Source of the DNA: Macrostomum lignano
Taxonomy: Eukaryota
DNA: 64,000 nucleotides
Assembly (NCBI GenBank): GCA_002269645.1
Contig: NIVC01001528.1
Coordinates: 1-64,000, forward strand
Reading direction: 5' to 3'
This document shows, piece by piece, positions 1 through 64,000 of the stretch. The position numbers were made by a program, and so were the translations under genes. How positions within the stretch are numbered: the first letter of the stretch is position 1; every line of letters starts with the position of its first letter. The notes below the pieces were generated by a model. That model was not told the DNA's origin. It saw only the letters and a program-made list of their open reading frames with translations, and did not search any database.

Positions 1-604
1 TTTGAACCCAGTCATCAAAATACTCGTATCTTGTCAGTCAAAGTTGAGAATCCCCACTGACAAAGCAACATTGAAAAAGCCGCCACTCTATGCGCCAGTG
101 AGCTAGCTTCTAGCTTGGACTATTCTGAAATAAAAGATACGAGAAAACTGAGGCGTAGCTTTAATCCGTCCAACTCTCGCCACGCGCGATCCCCTTCCCC
201 CACTTCATTCCTCAACCCAGGTCGTCTTGTGGCGTATAGCTATAAGTCGTCACTCGCAAGATTGAGAGACAGTGCAGAGACAGTCGAAGCTTATAGGGAC
301 GGAGCTTATGGAGGGGAGGCCGGTAGAGGTGGACTTGTGGGAGGAGGACTTCTCACTCACAATTCAACCCTCGAGTTTCGCAAATAAGTCGCCGCGAGTG
401 AATCAATAATAACGTCAGTCGAGCAAAATCAACACAATTATTTTTTTGCAATATGCAGTTAGAATCACAAAATGCTTAAGAACGATCCCTCGCACGCTGA
501 AGTGCGGCGACTCTGCGGGGCATCCCCAAGATGAGGCGGCGCAGAAAGTCCTGGGGAAGCTGCTGCCAAGCGTTTTCAATGGCATGACGCAGCTCCGCAA
601 CATT

Positions 605-2027
605 CTGATGGGTTCGGCTTTTAAGCCTGTAGCTCTGGGCCTCAGAACTCAGAAATGAATCACTTAGAACTCTGGCTTCTCACTCCTGTCAGATGGTCAG
701 CCCCGTGGTAGCTGGATTGTGTGGCGAGCAGCAAGGTCCTATAGCTAAGGGAAGACAGCGAGTCGAGAGACAAGCAGGGAGAATTTGAAAGGTAGAGATT
801 AGCTAACCCGGATTAACTAACCCGCTGCCACCAGTCCGTGCGCCCCGGCTCACCAAACCATGCAGCTACCTGTATTCCCTGCACACCGGAGCGCCGTGGA
901 AACAAGGCGGCCCAATCAGCTACTCAGCCCAATTTAAAAGCTGTGTTTGCAGCTCCCGTGAGATAGCAGCTGCATTATAGAGAAAATGATGCTCAATGAG
1001 CTTTTTCATGCTCAATTTCAGTATCATGATGAGGACGCACTTTTTCCCAAATCCCGCGCTAGCACATGGGCTCGAAACTTACTAGCCTACTAACAGTGGG
1101 CAAGGGGCATTTTTATCTTTTTCTGCAAATTGTCATAGAATCTATACTAGATATAATGTCTGGCCATACTAGTAATAATACTGCCAGCAGTAGTCTAAGA
1201 CTCCAATTCAATCTAAAGTGTGAAGTGAATTAAGGAGAAGGTTAAATCTAACAGTTATCTTTGTCGGCTTTATTTCTTTGTTCGCCGATGGCTCAGATGA
1301 GTAGCTAAGCTAGTAGGCGCCGGTCACAGTGGACCAATGGCAAGGCAGTTCTCAGTCGACCAATCTAACAAATCAGTGAGCAAAACTGCCAAAAGTGCAG
1401 AATCGGCGCCAGAGATGTACTTTGTGCACTCTAGGGTAGCCAAGCGGCTCGGGTAAATGAATCATGCGGTCTCTGAGGTTCGAGTTAGCCTATCATCAGC
1501 GCTATGAGAGGCTAGTTGGCGCGTTGAAGGCTAAAAGTACATATCTTCGTATTTAGCAATGTAATAGTACATGTAGCTACCCCATAGACTCGCCACCGCA
1601 AGAATCCCCTGCACAAGTCCCCTCTGTACCTGCATGGCCAACGCGATCTAGTCCCAGCAGTGTCCCTTATCATCGGCTATGACTTCGAGATTGACAGCAA
1701 AAAGACACTAGTTGGCAGGTAAGTGCAAAGCCCCTTCTAGTCGAAGCCCGATTTCGAGAGTCCCGGTGTGGTGAGCCAGGGCGCACGGGCTGGTGGCAGC
1801 AAGTTAGTTGATCTGCGGATTAGCTAATTTCTACTTTCAAAATTCTCCCTGCTCGTCTCTCGCTGTCCCTCTCTTAGCTATAGGACCTAGACTGCTCGCC
1901 ACACGATCAAGCTACCATGGGGCTGACCATCTGACAGGAGTGGGGGGCCAGGTCTCTAATTGATTTATTTCTGAGCCTGAGGCCCGAAGGCTTCCCTAAC
2001 AAGGAGCCCGAAGGTCGAAACCCATCA
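605..2027. repeat. Diverged long inverted repeat, arms ~605-860 and ~1768-2027, ~0.9 kb spacer
   Basis: cactcctgtcagatggtcagcccc...tatagctaag...gctgccaccagtccgtgcgccc (left) is the reverse complement, with mismatches and indels, of gggcgcacgggctggtggcagc...cttagctatagg...ggggctgaccatctgacaggagtg (right); similarity extends to ctgatggg / cccatca. Confidence 0.8.
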
Positions 2028-2569
2028 ATCAGTTTAGTTTCAATTTAAAACACTTGCCTCGTTTTGAGGCCTGTTAACCAGTTCCAAGGTCTACTACTTA
2101 TCTCAATGTAAATGCAAATTCTCAGGCTTTATTTTTAGTGTGTAATTTTAGCCATATTTAGACGGCCTCTCCGACATGGTACATGTAATTGGATTGAGCC
2201 TTGAAAGTACTCAGCAACATTATACATAAAGTGGCGCACAATGAATTAAGACCACCTAACACAAATTCGAACTTTTATAGTTTCATAACCTTCACAGATT
2301 GCGGAAGCATTTAATCTAATCAGTTATAGATAACCGTGGTATCAATCAGTAAAATTATAGTTATGTGTTGTGTAATTACTCACAATTGAGTCTGTTTAAT
2401 TGAAGTCCTTATCTCACAATCGAATATGATAAGTCACACAGTAATAAGACCACTTAATTAATTGGGCTAAAAGGTAGGTGCTACAACAGTGGGGCCCCTG
2501 CTGATTCCAAAGTCCAAAACATCAAGTTCAATACAACTCCAAGCAAAAATGATCTCGAACTCTCCTAGA

Positions 2570-3340
2570 ATGGGAAAGGCAAAGCTCTATCGCCTGAATC
2601 GTGTAGGAAAATCAGGGCCCTGTTCGACCAAGGAGTTTCCCAGCGTGCCAAAGTCACGTACGCAGAAAACGTGCGTCCAGCAAGCACTCAGGCGCCACAG
2701 CAGCACTGGCAAAACAGACTGTGGCTCAAGACCTGGCAGGGCACCGAAAACTGACCACCGACTGGATCGACGAATTGTGCGAATGCCCGAGTCCAACCGT
2801 CGGCTAACCGCTGTGGACATCAGCCGTAAACTTTTGGTGTCCAGCTGCACCCCATGACTGTCCGCCGCCGTCTGGTAGCTGCCGGACTGCATGGCCGCAT
2901 TGCTAGGAAGAAGCCATTCATCTCCGACAAAAACCGGAAGCGGCGCTTGAACTGGGCGAAGCAACATGCAAGCTCTACACCCCAGGACTGGGGCCAAGGT
3001 CATCTGGAGTGATGAGAGCAAATTTTCCCGCACTGGTTCTGATGGTCGCCGGTATGTGCGCCACCGAGCTGGTGAGGAATTCGATTCCAGGTGCCCCGTT
3101 GGTTCCATGAAGCATGTAGATGGCAATGTCATGGTGTGGGCTGCATTCTCCAGAGCTGGACCTGGGCCAATAACTCGCATTGAGGGCATCATGGACAGAG
3201 GCTGTAGATGCGCTGCCAGTTTCAGCAGGACAACGATCCGAAGCTTGCTGAGAACAACATCCGCACCATGGACTGGCAATCCAATTGAGAATCTGTGCAA
3301 CTGGGTCGAGCTGGACTGGGTTCATAACTTCACCGAATGA
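2570..3340 (+). pseudogene. Tc1/mariner (Tc1-type) transposase pseudogene
   Basis: Translated pieces across frameshifts: GRAPKTDHRLDRRIVR (HTH), TVRRRLVAAGLHGRIARKKPFIS...RRLNWAKQH, KVIWSDESKF (first D), VMVWAAFS...GPGPITRIEGIMD, FQQDND (second D), NPIENL. Has frameshifts and internal deletions; TIRs not identified. Confidence 0.9.
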
Positions 3341-3544
3341 CGATAGCTGCATGTGGATCTAATATCCCCACGATTACTAACCAAAGAAATAAAATGTCTA
3401 GCTTTTGATGAGATTGTGAGACTACATGTACATTACAGTATACACATGTATAAACTATACTAGACAAACAACTACACTACCAGCGTAGCTCGAATACACG
3501 TACACGTTGTGTATACTTCAATCGGTCGAATAAATAGAAAAACC

Positions 3545-3770
3545 ATCCTCCATCAACTCCGCCCCTTCGATCCACCTCCATCAGCTCCGCCCCTACCGCC
3601 CCCATCAGCTCCGCTCCTAACGCCCCATCAGCTCCGCCCCTCCAAAAGCTCCGCCGCTACCGCCCCCCATCAGCTCCGCCCCTCCAAAAGCTCCGCCGCT
3701 ACCGCCCCCATCAGCTCCGCCCCTCCAAAAGGTCCGCCCCAACGCCTCCCTTCATCAGCTCCTCTACGAC
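3545..3770. repeat. C-rich degenerate minisatellite (ccccatcagctccgcccctccaaaagctccgccgctaccg-like)
   Basis: Repeated catcagctccgcccc modules visible directly. Confidence 0.75.
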
Positions 3771-4842
3771 AAAGTAATGGTTAAACACAGCGTGCAGCTC
3801 TAAGACAGCGAATATACAGTTATCAACAAATCATTCTCTAGGAAACTTGATCGACACAAATAATTGGCACCAGTATTGCTTTCGACTACGTTAACGAGAC
3901 GCGCCAATTCAAATAGGACGCCATACGAGATCTTTGCGAGTATTGCAAGACAACAGTGGCAGAAAAAGACTAGAGTGGGAAGTGAGTTGCTTGCTTCCTA
4001 TTCAGGTTAGTATTTTGCGTTGGTCTAACTTGAGCCTGGGGCACAGACTGTGGTCAGGGAAAGAGCAGGGAAAGTGGAAGTAGGAAAAGTGACTCCAATT
4101 TTATTTACGTACCAAGATTTCCTTGGTTCTATCCGCGATCCGAAGATCAAATATACTAAGTCTGCGGAGCTCAGTCTGCTTTCCATATACTCGTACCTTT
4201 GCTTGAGGAGCATTTGGATCAGTGAGGAGTCTGGCTAAAGTCTCGTTTCGATTGCCAAAAGCGATACAGTATTACATTACAATGTATTTCAAGCGATTAA
4301 ACTGGTCAATGGGCTATAAGTTGCATTCAGCAACAGATTCATATTGAGGCCACACAATGTGACATTATTGGCACAATGTTACGTCAATAAATGCAGAAGT
4401 ATTGTATATAGTTGTAATACAGAAAAGCGACAATAGTTAGATAATGACATTGGAAATTGAATTTCGCGATAGTATTACACCAACGCCACACGGCATTAAC
4501 GCCGAACGAAAATGCACGGACTTGAAAGTAAACGATTTGCTTGGTTGCGTCGGAATTAAATCAGTAAATCAGTAAGAAGCATACGCTTTTTAAATTGCGA
4601 GTACCCGGTATGCACCATCACAGTTCGCAGCTGGGCAAATTATTCTGAAGAGAAGAAGAATTACGATTTTATTAGCAGAGCTACGAGAAGGGGAGCCGCC
4701 GGGGGAGGAGGGGCTAGGGAAAGAGGAGGGTATAAAAGGCTATTTAAGAACACTGTAGCAGACGGGTTATGCATGACACAGTAAGTAAAACAGAGAGGAG
4801 GGAAGAGCGTAACGAAGGGATAACCAAGGAGAGTAGAGGGTG

Positions 4843-5750
4843 GGCGCTGGAGTGGAGGAGAGGGAGGGCGCTGGAGTGGAGGAGAGGGAGGGCGCTGGAG
4901 TGGAGGAGAGGGAGGGCGCTGGAGTGGAGGAGAGGGAGGGCGCTGGAGTGGAGGAGAGGGAGGGCGCTGGAGTGGAGGAGAGGGAGGGCGCTGGAGTGGA
5001 GGAGAGGGAGGGCGCTGGAGTGGAGGAGAGGGAGGGCGCTGGAGTGGAGGAGAGGGAGGGCGCTGGAGTGGAGGAGAGGGAGGGCGCTGGAGTGGAGGAG
5101 AGGGAGGGCGCTGGAGTGGAGGAGAGGGAGGGCGCTGGAGTGGAGGAGAGGGAGGGCGCTGGAGTGGAGGAGAGGGAGGGCGCTGGAGTGGAGGAGAGGG
5201 AGGGCGCTGGAGTGGAGGAGAGGGAGGGCGCTGGAGTGGAGGAGAGGGAGGGCGCTGGAGTGGAGGAGAGGGAGGGCGCTGGAGTGGAGGAGAGGGAGGG
5301 CGCTGGAGTGGAGGAGAGGGAGGGCGCTGGAGTGGAGGAGAGGGAGGGCGCTGGAGTGGAAGAGAGGGAGGGCGCTGGAGTGGAGGAGAGGGAGGGCGCT
5401 GGAGTGGAGGAGAGGGAGGGCGCTGGAGTGGAGGAGAGGGAGGGCGCTGGAGTGGAGGAGAGAGAGGGCCCTGGAGTGGAGGAGAGGGAGGGCGCTGGAG
5501 TGGAGGAGAGGGAGGGCGCTGGAGTGGAGGAGAGGGAGGGCGCTGGAGTGGAGGAGAGGGAGGGCGCTGGAGTGGAGGAGAGGGAGGGCGCTGGAGTGGA
5601 GGAGAGGGAGGGCGCTGGAGTGGAGGAGAGGGAGGGCGCTGGAGTGGAGGAGAGGGAGGGCGCTGGAGTGGAGAGAGAGGGCCCTGGAGTGGAGGAGAGG
5701 GAGGGCGCTGGAGTGGAGGAGAGGGAGGGCGCTGGAGTGGAGGAGAGGGT
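4843..5750. repeat. 24-bp minisatellite (gggcgctggagtggaggagaggga), ~37 copies
   Basis: Near-perfect tandem array; produces 8-aa periodic ORFs in several frames. Confidence 0.97.
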
Positions 5751-6362
5751 AGGGGCTGATGGGAGAAGAGGGTGGGCGCTGGAGGGGAGTAGAGGATGGG
5801 GGCTGGAAAGTAAAGGAAGAGAGGGTAGGGGCTAGAGAGGGGGAGGCGCTGGAGGTGGAAAGAGGGAATAGTAGAGGCTGGATAGGGAAAAGTATAACGC
5901 GGGAAGGATAGGAAAAGCAGGAGGGTATGGAGAGTATAGGGAGGGCATAGAGGGTACAGGGAGTCCATGGGTGGGTATAGAAAAAGTATGGAGGGTATGG
6001 AGGGTATGGAGAGGTTATAAGGAGAGTATAGGGATGGTATGGAGGGTATAGGGATGGTATTGAGGGTATAGGAATGGTATGGAGGGTATAGGGATGGTAT
6101 GGAGGGTATATGGAGGGTAAGAATGGGTATAGAAGGGTATGGAGGGTATAGGGAGAGTATTGAGGGTATATGGAAGGCATAGAGGGTAGAATGGGAAGGA
6201 ATGGAAGGGTAGAATGGGAGGGAATGGAGGGGGTAGAATGTGAGGGAATGGAAGGGTAGAATGGGAGGGAATGGTGGGGGTAGAATGGGAGGGAATGGAG
6301 GGGTAGAATGGGAAGGAATGGAAGGGTAGAACGGGAGGGAAAGGTGGGGTAGAATGGGAGAC
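5750..6362. repeat. Purine-rich degenerate repeats (ggagggtat / ggaagggtagaatg)
   Basis: Low-complexity G/A-rich repeats continuing from the 24-bp array. Confidence 0.8.
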
Positions 6363-6654
6363 ACAGAAAAACTGCTTACTAGAACAAATATAATATTAAA
6401 GTACACCTTGCAACATTTTTGTTAGCATTAGCTAGATAGAGGCACCTGGAAAAGAGTTGGCAATATCCAACTATAACTTATTGAACTTAAGGTAGTTAAA
6501 TAGTTCCATATTTTCTAGCTCTATAGTTTCGCCTTTTTGAAAGGTGCTTGAAATGCTGAATTCAATTTTCCAATTTGAAATCCATTTCTAGATTTTGAAT
6601 TGCCTTGGGTTTATAGCTTAAAACCCAAGGGTGAAAAGATTGAAGGGCAGGATG

Positions 6655-6835
6655 GCGGAAATTGGGGGATGGGCAGGATAGGAAGGAATTGGGGGTGGGC
6701 AGGATAGGAGGGAATTGGGGGTGGGCAAGATAGGAGGGAATTGGGGGGTGGGCAGGATAGGAGGGAATTGGGGGGGTGGGCAGGATAGGAGGGAATTGGG
6801 GATAGGCAGGATAGGAGGGAATTGGGGAGGGCAAA
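6655..6835. repeat. ~24-bp minisatellite (gggcaggataggagggaattgggg), ~7 copies
   Basis: Direct tandem repetition. Confidence 0.85.
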
Positions 6836-7121
6836 GATGGGAGATAATTGAGAAGCATGATATAAAGGAATTAAGAGAGGGAAAAAGTAAAAATATAATG
6901 ATTGAGAGAACAGACATAGGTAGAGGATAGGCAGACTAGAGTAGATATGCCTAGGCTAAATGCAATATAAGTATATAACTAGCAATCTTCGCCCCCGTTG
7001 GGGGACATCTGGATAGAATCTCTGTTCTCTACAAGTAACAAAAAGATAGCCAAAAAAGCCTTCACAAAGACGACAGACAAACTGCTCAAATAAAGTGTAA
7101 TGCAAAAAGAAATCATCCCAA

Positions 7122-7230
7122 GACAGCAAGCATCCCCCAAATAGCAAGCATCCCCCAGATTGCAAGCATCCCCCAGATAGCAAGCATCCCCCAGATAGCA
7201 AGCATCCCCAAATAGTAAGCATCCACCATA
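7122..7230. repeat. 18-bp minisatellite (agcaagcatcccccagat), ~6 copies
   Basis: Direct tandem repetition. Confidence 0.85.
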
Positions 7231-7336
7231 CAATAAGTACCCGGTAGCTAGTGCTACAATTTCCTTAGCTCTATAGTGGCTCCTTTAACATTGGCATGAC
7301 GCTTACTTTTACGTTTGAAATTGTGTAAATTTTATG

Positions 7337-9347
7337 TTTGACATGGTGGCTCCTAAATGTTTGACATGGTGGCTCTTTTATGTTCAACATGGTGGCTCTT
7401 TAATGTTCGACATGGTGGCTCTTTAATGTTAGACATGGTGGCTCTTTAATGTTCGACATGGTGGCTCTATAATGTTAGACATGGTGGCTCTTTAATGTTA
7501 GACACGGTGGCTCTTTAATGTTCGACATGGTGGCTCTTTAATGTTCGACATGGTGGCTGTTTAATGTTAGACATGATGGCTCTTTAATGTTTGACATTGC
7601 GGCTCTTTAATATTTGACATGGTGGCTCTTTTATGTTGGACATGGTGGTTCTTTTATGTTCTACATGGTGGCTCTTTTATGCTTGACATGGTGGCTCTTT
7701 AATGTTTGACATGATGGCTCTTTTATGTTCGACATGGTGGCTCTTCTATGCTTGACATGGTGGCTCTTTACTGTTTGACATGGAGTCACATATATGTTTG
7801 ACATGGTGGCTCTTTTATGTTTGACAAGGTGGCTCTTTAATGTTTTACGAGGTGGCTCTTTAATGTTCTTCATGGTAGCTCTTTTATGTTAGACATGATG
7901 GCTTTTTAATTTTCGACATGGTAGCACTTTAATGTTAGACATGGTGGCTCTTAAATGTTTGACGTGGTGGCTCTTTTATGTTCGACATGGTGGCTCTTTA
8001 ATGTTCGACATGGTGGCTTTTTAATGTTAGACATGGTGGCTCTTTAATGTTAGACATGGTGGCTCTTTAATATTCGACATGGTGGCTCTTTAATGTTAGA
8101 CATGGTGGCTCTTTAATATTCGACATGGTGGCTCTATAATGTTAGACATAGTGGCTCTTTAATGTTCGACATGGTGGCTCTATAATGTTAGACATGGTGG
8201 CTCTTTAATATTCGACATGGTGGCTCTTTAATGTTTGACATTGAGGCTCTTTAATGTTTGACATGGTGGCTCTTTTATGTTGGACATGGTGGTTCTTTTA
8301 TGTTCGACATGGTGGCTCTTTTATGTTTGACATGGTGGCTCCTTACTGTTTGACCTGGATTCACATATATGTTTGACATGGTGGCTCTTTTATGTTCGAC
8401 ATGGTGGCTCTTTTATGCTTGACATGGTGGCTCTTTACTGATTGACATGGAGTCACATATATGTTTGACATGGTGGCTCTTTTATGTTTGACATGGTGGC
8501 TCTTTTATGTTTGACATGGTGGCTCTTTTATGTTTGACATGGTGGCTCTTTAATGTTAGACATAGTGGCTCTTTAATGTTCGACATGGTGGCTCTTTAAT
8601 GTTAGACATGGTGGCTCTTTAATATTCGACATGGTGGCTCTTTAATGTTAGACATAGTGGCTCTTTAATGTTCGACATGGTGGCTCTATAATGTTAGACA
8701 TGGTGGCTCTTTAATATTCGACATGGTGGCTCTTTAATGTTTGACATTGAGGCTCTTTAATGTTTGACATGGTGGCTCTTTTATGTTGGACATGGTGGTT
8801 CTTTTATGTTCGACATGGTGGCTCTTTTATGTTTGACATGGTGGCTCTTTACTGTTTGACCTGGATTCACATATATGTTTGACATTGAGGCTCTTTTATG
8901 TTTGACATGGTGGCTTTTTTATGTTTTACATGGTGGCTCTTTAATGTTAGACATGGTGGCTCTTTAATATTCGACATGGTGGCTCTTTAATGTTTGACAT
9001 TGAGGCTCTTTAATGTTTGACATGGTGGCTCTTTTATGTTGGACATGGTGGTTCTTTTATGTTCGACATGGTGGCTCTTTTATGTTTGACATGGTGGCTC
9101 TTTACTGTTTGACCTGGATTCACATATATGTTTGACATGGTGGCTCTTTTATGTTTGACATGGTGGCTTTTTTATGTTTTACATGGTGGCTCTTTAATGT
9201 TAGACATGGTGGCTCTTTAATGTTCGACATGGTGGCTCTTTAATGTTCGACATGGTGGCTCTTTAATGGTCGACATGATGGCTCTTTAATGTTCGACATG
9301 GTGGCTCTTTAATGTTTGACATGGTGGCTCTTTAATGTTTGACATTG
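7337..9347. repeat. 23-bp satellite array (gacatggtggctctttaatgttN), ~85 copies with recurring variant units
   Basis: Period 23 (catggtgg at 7388, 7411...). Diagnostic variants (gacattgaggctc, ggtggttctttt, ggattcacatatat) recur in the same order. Confidence 0.97.
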
Positions 9348-9405
9348 TGCTTTTTTGTGTTTAGCATTTGTGTTTTTAAGGTTTTTGAATAAAAAAATCT
9401 TTTTG

Positions 9406-9474
9406 CACTACTAAGATTCGAACCCAGGTCGCTGCATTAGCATTCCAGTCTGTTCGCATCTATGCTATCTCTTG
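9406..9474 (-). other. Degenerate tRNA-like (Pol III A/B box) sequence, probably a SINE-head relic
   Basis: Reverse complement reads agatagcatagatgcgaacagactggaatgctaatgcagcgacctgggttcgaatcttag: A-box-like TAGCATAGATG and B-box GGTTCGAATC. No clean cloverleaf could be built by eye. Confidence 0.45.
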
Positions 9475-9829
9475 TCAATTGGAATACGTGAATTGTGGCC
9501 CTTATAATTAAATTCTTATAGCAAATCGGTTAGAGTAAAAAGTTATGACATAATCAATTTCTCAGTCAGCCAATATCAGTGTCAATTTAAGTTGGCAATA
9601 TTGTTACGCAATTTAAATCAAGTTTTGTGTGCATTTGTTCGGCACTGTTTTCAACTGGTTGTGATGTAATCTTTATCACAATTGGAATTCAGTCAGTCAG
9701 TTTTTTCTCTAGCATTCTTACAATGCATTTCAGGTCGAAAGAGCTGCTTGACCTTTGCAAAAAAGCATGTTTTTCGAATATTTAATCCCTTTAATATTGA
9801 GCAATTTCTTAGCCAAGATGCATGTACCG

Positions 9830-9956
9830 TCCCAGGAAAATTTCTGATCGAATGGTGCAAGTTTGAAGAAAATCGGTTGAGCCATTTTTTCTGAAATCTA
9901 TCGCATACCTACCTACCTACCTACCCACAGACAACTCATTTTTAGTATATAGGATT
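9830..9956 (+). mobile_element. Possible 3' end of a non-autonomous Helitron/Helentron-like element
   Basis: gtgcaagtttgaagaaaatcggttgagcc...(tacc)n...cagacaactcatttttagtatataggat resembles, from recall, the 3' layout of Lep1-like rolling-circle elements (AAATCGGTT core, microsatellite, ...ATATAGGAT). Confidence 0.4.
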
Positions 9957-12900
9957 CATATGACAATAAATATAAAGTAAATACACAACTGAACTAATAT
10001 TAATTAATTTATTCATTAGGAAGGTTATTGGCTTCTTTTTCTTTTTCTATAGCTAGGCCTATACATTTCATAATATTGGCCTACAACAATTATTAGATTG
10101 TTAGACAAGAAGCATAAAATATAATAGGGTCTAAAATAGCTAGCCTATTTTAGACCATATACATTTTATAGACTAATAATTTAGTAGGCCTACTCTTAAT
10201 AGCTATAGGCCTATTACTAAAATAAAATAACATAGCTAGCTACCTATCATAGGCCTAAAATTGACAAGGCCTTTTGTGTTTCTTTTCATGGTACAAGTAT
10301 AGAGTGATATTAAAATAAAGAATACAACTAAGAGCTAAAAAATTATACTAAATACCTGGCAATAAAGAAGAAAAACAAAGTAGATTAAAGCAGAATGCAG
10401 TACAAAATGGCCCACATATTGATAAGAAGGCCAATATAAGGCCAATAACTGGGTGAGCCAAGGCCACCTAGCTAGCTAGCCATCAAGCTTTTACTTTTTT
10501 TTAAGCCAATTAATATCTGCCTGCAACAGGACCATTTCATCCTTATTGTCATTGTCAAGAGGTCCAAGTAGCTAGTTTATTTTACAATCATTAACCTCCT
10601 AATTAAATTTCATTCAGTCATGTCATACATGGCTTTTTGTGCAAGCTAGGGCGACACATTTCCAAAGTTTTCGACTCTAGACACAAACTGCTTTATTAGT
10701 CTAGGTCTTGAATTCATACATACTAACACAATGCCCTATAGGCTATACTAATTAAATATGTCGAGCCATTATAATATTGGTTGTGCGTAGGCTTTTGAAT
10801 TGCGCGCCATAACTGCCCAATACAAGTATATACAGTCCGCTTTTAATCAGAAGGAAAGCATGTTATGCTGGCAGTCGACATGCCATCTACCCTATCTAAT
10901 CGTAGAAAACGTTTACCTTTTCTACCGATTAAATCCATGCTGGTCGGGTGGTTGACAAAAAATGTTATAATGTGTAGCGGTTCGGGGCGGTGCGGTGCGT
11001 GTTTTAGGGAGACCCCTTGGCTGGTGGGTCGTTCGCAAATTCTAGGAGGAGCAAAAATTTTAACAATTTTCCGAACATTTACTATTGTTACTGCCATATT
11101 GAAAATAATAGGACACTTTTATCTGTGAATAAAGATAATTTTTGGGTTAAACTTTATCATGCAAAAGTGTTTTTAATCATCTGGCGGTATTAAGCGATAA
11201 TTAGCGATGAAAAAATTCAAATTCAATCATTTCACCGATGTTAATTTTTGGTACTACAAGATGTCTGTAGCTAAAAAAAAGTTGTTGTTGTGTTGAAACC
11301 TTGCTATATTACATTTAAAATTAAAGCTTATATAAATTTAATTTAAGATTTTTTTAAAGCTCAATAAACTGCACTATAAATGATTTTATAGACGCTTAAC
11401 TGTACGCCTAGCATTTCCGGTGGGATAGCCTCTTTGCGTCTCACAAAATGTATTTTTTCAGCTGACGTCTAGAATGTGCGCTTAAAATGATACATTTTGA
11501 TGCAGATAATTAGAAAAACATGTCTTTTTATCTTTTTGTAAAAAATTGTTATGAAATAGAGCACTATTGTTGATAAAAATAATTAAAAGCAACCATGCAT
11601 CGCAATAAACTCCTACTTTGAAGCACAAAATAAATATCCTGTAACCACACTAGCATTCTCCATGGAGCACCTTTTGAGCTGAAATTTTACACAGATATCC
11701 AGTAAAGTAAACTGAGCAAATGATTTTTTTTGTTTTTGAAAATACTTCAATTTGGCTATGTATCAGTTAGTACATTGGACATATTTATTATATTTTTATT
11801 AAAATCCTTGTAACCAAGCTACAGAGAAACATGTGCAAAACTGGACCTTGAAATTTGACCTGAATGATCAGCAAATGTGTATCTCGAAATGATTTTTTTT
11901 GTTTTCATCAAGTCATTCTATGCTAATTTTTTCTGAAGGTAAAGATACCATATATTTAGAGTCAATAGGGGAAGCATTTAGACTTATTCAATAGTCATTA
12001 AAATTGCAACTATATTATTATAATATAGTAATAATATTATACATGTATTATATAGTAATATTAACTTCTAAGATGCCCTTATAAATTTAAGTAAAGACAA
12101 CAGGCCTTAATTAATTAATCAGCATTTTGAAGAAACTGACCTTATACAGATGGGCCCCAAGCTAAGAAATGAATGTAGAGCTTATTTCGTGTAAGGTATA
12201 AAAATCAATTTATTAAAATATTAAATACTTCTAATAAATTGGTTAAATTAGTTATTTACCTTGAATTAATTTAATTTTAATAATTAAATATATAAATTTG
12301 TTTCACTTCTTACTGCATTTAAATAGAGTACCTCTCTACTATACTATAGAAGTATAGTAAAAGTACATGGTAAAAAAGTATAGTAAAAAATTTTCTTTGG
12401 TTTAATCCCAGCTTGCCTCAGTTTTTTAGTCTTAATACGAGCTAGATAGTAAGTGTTGATTAATTTGCTCCATCACCTTTTGCCACGGAAACAGCACATG
12501 TCGGACATGCAACACTCTTCCTGATCCCTGGATTCAAGATGACTGCTTCTGCTTCTTCAATGCTTGAAAACTGAGCTCATGGAGCTTTAGGTTATGCTGT
12601 CAGAGTGCTGCTGCCGGTGCTGTGTGTGTATGTGTGTGTCTTCTGCGGGTAGGTTCCATGTCCCTCAGTTTAGCCACTGTTGTGGGCTAACTGGAGGAAT
12701 TGCCGTTGTCGGTGCTGCAGGTGGCACTGCATGGTAGTATTGACGCTGTCAGTGACGCTGGCAAAGGCTTGGACGAAGCTAGGTGCCGTCATTGTCAGAA
12801 GGACATGCGTGTGCTGCTTAGACCAGTGCGCACATTCGACTGGACTCGTATCTGGTGCAGTCTGGTGTATTCACTGAGATTGTGTGGATCTGCCTCCTCG

Positions 12901-15705
12901 CATCACCTCAACCAGGCTCAATTTCTTTTGTAGAATTTTCGTGCGCTGCTTAACTGCATCTTGTGCCTGCTGAGTGATGCCAAGAATTGTGCCACACAAT
13001 AATTTGGCCCATAAACTACTCGTATATTATACATATGTATGCACAGCACACACACACGCAGTTCATTCATATTAAATGTACTAGTTAATGGAATTCTCAT
13101 CTCATGAGCTCTAGTCTATGGACAAACCTGAAATTACTAGAATATCTAGATAGATCTAAACTTCTTTGAGCAGCGCGTTGCGCTGCGAGCAAAATACATG
13201 TAGATTCCTTAGCGCAACTAATTAATAGTGTAGTACAGTCTACAGCCTGAAGTAGCCTGTGTAAGATGCGGAGGGATGATTTTTGCATAGGAAGCCACTA
13301 CGGTAAGGTTGATGGAACTATGGGGAGGTGAGAGATTCAAAGCGAGGGACGGAAGCCATGCATAGTTCGATCATAAGTTTGATTATTCCATGAGTCTGGG
13401 GATGCATTAACGAGAGGCGGACGAGAGCATAGAAATAAAGCGGGCTAAATATATTAATACACAAAATTACATGTACTAGCTAGTAATTTCAGAATGGTCA
13501 GCGACTCCTCCGATTTGTATCCGCGACCGCGTGCCCACAAATCCCCCGGCAGACCCTGTCGCAGTTGGTGGTTGTGCACAGAATACAATGTTAATTTTCG
13601 AGCTTCTCTGCAAAAAATGCGTGATGCACTCAAGATGCGTGCTATAGTCTACTTCTTTGATTGATGGCTGGGTTTTGCCTTTTCGCTTGTGATCATCAAA
13701 AGCTTGGGCGTCATTGCTACTGGTGTTTCAGTGTGCGCATTATGTCTGGTTATCATATTATGTGCATGTGCAGTGTCTTTTACCTACATTTTTGTTTGTC
13801 TCTGTTTCCTGCATGCTCTTTCGCATTTTTACACCTCGCACACCCTCATTTTTCTCAATTAACAAGTGAAATCTTTTTTTAAAGACTAACTGCTATTTTA
13901 GTTACGCTAGTAGGTTTTTGGTAATTAAATAATTCAATTTTGTCTATTTTCCAAAAAGTTTCAAAAAATGAATTGATTAAAATAAATTTGAATTATTTTA
14001 AGTTAATTGGAGTAAAATGTCTAATAAGTAACTATAATTTTTTATTTTAAGTACATGCAGCTTTGGTATAAGTATTAATGTAATAAGTACTTAAAGTAAA
14101 ATCAAGCAAGTTATAGTTTTCAGAAATTATGCTACAAATAATCAAATATATACTAGAATCCGAATTCCTTTATTAAGGAACATGCAGTTGATATTAAATC
14201 CACAATGTGCTTTTTGGTGTTCAAGGATAGTTCCCTGACTTTTTCTATTATTAGTTAGATTTTATTATATTTAATGTAAAAATGAACAATTCTATTCACC
14301 GTAAAAATGAACATTCTTTATTTGTCGAATCATCTTGACTTTGAAAAGATACATAGTGAAAACTTGATTTTTAATTCAACTTTTCAAGACTTATTTAGAC
14401 TTCTTAATTCAGTGATTAGTTAAACTGATCGAAGTCCTTTCGAGTGCATGCTATAATAATTTCGCACTTTTTCGCACACGATAATTTTAAATGTCTGGGA
14501 TTTAGAGCAGAGTAACAAAATGCTGTGCTCAAAAACATTTCCTTTGTCAATTTCTTGTTCTTTTATTTTTGCAAAAGAAATTTAACTGCATATTTAAAAT
14601 AAAAATAGAAGAAAATTTTATTTTCTCTTTAATATTTTTGTCGTTTATTTTCCGCAACAAAGAATAACAAATAGCCTTGATTTCTTCTCAATTTCAAGTT
14701 TTCTTGTGGTTTTAGTAGCAGCTTCTTACAGAAATTGTCGAAATAATTTTTTTTGTACGATTATTGGTCGATGTATAAACTTTTTTTGCAATAACAAAAA
14801 GTTGTGACCTAGCTTTGAGAACGACCCTGGTGGTCGTCACGTCGGACTGGCAGTTTCAGCAATTTAAAAAGTTTACTTGTTGAAACAAATTTAAAGCGTT
14901 TTGTGCTTGTTTATTAGAATATTTTAGTATTATGCGCCATAATTAAGCTTTTAAGCTAGATTAATTTTTTAAAGTTCCACTAACTGATCACAAAAATACT
15001 GAAGTATGTTTGTATTAGAAAGCGGACCTGTTTAAAATGTGTGAAACAATTGAAAAAAACAACTCATAATGCAGAAAGAACAATATTAATAGTTATTATG
15101 TTTTGAAACTGGGTGTGTCAGTGAAGAGAAATGTATGCTTAATAAATAAATATGATTATTTTTACCATATATAGTAGCAGCCTTTAAAGTTTAATTTCTC
15201 ATTGATATTTTTCAACTAAGTATTCGCGCAAATCAAATCATGAAGTTACTACTACTAGTTCTATTCTAATATATTAACTAAGTAGTTTCTTTTTCAAAGA
15301 GCATTTTTATTAAAGTAAATTGGCCTGCTTGGTATAAAAACTAGGTATTGGCTTTAATAAGGGGCAACCAATGGGCAAAGGGGTCAGCTGAGCCAACCCC
15401 CATAGCACCCCTTTTTGGGTCTTCAACACTGGAATCCCCCCTCAATGAATTTCTGGTTGTGCCAGTGGCTTAAATCCAAATAAATTTAAAGCTAAATAAA
15501 AAGACGATAAACTGAGAAATAAATCATAAGATCAGGTTTAACTCTAATCAACTGTTTGAAATTTAAAAAATATCAAATTTTTAGAAGAGATAAGTTTGAC
15601 TTAATTGTAAGATGCAATGAAATGCAATACCTGGAACTGTCTACTATTTATTTTTTCCTTTTCAGGCAGAAGATTAGAACAAGGTACACCTTGGCTCTGA
15701 AGTCC

Positions 15706-18700
15706 ATGAAAGCGCAACCAGAAAGCACAACTCAGCAGACTTCTCAGCCAGACAAACAGTCAAAACAGTAAGTCTGGCCTTTGATAAAATTTTAAAGTTT
15801 TAAGCCCAATGCAAAAGCATAATTTCGAATACCCCATCAGGTGGCGAACCAGTTCAGCGCCTCTTCCAGCTGAGCAGCCCGCGGCGCCGCAGCTGCTGCT
15901 GAGCCTCGCCGCCGATGCCAGCCAGGCTGATCGGCTCCGCAGTCTGCTGCTCGAGACACCCCAGGCTGAGCTTCAGTCAACTAGCGAGCCGGACACCGGG
16001 CACTCGCCATTGATCAAAGCCGCTCTGCATGGCAACTCGACTGCCGTGCGCCTGCTGGTGAGCAGCGGCGCCAACTTGACTGCCGTGAGCGTCGGCGGTC
16101 ACACTGCCCTGCACCTCAGCGCCATGCGCGGCGACTGCGACTCGGTGCGTTGCCTGCTCGACGCCGGCGCCCAGCCGACGGTCTTGAATTCGGCCGGCAA
16201 GTCGCCGCTGGACTTGGCCTCTAGCGAGGAAGTCCGGCGCCTGCTTGGCGCTGCTGCGGGCTCAAACAACAGCGGCAGCAATGCTGCTACGGTATCGGCT
16301 GCAAATCAGGTGAGATGTCGTTCCTGCCTGCCTACTTGTTAGTAGGAAGTCGCAGGAATCCACCTAACACTAAAAATGAAATTGAGAAGACAGAGTAAGC
16401 ATCTCTGCATGCCTGTTCGAGTACGATAACAATTCCTAATGTAAGGTCGAGCCTTTGCAACTGTTTCTTCCTTATTAGAGGCAAGGGGCTGTGTGCACCC
16501 TAGCGCACTTTAAGCGAAATTGTCACGCAACCGGCGAGAGGCATTACTGCCGATTCCTTTGACTCCCCTGAGCAGGCACACAAGCGCGCGGATACGTACG
16601 CAGTCATACACACAGGCACACACTCACACAGGAGTGTACAGCGACCGTAACTTTATTTCTCGTTAGGCATGTACACTTCACTGTGCCTCGGGGGTTGGCC
16701 CTCAAGGGCGTTAATTGCACGAGCAGAGCCAAGCCGAGAATCCAATTTAGCCCCAAATTAATGTGACTGCACTTGGAATCGAGCCTGGGCCGCTGGCACA
16801 TCAGAGCATTGCGCTGGACCTGGAGCTACAGCCCCGAAACTTGGCCTGTGAAATTTGCCAACTGGTATTTTTTGCCAGCAATGCCCCAATTTTCTGACGT
16901 GAAGCTAAAATCAACTGTTCCCACTTGTAATAAAATAAACCATTGTTTGCATGAAATTCAGCTGAAAGTCGTACCTAGGAATGCAGTCTATAACTTAATA
17001 GACTTAACAAAAGATATCATTGCGCTGGTTTTAAGAATGCATAAACTTTTGTTTCTGAGGAAAAATCTCGTTGGAAAATGGCACTCTGCAAACCCTAAAC
17101 GACCAAAATGAATGTCCCAGCTCCAACATGTCACTTACCCTACAGTTGCCATCCGACCCGCCATGTCACTTACCCTACAGTTGCCATCCGACCCGCCTGC
17201 TACTGCTGGAGAAATTGCGTCATCATCAAGCGAGCACTCAGCTTCCGCCTCCACCTCCGCCGCCTCCTCTGCCGCAACCTCGATGCCCGCCGCCATCTCC
17301 GGCCCCAAGAAGCTGCCTCGCTGTGGTCCCGTCGCGGGACACCCAGACACGGCAGCCACGCAGCAAGCGGCAGAGCACCGAGCCGCCGTGAAAGACTTTC
17401 TGCAGAAGAGGCGCAAAAACGGAGCGACAAAATCGCCACTAAAAAAGCCGGCGGAGAAGTCAAAAATTGCGCCGAGTCCAGAGTCGAGTTCGGCTCTGCT
17501 GGGTAGCAACGCTGTGGCAACGGGAGTTGAAAGGTGAATATGCCTGAATGGTAAATATCCTCTGTAATTTAAACTGTTATTTAAAATCCTCTCTGCCTCC
17601 ATTAGCGAGCGAATAGAGGCAAGCGTCCACGAAAGAATTGCCACTATATTACTTTTATCGGTTATCCTAGCATTTTTGTCAGGCACAGATTTGTTGCGAC
17701 TTTTCTGTCTCTTTCAACGTAACTCTCGAAGATTTAAACTGCTTTGGAATTATTAGAGTAGTTGGTCGACACTCAACACGTGTGATTTCCTTAAATAGGT
17801 CGATTGCGCAGAACGCTACAAGCAACAAAGACCTCCAATCATCAAACAAAAGCAACAACAAAGACCTCAAACCATCATACGAAAGTCACAACAAAGACCT
17901 CAAACCATCAGACGAAAGCAGCAACAAAGACCTCAAACCATCAGGTGACAGTAGCAATAAAGACCTCAAACCATCAGACGAAAGTCACAACAAAGACCTC
18001 AAACCATCAGGCGCAAGCAGCAACAAAGACCTCAAACCATCAGACGAAAGCAGCAACAAAGACCTCAAACCATCAGACGAAAGCAGCAACAAAGACCTCA
18101 AACCATCAGGCGACAGCAGCAACAAAGACCTCAAACCATCAGAGGAAAGCAGCAACAAAGACCTCAAACCATCAGACGAAAGTCACAACAAAGACCTCAA
18201 ACCATCAGACGAAAGCAGCAACAAAGACCTCAAACCATCAAGCGACAGTAGCAACAAAGATCTGGCCAGCAGCGACTCACTGCTGCAGTGGCGCCAGGGT
18301 CCCCTGCTGGGCCGCGGCAGCTACGGCAGCGTACACCAGGGCCTCACCGACTGCGGTCGCATCATCGCTGTCAAACGAGTCTTTGTCGACTGCGCAGCCG
18401 AGCTCCGCCGAATCCGGCGAGAAGTGGACATCCTGAGCTGCATGAGCCATCCGAACATCGTACAGTTGTTCGGCACCCGAGAGTCTGACGGAGAATTTCA
18501 CATCGCCATGGAGCTGGTGCCTGGCGGCAGCATCCGCAGTCTGCTGGACCGCTTCGGCGCCCTGACCGAGCGGCAGTGCCGCGGCTACCTGGGCCAGGCA
18601 GTCAGCGGGCTGGCCTTCCTGCACCAGAACGGCATCCTGCACGGAGACATCAAGGTAAGAAGATCCGGGTCTTTCTTCGAGTTACAAATGTGTCATTTAA

Positions 18701-19643
18701 ACTAATCATAGAAAAGTGTTGAGCAGAATTTTCCATTTATTTTATATATTATTCAATTTATTATTTACAACGGTAACTTCTAGTGGTCCTTGACACAAAA
18801 TTCGTTATACTCGTAGTGCTTATTAAACTGTTATGACATTTCAAGTTCTTACATGTCATCGCAACACTATCACCATAAACCTGGTTTCTATCCGTGACTC
18901 TGTAACTCAGGTGTCCATGGGGTGTGTCCATTAGCTTTTTACTACTGCTAACTAGTTTTAAATAGTAATTAATAAAACAGGTTTCCCCCGGTTTTACAGT
19001 AGCATATTGTTGCATCCTTGGAAGATTTTGGCAGTCTGAGAATTGAGTAGCGCTCAGGGGGTCAGCGGAATGGGTCTGACTGATGCCTCCTCGCTGGCTG
19101 CGGGCTGACTGTCGCCCTGATTTACAGCTCCCAGCACACCCGCAGGGCCACAACATCATGGTGTCGGACGCGGGTGTTGTCAAACTGATCGACTTCGGCT
19201 GCTCCCGCCGGCTGCACCAACACCTTGGCGGCGGCAGCGGGGGCGGTGATCAACCCCCGGCTCTGGCAGCCGCCGCCTCGTTGGACGCGGCCTCGCTGAA
19301 CGGCACGCCCTACTGGATGGCCCCGGAGCTCGTGCTTGCGTTCGGCGGCGGCGCTGCAACCGCTGCTGCCAGAGACGGCGACGGTCAGCAGCTGAAGTCG
19401 GACTGCTGGTCCATCGGCTGCACGCTGCTCGAGATGGCCACCACGCTGCCGCCCTACTCGGACATGCCGCCCCTGGCCGCCGTGTTCGCCATCGGTCGCG
19501 GCTCGCCGGAGCCTCCGGCTCTGCCGCAGGGCTTCTCAGAACCGGCGGCCGAGTTCTACGCGACCTGCCTGCGGCGCGAGCCGGCGAGCCGCCCCACTGC
19601 CCAGGAGCTGCTGCGGCACGAATTCCTGCTGGCGTCGCCTTGA
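15706..19643 (+). CDS. Ankyrin-repeat + STE11-family Ser/Thr kinase (MAP3K19/YSK4-like), 745 aa; join(15706..15767,15841..16309,17181..17533,17799..18654,19146..19643)
   Basis: All four introns are GT-AG with matching phases (2,0,2,0). Ankyrin motifs GHSPLIKAA...GHTALHLSA...GKSPLDLA. Kinase motifs WRQGPLLGRGSYGSV, IIAVKRV, HPNIV, HGDIK/GHN, KLIDFGC, GTPYWMAPE, SDCWSIGCT..EMAT, RPTAQELLRHEFL resemble MAP3K19. The 5' end is uncertain: there is an acceptor at 15665 and the frame is open upstream of the ATG. Confidence 0.85.
16476..16835 (-). mobile_element. tRNA-derived SINE, family A, copy 1 (in kinase intron 2)
   Basis: Minus-strand head ggggctgtagctccagg...ggctcgattcc (A/B-box-like). The ~300-bp body is shared with 27826-28160, 36536-36776 and 45158-45511. 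Confidence 0.8.
17815..18265 (+). repeat. Coding 33-bp tandem repeat (SNKDLKPSDES, 11 aa), ~13 copies, in kinase exon 4
   Basis: agcaacaaagacctcaaaccatcagacgaaagc units, in frame with the kinase domain. Confidence 0.92.
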
Positions 19644-19817
19644 GACATCTTCGAAGTCGAAGGACACGGTGAACTTGGCACAGAGAGCTGTTCGCTGAAG
19701 TTTCTACGAGTCTTTGAAAAAAAGTCAAAATTTACTTTGGGTATCAGGTGTTTTTAATTAGCTGCTCCAATGCACTTCAGAATTATAATTACTTTGGCAC
19801 CTCAAGAAAGCAAGTAG

Positions 19818-20372
19818 GCGGCGCCCCTAGCACCCACATCGGCGCCCCCAGCACCCACATCGGCGCCCCCAGCACCCACATCGGTGCCCCCTGCACCCAC
19901 ATCGGCGCCCCTAGCACCCACATCGGCGCCCCCAGCACCCACATCGGCGCCCCCAGCACCCACATCGGTGCCCCCTGCACCCACATCGGCGCCCCTAGCA
20001 CCCACATCGGTGCCCCCTGCACCCACATCGGCGCCCCTAGCACCCACATCGGTGCCCCCTGCACCCACATCGGCGCCCCTAGCACCCACATCGGTGCCCC
20101 CAGCACCCACATCGGTGCCCCCTGCACCCACATCGGCGCCCCTAGCACCCACATCGGTGCCCCCAGCACCCACATCGGCGCCCCTAGCACCCACATCGGT
20201 GCCCCCTGCACCCACATCGGCGCCCCTAGCACCCACATCGGTGCCCCCAGCACCCACATCGGTGCCCCCAGCACCCACATCGGTGCCCCCTGCACCCACA
20301 TCGGCGCCCCTAGCACCCACATCGGTGCCCCCAGCACCCACATCGGCGCCCCTAGCACCCACATCGGCGCCT
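19818..20372. repeat. 21-bp minisatellite (ggcgcccc(c/t)agcacccacatc), ~26 copies
   Basis: Tandem array ~170 bp downstream of the kinase stop codon. Confidence 0.96.
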
Positions 20373-21082
20373 CTGTCAACATTTTTCGGGAGCAGGCTTG
20401 CTTGCTGAGGTTTTGTGCCTTCTTGGGCGGACGTTGTATTTTTTGTTTTTTTTCTTGACATAAAGCTTACTAAAGTGGTGAAAAGTTTCGAATTAATTTT
20501 AGTTGTAAAAATAAGTTTTTTTATTAAGGAGTTTCTTTATTAGTTTTGAGCACTATTAATAAAAAATCATATATTTTCACACTACTGCTGTACTAATTTC
20601 TTAAACAGTTTCAGACTTCTTGATATGCTAGGCCATGACTTCTGACGCATCATCATTGACATCATTATTTGTTTGTTAACATTGCATTTTTGCGCAAATA
20701 TACTTCTTGTCAAATTTATACTGAGTGGTTATTTATCTGTCCTAAAATCAACTCAGACATCTTTGTTAAACGTTTCGAATTTTTCAATTGTCTTTGCTGA
20801 TAATAGTAAGTACATTAGCATAATTTCTTCTTGAGACTCTTCGTCGATGCTTGAGAAGCAAGTCTCACTTTTGCTTTCCAAAAAATTCGGCACAGGTTCG
20901 GCCGTAGACAAAACTGAATTGAGGTCATTTGCGCGCTGGGAACCGCATTAGTTCATCCTACTGCATTCGCAGCTGGCTCACTCTAATCAAATAAGGTACT
21001 CAGTTGTTCAGCTCAAATTTATAACTTCTCACTTTATTGGAAGCACCACACCTTTGGCTGCTCAAAAGACCCCGTGCGCGGC

Positions 21083-22325
21083 ATGGCAACTTCGTCACCC
21101 AGCGGATCCGACAGCGGCCCGGCCGGCCTGGCCGAAGGCTTCGATCTGTCCGGCCTGTCCTCGGCTGTCCTCGGCCACCTGGAGCAGGCGATGTCGCCGA
21201 TCCTGGAGACTGTGGTCCGCGACCAGGTGCACCGCAGTTTGCACCGCATTGAGCGCCACCTGACCAGGCGGGACCCGGCCGCCATGCAGAAGTTGTTCGA
21301 CGCCTACTCGGCCGGGACCTTCGCCGACCCGCGCAACACCAACCAGAACGCTCAGGTTGGACCGACGCGCTTCCTGGCGCTGCCGCCACAGCAGTTGCAG
21401 CAACTTGAGCAGCAGAAGCAGGAAGAGCCTGTAGTGTTTAATTACAACCAGACCCGGATGGAGCAGGACCACATTGACCTGCGCGTGGTTGGTAAGCTGG
21501 TCTTACATTCAGCTTACTAGCTTACAATTGAAGAAAACCCAGGAACTGAGACAGAGTCGCCCTCCTCTCCAGACTGGTTTTCCAGAAGCCTCAAAACGAC
21601 CCCTCAAACCCACAGAGCACCTCAAGATTCCGCAGGGCATCGCTCTGCGCAGTCTGATCGTGCCCCAGCCTCCGGACGCTCTGTTCACAGAAGACTACCC
21701 GGACATGCCGATAGAGGAGATTCTACAGCAGCAGCAGGGCTTTGAATGGCTCGATACGAACGTCAGCAACGCCGAGCAGTGCTCTCGGCGAGCGATGTCC
21801 CGAGAGATAGTGAAGCAGAGCCTTGACGACTGGGTGTTCCTTTACTTCCGAGTGCAGAAGCGCAACTGGGAGAGCACGGTAGTCGAGGAGAAGAAGAACG
21901 CGCCGGACGTGAACATGTACGCGGAGGATCAGGTGCACAAATGGACTCTGAAACTGCGCTTCAAAATGCTGCGCCTAGCGCCCATCAAGATGGCCCTGAA
22001 CGCATTCCTGTCCAGAATGGGGCTGGAGAGCAACCCCAACATCATTTTCTGCCGGGACGGCTTCTACGGCCTCATGGACGTCGGCAACATCTACGGCGAG
22101 CTCAACAAGACGCCCTGCGCTATGATCAGCTTCAACTCGACGCCGAAGTACCTCGGCTTGAAGAACGGCGACGGCATCTTTGTGAACTCGGTGACCGGCA
22201 CCCAGCGCCAGATGATGGAGGACGTGCCGCGGCAGGAGGGGCCAAAGAAGAAGGCCAAGGACCAAGGCGAGGGCGAGGGCGAAGAGGGCGAGTTCGAGTT
22301 TGTGGAGGAGGGTGATGAGGAATGA
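21083..22325 (+). CDS. Uncharacterised protein with C-terminal SUMO/ubiquitin-like fold and acidic tail; join(21083..21491, 21586 or 21616..22325)
   Basis: Two GC-rich ORFs joined by a phase-1 intron (g|gtaag at 21492; phase-compatible acceptors ttttccag 21585 or cccacag 21615). LRFKMLRLAPIKMALNAFLSRMGL...TPKYLGLKNGDGIFV aligns by eye to SUMO1 [24 protein letters not shown]...TPKELGMEEEDVIEV. AATAAA near 22625. Confidence 0.7.
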
Positions 22326-23716
22326 GAGGAGCTGAACATTTGATCGATTGGCTCGCCGCTGCCCGATGTTTTGCTTTATTTATTCTCCCACTTCCAAGCT
22401 TTTTTCTACATTTTTATTTGTAATTTCTTTCGAAAAATCTCAAGGAAAAAAAGAAAAGCATTTTGTTAAAAGAGAATTTTCGTCGCCGGATGTGATTTCC
22501 ATAATTTTCTTTGCCTGCCGTTGCCACCCCGCCCCCACTCGAGCTCAGAAGTCGTGCGCTGTACTTGCTAAGTAAAACAACTTCAGGCAGAGCTCCCCCC
22601 GTCTCCGTAGCTTGTACGAAAAAAATAAAACCAGCAGACAGCGGTCTCAACTTGAGGAGGAATCGTTACACTACAATATAACTACTTTTTAGTCAGAGAC
22701 TCGTTTGACAGAATCAGCATTTGCTAAAATGAAAAGCGCGGTCTGCCAGCCAGCCCTAGCTCTCGCTTGCATCATCAAAGATGCTATTTTTAAGACAATC
22801 GTTTGTCTACAGCTCACAGCTGTCAATCTTGACCAGTCAATCCATTCAACACAATGGCAATGCGCTGAATGAATCCAGCATCTCGAATGCGCTCACATCG
22901 AACTCTTCCTTCCTCAACTGAGCTCCCAGTTGCGCTACACTCGCTGCCGATCAAGCCAACCCCCCCCCCCAACTGTTAGCCACAACTTTGACTTCCTGGA
23001 CCACCGCACCGGGCTGTCTCATTGTATCCGGCAGTTGTCTCAGTTTCCTGAGTCTCGCTATTCATCTCTCTCTTAGTGTGCCCGCCCCTCCCCATCTCCC
23101 TGCTTCAATACAAGCATTCATCGGCTGCTTCCATTAAGTTTGCAAACAACCGATGGAGTAAAAATTCACCTGCCCCTCCCCCCAAGCTTTAAGTCAACAG
23201 CTGTAAACAGTTTTTGTTGTCAAGACGACCGAGTAGATAGTGTGAAACTGTGTATTCTGGCAAGCCGCAAGAAAATTCCTGTCCAACCTGTCCAATAGCA
23301 ACATCTTTTTCTGGAGATTTCTAAAGAAAATGTCTGCTTAGCGAGTTGAGCCACAGGTCAGTTGGCTGGGCCTGGATAATAGTGGTTTCTGTATATCATT
23401 CTATTCGAAATTCGGACGTTGCTGAGAGAGCAGGCACTTTCGGTTAAGACAGTTGGTATTTTTATGGCTCTCAAGGCAATGGCCGAGCCGCTCTCTGTAG
23501 GGGGCCTGCTGGAACTCAACATCCGTAGCTTCACTTGGTTTCGTATACAGCTTAACAATGACCGCCCCGTGTTGCTCGGAGTCACAGCAGTCATGCAGAG
23601 AACTTCGCTGTTTTTCGCGCGCGCTTCAGCTTCCTGAAGGCGATCCGCAGATTCTGGAAATTTCGAGCCACTATAGCCGTGTCAGCCGTGGAAGCTAAGC
23701 CGGTTGTGCCTTGCTG

Positions 23717-23730
23717 GTTACCATGGCAAC
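23717..23730. promoter_or_regulatory. RFX X-box (GTTACCATGGCAAC) upstream of WSC-PAN copy 1
   Basis: Exact match to the RFX consensus GTNRCC-N0-3-RGYAAC, ~235 bp before the ATG. TATA-like catataat near 23853. Confidence 0.65.
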
Positions 23731-23965
23731 TAACCAGTCTTAGCAGCTCGCCAGCCTGCCTCGGGAGAGTTATAGTGTTACTAAGCCCGCAACCAATGAA
23801 AATTCATCTGCGTCACATCAATTCATACCATTGTTTCTTGTGACGAATTTCGCATATAATACACATCCCCCTGAGAGGTATCTTGGCTTGCCTGCAAATC
23901 TAGTCAAAGGGTGTCCAGCAGCCTTCAGTCTCCATCCAGCTTACTGTAACCGCCAGTGCGCCAGC

Positions 23966-24719
23966 ATGCAGCGCTCCGTGCACCTGATTGCCCTCCTATC
24001 CGTGCCTCTGGCTCTGCTGTTCCTGGTGGCGATGAGTCAGCCAAGTGTGCTGCATCACGGATACATCGGCTGCTTTGTTGACAGCAACAGCAATAGAGAT
24101 TTGAAAGGCCTGACTGGGTTAAAGACCATTGGTCCTTTCACTGATAAGATTGAGTTGGCCTACTTTTACAATGGATACACCGTCACCATCGAGAGCTGCA
24201 GCAGCCTCTGCGCCCTGGGCAGATTTCGCTACTTCGGTCTGCAGGCAAGCGCCTTCTGCTTCTGCGGCAACAGCTACGGACTGCACGGAGCCGCTTCATC
24301 AGATTCTGAGTGTAACACAAACTGCTATGGAAACAGCAGCCAGATTTGCGGCGGCCACGATAGAAACTCCATTTATGAGAACTTCTATGCGCCCGGTAAG
24401 AAAAATTTCCTGGTCATTTAGCTAAAGATTCCTGCATCTACATTTTCTCAATTTGTGCTGCTGCTCAGAGACCGGCCTCTTCAAGCGCGTGGCCTCAACC
24501 AAGTCGATGCTCACCACCGCGCCCGGACAGCCAGAGAACAGCACCTACTGGAGCCAGGAGGCCACGGGAGTCTTCGAGTGCGCCGCCGCCTGCCACCGCA
24601 GCCCGGACTGCCTCGCCTGCGCCTTCGTGCAGTCCAGCCGGATGTGTCGCCTCCTGAGATTCGCCGCTGTGCCCGGCGAGGTCGCCAGCGAGGCCCAGTG
24701 GGTCTGGGTGAAGCCGTGA
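23966..24719 (+). CDS. Secreted WSC + PAN/apple-like protein, copy 1, 226 aa; join(23966..24395,24469..24719)
   Basis: Hydrophobic signal peptide MQRSVHLIALLSVPLALLFLVAMS. WSC pattern YIGCFVD...TIESCSSLC...RYFGLQ...CFCGN...C..NC.GNSSQICGG..RNSIY. 73-bp phase-1 intron. PAN pattern ECAAACHRSPDCLACAF...MCRL. No transmembrane or GPI tail. Confidence 0.9.
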
Positions 24720-25257
24720 GCCTGTCGGTCAATAAAGCAAGCGGAAGCAGGAAGTACGAGCCAAGTGATATTCAACCTGATATTCGGAACCAAGCTTAAC
24801 TTCTCAAAACAGCTGACATACCGTAGGGGATCAGCAATCTAAGTAAAAAAATACAGAACTGTCCTGGTTTCCACCACGCACTTTTACGCCGAATCCTACG
24901 CGCTAAAAGAGAGCAAATAATCCCCCCCCCACGTGATCGCGACCCAAGCAATTACCGAAGTCGCTAAATTTGAAGGCTTTTATGAAGTCTTAAATGAATT
25001 AATGGCTTCGGAAACTTTCTGGGCCTTTATTGCCGCATTGAAAGGATTAAAAGCTTCTTGGTCAAGAAAATTACTTTCGATTTACATGTAGAAGCACTTT
25101 TAAACTAAAACTAAAGAGCTTTATTCACAGTTTTTGTGAATCATTTTCAAATAAAGGTACGATATTTCATATAAAACATGTACATGTATGTATAGATTTT
25201 CCAGGAATATATTCATTCTTGTTAAAAAAAGTATTTTTATTTTTTTTACTTGGGGCT

Positions 25258-26228
25258 TTAGCACCAGAGGCGCCAGCACCAGAGGCGCCAGCACCAGAGG
25301 CGCCAGCACCAGAGGCGCCAGCACCAGAGGCGCCAGCACCAGAGGCGCCAGCACCAGAGGCGCCAGCACCAGAGGCGCCAGCACCAGAGGCGCCAGCACC
25401 AGAGGCGCCAGCACCAGAGGCGCCAGCACCAGAGGCGCCAGCACCAGAGGCGCCAGCACCAGAGGCGCCAGCACCAGAGGCGCCAGCACCAGAGGCGCCA
25501 GCACCAGAGGCGCCAGCACCAGAGGCGCCAGCACCAGAGGCGCCAGCACCAGAGGCGCCAGCACCAGAGGCGCCAGCACCAGAGGCGCCAGCACCAGAGG
25601 CGCCAGCACCAGAGGCGCCAGCACCAGAGGCGCCAGCACCAGAGGCGCCAGCACCAGAGGCGCCAGCACCAGAGGCGCCAGCACCAAGAGGCGCCAGCAC
25701 CATTGGCGCCAGCACCAGACGCGCCAGCACCAGAGGCGCCAGAAACAAAAGAGGCGCCAGTACCATTGGCGCCAAAACCAAGAGGCGCCAGCACCAGAGG
25801 CGCCAGCACCAGAGGCGCCAGCACCAGAGGCGCCAGCACCAGAGGCGCCAGCACCAGAGGCGCCAGCACCAGAGGCGCCAGCACCAGAGGCGCCAGCACC
25901 AGAGGCGCCAGCACTAGAGGCGCCAGCACCAGAGGCGCCAGCACCAGAGGCGCCAGCACCAGAGGCGCCAGCACCAGAGGCGCCAGCACCAGAGGCGCCA
26001 GCACCAGAGGCGCCAGCACCAGACGCGCCAGCACCAGAGGCGCCAGCACCAGAGGCGCCAGCACCAGTGGCGCCAGCACCAGAGGCGCCAGCACCAGAGG
26101 CGCCAGCACCAAGAGGCGCCAGCACCATTGGCGCCAGCACCAGACGCGCCAGCACCAGAGGCGCCAGAAACAAAAGAGGCGCCAGTACCATTGGCGCCAA
26201 AACCAAGAGGCGCCAGCACCAGAGGCGT
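25258..26228. repeat. 15-bp minisatellite (agcaccagaggcgcc), ~60 copies, with a variant ~110-bp cassette present twice
   Basis: Tandem array; the variant block occurs at ~25681-25790 and ~26106-26215. Confidence 0.96.
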
Positions 26229-26854
26229 CAGTTCAATTGTTTAAATTTTTTTAATGAACAATCAATGAAGCACTCAATTAATCCACTTTGACTTTCAGCA
26301 ACTAGAACCTTGAGAAAACTGATAAATAGCCATAACTTTTTGGGTTTTAAATCATAACTTCAAAAGCGCCAGAGGTCCTTGCGAATCCCGTGAATCTTGT
26401 AAAACAGCCTCCAACAGAGGACGTACGATCGAGTTGAATGTTTTTTGCGACGACTAAAACCGAACTCCAATGAAATTCAAACAGTTAGCGTTGTTCTAAT
26501 CCAGTGTATTCCCGCTATTTCGACATTGTTTGTCACATTGAATGATACTGGATGAATAGACCCCAATCGCATGATTGCAATCCAGCATATGGTTAATAAA
26601 CTTTATGACTTGCAGTCAACCCCCCTCACTAGGGATTTTTAAAAAACACAAAAACTCCCAACCCCCACTTTTACCCGACCTAAGAGTTGGGGAGGATCGA
26701 ATGAAGAGAGTCAAAGGATGCTGCCAGAGCCACTGCTACGCAGAACGGATCAATGATGCGGTGGGCATTTTTTTCACGATTTTAAACTTCCTAGCTTTAG
26801 CGGCTCAGGAATTACAAAGCAACTTCCTTGCCTCGGCTACCATTGTTCTCTCCT

Positions 26855-27274
26855 GAAAGCGCTGCTTTGAATAGCGACAGCTGCCTCAAAGTGCTCTGAA
26901 CTTTTTACCATTGTCCGAAACTCTTTCACTGAATTCACCCGAACCCCAACCGGACGGACTCGAAATGGGGGGAAGGACATGGCGCTGCATGTCAAAGCGA
27001 CATCGGACCCGCAGCCACGCACCCGCAGCCGACAGCTCAGCCGCAGCTATTGCGCGGCGCATCTGAAGGCTGCGTACGGCTGTTCAGTCCAAGGACTGGC
27101 GGGTCGCCACACACACCCTCAATTACCCCAGCTAATGCTGGCACCCATTTTACAGCTGAGTGAACTGAAGCAATGCAGAGAGTTAAGTATCCGCTCAAGG
27201 AAAAATTGCCAAGAATCGAACCCCCGACCTTTGAGTCGCGAGTCCGACGCTCTAACCACTAGGCTACAGTCCCC
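26855..27274 (-). mobile_element. tRNA-derived SINE, family B, near full length
   Basis: Minus-strand head ggggactgtagcctagtggttagagcgtcggactcgcgactcaaaggtcgggggttcgattc (A box TAGCCTAGTGG, B box GGTTCGATTC). Body shared with 43571-43735; tail resembles an L2-type tail (agcactttgagg...aaagcagcgct). Confidence 0.75.
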
Positions 27275-27825
27275 TCACCCTAGCAGTGAACTCAACAAAT
27301 ACGCTTTTGCCTCTTGTTCACCGAGATTAATTTCCATGTACTATATTCCATGTACTACTACTCAGTTAAAAGTAGTATAGTGAAAATTTGCATCTGTGAC
27401 GCAGATAACGCATGGAAAGTCGACTGAATCGAAAAGTATCCAATAATCCAGCGCATTGTTGGCGACTTTTTCAACCTTTTATTGTGCGCGCAATCGCGAA
27501 CCATTAGGAGACCCATTTTAGACCTCATTGAGACTTTTCAGCTCTCTGCAGTCTCCTGAAAGGGACCAGCTCTCATCCTACATGCCGGAATCAAAGGGAC
27601 AATAGCCACTGCTCCCATTGTTGCAGCAAAATCTGACTACTTCACTCTACTATTTTCGTGCAGGTTAATGGACTTTGAGCAATGCAGCCGGTCAGGGACT
27701 TTTCAGCATAGCAACTGGACTGGAATCTGCTAAAAATCCTCATTACTGAATGAGGCAGAAAAGGGAATACAGCAATGAAAGGAAATGCAAAATGCAAAAC
27801 GCAAGTCCAACTCTTGTCTAACATG

Positions 27826-28160
27826 CACTTTATTAAGCCACATTGTCGCACAATCGGCGAAAGGCATTGCTGCCCATTCCGCCGACTCCCCTGAGCAGAC
27901 ACACAAGCGCGCGGATACGTACGCAGTCATACATACAGGCACACACTCACACAGGAGTGTACAGCGGCCCTAACTTTATTTATCGTTAGGCATGTACACT
28001 TCACTGCGCCTTGGGGGTTGGGCCTCAAGGGCGTTAATTGCACGAGCAGAGCCAAGCCGAGATTCCAATTTAGCCCGAAATGAATTTGACTGCACTTGGA
28101 ATCGAGCCTGGGCCGCTGGCACATCAGAGCTCCGCGCCAGACCTCTAGGCTACGTCCCCC
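27826..28160 (-). mobile_element. tRNA-derived SINE, family A, copy 2
   Basis: Colinear with 16476-16835; head gggggacgtagcctagagg...ggctcgattcc. Confidence 0.8.
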
Positions 28161-28694
28161 TGACTGACATGCATATACATCTGTCTTGAATTTTTGTATA
28201 TCTTGCTGACTGGACCCACAATTCTATTCTGTACGGCCACTGTGTAATTGCAAAGACAAGAAAGCAAAAACGGCCCAGTGCTTGTGAGAGTACCATAGGA
28301 ATCAGTTGCCAGGTCATTCCGTACTCAATTTCGAGTCTTCAAAGAGCGCAGAGCAGCTAAAATTAGAAAAAAATTCACTTCAATGAAAAAGGGAAAAAAC
28401 AGAAAAGCCATGAAGAGTCGCATCTTCCTGCCAATGCGGTGCCCTGCTAGCATTCGAATTTTCTCAAAAGCTTGTTCATATGGTGCTCTGGACTAGAGAG
28501 TCTAGTGGTTCTCAGAGCCAGTGAACTAGAAAGCAGATATCGACAGTGACTAAGGAATCTTCTCGCGATGAGAACAAGCCAGAGCAATGGCTTGATACCA
28601 GAAACCAGCAGTGCACTGTGTATGCTTTACAGCAGGAGTCACGGCTCGCGAAGTCTCTCCATCCAGCCCTCGGGTCCGTGAAACTTCATAATAG

Positions 28695-29324
<630 letters not shown>

Positions 29325-30459
29325 TAAAGCATCGACCCCTGCTTTACAGAAAGAGGAACCGATGAAGCACATAAGCCCAGCTGAATGCATTGTCAGTGCA
29401 GATTGGAGATAACTGCAGGTAATGACTTGATTTTGTCATTATAACATATGTTACCCAGCCTTTGACATGGTGTATCATTCCTTTATCTACAATAAATTCT
29501 ACACTGAACCTGTTGGATGCGAATTCTGCAGAACTACTAGAATATGCTACTCAGCTGAGCAGACATTCCTCACCATTTAACTGCCTTAGTTAAATGCCCG
29601 GCCGGATTCGAGCTCAGTCGAAATTCACAATGCTTTTTTACTCCGGACTTTGGAAATTCCTGACGCTGGCTTGTTCAGAGGCAGGTATCGTGTGTCTGTC
29701 TGGACTCCCAGCTGACGTGTGAGCTCACAGTGGATTCATTTGAGTAAACAGCAGGTTTACAGTTCCGGCGCATCCACTGGTACAGCTCTCTGGCATTTGA
29801 CATTCATCGTTTCAGCGCAGCCTACAGTCAGCCAAGAGGAATTGCGATTGGAACATGAGAGTATGAAAATACAGCAAGCTCGAAGACGTGTCACACAGTT
29901 GGTTGATCTGCGTTGAATCAGCTGAGCCCAACCAGAAATATGAGATTGTATTTGAGAAACTCGCGCTGCTCTTGCGATGGACTTTTCTCCTGAATTGGTT
30001 GGCGAAGTTCCGTAGCAACTGAGAATAATTAATGGTTTATAATATCCGCTACATTGCATGCCAAAATGTGCATTTAAAAAGAGCTTCAGACACTGTTAGA
30101 ACCCCTGGGTCCAATTAAACCACAATGGAGCGTCCACGTCCTGCATGACGTCCTGTAGACCTTGTATAAGACAGAATGTTTCTTCCGCCAGGACCCCTTG
30201 GTCCTTTTCGGGCAAAGCTGGTTTAGACAATGATGTGGATGAGCCTTCAGAGCGCGTACATTTTTTATGAGCTTTGAGCCATCGCTTCATCTAGAATAGC
30301 TGACTTACTAGACTGGGCGATTGCCTTGATTTGACTCGCTATCAGTTTTGCTCCCCCATGAAATGTTTGGGGTGGGAGCTTCCAATTCAGATGCTCTCTC
30401 TATCAAGAAGTCCCTGAGCCGGGCAAATAAAGCAATTGGGGTGGGGCGACACCGGTCGA

Positions 30460-30466
30460 TATAAAA
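30460..30466 (+). promoter_or_regulatory. TATA box (TATAAAA) of WSC-PAN copy 2
   Basis: Canonical motif ~80 bp before the ATG at 30545. Confidence 0.5.
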
Positions 30467-30544
30467 AGTCTGCGGAGAACTTGAAATTACCAGACTGATT
30501 CGGACTCAGCCCTCCGTTATTCGTCGCAACCCGTCGCTGAGCCA

Positions 30545-31316
30545 ATGTTCCGCCCCGATCAGGCCCTCCTGCTGCTGCTGGTGCAGGGCTATTGTTACTC
30601 AGGGCTGCTGCTGCCTCCGCAACCGCTGGGCCATCAGTACCTTGGCTGCTACGTTGACGGAGGCAACGGGGACCGGGACCTGGTTGGCCTGAAAGGGGTC
30701 ACTACTTTGGGACCCTACTCATATGACTCAGGAAACCCGGTCTTTGTCCGAGAAGAAAGTCTGACGCTGGAGATGTGCAGAGAAATCTGCTCCTACGGCC
30801 GCTTTCGCTACTTCGGTACCCAGAGCCGCGTTTTCTGCTGCTGCAGCTCGACCTACGGCTCGAAAGGCGTCGCCGCTGCCGCTGACTGCATCTACCCTTG
30901 CAACGGCAACACGTCTCAGGAGTGCGGCGGCGACTCAAGGAACTCCATCTATGAGTCTCTGCATCCACCGAGTGAGTTCTGCGCCAAGAACATTGTGATC
31001 CTCTCAATAAGTTGAACCAGTTTTTATCCTAACAATTTAGACAACTTTTTGAACTCCTTCCTAATTTACAGTTGGACCGAAACTAACGAAAGTTCCCGTT
31101 GCTTCCATGCCGAGCATCGCAGCCTCCACCAGCTCCATCGTTTACCGCAGCGAGACGGCCGGAAGCGTCATCGAGTGCGCGGCCGCCTGCCACCGAAGCC
31201 CGGACTGCCTCGCCTGCGCCTTCGTGCAGTCCAGCCGGATGTGCCGGCTCCTGAGATTCGCCGCTGTGCCCAGCGACATCGCCAGCGAGGGCCAGTGGGT
31301 CTGGGTGAAGCCGTGA
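30545..31316 (+). CDS. Secreted WSC + PAN/apple-like protein, copy 2, 223 aa; join(30545..30971,31072..31316)
   Basis: Signal peptide; YLGCYVDG...LEMCREIC...RYFG...CCCSS...C.YPC.GN..QECGGDSRNSIY; a|gtgag donor and tttacag acceptor give phase 1; PAN exon ends QWVWVKP. Confidence 0.88.
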
Positions 31317-32194
31317 CGAATTTGCAACTACAAAAGCAAATGAGCAAAAGCAACTTCTGGGATGGCGAAATCGAGCAAACAAGCAGAGAACAATTACTTA
31401 ATGTTGCTTTTTTTTGGCAAAGGCTTTTTTAATTAGTAACGTAGACTGCCCTACCGTACGTTAACAATTTTTCTACCTTATCTCCTTATCTTTTGAAAAT
31501 TGTTCCCAAGTGGCTCTTTTACACTTTTTCGCGGCACCCCAAATTGATTGTCGCCATTGTGAAGCAGAATCTGAATTGACAAAGCAAAACCAACAACTAA
31601 ATTCGGTGTTAAACATGTTAATACTGCAATGTAATATGATTTCCACCTGTCTTGACAAAACTTAACCAAGCAGAGCCAATTAGCGAGTTTGCAGTTCTCT
31701 ATCATGAGCATGCTCGTAAAACACCTGTCTAACTGTGCCCGAAGTCAATCAACTGTCAAACGTCCATCGATCCGCTGAGTCCTAAGAAATCTCGCCTACT
31801 ATTGAGTAAGTAGTAAGATACGGTTATGAAGCTACTATTGAGCAGTGTAGTAAAAGTGAAAGTGCAGACTGTCGGTGACGCACTGAAATGCGTCAGAACG
31901 ATGGAAATTTGAAGCAGTACATTTATTTGAAGAAGAGCTGCTTCCTCATTTCTGAGAAGCTGAGAACAACGTAGATTCACACAGGGGGCTTACCATAAAT
32001 ATTAACATCGTTTTCAATTCTTAGAAAAATTGACTTCCATTTTTCCCCAGATGCTGCTTCAATTGGGCTTGGAAGTTTCGCGGATTTTCACCTGCCCAAG
32101 AGAGCACTCAAATTTTATACTCATAGCGACTCTCCGCATTAGCTGTGTAACATCAAAAACAGCTGGTATCCATCTGCACTCCTTGGTAGCAGCC

Positions 32195-32388
32195 TGAGGA
32201 TCTAGATGCTAATTACCTGAGGTTTTAGATGCTGATTGCCTGATGATCTAGATGCTAATTACCTGAGGTTCTAGATGCTAATTACCTGAGGATCTAGATG
32301 CTAATTACCTGAGGATCTGGATGCTAATTACCTGAGGATTTAGATGCTAATTACCTGAGGATCTGGATGCTAATTACCTGAGGATCCA
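32195..32388. repeat. 23-bp minisatellite (tctagatgctaattacctgagga), ~7-8 copies
   Basis: Direct tandem repetition. Confidence 0.88.
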
Positions 32389-33252
32389 GTTGATGCAGCA
32401 AGTTAAGCAGAGCTCGCGCTGGTTAGTACGCAGCTGAATCGGCTGCGCAGAGAGATTTCTGAGATAATGATGTGCTTACAATACAAAGACTGCGACACAA
32501 CTGCAGACGAAAGAAAATTATGGCATTGCGAAACTAAAACTACCGTTTGGCTCCTATTGTTAATTCTTTTTTTCAAATATCCCCAATACATGCAATCTCC
32601 ACAAAGGGAATCAGCTATGGCGAGATTCTGTCTGTAGAAAAATTTAATGGACTTCTGGATACCTGATGGACCATATTCTAGCCACTAGCTAACAATAAAC
32701 TGACTGACAGCACAACCTACAATGGCAAGCCCGCCATCATCACCTGAGCAAAGCCATTGCCCCTGAGCTGAACAATTTAAGCAGAGTTTTGAGATTTGAG
32801 TTTTGAGTTTGAGACATTTCCAAGAATTCTGAGACACGCAAAGTTAGGAGCCAGCAGCACATTCATCTTCCATCAGAACTAACAAAGACTATAACTGCAT
32901 TTCGTGCAACGCATTGCAAGCTGTCTTCTGCTGGCTCAGTAACATTCTCAACGAGATGGTACTTGCAGGCTAATTATTCCACAGCGGCTCAGCTAGGGGT
33001 AAGAGACGGGACTGATTAAGACAAAGAATTTTATACATGTCCATGTCCACAATGCAATGCAAGCAGCACCCACAATGCAAGCCCGCCATCAAACCTGAGC
33101 GAATCGCTTTTAAAAAACAAGCATCATCCAGGGACTACTGAAACTAGTTTCGAGGTGATGCTACTAAAAATAGTTTTAGTAGTCCCTGGCATCACCTGAG
33201 CGAGGCAATGCCAGGAGAGCTCTGAGCTGAACAGCTTAAACAGAGTTTTGAG

Positions 33253-33938
33253 CTCTGCCCTCCCTGCCCGGTCCATCTTGCTCTGTCCTTGGTCCATCTG
33301 CTGGCTCCTCTGGCTGTCTCCCTGCCCTTGTGTCTCGGCTCTCATCCTGACAGTGGACTGGAGTGCTGGGTAGGAAGTTCGTCCCGAATCGGGGATACCG
33401 GCTGAGTCCGGGTCCTCTTGCGCCTTGTGCCCCTTACCGACCCCTTGGCCTGGCCTCCAATATTGAGCTGGATAGGTGATACCCTTGTGGCTCGCAGCCC
33501 TCTAGGAGGGTCTTGCAATGTCTACCTCTTGATAGGAGTCTCGCCCTTGGAAACAAGCCTTTCAGCCAAATTCCAAATTCCTAACTACAGCTTTTTCCGT
33601 AGACCTCTGGGGTTTCCCCGCTCTCGGACCGCTCTAAGTAGCAAACTAAGCTTTTCAAACCTTTTTTCGCGCGCACTCCCAAGGACTTGTCTGCTGGGTG
33701 GTGGCCTGGGTGGACTCAGTCCTAGCACCGTCCCTGATTCCACTGTTGGGTTGGCGGTGCCTAGTCCATAGGCTTGGGTTATTAGTAGTTCACACCCAGC
33801 CCTAGCCAAGGCGTTAGGGTCTAACCAACTAGTCTAGTGGGTATCTCGGGCTTAGGCCCCTGGAAGTGCCCATCAGCGGCAGAGCCCCTCTCAGGGCTGA
33901 TCCGCGGGTAGCAACAGCTCCCACCCCCGTTTAACAAC
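33253..33938 (-). mobile_element. 686-bp insertion flanked by a 15-bp target-site duplication
   Basis: aaacagagttttgag occurs at 33238-33252 and 33939-33953. The paralogous segment near 39800 lacks the insert. The strand assignment is tentative. Confidence 0.7.
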
Positions 33939-35170
33939 AAACAGAGTTTTGAGTCGCTGATGAGAGACATTTTAAAAATTCTGAGACTCGCAGAGTTAGG
34001 AGCCTGAGGCAGCTTCATCTTCTAGCTACCAAAGATGGGAGAGCTGCATGACTTGTCACGCATTGCTGTCCTCTGCTTGCTCAGTGAATTCTCAACAAGC
34101 TGGTGCTTGCAGGCTAATCCTCCCACAGCGATTCAGCCAGGAGTAAGAGACGAGACTGATGCAGACAAAGAATTCTATACAATAGATAGCTATGCGAAAG
34201 AGATGTCGCTGGTGCCTGAGTTGACTCAGTTACGTTGGGAAAGACAATCGGCCTGGAGGGGTAGGCTGGATCGATGAATCTTCTGCAGAAGTTCTGCAGC
34301 AGTCTGGTGTTACGAATCAGTGCCGGCGCTGTCAATGCTTCCGCTGCTTTGGAGTTTGAGGCTGACGTGTTGTGCAAGCTGCCCTGCTGTGCATGCATCT
34401 ATTAATGTCTCCGGGTTGAGCAGCTTTGCTTAGCTGTCTCAGCTTTGCTGCAATGCTTTAATCCTCACCTGGCAGCAGAGTGGAACAAAACTCGGTGCTC
34501 TTACCTCTGCTTCTTGACTCGGCTTCCGTTGCCTCGGTCTCGTTACCGATTGACTCCCGATTCGGGCACCTGGGGTTTGGAAATTGCATCGTTCCATTTG
34601 CAACGATAAGATAGTTTAGTGACTTGGTGCTATTCCACTTTCCATTGCTACTGCTTTGTTTTTGTTTGCATTTTCAGTTTTCTTTACTTGAATTCGCGCC
34701 TGACGGCATCCTACGTCAGATAGACTGACTATTTATGCTGTGCAATGGGGCGTGTTTCACGTGACCATCGGGTAGGATTGGCTGTGTTCAGGTAGGTGGA
34801 TTTCCGCGCTAGCACTTGAAGCATTGTCTGTGCCACGGTGAGTAACGGCCGCTGGAGAGGTCGCACGACGACCCGCAAAGCTGTGCAAGGCAAAAAAACT
34901 GCTACAGCTGCAGCTAAACAGATGGCCCCACAGTTTTTATCTATGAAGACCAGGCGGTTCAGGAAATTCCACAAGGCAGACAAGTCGCATGCATGGCTGC
35001 ATGGAAATCAATGTAAAGCTAAGTTTCTTGTGAAAGGCACGAATTCGAATATACTCCGGCTTTCGCTTGCCGCTTTCCGTGTCAATCAAGCGATACAATG
35101 CGAGCTTCCTTTCTGCCTCTCTGCCGCTTGGTCAAGATGGACAAGGGAAGCTAGGTTGGTTGTCTTGCTG

Positions 35171-35184
35171 GTTACCATGGCAAC
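35171..35184. promoter_or_regulatory. RFX X-box (GTTACCATGGCAAC) upstream of WSC-PAN copy 3
   Basis: Exact consensus match, ~285 bp before the ATG. Confidence 0.65.
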
Positions 35185-35467
35185 TTGTCTGAACTGCTTA
35201 CCAGCCTGCGCAGGAGAGTTACAGAGTCACCAAGCCCTGCAAGTCGCAAGCAACCAATGAAATTTCATCCGCGCCTCATCAACTCATGCCATTGTTTCTT
35301 GTGAAAAAGTCCGCATATAATACACATCCATCTGAAAGGCATCTTGGCCTGTCCGTAATCTTGTCAAAGGGTGTCCAGCAGTGAATCCTCATCCTGTAGT
35401 CAGAGTCCAGCAGCGTCAAGCAGCCTTCAGTCTTCATCCAGCTTGCTGTAACCGCCAGTGCGCCAGC

Positions 35468-36077
35468 ATGCAGCGCTCCGTGCACCTGATTGTCCTCCTA
35501 TCCGTGCCTCTGGTCCTGCTGTTCCTGGTGGCGATGAGTCAGCCAAGTGTGCTGCATTACGGATACATCGGCTGCTTTGTTGACAGCAACAGCAACAGAG
35601 ATTTGAAAGGCCTGACTGAATTGAAGACAATTGGGCCTTTCACCGATAAGATAGAGTTGGCCTACTTTTTCAATATGTACACCGTCACCATCGAGAACTG
35701 CAGCAACCTCTGCGCCCTGGGCAGATTTCGCTACTTAGGTCTGCAGGCGCGAGCCTTCTGCTTCTGCGACAACAGCTACGGACTGCACGGAGCCGCTGCG
35801 AATTCTGACTGTCAGGAACTTTGCGTTGGAAACAGCAGCCAGATTTGCGGCGGCTACGATATAAACTCCATTTATGAGAACTTCTATGCGCCCGGTAAGA
35901 ACATTTTCGGGTCTTTTGGCTAACGATTCCTGCATCTAAATTTTTCTGCATTTGTGCTGCTGCTCAGAGACCGGCCTCTTCAAGCGCGTGGCCTCAACCA
36001 AGTCGATGCTCACCACCGCGCCCGGACAGCCAGAGAACAGCACCTACTGGAGCCAGGATGCTAGTGGTCCTTGGTAA
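35468..36077 (+). CDS. WSC-PAN copy 3, C-terminally truncated (WSC only, 178 aa) or pseudogene; join(35468..35894,35968..36077)
   Basis: Exon 1 is intact and highly similar to copy 1. Exon 2 homology breaks at ...tggagccagga| (~36058) and reaches TAA at 36075-36077, before any PAN cysteine. Confidence 0.8.
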
Positions 36078-36535
36078 CTTTCTGTGGCCTCTGGCACAAC
36101 GCTAAGTCAGTCTTAGGAGTCTTGGTGGTAGCAGTGGTCCTAAGGACATGAAATCAAAAAATAGAAACCATTTTTCATAATGGGCACCACTCCAGTGGAT
36201 CCACTTTGTTCTTTTTCTAGTGCAAAGAATATATTTAACAAACTGATTGTCTACTTTCAGTAGCAAAATAAGCGGCAGATGGGTAGAAAATTTTACTATT
36301 GCAATTTTTGTACTTGCTTTATACTTATTTCACATAAGCAGAAGTCTCTTGCCCCAAATGCCAAAGTGTATAGAGGAACAGATTCTGCTGCACAGTTTTT
36401 AGGTCATCATGTAGTTGCACACAACTTCTGTACAGAATGCAAACTGGCAACTTGACTCTTGTTTGAGTAAGCCGTTCACCCATTGGTAGATATACTGTGA
36501 GAATATTCTGCTTTTGTAATCGTTGTATTAATTAT

Positions 36536-36776
36536 AGGCAGGAGTTGTGTGCACCCTGGCGCACTTTAAGCGACATTGTAACACAACCGGCGAGAGGCAT
36601 TTCCACTGCCCATTCCACCGACTCCCCTGAGTAGGCACACAAGCGCGCGAATACGTACGCAGTCATACGCACAGGCACTCACGCAGGAGTGTACAGCAGC
36701 CCTAACTTTATTAATAGTTAGGCATGTACACTTCACCTGTGCCTTGGGGGTTGGCCCTCAAGGGCGTTAATTGCTT
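36536..36776 (-). mobile_element. SINE family A, copy 3 (tRNA head missing)
   Basis: Body colinear with the other copies; ends abruptly at aagggcgttaattgc, next to the retroelement relic. Confidence 0.75.
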
Positions 36777-36779
36777 GAT

Positions 36780-38600
36780 TAAGTTTTTATTTGTCAATAA
36801 CCATGGAGAGTGCACGCGCACTAACAGCCAGACAGCTCAGAAATCAAGGCGCTCACACGGCTTTAGGGTGAGCTCAACGGGAACCAGACTGCTGCCTCCC
36901 TACTTCAAGGTGAGCTCACAGCTTTTCCTGCTGTTGTGCACGAGGCCTTTTTATCTTGCGCAGGTGTAGAGGGCGGTCAGTCGGCCAGAAAGCGCAGCCG
37001 GGCCTACCTGATCCGAGAATTTGTCAAGCCCAACGCCAACCAGTCAACCAAGAGCCTGACCGCCTGGATGGAGAACGGAAACTTGGTGATCAAAAAGCAG
37101 CCGCCAAGCCTAAGCAAAATTTACACTCACCAATGGATCTCTGGCAATGCTCAAATCCTACAACGCCTGAACTGACGACGGCTCGCTCATCTACTTGAGT
37201 GACGACGGATCTGTGAGCACCAGCAAGCTGAGAGGCTACCTGCTGTACTCCCAGAAGATTGGAGAACTCTTGGACGCCAACTACAGCCCAAACTGTGTGT
37301 GCGAGTTTGATGAAGACTAAAGGAAGCTGATGGCCAAGTCGGACTGCAAACCCCCGCAGCTGTACCACCGCCACCTGAACGCTCCACGCAATCTGAAGGT
37401 CACTTTGAACCGACTCGGTATTTTGCAGCCGCAGGCGCCTATCTGCCTGAGCTTCAACTCACCAGCCGGCTCTCAACGGTCCAGCTGCCGGTGCCGGCAC
37501 GCCTGCAAGCTGCCTGGCTGAGGCAAGCCGCATCCCGTCCAACTGCATCATCAGAGCAGCGATGCGGTGGAGGGGTCAAAGAACTAGATTTACTTTATAG
37601 CCACCATGCTTTTATCTCCCAACCGCTCTCATCCCATTGTTTGCATCCCCGATCGCCCCTGCTTGTCATTCCGCCCCGCTTCCAGTCCTTCCGGCTCTTC
37701 GGTCAACGACAGCTATGAGCAGGAGCGGAGTCTGAGGTTCTCCTTCGTGCAGGATCTGCTCCGTCACATCCGGCCCGGCTCGTTTATCAGCAAGGTCGAT
37801 CTGAAGCAGGCCTACCGCTCTGTCGGCATTCACCCGGACGATCAGGCGCTGACGGGTCTCAGCTGGCGTTTCGCGGCTGGCACCGAATCCTCGGTGTTCA
37901 TCGACACCCGGCTGCCATTCGGTGCCCGGGCCTCTTGCGAGATCTTTCACCGCCATTCATCGCCACATGCATAGGCAAGGATACCAAGTTTTTGTCAACC
38001 TGGACGACTGGGTGGTTGCCGGCGACTCGCAGGAAGAAGCTGAATGCACTTACAACTACCTGGTGCAACTCCTGCAAGACCTGGGCTTCACCATCAACTG
38101 GAGCAAGTCCACGGCTGAGCACAGCGGATGGTCTTCCTTGGCGTCCAAATCGACACAATTGACGACGCACTGTCGCTGCCCATGGACAAGGCCGCCAGCA
38201 CCAGGGATTTGCTGAAGGACTGCCTCTCCCGCAACATCGTCAAGCTCAAGCAGCTGGAGAGGCTGGCCGGGAAGCTGTGCTAGTTGGGCCTGATCAACAA
38301 GCTGCTGCGTCTGTTTTGACCTCATCAGCGACAGTCGAGATCTCCGGCTGCCTCAAGAAGGTCACAGTCTGCTGCAATGGTGGCTTCAGGCAGTGGACTC
38401 TGCCACCTACACCGCTTCACCCGCGCTTCCATCAGTTGGTGGCCATCGAGTCCGACAGCAGCTCCGAAGGCCTTCCAGGGCGGTCTCTCTGTGGCCGACA
38501 TCTGCTGCATTGATGACTGGCGCAGTGGCTCCGTCGTCTCCTATTTCTCGGACGATGCAGACTTTGCCGCAGACGCTCTGCTGTCACCTCATTGAAGCCT
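36780..38600 (+). mobile_element. Degenerate DIRS-superfamily (Ngaro-like) retrotransposon: gag-like and RT/RNaseH fragments
   Basis: RT pieces FISKVDLKQAYRSVGIHPDDQALTGLSW...FIDTRLPFGARASCEIF and VNLDDWVV...LLQDLGFTINWSKS. Upstream gag-like pieces (WISGNAQILQRL, YLLYSQKIGELL). Multiple stops and frameshifts; no YR ORF seen. Confidence 0.75.
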
Positions 38601-39222
38601 GCACTAGTCAAATCCTTAGTCAAGCCATGGCTCAAAGCTCAGCGTTATAGAATACGTTCTTGATTTCATGATTTCCGTTTATGTTTTGGGGACAATTTAC
38701 TGTAAATGCTTCGTTATGAAACACCTGTCAAAAATAATCAGCCGTTAATCTGACATTGACGCATTAAATCTCAAGCAATCGACTACTATTGAGTAGCGAG
38801 ATAGGAATGACAACTACACCGTTAAAAATGCGTTGAAAATTTAAAAGCCAGCATTCTGGACCGGGTCTAATGTTTCTTTCTCGAGTTCTCGAATTTTGAA
38901 CTCGTGCATTGCTCGTTGGCAATATACCAGCGTAGGACCAGCCAATGATACCGCATGCATTCAGCGTAGACTTTCTCGTTGCTCTCTGAGCGCTACTCCT
39001 CTTTCTGGCTCGGCTTCTGTTGCTATGCGGTCTTGTGCCTTTTAAAATGAGCAGCTCTTCATCCCTGAGATTCCAGATTTCAATCGACTTGGGCTGCTCT
39101 GAGCTGCCATTGTGCTTGGGGGCTCGGGTCCAGGCTTGTTCATTGTGGTCTTATTATCATGTTTGTCACGTCGCACAGTGAAGTTGTTTGACGTGACTTA
39201 AGACCGGTTTGTTCTCTATGCC

Positions 39223-39710
39223 AACAATGCAATGCAAGCAGCACCAGAAATGCAATGCAAGCAGCACCTGCAATTCAATGCAAACAGCACCCACAATGCA
39301 ATGCAAGCAGCACCTGCAATTCAATGCAAACAGCACCCACAATGCAATGCAAGCAGCACCTGCAATTCAATGCAAACAGCACCCACAATGCAATGCAAGC
39401 AGCACCTGCAATGCAATGCAAGCAGCACCCACAATGCAATGCAAGCAGCACCTGCAATTCAATGCAAACAGCACCCACAATGCAATGCAAGCAGCACCTG
39501 CAATGCAATGCAAGCAGCACCCACAATGCAATGCAAGCAGCACCTGCAAGTCAATGCAAGCAGCACCTGCAAGTCAATGCAAGCAGCACCTGCAATTCAA
39601 TGCAAGCAGCACCTGCAATGCAATGCAAGCAGCACCCACAATGCAATGCAAGCAGCACCTGCAATGCAATGCAAGCAGCACCTGCAATGCAATGCACACA
39701 GCTACAATGC
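39223..39710. repeat. 23-bp minisatellite (caatgcaatgcaagcagcacc-tg/ca), ~21 copies
   Basis: Tandem array of alternating variants. Confidence 0.93.
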
Positions 39711-40610
39711 AGCTCTGTGAAAATCCCGCCATCATCACCTGAGCGAGTCTCCTTTATGAGACGCGTGGCACCTGCTCTCCAGGCAATGCCAGGAGAGCTC
39801 TGAGCTGAACAGTTTGAGCTTTGAGTCGCTGATGAGAGACAATTTCAAGAATTCTGAGACACGCAGAGTTAGGAGCCTGTGGCAGCTTCATCTTCCATCA
39901 GAGCTACCAAAGATGGGAAAGCCGCATGACTTACATCTTCTGCTTGCTCATTAAAATTCTCAACAAGCTGGTGCTTGCAGGCTAAGCATCCTACAACGAT
40001 TCAGCTGGGGGGGGGGATTAGAGACGGAACGGATGCATCGATCGATATTCGCTTTCAGTTCAACAGCAGTCTTGTGCCACGCACCAGTGCCAGCGCTTTC
40101 AATGCTTCTGCTGCTTGGCTGATGTGGAGTTTGAAGCGTTGCTTTTCTGCTGTGCATGGCAGGCTTTCCCGCCTGAGCAGCTCTGCTTATCTGTCTCAGC
40201 TTTGTCTTAATCCTTGGCAGCAGAATGGAACAAAACTTCTTGCTCTTGCCCCGCTGTACTTCTTGACTCGGCTTCTGTGGCCTCGGTCGTTTCCGCTTGA
40301 CTCCCGATTCGTACCCTGGGGTTTGGAAATTGCATCGGTATTTTGCAACGATAATACATCAAAGACCACCAGGAACACTTTGTAGTCTAGAAGTCTTTGC
40401 AACAAATTTTTAGTTTGGGAAGCAGGCGTACATTTAGCTAGTTTTAGTGGCTCTGTGCTATCTAACTTTCTCGGTGCTACTGCTTTGTTTTTTGCTACAT
40501 TTTCACTTGTTTTCTTTTACCCGATATCGTGTCTGTCGGCATTCTGACTACATGTATGTATACTATGTACTGTGCATGTTTCATGTGACCATCAGGTTGA
40601 ATTGGATGTT

Positions 40611-41810
40611 TCAGGTAGGTTCAGGTAGGTTCAGTTAGGTTCAGGTAGGTTCAGATAGGTTCAGGTAGGTTCAGGTAGGTTCAGGTAGGTTCAGGTAGGT
40701 TCAGGTAGGTTCAGGTAGGTTCAGATAGGTTCAAGTAGGTTTAGGTAGGTTAAGGTAGGTTCAGGTAGGTTCAGGTAGGTTCAGGTAGGTTCAGGTAGGT
40801 TCAGGTAGGTTCAGGTAGGTTCAGATGGGTTCAGATAGGTTCGGTAGGTTTAGGTAGGTTCAGGTAGGTTCAGGTAGGTTCAGGTAGGTTCAAGTAGGTT
40901 CAAGTAGGTTTAGATGGGTTCAGATAGGTTCGGGTAGGTTTAGGTAGGTTCAGGTAGGTTCAGGTAGGTTCAGGTAGGTTTAGATGGGTTCAGATAGGTT
41001 CGGGTAGGTTTAGGTAGGTTCAGGTAGGTTCAAGTAGGTTCAGGTAGGTTCAGGTAGGTTCAGGTAGGTTCAGGTAGGTTCAGGTAGGTTCAGGTAGGTT
41101 CAGGTAGGTTCAGGTAGGTTCAGGTAGGTTCAGGTAAGTTCAGGTAGGTTCAGGTAGGTTCAGGTAGGTTCAGGTAGGTTCAAGTAGGTTTAGATGGGTT
41201 CAGATATGTTCAGGTAGGTTCAGGTAGGTTCAGGTAGGTTCAGGTAGGTTCAGGTAGGTTCAGGTAGGTTCAAGTAGGTTTAGATGGGTTCAGATAGGTT
41301 CAGATAGGTTCAGGTAGGTTCAGATAGGTTCAGATAGGTTCAGATAGGTTCAGGTAGGTTTAAGTAGGTTCAGGTAGGTTCAAGTAGGTTCAGGTAGGTT
41401 CAGGTAGGTTCAGGTAAGTTCAGGTAGGTTCAGGTAGGTTCAGGTAGGTTCAGGTAGGTTCAGGTAGGTTCAGGTAGGTTCAGGTAGGTTCAGGTAGGTT
41501 CAGGTAGGTTCAAGTAGGTTTAGATGGGTTCAGATAGGTTCAGATAGGTTCAGGTAGGTTCAGAAAGGTTCAGATAGGTTCAGATAGGTTCAGGTAGGTT
41601 CAGATAGGTTCAGATAGGTTCAGATAGGTTCAGATAGGTTCAGATAGGTTCAGATAGGTTCAGATAGGTTCAGATAGGTTCAGGTAGGTTCAGATAGGTT
41701 CAGGTAGGTTCAAGTAGGTTCAGATGGGTTCAGATAGGTTCAGATAGGTTCAGATAGGTTCAGTTAGGTTCAGATAGGTTCAGGTAGGTTCAGATAGGTT
41801 CAGTTAGGTA
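40611..41810. repeat. 10-bp satellite (ttcaggtagg), ~120 copies
   Basis: Tandem array with cagat/caagt/tagat variants. Confidence 0.97.
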
Positions 41811-42421
41811 GTTTTGCCGTCGAGATTTACGAGCGTTGCAATTTAGCATGCTATAGCATCTAAAGCATTGCCTGGGCCGGCTCTGAGCCACGGTGAGTAA
41901 CGGCCTATCGCTCGAGAAATCACAAGACAAATCGCAAAGCTGTGCAAGGCAAAGGAAGATTGTTACAGCTGCATGTACTAGCTAATAACAAACAGATAAT
42001 CCAGCAATTTTTATCAATAGAGATTAAGGACTTTCTGGGAGGATTCAGAAACCGAAGATACCGGCAGCGGCTTTCGCTTGTAGCTTGCAGTGTTAATCAA
42101 GCGAGACAATGCGAGCTTCCTTTTATAATTGTTGTCTCTGTGCCGCTCCGTCAAGATGGACAACGGCAAGTTGAGCTGGTTTTGGTTTGCTGGTGACGAT
42201 GCCAGCCTGCCTCAGAAGAATTATTTTCACCAAGTATCGCAAGTCGCTGCAACCAATGAAATTTCATCTGCGTCGCATACATTCACGCCATTGTTTCTTG
42301 TGGCAAATCGTGCATATACATGTAGGCCACATTTGCCTCAGAGGTATCTTGGCTTGCCTGCAAATCTAGTCAAAGGGTGTCCAGCAGCCTTCAGTCTGGC
42401 TGTAACCGCCGGTGCGCCAGC

Positions 42422-43176
42422 ATGCAGCACTCCGTGCACCTGATTGTCCTCCTATCCGTGCCTCTGGCCCTGCTGTTCCTGGTGGCGATGAGCCAGCCAA
42501 GTGTGCTGCATCACGGATACATCGGCTGCTTTGTTGACAGCAGCAGCAACAGAGATTTGAAAGGCCTGACTGGGTTGAAGACCATTGGTCCTTTCACTGA
42601 TAAGATAGAGTTCGCCTACTTTTTCAATGGATACACCGTCACCATCGAGAGCTGCAGCAGCCTCTGCGCCCTGGGCAGATTTCGCTACTTCGGTCTGCAG
42701 GCGCAAGGCTTCTGCTTCTGCGGCAACAGCTACGGACTGCATGGAGCCGCTTCATCAGATTCTGAGTGTAACAAAAACTGCTATGGAAACAGCAGCCAGA
42801 TTTGCGGCGGCTTCGATAGAAACTCCATTTATGAGAACATCTATGCGCCCGGTAAGAAAAGTTTCCTGGTCATTTAGCTGACGATTCCTGCATCTGCATT
42901 TATCTGCATTTGTGCTGCTGCTCAGAGACCGGCCTCTTCAAGCGCGTGGCCTCAACCAAGTCGATGCTCACCACCGCGGCCGGACAGCCAGAGAACAGCA
43001 CCTACTGGAGCCAGGAGGCCACGGTGGCCTTCGAGTGCCTCGCCGCCTGCCACCGCAGCCCGGACTGCCTCGCCTGCGCCTTCGTGCAGTCCAGCCGGAT
43101 GTGCCACCTCATGAGATTCGCCGCTGTGCCCGGCGAGGTCGCCAGCGAGGCCCAGTGGGTCTGGGTGAAGCCGTGA
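42422..43176 (+). CDS. Secreted WSC + PAN/apple-like protein, copy 4, 226 aa; join(42422..42851,42926..43176)
   Basis: Close paralogue of copy 1; 74-bp phase-1 intron; reading frame intact. Confidence 0.9.
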
Positions 43177-43570
43177 GCCTGTCTGACGACTGATAGTCTA
43201 CCGTGAATAAACAAGCATTAACAGTTACCAGCCCAGAACACGAACCTACAAAAGCTTGTTTGTATAAGTGAACGAGGTTTTGAGACAGGAAAAATTGAAG
43301 CATCAAAAAGAACAGAACCTTTGCGGTCCCAGTTTACCACTGTAAGAACAAAATATTATAATAAATTCGACTATTGAGCTATTTATCGCATTGCATAAAA
43401 GAAAATCGCATTTTATTGTTAGTTACTTTTTCATCCATTTTAGTATCTAAGTAGATATTGATCATGGAAAATTCATTGATGTTGATCAATCAATTTAGTG
43501 TTCAATATTCCTGAATTTGCTAGTGTATAGTCGCCCCCAGCGGCAGCTCTGAGCGGTAGAAACCCACATG

Positions 43571-43735
43571 ATGTAGCCTAGTGGTTGGAGCGGCGGACTC
43601 ACAACTGAAAGATTGGGGGGGGGGTTCAATTTCGACCTACTCTGGCGACCCCCCAGTCCTTGGACTGAACATCCCTGCGCAGCCTTCAGATGCGCCGCGC
43701 AATTGCTGCGGCTGAGCTTTCGGTTGCACATCTGG
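43571..43735 (+). mobile_element. SINE family B, internally deleted copy
   Basis: tgtagcctagtggttggagcggcggactc head, then ggcgacc...cagtccttggactgaac...gcagccttcagatgcgccgcgcaa shared with the reverse complement of 27000-27110. Confidence 0.7.
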
Positions 43736-43958
43736 CCATTACGGTCGGTGCAAGAAAAACATATTGATATGAGTTGCCATCTAGATCTCAAATGTCCGCA
43801 GAATCTGCTAACTGGCATCATCTATGATAGACATCACGTGTTTTAGGCTTAGCGACCTTGCTCCCCATCAATCTTCCAACCAGCATTATTGTCATCGCCA
43901 GGGTCAACAGGTGCTCATCATGTGATTCCATTCCTGGGCAAATCAGCTGCCGCATGCT

Positions 43959-44388
43959 GCATGCCTGGGTGAACTCGAACTTGAGTCTGTCAGCTGACAT
44001 GCATGCCTGGGTGAGCTCGAACTTGAGTCTGTCAGCTGACATGCATGCCTGGGTGAGCTCGAAATTGAGTCTGTCAGCTGACATGCATGCCTGGGTGAAC
44101 TCGAACTTGAGTCTGTCAGCTGACATGCATGCCTGGGTGAACTCGAACTTGAGTCTGTCAGCTGACATGCATGCCTGGGTGAACTCGAACTTGAGTCTGT
44201 CAGCTGACATGCATGCCTGGGTGAACTCGAACTTGAGTCTGTCAGCTGACATGCATGCCTGGGTGAACTCGAACTTGAGTCTGTCAGCTGACATGCATGC
44301 CTGGGTGAACTCGAACTTGAGTCTGTCAGCTGACATGCATGCCTGGGTGAACTCGAACTTGAGTCTGTCAGCTGACATGCATGCCTGG
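43959..44388. repeat. 42-bp minisatellite (gcatgcctgggtgaactcgaacttgagtctgtcagctgacat), ~10 copies
   Basis: Near-perfect head-to-tail array with no spacers. Confidence 0.95.
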
Positions 44389-45157
44389 TAAGACAAGTTT
44401 AGAAAGCGTAGAAAAAGCAGGAAAGAAGCTGAAAAGCAGCAATGCTTTTGTTTCAATAGACCATCTTCGTTGCTGATGAGAATCTGCTGCCTTTATTGCT
44501 CCAGCCCTTACTTCTAAATTCACGATTTAGAAGATTTAGGAGACTTGTTGCTGAGAGTTGTGGGGAACACTGTGCTTCCCAGTGACTGAAGCGAGCGATT
44601 CCCTGCGGCGTTGGGAACGTTCTGACAGTCTTGCGACTCTCCGCGGCTTCTCTCAGTCAGTCCTTAGGACTCTTAGCTGTAGTCAGGAAAAAGAAAAAAA
44701 CATTTTTTCTATTATTGACGCCAGTGAATCAACTTTATTCTTCTTCTACAGTAAAGAATACATTTAAAAAACTTAGTAGCTACTTTCAGTAGCAAAATAA
44801 GAGTCAGACGGGGTAGAAACTTTTATTGGTGCAATTTTTGTACTTACAGCATAGTTCACGAAGTGTAACAACCTGCTGTACAGGGGAGATTCTGCTGCAC
44901 AGTTTTGGGGTCATCGTGTGGTTGATGCACACAAATTATGTGCAGAGTGCAATTGTGTCTGAATCTGTTTGAATCAAGCATGCTTTTTACAATCAGTGTT
45001 GAATCAGTTCAGTTACAGTAGTCAACTAAGAACAGGTAAAGAACGCATTTACAAACTACTTTAAGTGCTTAAGTGCTAATTAATTAAGCGCTTTCTTAAC
45101 AGATTTTACAGCTAAGTTGCAAATGTTAAAATTCTGCTGTTGAACTCTTTGTTATAG

Positions 45158-45511
45158 TTAGAGGCAAGGGGCCGTGTGCACCCTGGCGCACTTTAAGCGA
45201 CATAGGCACACAACCGACGAGAGGCATTACTGCCCATTCCGCCGACTCCCCTGAGCAGGCATACAAGCGTGCGGATACGCCCAGGCACACACTCACACAG
45301 GAGTGTACAGCGGCCCTAACTTTATATTATCGTTAGGCATGTACACTTCACTGCGCCTTGGGGGGTTGGCCCTCAAGGCCGTTAATTGCACGAGCAGAGC
45401 CAAGCCGAGATTCCAACTTGGCCCAAGATGAATGTGACTGCACTTGGAATCGAGCCTGGTCCGCTGGCACGCGAGAGCGGCCGTGATAGACCACTTAGGC
45501 TACGGTCCCCC
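45158..45511 (-). mobile_element. tRNA-derived SINE, family A, copy 4
   Basis: Head gggggaccgtagcctaagtggtctatcacggccgctctcgcgtgccagcggaccaggctcgattcc; A box TAGCCTAAGTGG. Resembles tRNA-Glu(CTC) by eye. Confidence 0.8.
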
Positions 45512-46387
45512 GCTTTCTGAACTCGCTTTAGATTTGGTACGAGCGTAATTTCATGCTTTGTTTCTCTGAAAGAATTCCCACCCCCCCCCCTATTGACTCA
45601 AGACCGTGACGGATTTGAGCCGTGTGGTGCTTCATCCATCAGGCATCCAGAAAAAATCCGATCAATGATGCACGCCATTCGCTTTCTCTGAAAAAAACGC
45701 TCGACTCCCTACCCAGCTTAAAAGAACAATGCCTGGTCACGTGTTCATTTTGCAAGGAGACGAATTGTTTTCCAGCTCTGCAAATCTTCTGAGCAGCTCA
45801 CGCTCATCCTTTTTAATTCACGCTGAGAGGCCGTGAGAGATGTTTTTCACGCTATGTGGAGCAGGTTGGATCTGGTAAACACTGGGAAACTTTCTTGGGA
45901 AAATGGGATCGAAACAGTTGATTCGTGACTGGGAGACGGGGGGGATCTGCCACGTGACGAAATAGGAACTGCCAAACTGGGTAGAACGTTTTCACCTTGC
46001 ATTGAACGACGCTGTAAAGAAACTTTCAATTATACTTCAAGCATTCACTACAACGAAAGCTCTACTACTCTCAGGCAGGTTCGGTGACACAGGCTTAATT
46101 GATGCTCTGCTCACAAGATAGAAGCCCGAGGGACAGAGTTTCTTGCCCCAAAAAGTTTGTGTAAACTCGGCATCGATCATTGCCTTTCCTCTTCTTTTTT
46201 CTGATCCAACTTTTTTAAAGCCGCGTTTTGTTGACACACGTTGCCGTGACAGCAGCGGCAACAGAGTGAGACTGGGGCTCATGATCTAACAAATAGTCTC
46301 ATGGGCCAATGAGACTCGAGTCTTCTAAAGTTGCAAGAGAATATATGGGGGGACTTCACGATCACGGACTGAAGGCTTGAATTCATT

Positions 46388-47227
46388 AGCTATTGCACTC
46401 GATTGGTGCCTTAGCTGCAGGCATTTGCACTCCATTGGTGCCTAAGCTACAGGCTATTGCACTCGATTGGTGTCTAAGCTGCAGGCTATTGCACTCCATT
46501 GGTGTCTAAGCTGCAGACTATTGCACTCCATTGGTGCCTAAGCTACAGGCTATTGCACTCGATTGGTGTCTAAGCTGCAGGCTATTGCACTCCATTGGTG
46601 TCTAAGCTGCAGACTATTGCACTCGATTGGTGTCTAAGCTACAGACTATTGCACTCCATTGGTGTCTAAGCTACAGACTATTGCACTCCATTGGTGTCTA
46701 AGCTGCAGACTATTGCACTCCATTGGTGTCTAAGCTGCAGACTATTGCACTCCATTGGTGTCTAAGCTACAGACTATTGCACTCCATTGGTGTCTAAGCT
46801 GCAGACTATTGCACTCCATTGGTGTCTAAGCTGCAGACTATTGCACTCCATTGGTGTCTAAGCTGCAGACTATTGCACTCCATTGGTGTCTAAGCTGCAG
46901 ACTATTGCACTCCATTGGTGTCTAAGCTGCAGACTATTGCACTCCATTGGTGTCTAAGCTGCAGACTATTGCACTCCATTGGTGTCTAAGCTGCAGACTA
47001 TTGCACTCCATTGGTGTCTAAGCTGCAGACTATTGCACTCCATTGGTGTCTAAGCTGCAGACTATTGCACTCCATTGGTGCCTAAGCTGCAGACTATTGC
47101 ACTCCATTGGTGCCTAAGCTGCAGACTATTGCACTCCATTGGTGTCTAAGCTGCAGACTATTGCACTCCATTGGTGCCTAAGCTGCAGGCAGGCTATTGC
47201 AATCCATTGGTGCCTAAGCTGCAGGCT
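46388..47227. repeat. 32-bp minisatellite (ctattgcactccattggtgtctaagctgcaga), ~26 copies, abutting the copy-5 start codon
   Basis: Period 32 (actatt at 46741 and 46805); the last unit runs into gcaggctATG. Confidence 0.95.
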
Positions 47228-50200
47228 ATGCAGCTGACGCACCAGAAACTGCTGGCAGCTCTGCTGTCACTTGGCAGCCTGCTGGTATCGGCACAGCTGG
47301 CAGTCAAGTCCGTCAGCTACATCGGCTGCTTCGTTGACCTCAACGACAGCTCCAGGGACTTGACGGGTCTGTCGGGCATCACCCGGATTGGCCCCTTCAG
47401 CCAGATCAACCCCGCGGGGAGCCACCTGTTCCGCTTTGACATGACCATCGGCAGGTGCGTCAGGCTGTGCTCGCTCGGCCGGTTCAGGTACCTCGGCCTG
47501 CAGGCCACCGGCTTCTGCAGCTGCAGTCGGAGCCACGGCTCCCACGGGCCGGCCTCCGAGACCGAATGCAACCGGAACTGCACGGGCCATGCCAGACAAA
47601 TCTGCGGCGGTCTGCTCAGGAATTCGATTTACGAACTGGCTTATGAAGACGGTGAGCGAGCGATCGACTCTGGATTGTTGAGCACAATTAAAAGCGAATC
47701 TTGAACAGCTAATTTCTACCACTAAGGATTAAATTGCTTGCTCCCAGGGACAGTTGGTTCGGAAGACTCTACAATCATGGGCAGCTGTTTAGATTGAAGC
47801 CCCATTGAAACGCACTAAATTTCCTACACTTCAAATTTGTGCTCAGCGAACAATGCTAGGAATTCCCATTGTGAAACAAACACGTCCTGCGACTTTATAA
47901 ATCAATGTTAAATCAAGTGTAAACTTCAAACTGTAAACTATAAAATAAATAGAGTTTAGTATTTGTCAGTGAGAGTCAAAATAAACAATCAATATGGATA
48001 AAATTGTTTTTGACAATCTAAATGATAATTTGGACACTCAACATGAGACACGCATACAGCGAGCTGCAACAACTTGCTGGCAAACTCGTATTGGCCATGG
48101 AGTCCGTGGACAATCTAATCGATGAAAAGCCGTTCTAAATGAGAATTCGGACATTCAAAATAATAAAATGCCATTCTAAGTGATAATTTAAGCTGCCAAA
48201 TGTTTTCAGCAATTTTTTGGATTTTTAACTGATTAACGGAACAAGAACTCAACAAAAAGTCAATCTAGAGTGATTAAAAGGCAGAAGAACTAAAAACAAA
48301 GGATGGCAGCATTGGCAGCTGCAGTACCCTTGCTGCCTCTTTGATGGAGTGCCCCGCGTTAATGGCATCGATCAGGCGACGGCGATCTGCTTCACTTGTT
48401 TGAGGCGGCATTCTGCTGCTGATGTGTGTACGTTTTGCTGCTGCTGCCGGTGCGCGCGATGAGAGAAATTCTCATTTAGAATGGTTGGTTATTCGTAAGT
48501 GAGACTTTAGGATAATAGTCCGGCTCATGAGTGCGCGCAGCGCACGAGTGAGCATAGGACTATTATCCTAAAGTCTCACTTACGAATAGCCGCATTGTCG
48601 AATTTCAGTGGGGCCATAGACAAAAAGGGCATCGAAAGGAGAGAGGGGTTACCGAGGAGAGAGAGACATAAAGACTGAGGTGGTTTACTGGAGTTTGGGC
48701 CATAGACAACGAGGTTGCAAACAGGCTGGGGGTTAAGAGGGTGGAAAGGAAGGAGATGTGGAGAGAAAGAGAGAATAAAACGTAAATAGCTACATTCGCT
48801 TGGCCATGGAGAACCAGACGTCATATCCGATCAACTGGGGCAATCTGCCTGTCGAAAGTTTAGCCAACGTATCTAGCAGCGAACTCAATTGGATCTCAAG
48901 ACTTTCCACATCTCAGAAGGACATGAAGGATAACGAAGACTTTTTGAACTTCTTGCACTTTCTTGAGACCTGGAATCGGCTGGGCATTCGATGAGCGAGA
49001 TCATGGCTATCACGGGTCAAAAGTCCGAGAGCACGGTCCGGCGCTACCTGGCAGTTAAACGGGACAAGTCCCTGCAACAATGCAGCGATGCAGTGTCGCG
49101 TGCGTTGAACATGGGACAAAGCGCCGCGACCCACGGTCAAGTAACAATGCCTGCTGACATCAGCATCCAAAGTTCCATCGTGCAAGAAGCAGTGAGCGTG
49201 TCTGATGGTCGTCAGATGAACGGTCGGAATATCTTTATTATGAACAACTGCACTTTCAACAATTGCAATCTGTAATGGTCTTCGGCACTATGACAATTGC
49301 GCCATATTGATACTGCACAATTAACTTTCCATAGCGCTAATCTTTTGTTGTTGGTGCTTGCTGTTTTGTTCTAAAAATAGGTGTCCATTATCCCGAGTTT
49401 GAAATCATCATCCTGAAGTTTAAGTGAAAAAATAAATAAATGTGCTCACGGTTTAACCATAGACGATTGCATTATCCTAAAGGCTGATTTTTGACAATGG
49501 CTTTTTATCGATTAGATTGTCCACAGACTCTGTCCACGGAGCGAGCTGCCGCAGCCATAGAGCAGCCATAGAGTGTTTCTCGTTTGAATGTCCAAATTAT
49601 CATCTAGATTGTTAAAAACAATGGTGCACCACCCAGAAACTCCTCATATGGGCATCGAATAGAGCAAAACTCGTGCCATGCGCATGTTACGAAACTTTGA
49701 ATTGACCCAGGTGCCTTCCACATCTGGTGACTTTGGTTCAGACCACAGACTAATGTCACATCAAAGCCACGTCAGCCATATCTTCTCTTGGGCTCAGATC
49801 ATAGACTATACTCAAGAAGAACTCTTAGAATTGTTTGCTGAGCCAAGGACCCGCCCTCGGCCTGATAAAAACGCATCCTCGGACTTTCTTTTCCATAGAA
49901 CGATTTATTATCGCGTGTAATACTATACTCATGGTTCAAATCATGGGTTTCAACCATAGACAGTCTCCGCAGACCGCGAAATCGCCACGAAAAGACTGCT
50001 GAAATTACAGTCATTGTCTTTTAATTCTGACAGCGGGCCCCAATTCTGCAGTCGGGCATCTGTGGCGATTTCAGTTCGTATCGTATTTTTGGTAGCCGTT
50101 CTCCACTTCAATTGCAATCCTCTTGGTTACAGAGCAGAATTTAAAAATCCAAGCCATAATAGACTCGAAGCAGCTGCGATTTGCATTTGTCGATCTGTCT

Positions 50201-50796
50201 CACAATGCATTCCTTCGGAGCTTATGTTTTTAACTCTTCTTTTTCTTCTCTTCTCTTGTTTCTCTTATTTACAGTCTCGAAAATTTGTCTATGGTCTGAA
50301 TGTACAGAGAGTACAAAGAATGGACAGACGCTCTGCCCCCACAGCCCCGCTAGCAGCGGTAAATATCTATGGTAAAATATATGGAACCTCCCATTTCTGC
50401 CCACACAGAGGGGTAACATGGGCATGAACAAAAAGTTCTTCAAGTAAACTACTGTATTTCTTAGGATGCATATTGCTGAGAAATTACTTGCAGTTTTATG
50501 GTATCCCGAATTGTCGTCAACAATAAAACAAAGCCTCTGGTATTTCAGCAACTGGCGGCTTCAAGACGCTGCCAGCAGCATCGCAGCCTCTGGTGTCTGA
50601 CCCAGGATTCAGTGTCAGCACTCACTGGAGTCTGCCCGCCTCCGTGTCGCTCGAGTGCCTCGCCGCCTGCCACCGCAGCTCGGACTGCCTCGCCTGCGCC
50701 TTCGTGCAGTCCAGCCGGATGTGCCGCCTCATGAGATTCGCCGCTGTGCCCAGCGAGGTCGCCAGCGAGGCCCAGTGGGTCTGGGTGAAGCTGTGA
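47228..50796 (+). CDS. Secreted WSC + PAN/apple-like protein, copy 5, 223 aa; join(47228..47651,50549..50796)
   Basis: Signal peptide MQLTHQKLLAALLSLGSLLVSA; WSC cysteines intact. g|gtgagc donor and tatttcag acceptor are phase-1 compatible and open the frame into the PAN exon; the intron is 2897 bp. Confidence 0.78.
48005..49620 (+). mobile_element. Crypton-like (DUF3504 tyrosine recombinase) relic within nested inverted repeats, inside the copy-5 intron
   Basis: SAGHSMSEIMAITGQKSESTVRRY (48976-) matches the YR box-II pattern (GH changed to GQ, Tyr kept) and ends in NNCTFNNCNL. Outer IR arms 48005-48134 / 49496-49620; inner IR 48130-48147 / 48467-48484. Confidence 0.65.
48490..48588. repeat. 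99-bp near-perfect hairpin (32-bp perfect arms)
   Basis: tattcgtaagtgagactttaggataatagtcc (48490-48521) is the exact reverse complement of 48557-48588. The loop also pairs (gctca/tgagc, gtgcgc/gcgcac). Confidence 0.95.
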
Positions 50797-51135
50797 TCCT
50801 TGACTGAGCCGTCATTTAACAAAAATTCCCAAATTAATTCACTGTTCTGCAATAGAATTAAACCCGTGCCAGTGCCCTGATGGGGAAAATTGTCACAATT
50901 AGCGCATGTAAGTGTGGCTACTACGAGTAGCAGAGAAGCGTAAAACTTCGATTTTTTGCACCAAACGAGCTATAAAATTGGAATCGGTTCGAAAATCTTT
51001 TATAGAAACAAAAAACTACAGTTGATCCACTCAAGCACGGGAGCTCAGTGTCTCGGTTTTTATGTTCCCATAAAATTAAAGTTCTCATCGGATTAGCTAC
51101 GGAGGAAGGCACAAATGCGTCTCTTCTATTTTACA

Positions 51136-51150
51136 GTTGCTATTAGCAAC
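51136..51150. promoter_or_regulatory. X-box-like palindrome (GTTGCTATTAGCAAC) upstream of copy 6; TATA (tatataa) at 51483-51489
   Basis: Fits GTNRCN-N3-RGYAAC, ~400 bp before the ATG. Confidence 0.45.
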
Positions 51151-51552
51151 TGAAAATCTGTATAAAAAGACAAAAGATGCAGGCGCTCCTGCCAGTCTCG
51201 TACGGTGGTAACAATGGCAAGCCATGCATCCGGGGCTCTTTTTGTTGAGTAGCAGTGAAACATGGATCGTGTGACTTCAATGCAGGAAAAATCTGCAGAA
51301 ATATTCAATCGGAGTGCGAATCGATATCCGGTGCGCTAAACGGCTCAAGCCATTATTGCAGAGCACGTCTGACACAATGAGGCCGCCATCAATGGCTACA
51401 GGTGGAACCGGAGACCGGAAAGGCTGCAGTTTCAGCCTATTGCGGTTGTGGATTCCCTCAGACTCTCAGGGGTTCGGTTGACTATATAAGTAACTCCTGA
51501 CAGCCCTCAACTCGGAGCAGCTCGCCCACTGGCCCCGGGCCCAGGCTCCAGG

Positions 51553-52650
51553 ATGTTGCCTCTCTTGCTGCTCCTAGTACCAGCAGCCCTGAGCACAATG
51601 GTGAATGCTCAAGCAACAATTAGCCACTCAAACTATATCGGTTGCTATGTGGACGGGGACGACACCAGCCGAGACTTGACCGGCATGGCGCCGTTTTCCA
51701 CCTTCGCGTCCACGAGCGTCGGGTCCGGCATTCTGTACAGGCCGGACATGACCGTGTCCATGTGCGGCAGGATTTGCGCTCTTGGCAGATTTCGCTACTT
51801 CGCTCTACAGGCCACCGCCTTTTGCAGCTGCGATTCAACCTACGGCAGCCACGGATCCGCAGCCGAAGCCGACTGCTACCAGGACTGCGCTGGCAACGCG
51901 TCGGAGAAGTGTGGTGGACCCTACAGGAATTCCATCTACGAGAATGTCTACCAGCCTGGTACGAGCCCGCGTCTAGGAGGCTTTAAAGCCTTCTTTAAAG
52001 AAAACTAAAGCCTTAGCTGTTCTTTGTTGCGTAGCCACCTGAATAGCTAAAATCCCTCTGGGAAATCTTGAGAGGTCTAACTATGGCTGAAGAACTAAGT
52101 TCCATGAATATATTCAGAACAGAGTCGTGAACAAGGACTACATGTACTAAAGTAGAAGGACGCAACACTCGAAGTTCAGAAGCTCAGTGTCGTCTATGTT
52201 AGCCAAAGCTTAGGGACGACTGGTCATGTACTCTGGAGGCAGTGCAAGACTGCGAAATACCGGTACGAGCACAGAAGAGACTCTAGATGATGCGCGAACG
52301 TATCGTATTTGTAGAAAGAGCCTTTTTATTTAAGACTAGAACGCCATGGTTAAAAGGTCCTCACTCCCCTACCCCGCAATTCTTCACTTACAGTCGGTTC
52401 AAAGTTCACCAAGGCCGCCTCGAGCTCCAACAGCATCGTGAAAAACGCGGGCCAGTCAATCCTGACCCACTGGAACGACACCTCGCCATCAGCCAACAGC
52501 CAAATTAAATGTGCGGCCACCTGCCAGCGCAACCCAACCTGCCTCGGCTACACCTTCGGGCAGTCCAGCCGAATCTGCTGGTTGACGACCTTCGCCTTGG
52601 CGCCCCCGATCGTCGCTGGCGAGTCGGCCTGGATCTGGATGAGGAACTGA
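51553..52650 (+). CDS. Secreted WSC + PAN/apple-like protein, copy 6 (most divergent PAN), 220 aa; join(51553..51958,52394..52650)
   Basis: Signal peptide; YIGCYVDGDD...VSMCGRIC...RYFALQ...CSCDS...CYQDCAGN..EKCGG..RNSIY; 435-bp phase-1 intron; KCAATCQRNPTCLGYTF...ICWL. Confidence 0.88.
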
Positions 52651-54555
52651 AGCTGGAAACCAGCAACTTCAAGCGAAGCGATCACTCGACTGCGACACAG
52701 ACAAGTTTTTGAATAGCAACGCAATGAGCAAAAATAAACAAAAATATTTTTTCTTGCAACCTACTTTTTATGCATTCTGGAGTTCTCTTTTCTTAGAAAG
52801 ACTTTCTCAAAACGAAAAAAACCTACTAAAACTACCAGAGCCACAAATAAAAAAAACGGTGACTCATCGATCCATAACTTGACGTTTCGAACGTTACAAC
52901 AACAAAAAAAAAATACGCAACTCAGAAAAGTAAAGTCATGCTGTCAACGTGCGTCAAATAGAGAGCCGCAACGCGGTGTCGGGCGCCCCGGCGTTGCACA
53001 GCAGGAAGTCCACATGTATCGAAAGGTTCGCCTGGCCCTCCTAAATGGGCCCCGTGAAGTATATAAGCAGCAGGATGGGCAGCAGCTCTCGGTCCGGATC
53101 TCGTGGCCCGCCGGCGCAGGATGGTGGACGGGCGTGGTAGCTGGGCCCTCAGGCGCAGGTCTTGGTCCCGACTCTCTCGTCAGCTCGAAAGGCGGCACGG
53201 AGCAGCTCCGAGCGCGCTGAGTCCAGCTGCCGTTCCAGAGTGGCCATCGGCGTTCACGTCTCGGCGTTGTACAGCAGGACGGTTTCTACCACCGTTTGTC
53301 ACAGCCGTCGAGCCCTCTGGCAGTCGGGCAGAGCATCGGACTGAAGGACAGCCCGGATGGATGGGTACCCTGCCAGGGGCGAGCCCTTAAGTCTAGAACG
53401 TACGAAAAGGTTGTTATGAAGTCGTTACGTCGTTACCACGTTACGAAAAAGTCGTGTATCGAAACTTTTAGACGTTTCCTACGGCTGTTTGTTCCATTTA
53501 GTGTTAGCTTTCCAGCCCTTTGGAAAACGGTCTCGACCACCACCGAAAAAATTCATTGTATTTCAGTCACTTAGGGTCACACGGACTTTCACGCACAATG
53601 GCCCCGTGCGCTGCCGTAGATCGCCGTAAACATCGGAGACCAGCTAGACCAGCGAGGCACATGAACCGCTGACATCGTAGAAGTTCAGTCACGATGGTTT
53701 CCTGGATGCTGACAATTAGGCCAACGCATATACAGCAGCAGACTTAACCCCAACCGAAGTCGTTTTAGAAAGTTTTTTAAAATCCTTAGAAATGACCCAA
53801 AACAGTAAATTTGAGCTCCGATAAGCATCTAATTTACGGGGACCCAAGCGCAAAGACTTCTAAAAGTTTAAAACGACCTTCTATTGATATCCCTGGAAGA
53901 ACCTTGAAGCTTTTTTCGAAAAAGCATTCGCTGCGGTTGATTGAAAAAAATTGCTTTTGTTCTGAAACTCCATTTTTCAAGCAGAAATTTGCTATAAAAA
54001 AGTCAATAGGCTCAGTAAACGGTGCAACCAACAACGGAAGTAGGGAGCCGGTACATTAGTTTCATTTTTTTCTACTAACAACCTCTGCTGTCTGCACCCA
54101 ACTATGGGATTGATGTTGGTCGTATCGGCTATAGGGAGGCGCAGAGCTGGGGAACTCGGCAGCCCGGCCCTTCAGTTGCTGTAGGGCGCTGTTGAGGCGC
54201 TGCCAGATTACAAGCACGAGCGTATTACCCAATCAGCAGAGACTAGAAATCCCTAAATTCTCCTCTTAACAAAAGACTTGAAAAATGCTTATGCTCGTAA
54301 GTTCTGGCTTAGCCTTTAGAACAGGCGGGAAAGGCAGGCAACAGCAGCCTGAGGCGTCAGCGCAGGGTAAGCGTCCTTAGTACTCAACACACGCGCTACA
54401 TGTACCCATAGCATGTGCATTGTGCATTTACATGTAATTTATGATGGCAAACACTCCGCACTGCAGTTAGTATGTGCGTTAAATGAAGCACGTCTTTTGA
54501 AGGAGTTATTGTTGGAGTTGAAATACAAAAAAATCAGGAAGACCGAATATAATGC

Positions 54556-56485
54556 TGAAGTACTTATGGTTGTCTCGGGGTTGTCTCGAGGTGGCCTGGT
54601 AGGTCTTTGAATCACACCGCTGCCACCAATGAAGTACTTATGGTTGTCTTGGGGTTGTCTCGCACAGTGATTTGGGCTCTCCGTCTTCTCAACCGGAAGC
54701 CTTCTATTAGCTCTTAGTAGCGTAGGTATAGTGCTGCCACCAGTTCCTTCACGTCTCGGCCTTCGATGAGGTGAGCTTCCCGTCGGAACGAAATAACGAA
54801 GTCAACGAACACAGCACCGGGTGCAGATTTGCAGCTCAACGTATCAAGCGTCTCGTCAGCAGCACCTGCCGGGCTTGGTTGGTACAGGGAGGGCTGAGTT
54901 AGCCTCTCGTAGGCTTGGGGTTTGCTTTAGTAGGGTTTCAGACAGACCAATAGCAGAGAACTCAAAGTACGCAGACGTGCGGTCAGTACAGACACTCGGG
55001 CTCGGAAGCTTAGAACTCGAGAAACAAGAAACTCAGTCAGAAAACTGGAAGCTCCTTGACGGAAACAAGGGGGTGTCCTATTTATAGCCGGGATTCTCCC
55101 GCGCACAAGACCTCGTGACTTGTTCTATTTTTCAAACTGACGTCACTTGAGGTCTCGAGGCAGGGTCCTAGCGCACGCAAGACCTCGTGACTCGTTCTAT
55201 TTTTAGAACTGACGTCACTTGAGGTCTCCGGCCAGAGTACACGCAGCTGTGACTCAGTTGCTATTTTTAGCAACATGAGTCACTCCTCTCCTTAGAGAAG
55301 GGAGGGGTCCGAAAGCACGTGATTCTCCCGGTAAACAGGACCAGCGAGTGCAGTAAACATGTTGTCATGAATGTGTTATGACAGTGTGCTCTTTGCTAAG
55401 TTGCTGCACCGGGCCAGTGGGCCGTCCTCTCCCCCCCCCCTCGTTAGATATTTTCTGACTCACCCACCTGCACTTCTGCGCGTGCGTACCCCTCCCCTCC
55501 CTGCCTAGACCTTTTCTGTTGAGTCAACCCCCCATGCTCTGCGTGCGACCCCCCCCCCTGTGCGACCCCGCCCCATTATTTTGTTAGCTTTGCTGCCCCG
55601 CCCCTGTTTGTGATTGGCTGCCAGTCCCAGTCTGCCGTGCTACGCCCCGGCGATTGGCTGGTACAGCTCATGCGTTGCCTTGGCTGATGTCTAAGCCCCC
55701 TTTTCTGCCTTTATCCCGCGCCCTCAACCCCCAGTTTGCTGCCTATTTATTCAGAGCCCCTTGAGACCCCATTCTCGTCGTCTTCGTGGCTCCTCGGCGA
55801 TTGTACCAGCGTTGGTTGCTGAATTGCTATTCCTCGCAGAATTGCTAGACAAATATATAAGTAAAGAATATCGAGATCACCACTGCTCTGACGGCGCTGT
55901 TTCTTGTACGACTGAAATCGCGGCTGGTAAGCCTTCCAATTTGCACGTCATTTGGGTCTGCCTCTGTACTAGGCACCTTAGAGGGATTAAGTGCGTCGTA
56001 CGCCGGTCCCACCCCAAGCAGCTCTGCGTCGTACGCGAGTCTGTAGGCTGTCGTGCGTCGTACGCTCGAGCAGCCTAGTCCCGACGGACACCGCGTCGTA
56101 CGCGTGTCAGTGGAGGACCGTAGCCAGGGTCAGTACACGAACCCGGGTCTGGGAAAGGGGCACGAAAGGACCGAGCCCTTGAGCCCCATCATCACAATGT
56201 TTACTGCACTTTAAGACTCCAAGAACGCAAGATCTGTCATGTGACTTGCTCACAAGACAGAGGAAAACGGGACGGGAACGAAACAAAGACAGCCCACAGC
56301 AGAGAAGCTGAGGGCTGAGAACAGCAGCACAGAAAACGAACAGCAAAGGGGGAGAGGGTGGCAAGCAGACAGACAAAGGGAGGCGGGAAGCTGACCAGCG
56401 GCAGACAGCAACCCGGGGAAGGCGCGGGCAAGGGAGGCTGCTGACAAAGTGTGACGCCTAACACTAAAACTAGCGGCTCACTGCA
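54556..56485 (-). mobile_element. Internally deleted LTR retrotransposon: ~1.86-kb 5' LTR (56485-54630), PBS, and last 33 bp of the 3' LTR
   Basis: TG...CA termini (TGCAGT / TGAAGT) with the 4-bp TSD atgc at 54552-54555 and 56486-56489. A 33-bp LTR-end sequence is duplicated at 54556 and 54630. TATAAATA on the minus strand at 55079-55086. Confidence 0.75.
54611..54628 (-). other. Primer-binding site complementary to the tRNA-Leu 3' end
   Basis: The plus strand atcacaccgctgccacca matches the recalled tRNA-Leu(AAG/UAG) 3' end ATCCCACCGCTGCCA+CCA at 17/18 positions, 1 nt from the LTR-terminal CA. Confidence 0.75.
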
Positions 56486-57096
56486 ATGCTAATTAATGCT
56501 CTCACAAACTACTGAAAGTAAGACTTAAGAACGGACCACGCCAAGGAGGGCTTTGGGTCTCCCTCGCTCGTTTTTCTAAGCAGAAGTCACGGCATCACAG
56601 TGAAAACCATGGGTAGAGCCGTAATGTCCTTTGTCCACAGCCGGTGCAGAAGGCGCTGCTTCTGACTCTGCGGGCCGACTCCGGCACCCTGTTTGACGCT
56701 GTTTATTATTTACGAAGCAAACGAAAAGAGCAACCACATGTAGAGACTTGTTTGTCACCAAATTTCTCAATATTACTCGTATATTTTTCAATGATTTTCA
56801 ATGCAAAAATATTGAATAATCTTTGCTGGAAATCCATCTTGGCGTTGATGATGCAACAGAAAATAACTCTGATCAGAGAAAGTCACAGCAGAGCAAGCAA
56901 ACCGGAAATCAGCCGCCAGTAAGTTAATCAAAGCTCAAAGCTAATCATTTCCAGCATCAAACTTCAGTTTAGAAGTGCCTTTATTAACTTTAACAGAACA
57001 GAGAATTAAGAGGAGTAGGCTAAAAAATACAAAGATTTTAATCAAGGAGGGGCTCTGCTGTTACGGACTGCTCAAGTTCAACTCATCGCTCACTGA

Positions 57097-57851
57097 TCAC
57101 AGCTTCACCCAGACCCACTGGGCCTCACTGGCGACCTCGCTGGGCACAGCGGCGAATCTCATGAGGCGGCACATCCGGCTGGACTGCACGAAGGCGCAGG
57201 CGAGGCAGTCCGGGCTGCGGTGGCAGGCGGCGAGGCACTCGAAGGCCACCGTGGCCTCCTGGCTCCAGTAAACCCTCCGGACCAGCATTTCGGGCACGGT
57301 GATCAGAGCGATTTTGGTTGAAGCCATCGACTTGTAGGACCCATTGGCTGGAGTTTAACGAATAAATAAACCTTATTTTAAACAAAAACATTGTCAACAG
57401 CCACATCGCTGAACTCACCTGTTGTGTAGATGTTTTCATGCAAACTGATTTTTTTGGTCCCACCGCAGGACTGTGAGTTGTTTCCGGCGCACTTCTTAAC
57501 ATCACAGCCTCCACCGTTGCACGGCGGAATACGCTGCACAGTCGACCCGCAGACGCACTCGCTCCCATCGCGCAGACCGAAGTAACGAAATCTGCCCATG
57601 GCGCAGGCGCCACTGCAGAACTCGACGGTCATGTCGTCTCTGTCAAGGACGCCTCTAACAAAATCAACATCATAGGCACCAAGAATTGCCACACCCGTCA
57701 GCCCGTTCAAGTCCCCATGCGAGCTGTTACCGGAAGTGTCCAGGCAGCAGTCCACGTGGTTAATGAATTGCACAATGGGCTGCCCGAACACCGAGGCAGC
57801 TGTCAAGAGTCCAACAGCCGAAGTGAGCGAGATGAAGGCCGATGGCGACAT
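57097..57851 (-). CDS. Secreted WSC + PAN/apple-like protein, copy 7 (divergent WSC), 227 aa; complement(join(57097..57347,57419..57851))
   Basis: Signal peptide MSPSAFISLTSAVGLLTAASVFG; VEFCSGAC...RYFGL...CVCGS...C..KKCAGNNSQSCGG; 71-bp phase-1 intron; PAN exon near-identical to the other copies in its 3' half. Confidence 0.87.
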
Positions 57852-57978
57852 TTCTGTCGCAGTTTAGCAGCGAGAGGGGAATTTCACGGAGAACATCTGG
57901 CCTGGCCGCTTAAATGCAGTTGATGCTGAATTTGCAGCTCTTTTACTTTATTGGTTGCCAGGCCCCGATGCTGAAATG

Positions 57979-57992
57979 GTTGCTATGGAAAC
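57979..57992. promoter_or_regulatory. RFX X-box (GTTGCTATGGAAAC) upstream of copy 7
   Basis: Classic 14-bp X-box ~130 bp before the ATG, in upstream DNA not homologous to copies 1/3/8. Confidence 0.6.
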
Positions 57993-58765
57993 GATGCCGC
58001 TGTGCGTACAAGCCAGGCCCGTATGAGATATTTGCATAATCGAAATCAAGTCCCAAGTTTCGGCCTTGATGAAATATGGGAGACTTTTAAGTGGTGACAG
58101 CGCCGGTGTGTGAATGCTTTATGAGTTGCCACTCATTTTCTTGCGAGCGTGATCAATACTTGACTTCAATCTCTCACTCTCACACAGTCACTGACGTAAA
58201 AAATCGTGTGAACGTGCGTGATTTCGGACATTTTACGAGCTACACTGTACTTACAAGTCAGTGTCCCTCAGTAATGTCCCTCAGTAATACTTTTCAACTA
58301 TAATATTCAACCATCGCTATGAGCCTTGATAATTATCTTTGCAAAGAAAAAAAACCAGAATAAAAACTTCATGCCTTGTTGGGCGGTTACAGCGGAAAGT
58401 TTCGCAAACTGTCTTGTCACACAACCATGCTCTCCACGAAGTGACAGTCGTTGTTCCGACAGGAGTCACAAGATGCTCAGCTTCCTACCAACAAGCATCA
58501 TTCACATGTGTTCAAAGGGAAGCAGAGCGGAGCTGCAACAGGAAGTGAAGACTGCCTTCGGTTTGGATCGATCACAGTTTATCACGTCTCCACAACTTTT
58601 GTTAAAGCATCAGTTGCAGTGTTCCATTCTCAGTGAGCACTCAGCACCGGGCATGATCCGGTCTTGGAGCCGCTGCTTCGGAAGACAAAAGTTTGCAGCT
58701 GCAGGACGCGCGGCTTCCTCTTGGCTTGGCTCAGTTTATCACCTGGCATATCAGCAGGCAAGTGC

Positions 58766-58890
58766 AATATCAGCAATCATGAATGCAATATCAGCAATCA
58801 AGAATGAAATATCAGCAATCATGAATGCAATATCAGCAATCATGAATGCAATATCAGCAATCATGAATGCAACGTCAGCAAATATGAATG
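58766..58890. repeat. 21-bp minisatellite (gcaatatcagcaatcatgaat), ~6 copies
   Basis: Direct tandem repetition. Confidence 0.88.
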
Positions 58891-59615
58891 CAATATCCCT
58901 CAAGTTTTTAGTTCTTAGGCCGAAAACACAGACAAAGATCTGCAATGCCGCCGTGAAAACTCTTTGTTCCGTCATTCTACTTTTTAGTGTTTCTGTGCTC
59001 GAAGCTCCCTACTGGGGCCTCGCTCAAGCAGAAGCTGTGAAACAATTTGGGAAAGCAGCACCACATATCTGCTTTTAGCTCGTATTTAAAATATTGAGGC
59101 ACTTTCGAGTTGATCTTATGATATGGTGAAGTACTGTATCTGATATATGCCTCGGTAATTCTCGTATAAATTAAAACGAAATTGCTCTGATTACACCTTA
59201 CTACTGTTTCAGTAGCATAAGTCAGTTTTAGATGCAAAAACTAGACGGCGAGTTGGATTTTCATTATTCACCAATTCTAACTATAAGCTACTTATTACGA
59301 GCTACTAAAATGTTAATCAACACAGCATCGGAGTTACGAGTAGCCAATGCATTTTTTGCCAAAAGGTCAAACTCGTACTAATCATGAAGTCTCTACATGC
59401 ATTGTATTTGTTATATAGCTCGCACAGGCATTGAAGCAGAGAATGTAATCTATAAACTGGCTCATACCAAAGCAGAGAGGCAATAAATATAGTTCAGAAA
59501 ATATTGTCAATATTGTCAATATTTCATCGGATGTTGCGCCAAAGAGCAGCTACCGGTGTGCAGAGGCTTCATGCCTAGAGAATCTACCAAATGATCAGCG
59601 ACAGACCATCGCAGG

Positions 59616-60381
59616 TTACTCAGTGTACAGCTTCACCCAGACCCACTGGGCCTCGCTGGCGACCTCGCTGGGCACAGCGGCGAATCTCAGGAGGCGGCAC
59701 ATCCGGCTGGACTGCACGAAGGCGCAGGCGAGGCAGTCCGGGCTTCGGTGGCAGGCGGCGAGACACTCGAAGGCCACCGTGGCCTCCTGGCTCCAGTAGG
59801 TGCTGTTCTCTGGCTGTCCGGGCGCGGTGGTGAGCATCGACTTGGTTGAGGCCACGCGCTTGAAGAGGCCGGTCTCTGAGCAGCAGCACAAATGCAGAAA
59901 AATGTAGATGCAGGAATTGTTAGCCAAAAGACCCGAAAATGTTCTTACCGGGCGCATAGATGTTCTCATAAATGGAGTTTCTACTTTGACCGCCGCACTT
60001 CTGGCTGCTGTTTCCAGTGCAGTCTTCGTTACACTCAGAATCTGATGAAGCGGCTCCGTGCAGTCCGTAGCTGTTGCCGCAGAAGCAGAAGCCTTGCGCC
60101 TGCATACTAAAGTAGCGAAATCTGCCCAGGGCGCAGAGGCTGCTGCAGCTCTCGATGGTGACGGTGTATCCATTGAAAAAGTAGGCGAACTCAATCTTAT
60201 CAGTGAAAGGCCCAATGGTCTTCAACCCAGTCAGGCCTTTCAAATCTCTGTTGCTGTTGTCACCATCAACAAAGCAGCCGATGTATCCGTGATGCAGCAC
60301 ACTTGGCTGACTCATCGCAACCAGGAACAGCAGGGCCAGAGGCACGGATAGGAGGACAGTCAGGTGCACGGAGCGCTGCAT
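59616..60381 (-). CDS. Secreted WSC + PAN/apple-like protein, copy 8, 230 aa; complement(join(59616..59875,59949..60381))
   Basis: Close paralogue of copies 1/3/4 in inverted orientation; 73-bp phase-1 intron; frame intact, ends WVWVKLYTE. Confidence 0.9.
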
Positions 60382-60634
60382 GCTGGCGCACTGGCGGTTA
60401 CAGCAAGCTGGATGAAGACTGAAGGCTGCTGGACACCCTTTGACTAGATTTGCAGGCAAGCCAAGAGACCAAGCCAAGACCTCTTAGGCGGATGCGTATT
60501 ATATACAAAATTCGCCGCAATAAACAATGGCATGAATGAATGAAATTCATGCAGATGCAATTTCATTGGTTGCTGCGACTCGCGGGCCTAGTGGCAAAAG
60601 TTCTCTTGGGCAGACTGGCGAGCAGTTCAGACAG

Positions 60635-60648
60635 GTTGCCATGGTAAC
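60635..60648. promoter_or_regulatory. RFX X-box (GTTGCCATGGTAAC) upstream of copy 8
   Basis: Reverse complement of the copy 1/3 motif, ~255 bp before the ATG. Confidence 0.65.
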
Positions 60649-62027
60649 CAGCAAAACACAAGCAGCTCAGCTCCCCCTTTGTCCATCTTGACCATGCAGC
60701 AGAGAGACAAGAAACAAAGCTCGCTTTGTCTCGCTTGATTGACACGGCTGACAGTTTTTCTCAGCCTCCCTAGGTAAGGTGGTTTAATCTCCATACAGTC
60801 ATGCGGCTTGCCCACAGACCTGTATCTGCACTCCCACAGGGCAGGATGAATGACACGGCTATGGCAATTTCCTGAATCTGCACGGATCGCCTTGAGGAAG
60901 TGGATCCGAGGCGCGCGCGAAGAACTGCTGCGGAGTTCTCTCCACGGCTGCTTCTCCTAGTAGCAGCTTTCTTCTGCTTCGCACAGCAACGCGGGTGGTC
61001 GCGCGATTTCTCCAGCGCTGGAGGAAGCGCTGCCGCTCCGAGCAACCCCAGGGAGGTCATTGTTAAGCTACACAAAACCAAGTGAAGCTACGGATGGCAG
61101 CTAATACAAAAAATTGAAACAAAAGACAGCAGCAAGAATGCATGGCATGCCTTGTCAGAGAACTTCTAAAAAGATTTTAGCACACATCATCAGCCTTCTT
61201 AATTTACTGAGCAGCTGTCAACAAAGCAGTCATAGCTTCGATCTTGGGTACTGTAAAATGGAAAAAGCGCTACATAATGAAGAGTGCGAGTTGAGCATGA
61301 TCGAGCATTTTACTAATGCACTGATGGTCCTCCGAAACATTCAAACTGATGGACACCTGAAGCATCTCATTCACCAGATGAAAACAGTAACCTTGACCAA
61401 GAAGCGTCTCAGGGTCATTTGCGTCGCCCCGGAATCGTTGCAGGGACACAGGTAAAATAGGAAAGTGACTCAAGACGACTCTCAAACGATGAGATGTCAC
61501 AGTACAAGTCGCCATAAAAAATCGCCTTATAGTTAATTTGAGGCATTGTCTGCAACTCTGAATTCTGAAACGATTATGGGGCGCTTCTACATGTATAATG
61601 ACTCTGGGGCCATGGAGTCGTACCTGATAAATACTAGAGTCCGAGTAGAGCCACTGAGTTGCGTCAAAAGTGCATCTGCATCGCTTTATGAATCAGAATC
61701 GCATTTTGCATTTATATAACAAATTCGCTATTCAGTCAATTTGGGTTAGAAAAAATTAAGCGCTCTTGGACGATTTTTTCGCGAACTGTTACGATTCTGA
61801 AACTCAGATGATGCGTCCATGACTCAACAGTCGCATCTCCGTTCCATTTACAGTCGGTTGAGTCGTTAAATAATTAATAATAATAATAATAAACAGTCAT
61901 AAGAGTCGTCCCAGAGTCGCCAGAGCCACTAGTGAACTGTTGGCAAAGATTCTTTTAGCGAATCTTTTCACGGTAACGTTTTCAACTGGTTAACCCGACA
62001 GACACCCGAAACATCCCACTCGAATTC

Positions 62028-62895
62028 AACCCCATGGACACCTGAAACATTCCATGCAACCTAATGGACACCTGAAACATTCCATGCAACCTAATGGACA
62101 CCTGAAACATTCCATGCAACCTAATGACCTAATGGACACCTGAAACATTCCATGCAACCTAATGACCTAATGGACACCTGAAACATTCCATGCAACCTAA
62201 TGGACACCTGAAACATTCCATGCAACCATATGGACACCTGAAACATTCCATGCAACCATATGGACACCTGAAACATTCCATGCAACCATATGGACACCTG
62301 AAACATTCCATGCAACCATATGGACACCTGAAACATTCCATGCAACCATATGGACACCTGAAACATTCCATGCAACCATATGGACACCTGAAACATTCCA
62401 TGCAACCATATGGACACCTGAAACATTCCATGCAACCATATGGACACCTGAAACATTCCATGCAACCATATGGACACCTGAAACATTCCATGCAACCAAA
62501 TGGACACCTGAAACATTCCATGCAATCTAATGGACACCTGAAACATTCCATTTAATCTAATGGACACCTGAAACATTCCATGCAATCTAATGGACACCTG
62601 AAACATTCCATGCAATCTAATGAACACCTGAAACATTCCATGCAAGCTAATGAACACCTGAAACATCCCATGTAACCCAATGGACACCTGAAACATCCTA
62701 TGCAACCAAATGGACACCTGAAACATCTCATGTAACCCAATGGACACCTGAAAAATCCCATGCAACCAATGGACACTTAAAACATCCCATGTAACCCAAT
62801 GGACACCTGAAACATCCCATGCAACCAATGGACACTTAAAACATCCCATGTAACCCAATGGACACCTGAAACATCCCATGCAACCCAATGGACAC
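62028..62895. repeat. 30-bp minisatellite (atggacacctgaaacattccatgcaaccat), ~29 copies
   Basis: Tandem array with a homogeneous core and diverging ends. Confidence 0.95.
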
Positions 62896-63789
62896 CTTAA
62901 ACAGAAACTAAAGCAACAATAACAATAAATATTAATGATTGAATAGCGAAAACAATTCGAAAATACGTATTTTGTCAGTTGGTTAAAAGATAGCCAAGTA
63001 TTTTGTGTTAGCTCGATATAACACAATTTAACCAAAAATCTTGCTGATTGGGCAAAAATCCTCATAATGGAACGTTGAAATTGAAATGGACAAGCAGAGC
63101 AGCAGACATACCAATAAATGTATTAACATCAAATTCTCGAAGGCATTGCCATGCAGCTATTCTTTCATATTTAACTTGGCCAAAAAGCAGCTCTAAGGAC
63201 TAATGGGAGACCAGTTTCTGTAACAGAATTTTAATATAAAAACTACAACAATAAGGCAAGATGCGTACACGGTACTATAAGTAGGCTACTCAATAAACAT
63301 GCAGAGAGTTTATAAATTGACAGAAAAAACAAACAAGTGAATGTTGATTGCTAGCTAAGTAAAACAAAGCCTATCACGCGGTGCATTCGTGACGAATTAT
63401 AACAATAAAGTCTACTATGCATAATAATTATGGCAAAATGGGGAAAAATTTGTATTAAATAAAAATTTCTAGCGCTCATTAAAAAAACTGCAAGCGTCAT
63501 TGATAATCAGAAGACACTGCGCGAGTTCAACCGGTGCATGATCACGGAGCCTAATGAAACAGTTCATATGGACTAAAAATAGCAGAAAACGCGGAAGAAG
63601 AAAACTAAAGGAAACACAGGAATCTGGCTGCGCGACTGATAAATATCTGCTGACAGGCACTGGAGGCGAGTTGAGGAGTGGCTGCGGTTGCACTGGCCGA
63701 GACAACTGAATTCTGATGCACGAATATAACGAATGAGGAGTCTGAGGGCGGGAGGCAAGGGGACTGACGGGATCTTGAGTGCATTAAGA

Positions 63790-64000
63790 GAAGAGAGGAG
63801 AGGAGAGGAGAGGAGAGGAGAGGAGAAGGGAGACAGAGAGTGAGTGGAAGAGGGAGAAGGAGAGGGTGGAGAGGAAGGAGAGGGTGTAGAGGGTGGAGAG
63901 GGCGTAGAGGGTGAAGAGGGTGAAGAGGAAGGAGAGGGTGGAGAGGGTGAAGAGGAAGGAGAGGGTGAAGAGGAAGGAGAGGGTGAAGAAGAAGGAGAAG
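63790..64000. repeat. GA-rich low-complexity repeat running off the window
   Basis: (gagag)n followed by ggagagggtgaagaggaa-type units. Confidence 0.85.

Follow-up and report, generated by a model that had tools for sequence, protein, structure and literature searches.

A tandem array of small WSC-PAN genes in Macrostomum lignano, with signs of gene conversion in the PAN tail

Described WSC and PAN proteins and the array in the window

The WSC domain is built on the PAN/apple fold, with a long L5 loop around it and two extra disulfides (PMC9024836). The domain occurs in Kremen, a kringle-WSC-CUB transmembrane Wnt co-receptor, and in Wsc1, a membrane-anchored cell-wall stress sensor. The WSC domain of fungal lectins, SiWSC3 for example, binds beta-glucan, and PAN domains mediate protein-carbohydrate contacts (PMC9024836). 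Both domains also meet in one secreted-type protein, as they do here, in multi-WSC proteins of microbial or fungal type (P0109, P0141, P0197), but these have three WSC repeats or a PAN before the WSC, carry PAN_4 rather than PAN_1, measure 350-800 aa and are not close homologues of the genes described below. In Macrostomum lignano itself, small secreted WSC proteins are prostate or seminal-fluid candidates (PMC5977470; PMC6953679). Many of the 76 prostate-limited transcripts are WSC-annotated, and knock-down of Mlig-pro46, which has WSCD2 homology, gives a sperm-competition effect.

The stretch analysed here (the window, 64,000 nucleotides of M. lignano contig NIVC01001528.1) contains a real tandem array of eight small two-domain (WSC + PAN/apple) genes (Table 1). 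In tblastn searches with the exon peptides of g1, the interval from 23966 to 60381 gave exactly eight matches to exon 1 (E 1e-19 to 3e-96) and exactly eight to exon 2 (E 4e-14 to 4e-54); the rest of the window gave noise only. All eight introns are GT..AG, in phase 1 and at a homologous position, and poly(A) signals lie 12-112 nt past the stop in five genes. A first-pass annotation had described eight genes of one architecture (leader, one WSC, phase-1 intron, one short PAN/apple module), seven of them intact, and tblastn, gene models and Pfam bear this out; the exception is g3, which has lost its PAN core by deletion. Minisatellites and transposon fragments are abundant in the spacers, and a 32-nt minisatellite (46390-47229) adjoins the ATG of g5.

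Table 1. Genes, homogenised tracts and deletion junction in the window (positions of the window; percentages for tracts are nucleotide identities)
Feature	Position	Strand	Exons and intron	Product	Remarks
g1	23966..24719	+	exon 1 23966-24395 (leader + WSC), 73-nt phase-1 intron, exon 2 24469-24719 (linker + PAN)	226 aa	young clade; AATAAA 12 nt past stop
g2	30545..31316	+	exon 1 30545-30971, 100-nt intron, exon 2 31072-31316	223 aa	divergent WSC exon, 45% aa identity to g1 (tblastn); PAN core of constant type
g3	35468..36077	+	exon 1 35468-35894, 73-nt intron, shortened exon 2 35968-36077	178 aa
g4	42422..43176	+	exon 1 42422-42851, 74-nt intron, exon 2 42926-43176	226 aa
g5	47228..50796	+	exon 1 47228-47651, 2897-nt phase-1 intron, exon 2 50549-50796	223 aa	divergent WSC, constant PAN core
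g6	51553..52650	+	exon 1 51553-51958, 435-nt intron, exon 2 52394-52650	220 aa	sole member with a non-homogenised PAN core (60% nucleotide identity, pS 0.40-0.47)
g7	57097..57851	-	exon 1 57851-57419, 71-nt intron, exon 2 57347-57097	227 aa	most divergent WSC, 35% aa identity to g1 (tblastn); PAN core DNA 97.5% identical to g4, g8
g8	59616..60381	-	exon 1 60381-59949, 73-nt intron, exon 2 59875-59616	230 aa	young clade
Homogenised PAN-core tract, g1	24546..24719	+			94% identical to g7, g2, g5 tracts; ends at stop codon
Homogenised PAN-core tract, g2	31167..31316	+
Homogenised PAN-core tract, g4	42996..43176	+			97.7% to g7 over 43003-43176; 90.8% to g5
Homogenised PAN-core tract, g5	50616..50798	+
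Homogenised PAN-core tract, g7	57097..57270	-
Homogenised PAN-core tract, g8	59627..59805	-
g3 deletion junction	36061..36189				self-blastn and alignment

The array is not an isolated family. Searches across the M. lignano genome show it to be one array within a very large expansion: PAN cores occur at 150 or more loci, and exon matches number 176 or more, spread over dozens of contigs in many tandem arrays. The same eight-gene order is also present on contig C818. UniProt already lists predicted proteins of the window under the name "WSC domain-containing protein", and g4 is 100% identical to UniRef A0A1I8IHA2 over its length. The transcript-based BOX15_Mlig names of NCBI are on none of the 90%-identity clusters of the window clade and are carried by other WSC+PAN members, and the spliced g4 protein had no record in the assembly collection.

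In Mytilus galloprovincialis, a 203-aa protein (P0189) has the same minimal layout and a similar size, with a WSC domain (55 bits) that opens on a similar 'YVGCF.D' motif, followed by PAN_1 (24.1 bits, above cut-off). It is a single uncharacterised record, only 28% identical and possibly incomplete at its N-terminus, and no comparable expansion or homogenised PAN exon was seen. The expansion is lineage-specific, and the WSC-then-PAN architecture is not unique, because the Mytilus protein shares it. The proposal of a lineage-specific family therefore stands for the expansion and not for the layout, nor for a family of eight genes. No named WSC+PAN family was found in the searchable literature, and the first-pass annotation had recognised none; the genes were in UniProt already.

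Two PAN-fold modules behind a leader

The N-terminal module is shown to be a canonical eight-cysteine WSC domain. Pfam WSC (PF01822, gathering cut-off 27.8 bits) scored above cut-off in all eight spliced proteins (38.5-55.6 bits), and the cysteines C36, C78, C82, C98, C100, C116, C120 and C128 (g1 numbering) are invariant in the eight genes; from this conservation the four-disulfide pattern of WSC domains is predicted. An AlphaFold2 model of full-length g4 (pLDDT 79, pTM 0.74) gave as best Foldseek matches the WSC domains of Kremen (5FWS, E 1e-6) and Wsc1 (7PZ2, target TM 0.73). Kremen1/2 and Wsc1 share the eight-cysteine WSC fold with the window proteins, which differ from them in having no kringle, CUB or Ser/Thr-rich stalk and no predicted membrane anchor.

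The exon-2 module is a minimal PAN/apple domain, as shown by Pfam, by a profile search against the PDB and by AlphaFold2 with Foldseek. Scores of the full proteins against PAN_1 (PF00024) sit at the gathering cut-off of 21.4 bits (18.3-23.3 bits, above it in four of seven), the isolated g4 module reaches 25.9 bits, and all but one of 16 family modules match at E <= 0.01 (best 2e-8); by these scores exon 2 would be called PAN, as had been claimed, if close to the threshold. This was further supported by the PDB profile search, where all 20 matches with E < 0.5 are PAN/apple proteins, among them SML-2 (E 2.8e-5), MIC4, the HGF N domain and plasminogen. For the AlphaFold2 model of the isolated module (pLDDT 83) Foldseek placed the HGF N domain first (TMq ~0.6, probability 1.0), followed by plasminogen PAp, SML-2, SRK PAN and LAPP, with modest E-values (5e-3 upward).

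The module has a core pattern C-x3-C-x5-C-x11-C, with four cysteines invariant in 16 members. The first two lie inside the predicted helix 34-43 of the module, and the pattern predicts a core disulfide pair that ties the helix to the central sheet. This helix-to-sheet double-disulfide pattern (C-x3-C...C...C) is common to the HGF N domain, plasminogen PAp, the apple domains of factor XI and prekallikrein, SML-2 and MIC4, all of which match the module by Pfam, PDB profile or predicted fold. The exon-2 module is smaller than these: its core measures about 55 residues and contains four cysteines, where apple domains have six, and it is present in single copy, fused behind a WSC domain; the ligand preferences of its relatives (galactose, heparin, protein) are not transferable to it. 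In the clade of the window genes there is one extra cysteine, unpaired by cysteine count.

A single N-terminal hydrophobic segment was seen in Kyte-Doolittle windows (1.5-2.8), and past residue 30 there is no TM-like segment, with no window above 1.3. AlphaFold2 predicted a helix at residues 5-23, and g2 has a weaker leader. By this heuristic the small proteins, of about 200 mature residues, are probably soluble and secreted and would have no membrane anchor, as had been claimed.

Divergence of the WSC exon and homogenisation of the PAN tail

The genes had been divided into a young clade and very divergent members. The split holds over the proteins (g3, g4 and g8 are 87-93% identical to g1; g2, g5, g6 and g7 are 43-55% identical), but the divergence is limited to exon 1 and the linker, and the PAN cores of all divergent members except g6 have 85-98% DNA identity to the others. 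Between divergent copies the synonymous sites of the WSC exon are saturated (pS 0.58-0.80), while pS is 0.03-0.17 in PAN codons 173-226. Over the final 150-185 bp of exon 2, nucleotide identity rises to 85-98% from 45-56% in the WSC exon (Fisher p 1e-13 to 1e-30). The similarity tracts have sharp edges, begin at varied points inside exon 2 and end at the stop codon, and their GC3 is 0.91-0.96 versus 0.65-0.83 in exon 1. In trees the WSC exons form branches of 0.3-0.9, while the PAN cores form a star with tips of 0.006-0.08. On other contigs, C819 holds a chimeric gene, and genes on C3825 and C528 are only 53% identical in the WSC and yet have the same PAN tail.

A saturated WSC exon next to a near-identical PAN tail that ends at the stop codon points to gene conversion, and these comparisons indicate concerted evolution of the PAN core, which leaves a variable WSC head with a constant PAN tail. 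PAN cores could also be alike through very strong purifying selection on an old module or through codon bias. Across the whole family the PAN core is indeed more conserved than the WSC exon (60-75% vs 42-53% aa identity), so that the PAN module is under stronger constraint, and GC3 is high throughout the window genes. Constraint of this kind is, however, at odds with the near-identity of the synonymous sites a few hundred bases downstream of saturated ones in the same genes, with the abrupt and gene-specific tract starts, with the PAN core of g7, whose counterpart on C818 is less close to it than are the PAN cores of its neighbours g4 and g8, and with g6, which stands in the same array and is not homogenised. 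This explanation is already disfavoured, and we consider it very improbable.

The loss in g3 was located by self-blastn. Family homology ends at 36061, which leaves the gene without a PAN core; positions 35057-36061 align to 42068-43019 around g4, and 36189-36442 align to 44718-44952 on the g4 side. From the gap between these two blocks, about 1.7 kb (PAN core and downstream sequence) is missing in g3, which is either a pseudogene or a WSC-only remnant. Its counterpart on C818 has independent lesions, a 4-bp deletion and a lost acceptor site. The separate lesions agree with birth-and-death evolution as first suggested, but not in pure form, as the PAN core evolves in concert.

Decay could extend further, so that the cluster would be largely non-functional: unexpressed or decaying copies in a repeat-rich, recently duplicated genome, with open frames that persist only by the youth of the copies or by repair through conversion. 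The lesions in g3 and its counterpart fit this, as do the missing transcript-based names in the window clade, the repeat-filled spacers with a minisatellite at the g5 start codon, and a young-clade pairwise omega of 0.5-0.96. Against it, seven of the eight reading frames remain intact and the splice sites are conserved, in spite of saturated synonymous sites between the WSC exons of the clades, where omega is 0.2-0.45; the eight WSC and the four PAN cysteines have all been kept, C818 keeps the same gene order, and poly(A) signals follow the stops. We regard a largely dead cluster as unlikely. In the young clade pN/pS is 0.56 overall and above 1 only in two short windows, which is no more than a hint that the WSC head is under diversifying selection.

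Putative roles of the window proteins

Related domains bind glycans in some proteins, and the window proteins are probably soluble glycan- or protein-binding proteins; a lectin assignment would have this homology as its basis. The most likely setting, which we put forward by analogy only and at clearly less than even odds, would be adult reproductive secretions (prostate, seminal fluid or another genital gland), because small secreted WSC proteins of M. lignano are strongly represented there. PF01822 is listed 54 times in the supplementary gene table of a germline-signature study, and among the rows shown the annotation of a WSC gene gives testes expression. Against this link, the protein of the testes 'KREMEN1' gene has a single WSC. 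The candidates Mlig-pro4, -pro11, -pro28 and -pro46 resemble the window genes as small, cysteine-rich, putatively secreted M. lignano proteins with a leader, a WSC and one PAN-fold module per exon, and in a published table each of them corresponds to several gene copies. In Mlig-pro4, -pro11 and -pro28, however, the second module is another WSC (2xWSC) with no PAN, and the genes are located elsewhere in the genome; for Mlig-pro46 only the first WSC exon was located. All four located genes are AT-rich, versus a GC3 of 0.73-0.83 in the window genes. With up to 4 mismatches, none of the 18 primer pairs of the published seminal-fluid candidates matches the window; by primer match, no window gene is one of the 18 knocked-down candidates.

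Their place outside this tested set suits another setting, in which the proteins would serve as soluble lectins, for pattern recognition or in mucus, of the epidermis, the gut or some other barrier tissue, with varied WSC heads that recognise microbial glycans (e.g. beta-glucans) and a common PAN tail that couples a shared effector. Beta-glucan binding by WSC in SiWSC3-type fungal lectins and the protein-carbohydrate contacts of PAN domains (PMC9024836) are in line with this, among proteins of solved structure the PAN module is nearest in sequence to SML-2 and MIC4, apicomplexan lectins that bind galactose, and a very large tandem family with variable heads fits a recognition repertoire. The sole tissue data on small M. 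lignano WSC proteins nevertheless point to prostate and testis, and the overall omega of the WSC exon does not reach 1. A barrier role appears rather doubtful to us.

The explanation we prefer, and hold to be somewhat better than evenly supported, is that the array encodes soluble secreted WSC+PAN proteins that would act as adaptors or lectins in an extracellular secretion. Each protein consists of two PAN-fold modules, one per exon, and the cluster evolves by tandem duplication and occasional pseudogenisation, as in g3. GC-biased gene conversion acts only on the final 150-185 bp of exon 2, and whole-exon swaps are also seen in sister arrays; the WSC heads have therefore diverged to saturation, and one near-identical PAN tail is common to six of the seven intact genes. 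The WSC head may bind a glycan or glycoprotein ligand, with paralogues that differ in specificity, and the constant PAN tail may dock on a common partner or mediate oligomerisation, possibly through the free cysteine, an idea that comes from cysteine counting. What is new in this family is the combination of a saturated WSC exon with a PAN tail homogenised between divergent copies.

Gene models and domain architecture

A tblastn search of the window with the exon peptides of g1 returned eight copies of exon 1 and eight copies of exon 2, all within 23966-60381 and with only noise elsewhere, which confirmed both the coordinates and the count of eight genes in the first-pass annotation. Direct reading of the splice junctions showed that in all eight genes a GT donor follows the first base of a codon and the frame is restored at an AG acceptor; each gene therefore has a single phase-1 intron at the same position, as had been proposed. 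Six of the eight genes have introns of 71-100 nt, and those of g6 and g5 measure 435 and 2897 nt, respectively. The spliced proteins comprise 220-230 aa, except for the g3 product (178 aa), since the family similarity ends 34 codons into g3 exon 2, and the earlier count of seven intact genes was correct. Amino acid identity to g1 is 93% for g4, 91% for g8 and 87% for g3, which together with g1 form the young clade, and 49%, 55%, 43% and 50% for the divergent g2, g5, g6 and g7, respectively.

Pfam WSC (PF01822) scored 38-56 bits in 8/8 proteins (cut-off 27.8), and none of the eight WSC cysteines varies among them. Because PAN_1 (PF00024) scores on the full-length proteins were at threshold (18-23 bits, threshold 21.4), the exon-2 module was tested alone in three ways. 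By itself, the g4 module reached 25.9 bits with PAN_1, and 15 of 16 exon-2 modules from family members matched this model. When a profile of 16 modules was compared with all PDB sequences, the 20 matches with E < 0.5 were without exception PAN/apple proteins, among them Sarcocystis SML-2 (E 2.8e-5), Toxoplasma MIC4, the HGF N domain and plasminogen. An AlphaFold2 model of the module (pLDDT 83) likewise had PAN modules as leading Foldseek matches, with the HGF N domain (TMq ~0.6, probability 1.0) followed by plasminogen, SML-2, plant SRK and leech LAPP. Four module cysteines are invariant (C-x3-C-x5-C-x11-C), the first two inside a predicted helix. The assignment of exon 2 to PAN was thus borne out by Pfam, by the PDB profile search and by AlphaFold2/Foldseek.

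The full-length g4 model (pLDDT 79, pTM 0.74) matched the WSC structures of Kremen and Wsc1 first and apple domains next. The Wsc1 structure paper (PMC9024836) describes WSC as a PAN/apple fold in its own right, around which a long loop bearing two extra disulfides is wrapped; the proteins of the cluster therefore consist of two tandem PAN-fold modules, one per exon. A hydrophobicity scan found the sole hydrophobic segment at the N-terminus and nothing TM-like downstream, and we infer on good grounds that the proteins are secreted. Taken together, Pfam, the predicted folds and the hydrophobicity scan support the architecture originally described, i.e. a leader, one WSC domain, one PAN module and no membrane anchor.

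Evolution of the WSC head and the PAN tail

WSC exons and PAN cores compared
Property	WSC exon	PAN core	Fisher p
Nucleotide identity between clades	45-56% (WSC exon + linker, codons 28-164)	85-98% (codons 173-226)	1e-13 to 1e-30
GC3	0.65-0.83 (exon 1)	0.91-0.96	
Tree shape	internal or terminal branches 0.3-0.9	star, tips 0.006-0.08	

The two exons differ sharply in how far they have diverged. Between clades, synonymous sites of the WSC exon are saturated (pS 0.58-0.80; omega 0.2-0.45), whereas pS is just 0.03-0.17 over the last 54 codons among g1, g2, g4, g5, g7 and g8. This rules out purifying selection as the cause of the PAN identity. At the protein level, the PAN core is also more conserved than the WSC exon in the whole family, and selection and conversion hence push in the same direction. 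The similar tract spans 150-185 bp; its start point within exon 2 varies by gene and its end is the stop codon, as seen by self-blastn and nucleotide alignment. g6 shows no identity jump at the PAN core and is the sole long branch of the PAN tree. The PAN core of g7 is nearer to those of g4 and g8 than to that of its own counterpart on contig C818, and family genes on two other contigs (C3825 and C528) have WSC exons that are just 53% identical, yet carry the same tail.

Swapping of whole exons as the sole mechanism was ruled out for g2, g5 and g7, where the linkers are divergent and the tract starts within exon 2. Evidence for exon swapping through recombination inside the intron comes from a chimera on contig C819 (L020, G000:C819:49487-52738), in which a g2-like WSC exon is joined to a complete young-clade exon 2 via a 344-nt intron with a young-clade acceptor. 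Since the synonymous identity is beyond the reach of purifying selection, we conclude that gene conversion, with occasional exon swapping, has kept the tails alike. The GC3 pattern matches GC-biased conversion.

In the young clade, pN/pS is 0.56 overall and exceeds 1 in two sliding windows (codons ~61-85 and 106-130), where most of the variable residues also fall. This is a local hint of possible diversifying selection on the WSC domain, which we do not claim.

Family size, gene decay and genomic surroundings

g4 is 100% identical to UniRef A0A1I8IHA2, a "WSC domain-containing protein" of Macrostomum lignano. In the genome searched (764 Mb, 5269 contigs, with the window as its contig C1528) g4 gave at least 176 exon-level matches, spread over dozens of contigs, and the PAN core at least 150 matches with 46-100% identity, both numbers being lower bounds. 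According to PMC12869490 the M. lignano genome is a recent polyploid, and part of the copies are therefore homeologues or alleles. The eight-gene series is repeated on contig C818 with order and orientation unchanged, and intronless members exist within the family. Of the sister clusters on C818, C819 and C2037, the analysis covered 3-kb loci and one piece of 4.5 kb. Among 1.84 billion representative proteins, a profile search gave >7500 WSC matches; ten full-architecture clusters were looked up and all came from M. lignano, eight being small proteins (205-219 aa) and two being long multi-unit predictions. The family had been described as lineage-specific; this holds for the WSC+PAN expansion, as far as the searched databases reach, but not for the architecture, as a 203-aa protein of Mytilus galloprovincialis has WSC followed by PAN_1 in a matching layout. 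Some microbial-type proteins have WSC repeats together with PAN_4.

Evidently, copies are also being lost. g3 lacks the PAN core owing to a deletion of ~1.7 kb, and its flanks align to the g4 region by self-blastn. In its C818 counterpart (L012, G000:C818:53197-56610) the PAN core is intact, but exon 1 has lost 4 bp close to its end and the acceptor is changed from AG to GG. Judged from these lesions, decay of the third array gene is proceeding independently in the two cluster copies. Similarity within the young clade extends from ~180-390 bp upstream of the ATG through to the stop codon, with none beyond. In five genes poly(A) signals lie 12-112 nt past the stop, so near that the 3' UTRs are probably very short.

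Coordinates of sequence features in and around the gene cluster
Feature	Position in the window	Remark
Tandem arrays	4831-5807; 7330-9349	24 nt x 41; 23 nt x 88
AT-rich region	~10-16 kb	33% GC; right of both tandem arrays
Upstream neighbour	15788-19643	ankyrin-repeat and protein-kinase exons
In-frame 33-nt repeat	17821-18260	'SNKDLKPSDES' units
Dispersed repeat, ~330 bp	16474-16835; 27833-28160; 36502-36774; 45128-45511	upstream of cluster; downstream of g1, g3 and g4
Minisatellites	25260-26231; 28772-29293; 32193-32386; 39225-39696; 40610-41809; 43958-44388; 46390-47229	last array: 32-nt period
Fifth PAN-tail cysteine	24600-24640; 43060-43100	g1; g4
g3 flanks	35057-36061; 36189-36442	
g4 region aligned to g3 flanks	42068-43019; 44718-44952	
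Reverse-transcriptase fragment	37588-38215	between g3 and g4
Open frame in g5 intron	48967-49275	

All cluster spacers checked contain long minisatellites (periods 9-42 nt, as many as 120 copies). The array with the 32-nt period runs right up to the start codon of g5, which is therefore without ordinary proximal promoter sequence. The reverse-transcriptase fragment is frameshifted and scores under the Pfam cut-off (RVT_1 21-23 bits). The g5 intron (2.9 kb) holds an open frame ('...AGHSMSEIMAITGQKSESTVRRY...') that by eye looks like a candidate C-terminal motif of a Crypton-type tyrosine recombinase, with no Pfam match at E <= 0.001; it may explain the length of this intron. Copies of the dispersed repeat are 84-90% identical. 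The upstream neighbour scores 54 bits with Ank_2 and 93 and 75 bits with Pkinase, and its in-frame repeat is located directly ahead of the kinase domain. The two tandem arrays in the left part of the window are large and have strong GC skew.

Possible tissue setting, proposed binding model and significance

Published work on this worm is suggestive as to tissue. Many of the 76 prostate-limited M. lignano transcripts are WSC-annotated; the prostate transcript RNA815_80.4 has two WSC domains, and knock-down of Mlig-pro46, which shows homology to WSCD2, lowered second-male paternity. In a supplementary gene table of the germline-signature study, PF01822 occurs 54 times, one testis-expressed gene included. 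Primers of 18 published seminal-fluid candidates (Weber et al. 2018 PMC5977470; Patlar et al. 2019 PMC6953679) gave no match to the window. By primer we could place four of these candidates in the genome: Mlig-pro28, -pro4 and -pro11 are AT-rich genes with two WSC domains, and for Mlig-pro46 the first WSC exon alone was seen. The window genes are thus not among these 18 candidates, and those located are not WSC+PAN. A search of paper full text and of two large supplement sets for the identifiers of further family genes (Mlig021789, 003588, 023418, 005479 and 025784) found nothing, and the exact g4 protein, as a proxy for the spliced transcript, is not on record in public assemblies. As the located candidates fall outside the subfamily and the primers are unmatched, we regard a reproductive setting of g1-g8 as possible but short of probable; a barrier or immune setting is unlikely.

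The testes-expressed 'KREMEN1' transcript (Grudniewska et al. 2016, eLife 2016 supplement) was ruled out as a WSC+PAN member, being single-exon and single-WSC without PAN. Its primers map to contigs C93 and C212 (L041/L042; G000:C93:1010585, C212:244600). It has two N-terminal hydrophobic stretches and adjoins a long CLSV-type repeat, and the protein start 'GCFADSPNKRDMNEL' is similar to the WSC exon of the WSC+PAN family.

The frames have remained intact despite saturated dS, cysteines and splice sites are conserved and poly(A) signals are present, which supports the reading of an expressed, selected and secreted protein. By domain precedent, the WSC head would have a glycan or glycoprotein as its ligand, with the constant PAN tail binding a common partner or driving oligomerisation. 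A fifth PAN-tail cysteine ('CLAC', residue ~194 of g1/g4) is also found in g2, g5, g7 and g8, and brings the total to 13 cysteines in g1, g4, g5 and g8. As g6 and the majority of family members at other loci of the genome lack it, this cysteine is likely to be unpaired, and a disulfide-linked dimer or complex formed through it is plausible. Possibly, more than 100 WSC heads with differing ligand specificities could make up a combinatorial extracellular recognition repertoire, in which one conversion-maintained PAN tail with a clade-specific free cysteine would connect all variants to one shared partner or oligomer; such a repertoire could serve in sexual conflict, between ejaculate and recipient, or in the innate immunity of flatworms. 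We consider this full scenario quite improbable.

The genes were already predicted, both domains are well known and small secreted WSC proteins are familiar from M. lignano reproductive glands. In the literature searched we found no description of the second module as PAN, of the size of the WSC+PAN subfamily or of a variable-head, constant-tail pattern kept by gene conversion. Sexual selection, regeneration and bioadhesion are all studied in M. lignano as a model species, and its seminal-fluid candidates already feature small secreted WSC proteins prominently; to these our results add a second subfamily, WSC+PAN, which is very large (at least 150 loci) and labelled merely 'WSC domain-containing' in the current annotation, and opposite exon regimes within its arrays, with a diverging WSC head and a PAN tail under GC-biased, concerted homogenisation. 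For work on orthology and for designing probes or RNAi the PAN tail is therefore unfit, as a single exon-2 probe or dsRNA would strike many genes; exon 1 is usable. Should ligand specificity vary among the heads, WSC+PAN would offer a tractable example, in a spiralian, of how a modular repertoire evolves.

Follow-up and report, generated by a model that had tools for sequence, protein, structure and literature searches.

The window, that is, the whole stretch of 64,000 nt of Macrostomum lignano DNA analysed here, contains exactly eight two-exon paralogues of ~220–230 amino acids each in a tandem and inverted cluster (Table 1). In each of the eight gene models (c1 to c8), the two exons are joined over a GT-AG intron in phase 1. 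The models of c7 and c8 match UniProt entries A0A1I8IGA5 and A0A1I8IGY7 exactly, and the c4 protein is 100% identical to UniRef A0A1I8IHA2 from Macrostomum lignano. For the long intron of c5, tblastn showed no alternative exon 2 nearby, and the same splice is used in P0166, a prediction from a parallel locus. The stop codon TGA of c8 is changed to TAC, which adds Y-T-E at the protein end.

Table 1 Gene models of the WSC cluster and the 3′ segments of their coding sequences (positions of the window; BLAST query: 144-bp tail of c5).
Gene	Span	Strand	Exon 1	Intron (bp)	Exon 2	Tail or tract	BLAST match (identity)	Remarks
c1	23966..24719	+	23966-24395	73	24469-24719	24576-24719	24576-24719 (95.1%)	homogenised tail
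c2	30545..31316	+	30545-30971	100	31072-31316	~31171-31316	31173-31316 (92.4%)	converted tract; head and linker divergent
c3	35468..36077	+	35468-35894		35968-36077			c1-group head; tail absent
c4	42422..43176	+	42422-42851	74	42926-43176	43033-43176	43033-43176 (97.2%)	
c5	47228..50796	+	47228-47651	2897	50549-50796	50651-50796	query	converted tract; head and linker divergent
c6	51553..52650	+	51553-51958	435	52394-52650	52507-52650	52516-52642 (71%)	unconverted tail
c7	57097..57851	-	57851-57419	71	57347-57097	57270-57097	57240-57097 (98.6%)	converted tract (174 bp); most divergent head
c8	59616..60381	-	60381-59949	73	59875-59616	59770-59627	59768-59627 (97.2%)	

The encoded proteins share a hydrophobic, signal-peptide-like N-terminus, a WSC domain specified by exon 1 (the head), and a linker followed by a cysteine-rich PAN/apple-like tail specified by exon 2. 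By profile and predicted fold, the head is a WSC domain: it matches Pfam PF01822 with E-values of 1.6e-14 to 1.4e-9 (38–54 bits against a cut-off of 27.8) and the Kremen1 WSC domain at 1.4e-12, and Foldseek relates it to Wsc1 and Kremen at ~4e-5. The assignment of the tail is weaker. Four proteins match PAN_1 (Pfam PF00024) at 21.6–23.3 bits, just above the cut-off of 21.4, while c5 stays below it with 18.3 bits. Matches of the tail to apple-domain and HGF N structures are weak (E 1.4e-3 to 9e-3), and Foldseek, with E-values of at least 0.67 for PAN matches and a pLDDT of 65–82 for the modelled tail, did not confirm an apple fold. Four cysteines are conserved across the tails of the family, and the homogenised tail has a fifth one, the second cysteine of its CLAC motif, that other family tails lack. 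The proteins show no transmembrane or signalling part; WSC and PAN were the only domains detected, and beyond the N-terminus no hydrophobic stretch can be seen.

An exhaustive profile search returned the two-domain, secreted architecture of ~220 amino acids only from M. lignano among the source-checked small full-length matches, and every family member with a checked source comes from this species. Judged from these source-checked relatives, the cluster belongs to a Macrostomum lignano-specific family. When the 47-aa tail was used by itself in a protein word search, no candidates came up. Comparisons outside the window were made at the protein level, with all comparators taken from one redundant draft annotation; in them, family members elsewhere share 33–55% identity in the head and only 21–47% in the tail. 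In this family control, the tail thus changes no more slowly than the head and is not intrinsically slow-evolving.

With the c5 tail as query, BLAST detected exactly seven copies in the window, c5 itself included. In six of them (c1, c2, c4, c5, c7 and c8), the final 144–174 bp of the coding sequence are 92–98.6% identical. An initial annotation, made from the sequence alone, had pointed to four of these tracts, all of which are present where it placed them. Its length estimate of ~135 bp was too short, and the range it gave, 24575–57250, encloses the tails it cited but omits that of c8 (59627–59770), which belongs to the set.

The near-identity of the tails contrasts with the divergence of the heads. 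Five deep head lineages can be recognised, one being the closely related group of c1, c3, c4 and c8 (the c1 group), the others c2, c5, c6 and c7. Between lineages, exon 1 has a nucleotide identity of 0.44–0.57, a third-position identity of 0.33–0.49 and a dS of at least 1.2, often saturated, whereas the converted tails reach 0.92–0.99 and 0.89–1.00, respectively, with a dS of 0.00–0.14. For c2, for instance, dS in comparison to the c1 group is 1.2–1.5 in exon 1 and 0.09–0.14 in the tail. The five head lineages are old, with saturated synonymous sites in exon 1, and within a given gene pair the tract has far fewer synonymous changes than the coding sequence next to it. The initial description of divergent heads joined to tails near-identical even at third codon positions was thus accurate, and the synonymous sites of the tract are far less diverged than those of exon 1 (dS 0–0.14 against at least 1.2), contrary to what plain purifying selection would give. 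Among codons for the same amino acid, 35–51% carry a synonymous change before the tail versus 0–10% within it (Fisher tests, p from 3e-3 to 8e-9). The few differences between converted tails are non-synonymous as often as synonymous (dN/dS ~1); for exon 1 inside the c1 group, dN/dS is 0.5–1.0. GC3 amounts to 0.92–0.96 in the tail versus 0.65–0.83 in exon 1.

Head and tail also disagree in their relationships. In exon 1, c1, c3, c4 and c8 cluster and c2, c5, c6 and c7 form deep branches; in the tail, the six copies make up one tight group, in which c5 and c7 are closest (98.6%) and from which c6 is excluded. Near-zero dS confined to the tract together with incongruent trees had been named beforehand as support for gene conversion; the former was found, and the relationships of head and tail in these comparisons are incongruent.

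Alignment of exon 2 with its flanks delimited the tract on both sides: introns, linkers and 3′ flanks are unalignable, and the tail is near-identical. MaxChi placed the 5′ breakpoint at 31171–31182 in c2, at 50651 in c5 and at 57270 in c7 (permutation p ≤ 0.001 for each), and the identity ends 0–10 nt past the stop codon in all copies, in agreement with the abrupt onset inside exon 2 and the loss at the stop codon described initially. Runs of concordant polymorphic sites were significant (p ≤ 0.0002) for the pairs c4-c7, c8-c5, c8-c7, c2-c7 and c5-c7. Where the mismatches of a pair are scattered, the exact-run test performs weakly (c1-c2, p = 0.04), and it was complemented by MaxChi and by the Fisher tests on codons. 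The longest tract, in c7, matches c4 with 97.7% identity across its 174 bp and takes in 33 nt of the c1-group linker (YWSQEATVAF). Because this stretch of linker moved together with the tail, the donor of c7 was a c1-group gene.

As it is bounded by diverged sequence on both sides, the tract does not result from a crossover. Unequal crossover or chimeric duplication was discarded likewise, because the copies have no 3′ flank in common. Conversion mediated by cDNA, which might be considered since all tracts reach the 3′ end, was discarded because the 3′ UTRs are not common to the copies either. An origin of the tail from a mobile cassette or transposon was also rejected: the occurrences of the tail are confined to the 3′ ends of the cluster genes, and the diverged tail of c6 and the tails of family members elsewhere are in-frame homologues of it. 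The 3′ boundary coincides with the stop codon in every copy, the young c1, c4 and c8 genes included.

Two genes depart from this pattern. The tail of c6, correctly singled out as an escaped copy in the initial annotation, shares 65–71% nucleotide and ~47% amino-acid identity with the other tails, at a dS of ~0.5 and a GC3 of 0.89. It has never been converted, or not recently, and it served as an internal yardstick for an unhomogenised tail. As a correction to the earlier description, c3 lacks any tail: its homology ends at 36061, and the reading frame ends after ...SQDASGPW. In comparison to c4, position 36061 lines up with 43019, and the next homologous stretch begins at 36189, opposite 44718, which indicates that a deletion of ~1.7 kb took away the c3 tail.

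Within the tail, six sites are informative; seven pairs of sites are incompatible by the four-gamete test, giving Rm = 2. As some of the incompatible sites are CpG transitions (24, 100 and 140), part of this mosaic signal could be due to recurrent mutation. Site partitions in the c1 group are interleaved across the whole 1-kb unit, suggesting that conversion operates in the cluster at large.

Further information came from a parallel copy of the cluster, represented by the fused predictions P0166 and P0174, in which the gene order is the same where it is readable (upstream gene–c1–minisatellite; c4–c5–c6). The proteins A0A1I8IFZ0 and A0A1I8FTE6 originate from it. This parallel cluster may be an allele, a homeologue from a recent genome duplication, or a separate duplication. 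At the protein level, counterparts in the two clusters differ at tail codon 27 (L/M) in the c1, c4, c5 and c8-type genes and at tail codon 34 (G/S) in c4. The parallel-cluster tails thus vary at sites that are polymorphic among the paralogues, and different paralogues would have variants in common, as far as the protein level and the caveat on CpG sites permit. In P0017, the sister lineage of c2, 11 of 19 residues agree with the tail consensus in the first part and 24 of 28 in the last, a pattern that a shorter tract likewise extending to the 3′ end would produce.

These observations bear on the number of exchanges. If c2, c5 and c7 had each received a c1-group tail in a single event, whether conversion or microhomology-mediated template switching, and these tails had diverged afterwards, then the graded divergence of the tails (92–94% identity for c2 versus 97–98.6% for c5 and c7) and the discrete breakpoints in the three recipients would follow readily, and the homology outside the tract is indeed too low for classical recombination. 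Such a small set of one-off replacements is nevertheless improbable, as informative sites within the 144-bp tail are mutually incompatible, parallel-cluster counterparts of four gene types differ at the same codons that are polymorphic among paralogues, and P0017 has a shorter tract. Together, the incompatible sites, the parallel-cluster variants and the P0017 tract imply more exchanges than one per recipient.

On the sequence comparisons, the probable and best explanation is therefore recurrent gene conversion between loci that is restricted to the 3′ part of exon 2, with a probability of roughly 0.8. Recurrent conversion had been proposed initially, and it brings together near-zero dS found only in the tract, diverged flanks, varied 5′ breakpoints, the mosaic tail and the incongruence of head and tail. 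Under this explanation, non-reciprocal copying from one paralogue to another would have replaced the final 144–174 bp of the coding sequence on several occasions. A difficulty lies in the first transfer, at which the tails may have been only ~70% identical. Thereafter, the tract would be self-sustaining: it appears to be the sole usable homology now left among the lineages, so that later exchanges would stay within it. Homology would be lost at the 5′ edge in the fast-evolving, indel-rich linker and at the 3′ edge in the unrelated, very short 3′ UTR, and this loss of homology would account for the boundary at the stop codon. The high GC3 of the tail is consistent with GC-biased conversion; GC enrichment is, however, not specific to converted copies, since the c6 tail has a GC3 of 0.89 as well. 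The homogeneity of the tail may be a neutral by-product of conversion. Overall, the case is clear but unremarkable: the process is a known one and its mechanism is textbook knowledge.

Could the uniform tails have been produced by the assembly, in that short reads of one copy were used to polish the others? Draft assemblies of M. lignano are repeat-rich and redundant, and the tract is about as long as a short read. We regard such an artefact as very unlikely, because the copies are not identical and most have private substitutions (T72 in c1, A74 in c4, T28 in c5, T114 in c7, T6 in c8 and several in c2), because a change from ~55% to 97% identity is beyond the reach of polishing, because the breakpoints vary by copy and the tract is in frame with the upstream exon-2 sequence, and because the parallel cluster in the protein set has the same architecture with other tail alleles. 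Least probable of all, and largely refuted, is an origin without copying, through strong purifying selection on the protein with extreme codon bias or through a function of the nucleotide sequence itself, for example as an RNA structure or small-RNA target: codon choice is restricted in all copies (tail GC3 0.89–0.96, c6 included), and synonymous differences of c6 are also fewer in the tail (21–33%) than in the head (51–57%), but the equally biased c6 tail differs in 33% of its nucleotides, dN/dS is ~1 among the converted tails, tails of other family members are just 21–47% identical, and the near-identity of c7 runs 33 nt into an otherwise unconserved linker. Folding of the tail RNA was no better than that of shuffled sequences (z = +0.86), and a constraint from RNA structure was rejected accordingly.

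For the proteins themselves, the most likely role is that of secreted binders resembling lectins. The initial annotation had gone further and seen a constant effector or assembly tail below a ligand-binding head, in the manner of diversified immune receptors. These functional claims found no support in the analyses made here. Changes in the tail are non-synonymous as often as synonymous, and family tails evolve at least as fast as heads; moreover, WSC and PAN are both binding modules. The immune-receptor analogy is unsupported: these are small secreted proteins with neither membrane anchor nor signalling part, and the heads are ordinary, old germline paralogues.

The nearest functional lead comes from the prostate-limited seminal-fluid candidates of M. 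lignano, a WSC-rich set (PMC5977470 Table S1; PMC6953679), in which many transcripts of the candidate list have WSC matches (Weber et al. 2018). That the eight genes might belong to this prostate/seminal-fluid set is a lead only. The primers of the 18 candidates with published RNAi/ISH primer pairs gave no match in the window at ≤3 mismatches. The uniformity of the tail may be selected, for example through a common binding or oligomerisation partner, or may be neutral; both fit the data. A more specific proposal, which we rate as doubtful, is that all heads dock or co-assemble via one partner, possibly by the fifth cysteine, that conversion spreads new tail variants while the WSC heads diversify in an arms race, be it sexual conflict (seminal fluid) or some other, and that the tract is initiated near the stop codon. 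If true, the cluster would represent a germline system of constant and variable modules held in register by conversion.

Irrespective of function, the cluster offers a clean, small and well-delimited natural case, from a flatworm, of interlocus gene conversion that is limited to one domain. Including the tail in analyses of the WSC family will lead to wrong trees, orthology calls and dN/dS estimates. Should the proteins be seminal-fluid components, the contrast of head and tail would provide a testable handle on which part faces the tissues of the mating partner and which one a conserved partner. Both transgenesis and RNAi can be used in M. lignano, whose genome has undergone a recent duplication and contains many minisatellites.

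The closest parallel is interlocus (ectopic) gene conversion as known from other clustered paralogues. Its theory in relation to the divergence of duplicates was reportedly worked out by Teshima and Innan; HMA4 in Arabidopsis halleri is said to be an example in tandem paralogues, and partial conversion has reportedly been described in tandem arrays of Trypanosoma brucei. The cluster has in common with such cases a short tract of near-zero dS inside old, diverged sequence, two-sided boundaries, varying breakpoints and variants common to paralogues. Unlike in the usual case, the M. lignano tract measures just ~145–175 bp and corresponds to one small C-terminal domain, has its 3′ limit at the stop codon in all copies, and joins four head lineages that are otherwise unalignable as DNA.

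Paired immune receptors such as Siglec-5/14 and Siglec-11/16 are membrane receptors that have become homogenised in their ligand-binding head but differ in their signalling tail. Here as there, domain-limited conversion between neighbours keeps one module alike, but the polarity is reversed: in M. lignano it is the tail that is homogenised, in small secreted proteins with no signalling part. At the level of single domains, the head resembles Kremen1 and yeast Wsc1, and the tail, weakly, the HGF N domain and the apple-domain lectins of apicomplexan micronemes (SML-2, MIC4). Concerted evolution in reproductive proteins is exemplified by the VERL repeats of abalone. With VERL and with the seminal-fluid candidates of M. 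lignano, the latter WSC proteins of the same species as c1 to c8, the cluster shares a secreted, fast-evolving and lineage-specific character in which one part is homogenised and another diverges.

The window contains eight two-exon genes (c1 to c8), identified from the sequence that precedes each tail (the last ~144 bp, or 47 codons, of exon 2). Their introns are all GT-AG, in phase 1 and at the same position, and their open frames comprise 179–230 codons; the c5 intron is unusually long (2897 bp vs 71–435 bp in the other copies). A tblastn search of the window with all eight proteins as query brought up no additional exons or fragments. The c4 protein is 100% identical to UniRef A0A1I8IHA2 of the flatworm Macrostomum lignano, and the c7 and c8 models match A0A1I8IGA5 and A0A1I8IGY7 at every residue, which independently supports the gene models. 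The proteins consist of a hydrophobic N-terminus, a WSC domain (Pfam E 1e-9 to 1e-14; profile match to the Kremen1 WSC at 1e-12; predicted fold matching Wsc1 and Kremen at 4e-5), an unconserved linker and a Cys-rich C-terminal module, with a PAN_1 match barely above threshold and weak matches to apple-domain structures. The copies c1, c3, c4 and c8 (the c1 group) are closely related over ~1 kb that begins ~300 bp before the ATG and ends at the stop codon (exon 1 identity 90–95%, dS 0.08–0.15); c2, c5, c6 and c7 each represent one deep lineage.

Searching the window by BLAST with the 144-bp c5 tail yielded seven tails including the query, and the four stretches named in the initial annotation are present with the sequence described there. 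Between lineages, exon 1 shows a nucleotide identity of 0.44–0.57, a third-position identity of 0.33–0.49 and a dS from 1.2 to not computable, vs 0.92–0.99, 0.89–1.00 and 0.00–0.14, respectively, for the last 47 codons of six copies. Among codons whose amino acid is identical between the two copies, synonymous differences amount to 35–51% before the tail and 0–10% within it (Fisher p 3e-3 to 8e-9); tail synonymous sites are thus clearly not as diverged as those of exon 1, the pattern that the initial annotation had linked to plain purifying selection. In nucleotide alignments between lineages, intron, linker and 3′ flank are unalignable and the tail is nearly invariant, with identity ceasing 0–10 nt past the stop codon. 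Homology among the young c1-group units likewise stops ≤10 nt past the stop codon. A GENECONV-style run test, as had been proposed, gave p ≤ 0.0002 in five pairs, and maximum-chi-square switch points were located at 31171 (c2), 50651 (c5) and 57270 (c7; permutation p ≤ 0.001 each).

Coordinates of tails, c1-group units and repeats in the window
Feature	Position	Details
c1 tail	24576-24719	95.1% to c5
c2 tail	31173-31316	92.4% to c5
c4 tail	43033-43176	97.2% to c5
c5 tail	50653-50796	query
c6 tail	52516-52642	71% to c5
c7 tail	57240-57097	98.6% to c5
c8 tail	59768-59627	97.2% to c5
c1-group units sharing ~300 bp of upstream sequence	23690-24726, 35077-36061, 42087-43183, 59627-60748	
Minisatellite	46390-47229	32-bp period, 26 copies; overlaps c5 ATG (47228)
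Eight further minisatellite arrays	25260-26231, 28772-29293, 32193-32386, 39225-39696, 40610-41809, 43958-44388, 58763-58897, 62027-62903	periods 9–42 bp, up to 120 copies
Additional minisatellites	4.8-9.4 kb, 17.8-20.4 kb	
Dispersed repeat, ~330 bp	16474-16835, 27833-28160, 36502-36774, 45128-45511	84–90% identity; downstream of c1, c3 and c4, once outside the cluster

With near-zero tail dS, defined breakpoints and diverged flanks, the uniformity of the tails is best read as interlocus gene conversion, as the initial annotation had proposed, with a probability of about 0.8. Assembly or polishing is an unlikely source of this uniformity, given the private substitutions in most copies and breakpoints that vary by copy with the reading frame intact. 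Constraint on a slowly evolving sequence is not supported either. An exhaustive profile search yielded many more small WSC + PAN-like proteins, all from M. lignano where the source was looked up, and family pairs with 33–55% head identity have tails only 21–47% identical, so the tail is not intrinsically slow-evolving. Its few differences change the amino acid as often as they are silent (dN is similar to dS), which also argues against constraint. Codon bias is insufficient, since c6 is equally GC3-rich (0.89) yet far from the other tails, and folding of the tail was no better than that of shuffled controls (z = +0.86), giving no RNA-structure signal. Moreover, the near-identity of c7 enters the linker by 33 nt and copies the c1-group YWSQEATVAF in an otherwise unconserved region, which speaks against constraint and identifies a c1-group gene as donor for c7. 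The copies have no sequence in common downstream of the tract, the near-identical piece, which excludes crossover or chimeric duplication.

Conversion of the tail most likely occurred more than once. The tracts differ in their 5′ ends, that of c7 being 174 bp long and those of c5 and c2 ~146 bp, and tail identity is graded (c2 92–94% to the others, c5 and c7 97–98.6%). Within the 144-bp tail, six parsimony-informative sites, three of them CpG transitions that could reflect recurrent mutation, include seven pairs with all four combinations and imply a minimum of two exchanges. Two fused predictions, A0A1I8FTE6 and A0A1I8IFZ0, derive from a parallel copy of the cluster with the same order where readable (upstream gene, c1, minisatellite; c4, c5, c6). 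At the protein level, tails of counterparts differ at sites variable among the paralogues: codon 27 (Leu/Met) in the c1, c4, c5 and c8-type pairs and codon 34 (Gly/Ser) in the c4 pair. The database protein P0017, from the sister lineage of c2 and 50% identical to it before the tail, matches the consensus tail at 24/28 of the last and 11/19 of the first residues, as expected of a shorter tract also reaching the 3′ end. Informative-site partitions interleave along the entire c1-group unit, so c1, c3, c4 and c8 look mosaic too. In c8 (59616-59629, minus strand) the family stop TGA is changed to TAC, adding three codons (Y-T-E); KLYTE is also the end of another database protein, P0171, whose head is a different mosaic.

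Two copies deviate. The c6 tail, with ~33% nucleotide difference and a weak breakpoint, has escaped, as initially annotated. The tail is absent from c3, whose homology to c4 stops at 36061 (= 43019) and restarts at 36189 (= 44718), indicating that a deletion of ~1.7 kb removed the tail (35968-36188 vs c4 43019-44717), and the frame closes six foreign codons past the end of homology. This breakpoint lies 14 nt inside the c7 tract start point and 19 nt upstream of the tail.

The linker is free to change and indel-rich, and the 5′ edge of the tract would fall there; the very short 3′ UTRs, unrelated even among c1, c4 and c8, would set its 3′ edge. The tail would thus be the sole homology island of all lineages, confining exchanges to it, and once homogenised could sustain further exchange. 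Every tract extends to the stop codon, and three independent breakpoints (where the c7 tract starts, where c3 is deleted, and where the c5 and c2 tracts start) lie ≤33 bp from the tail start, which would fit conversion starting close to the 3′ end of the gene. GC3 in the tail (0.92–0.96 vs 0.65–0.83 in exon 1) is consistent with, though not specific to, GC-biased conversion. Nine minisatellite arrays interspersed in the cluster, one adjoining the c5 start codon, hint at a recombination-prone region. Two adjacent out-of-frame ORFs between c3 and c4 (37606-38215, plus strand), with an RVT_1 reverse transcriptase match below threshold, represent a decayed retroelement. A long ORF at 21474-22325 (plus strand) with an acidic end (…EGEFEFVEEGDEE) had no Pfam match; its sequence also lies upstream of the c1 counterpart in A0A1I8FTE6, which shows that it is a genuine gene next to the cluster, conserved in the parallel copy.

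The suggested analogy to diversified immune receptors is unsupported and rests on nothing measured, since the c1–c8 proteins showed neither a transmembrane nor a signalling part and the WSC and PAN-like domains are both binding modules. Within the c1 group, exon 1 dN/dS is 0.5–1.0, consistent with a head under relaxed or diversifying selection. A fifth cysteine (…DCLAC…) occurs at tail codon 15 of c1, c2, c4, c5, c7 and c8 (e.g. 50695-50697) and in P0017; c6 and more distant family tails have four. Speculatively, this odd cysteine could mediate covalent pairing through an intermolecular disulfide. In M. lignano, 76 prostate-limited transcripts are candidates for seminal-fluid proteins; many show hits to the WSC domain and are of similar length (PMC5977470 Table S1), and several candidates are described as WSCD2-like, among them Mlig-pro46, which influences the competitive ability of sperm (PMC6953679). 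This set is the one literature lead to a possible function of the cluster; 0/18 published primer pairs for seminal-fluid candidates match the window, so the cluster is not one of those tested.

Elsewhere in M. lignano, a second WSC + PAN-like subfamily (P0007, P0009, P0063 and P0105) is organised in long tandem arrays, which gene prediction merged into fusion proteins of 1074–2673 aa. In the database protein pairs P0083–P0086 and P0068–P0086, tails are more similar than heads, which may reflect tail-biased homogenisation in other family members as well. Our literature search found no description of partial conversion for Macrostomum or the WSC + PAN-like family. Domain-limited, partial interlocus conversion among tandem paralogues is well known; this cluster is a tidy model case that calls for caution in phylogenetic and dN/dS work on the family but would not surprise a specialist.
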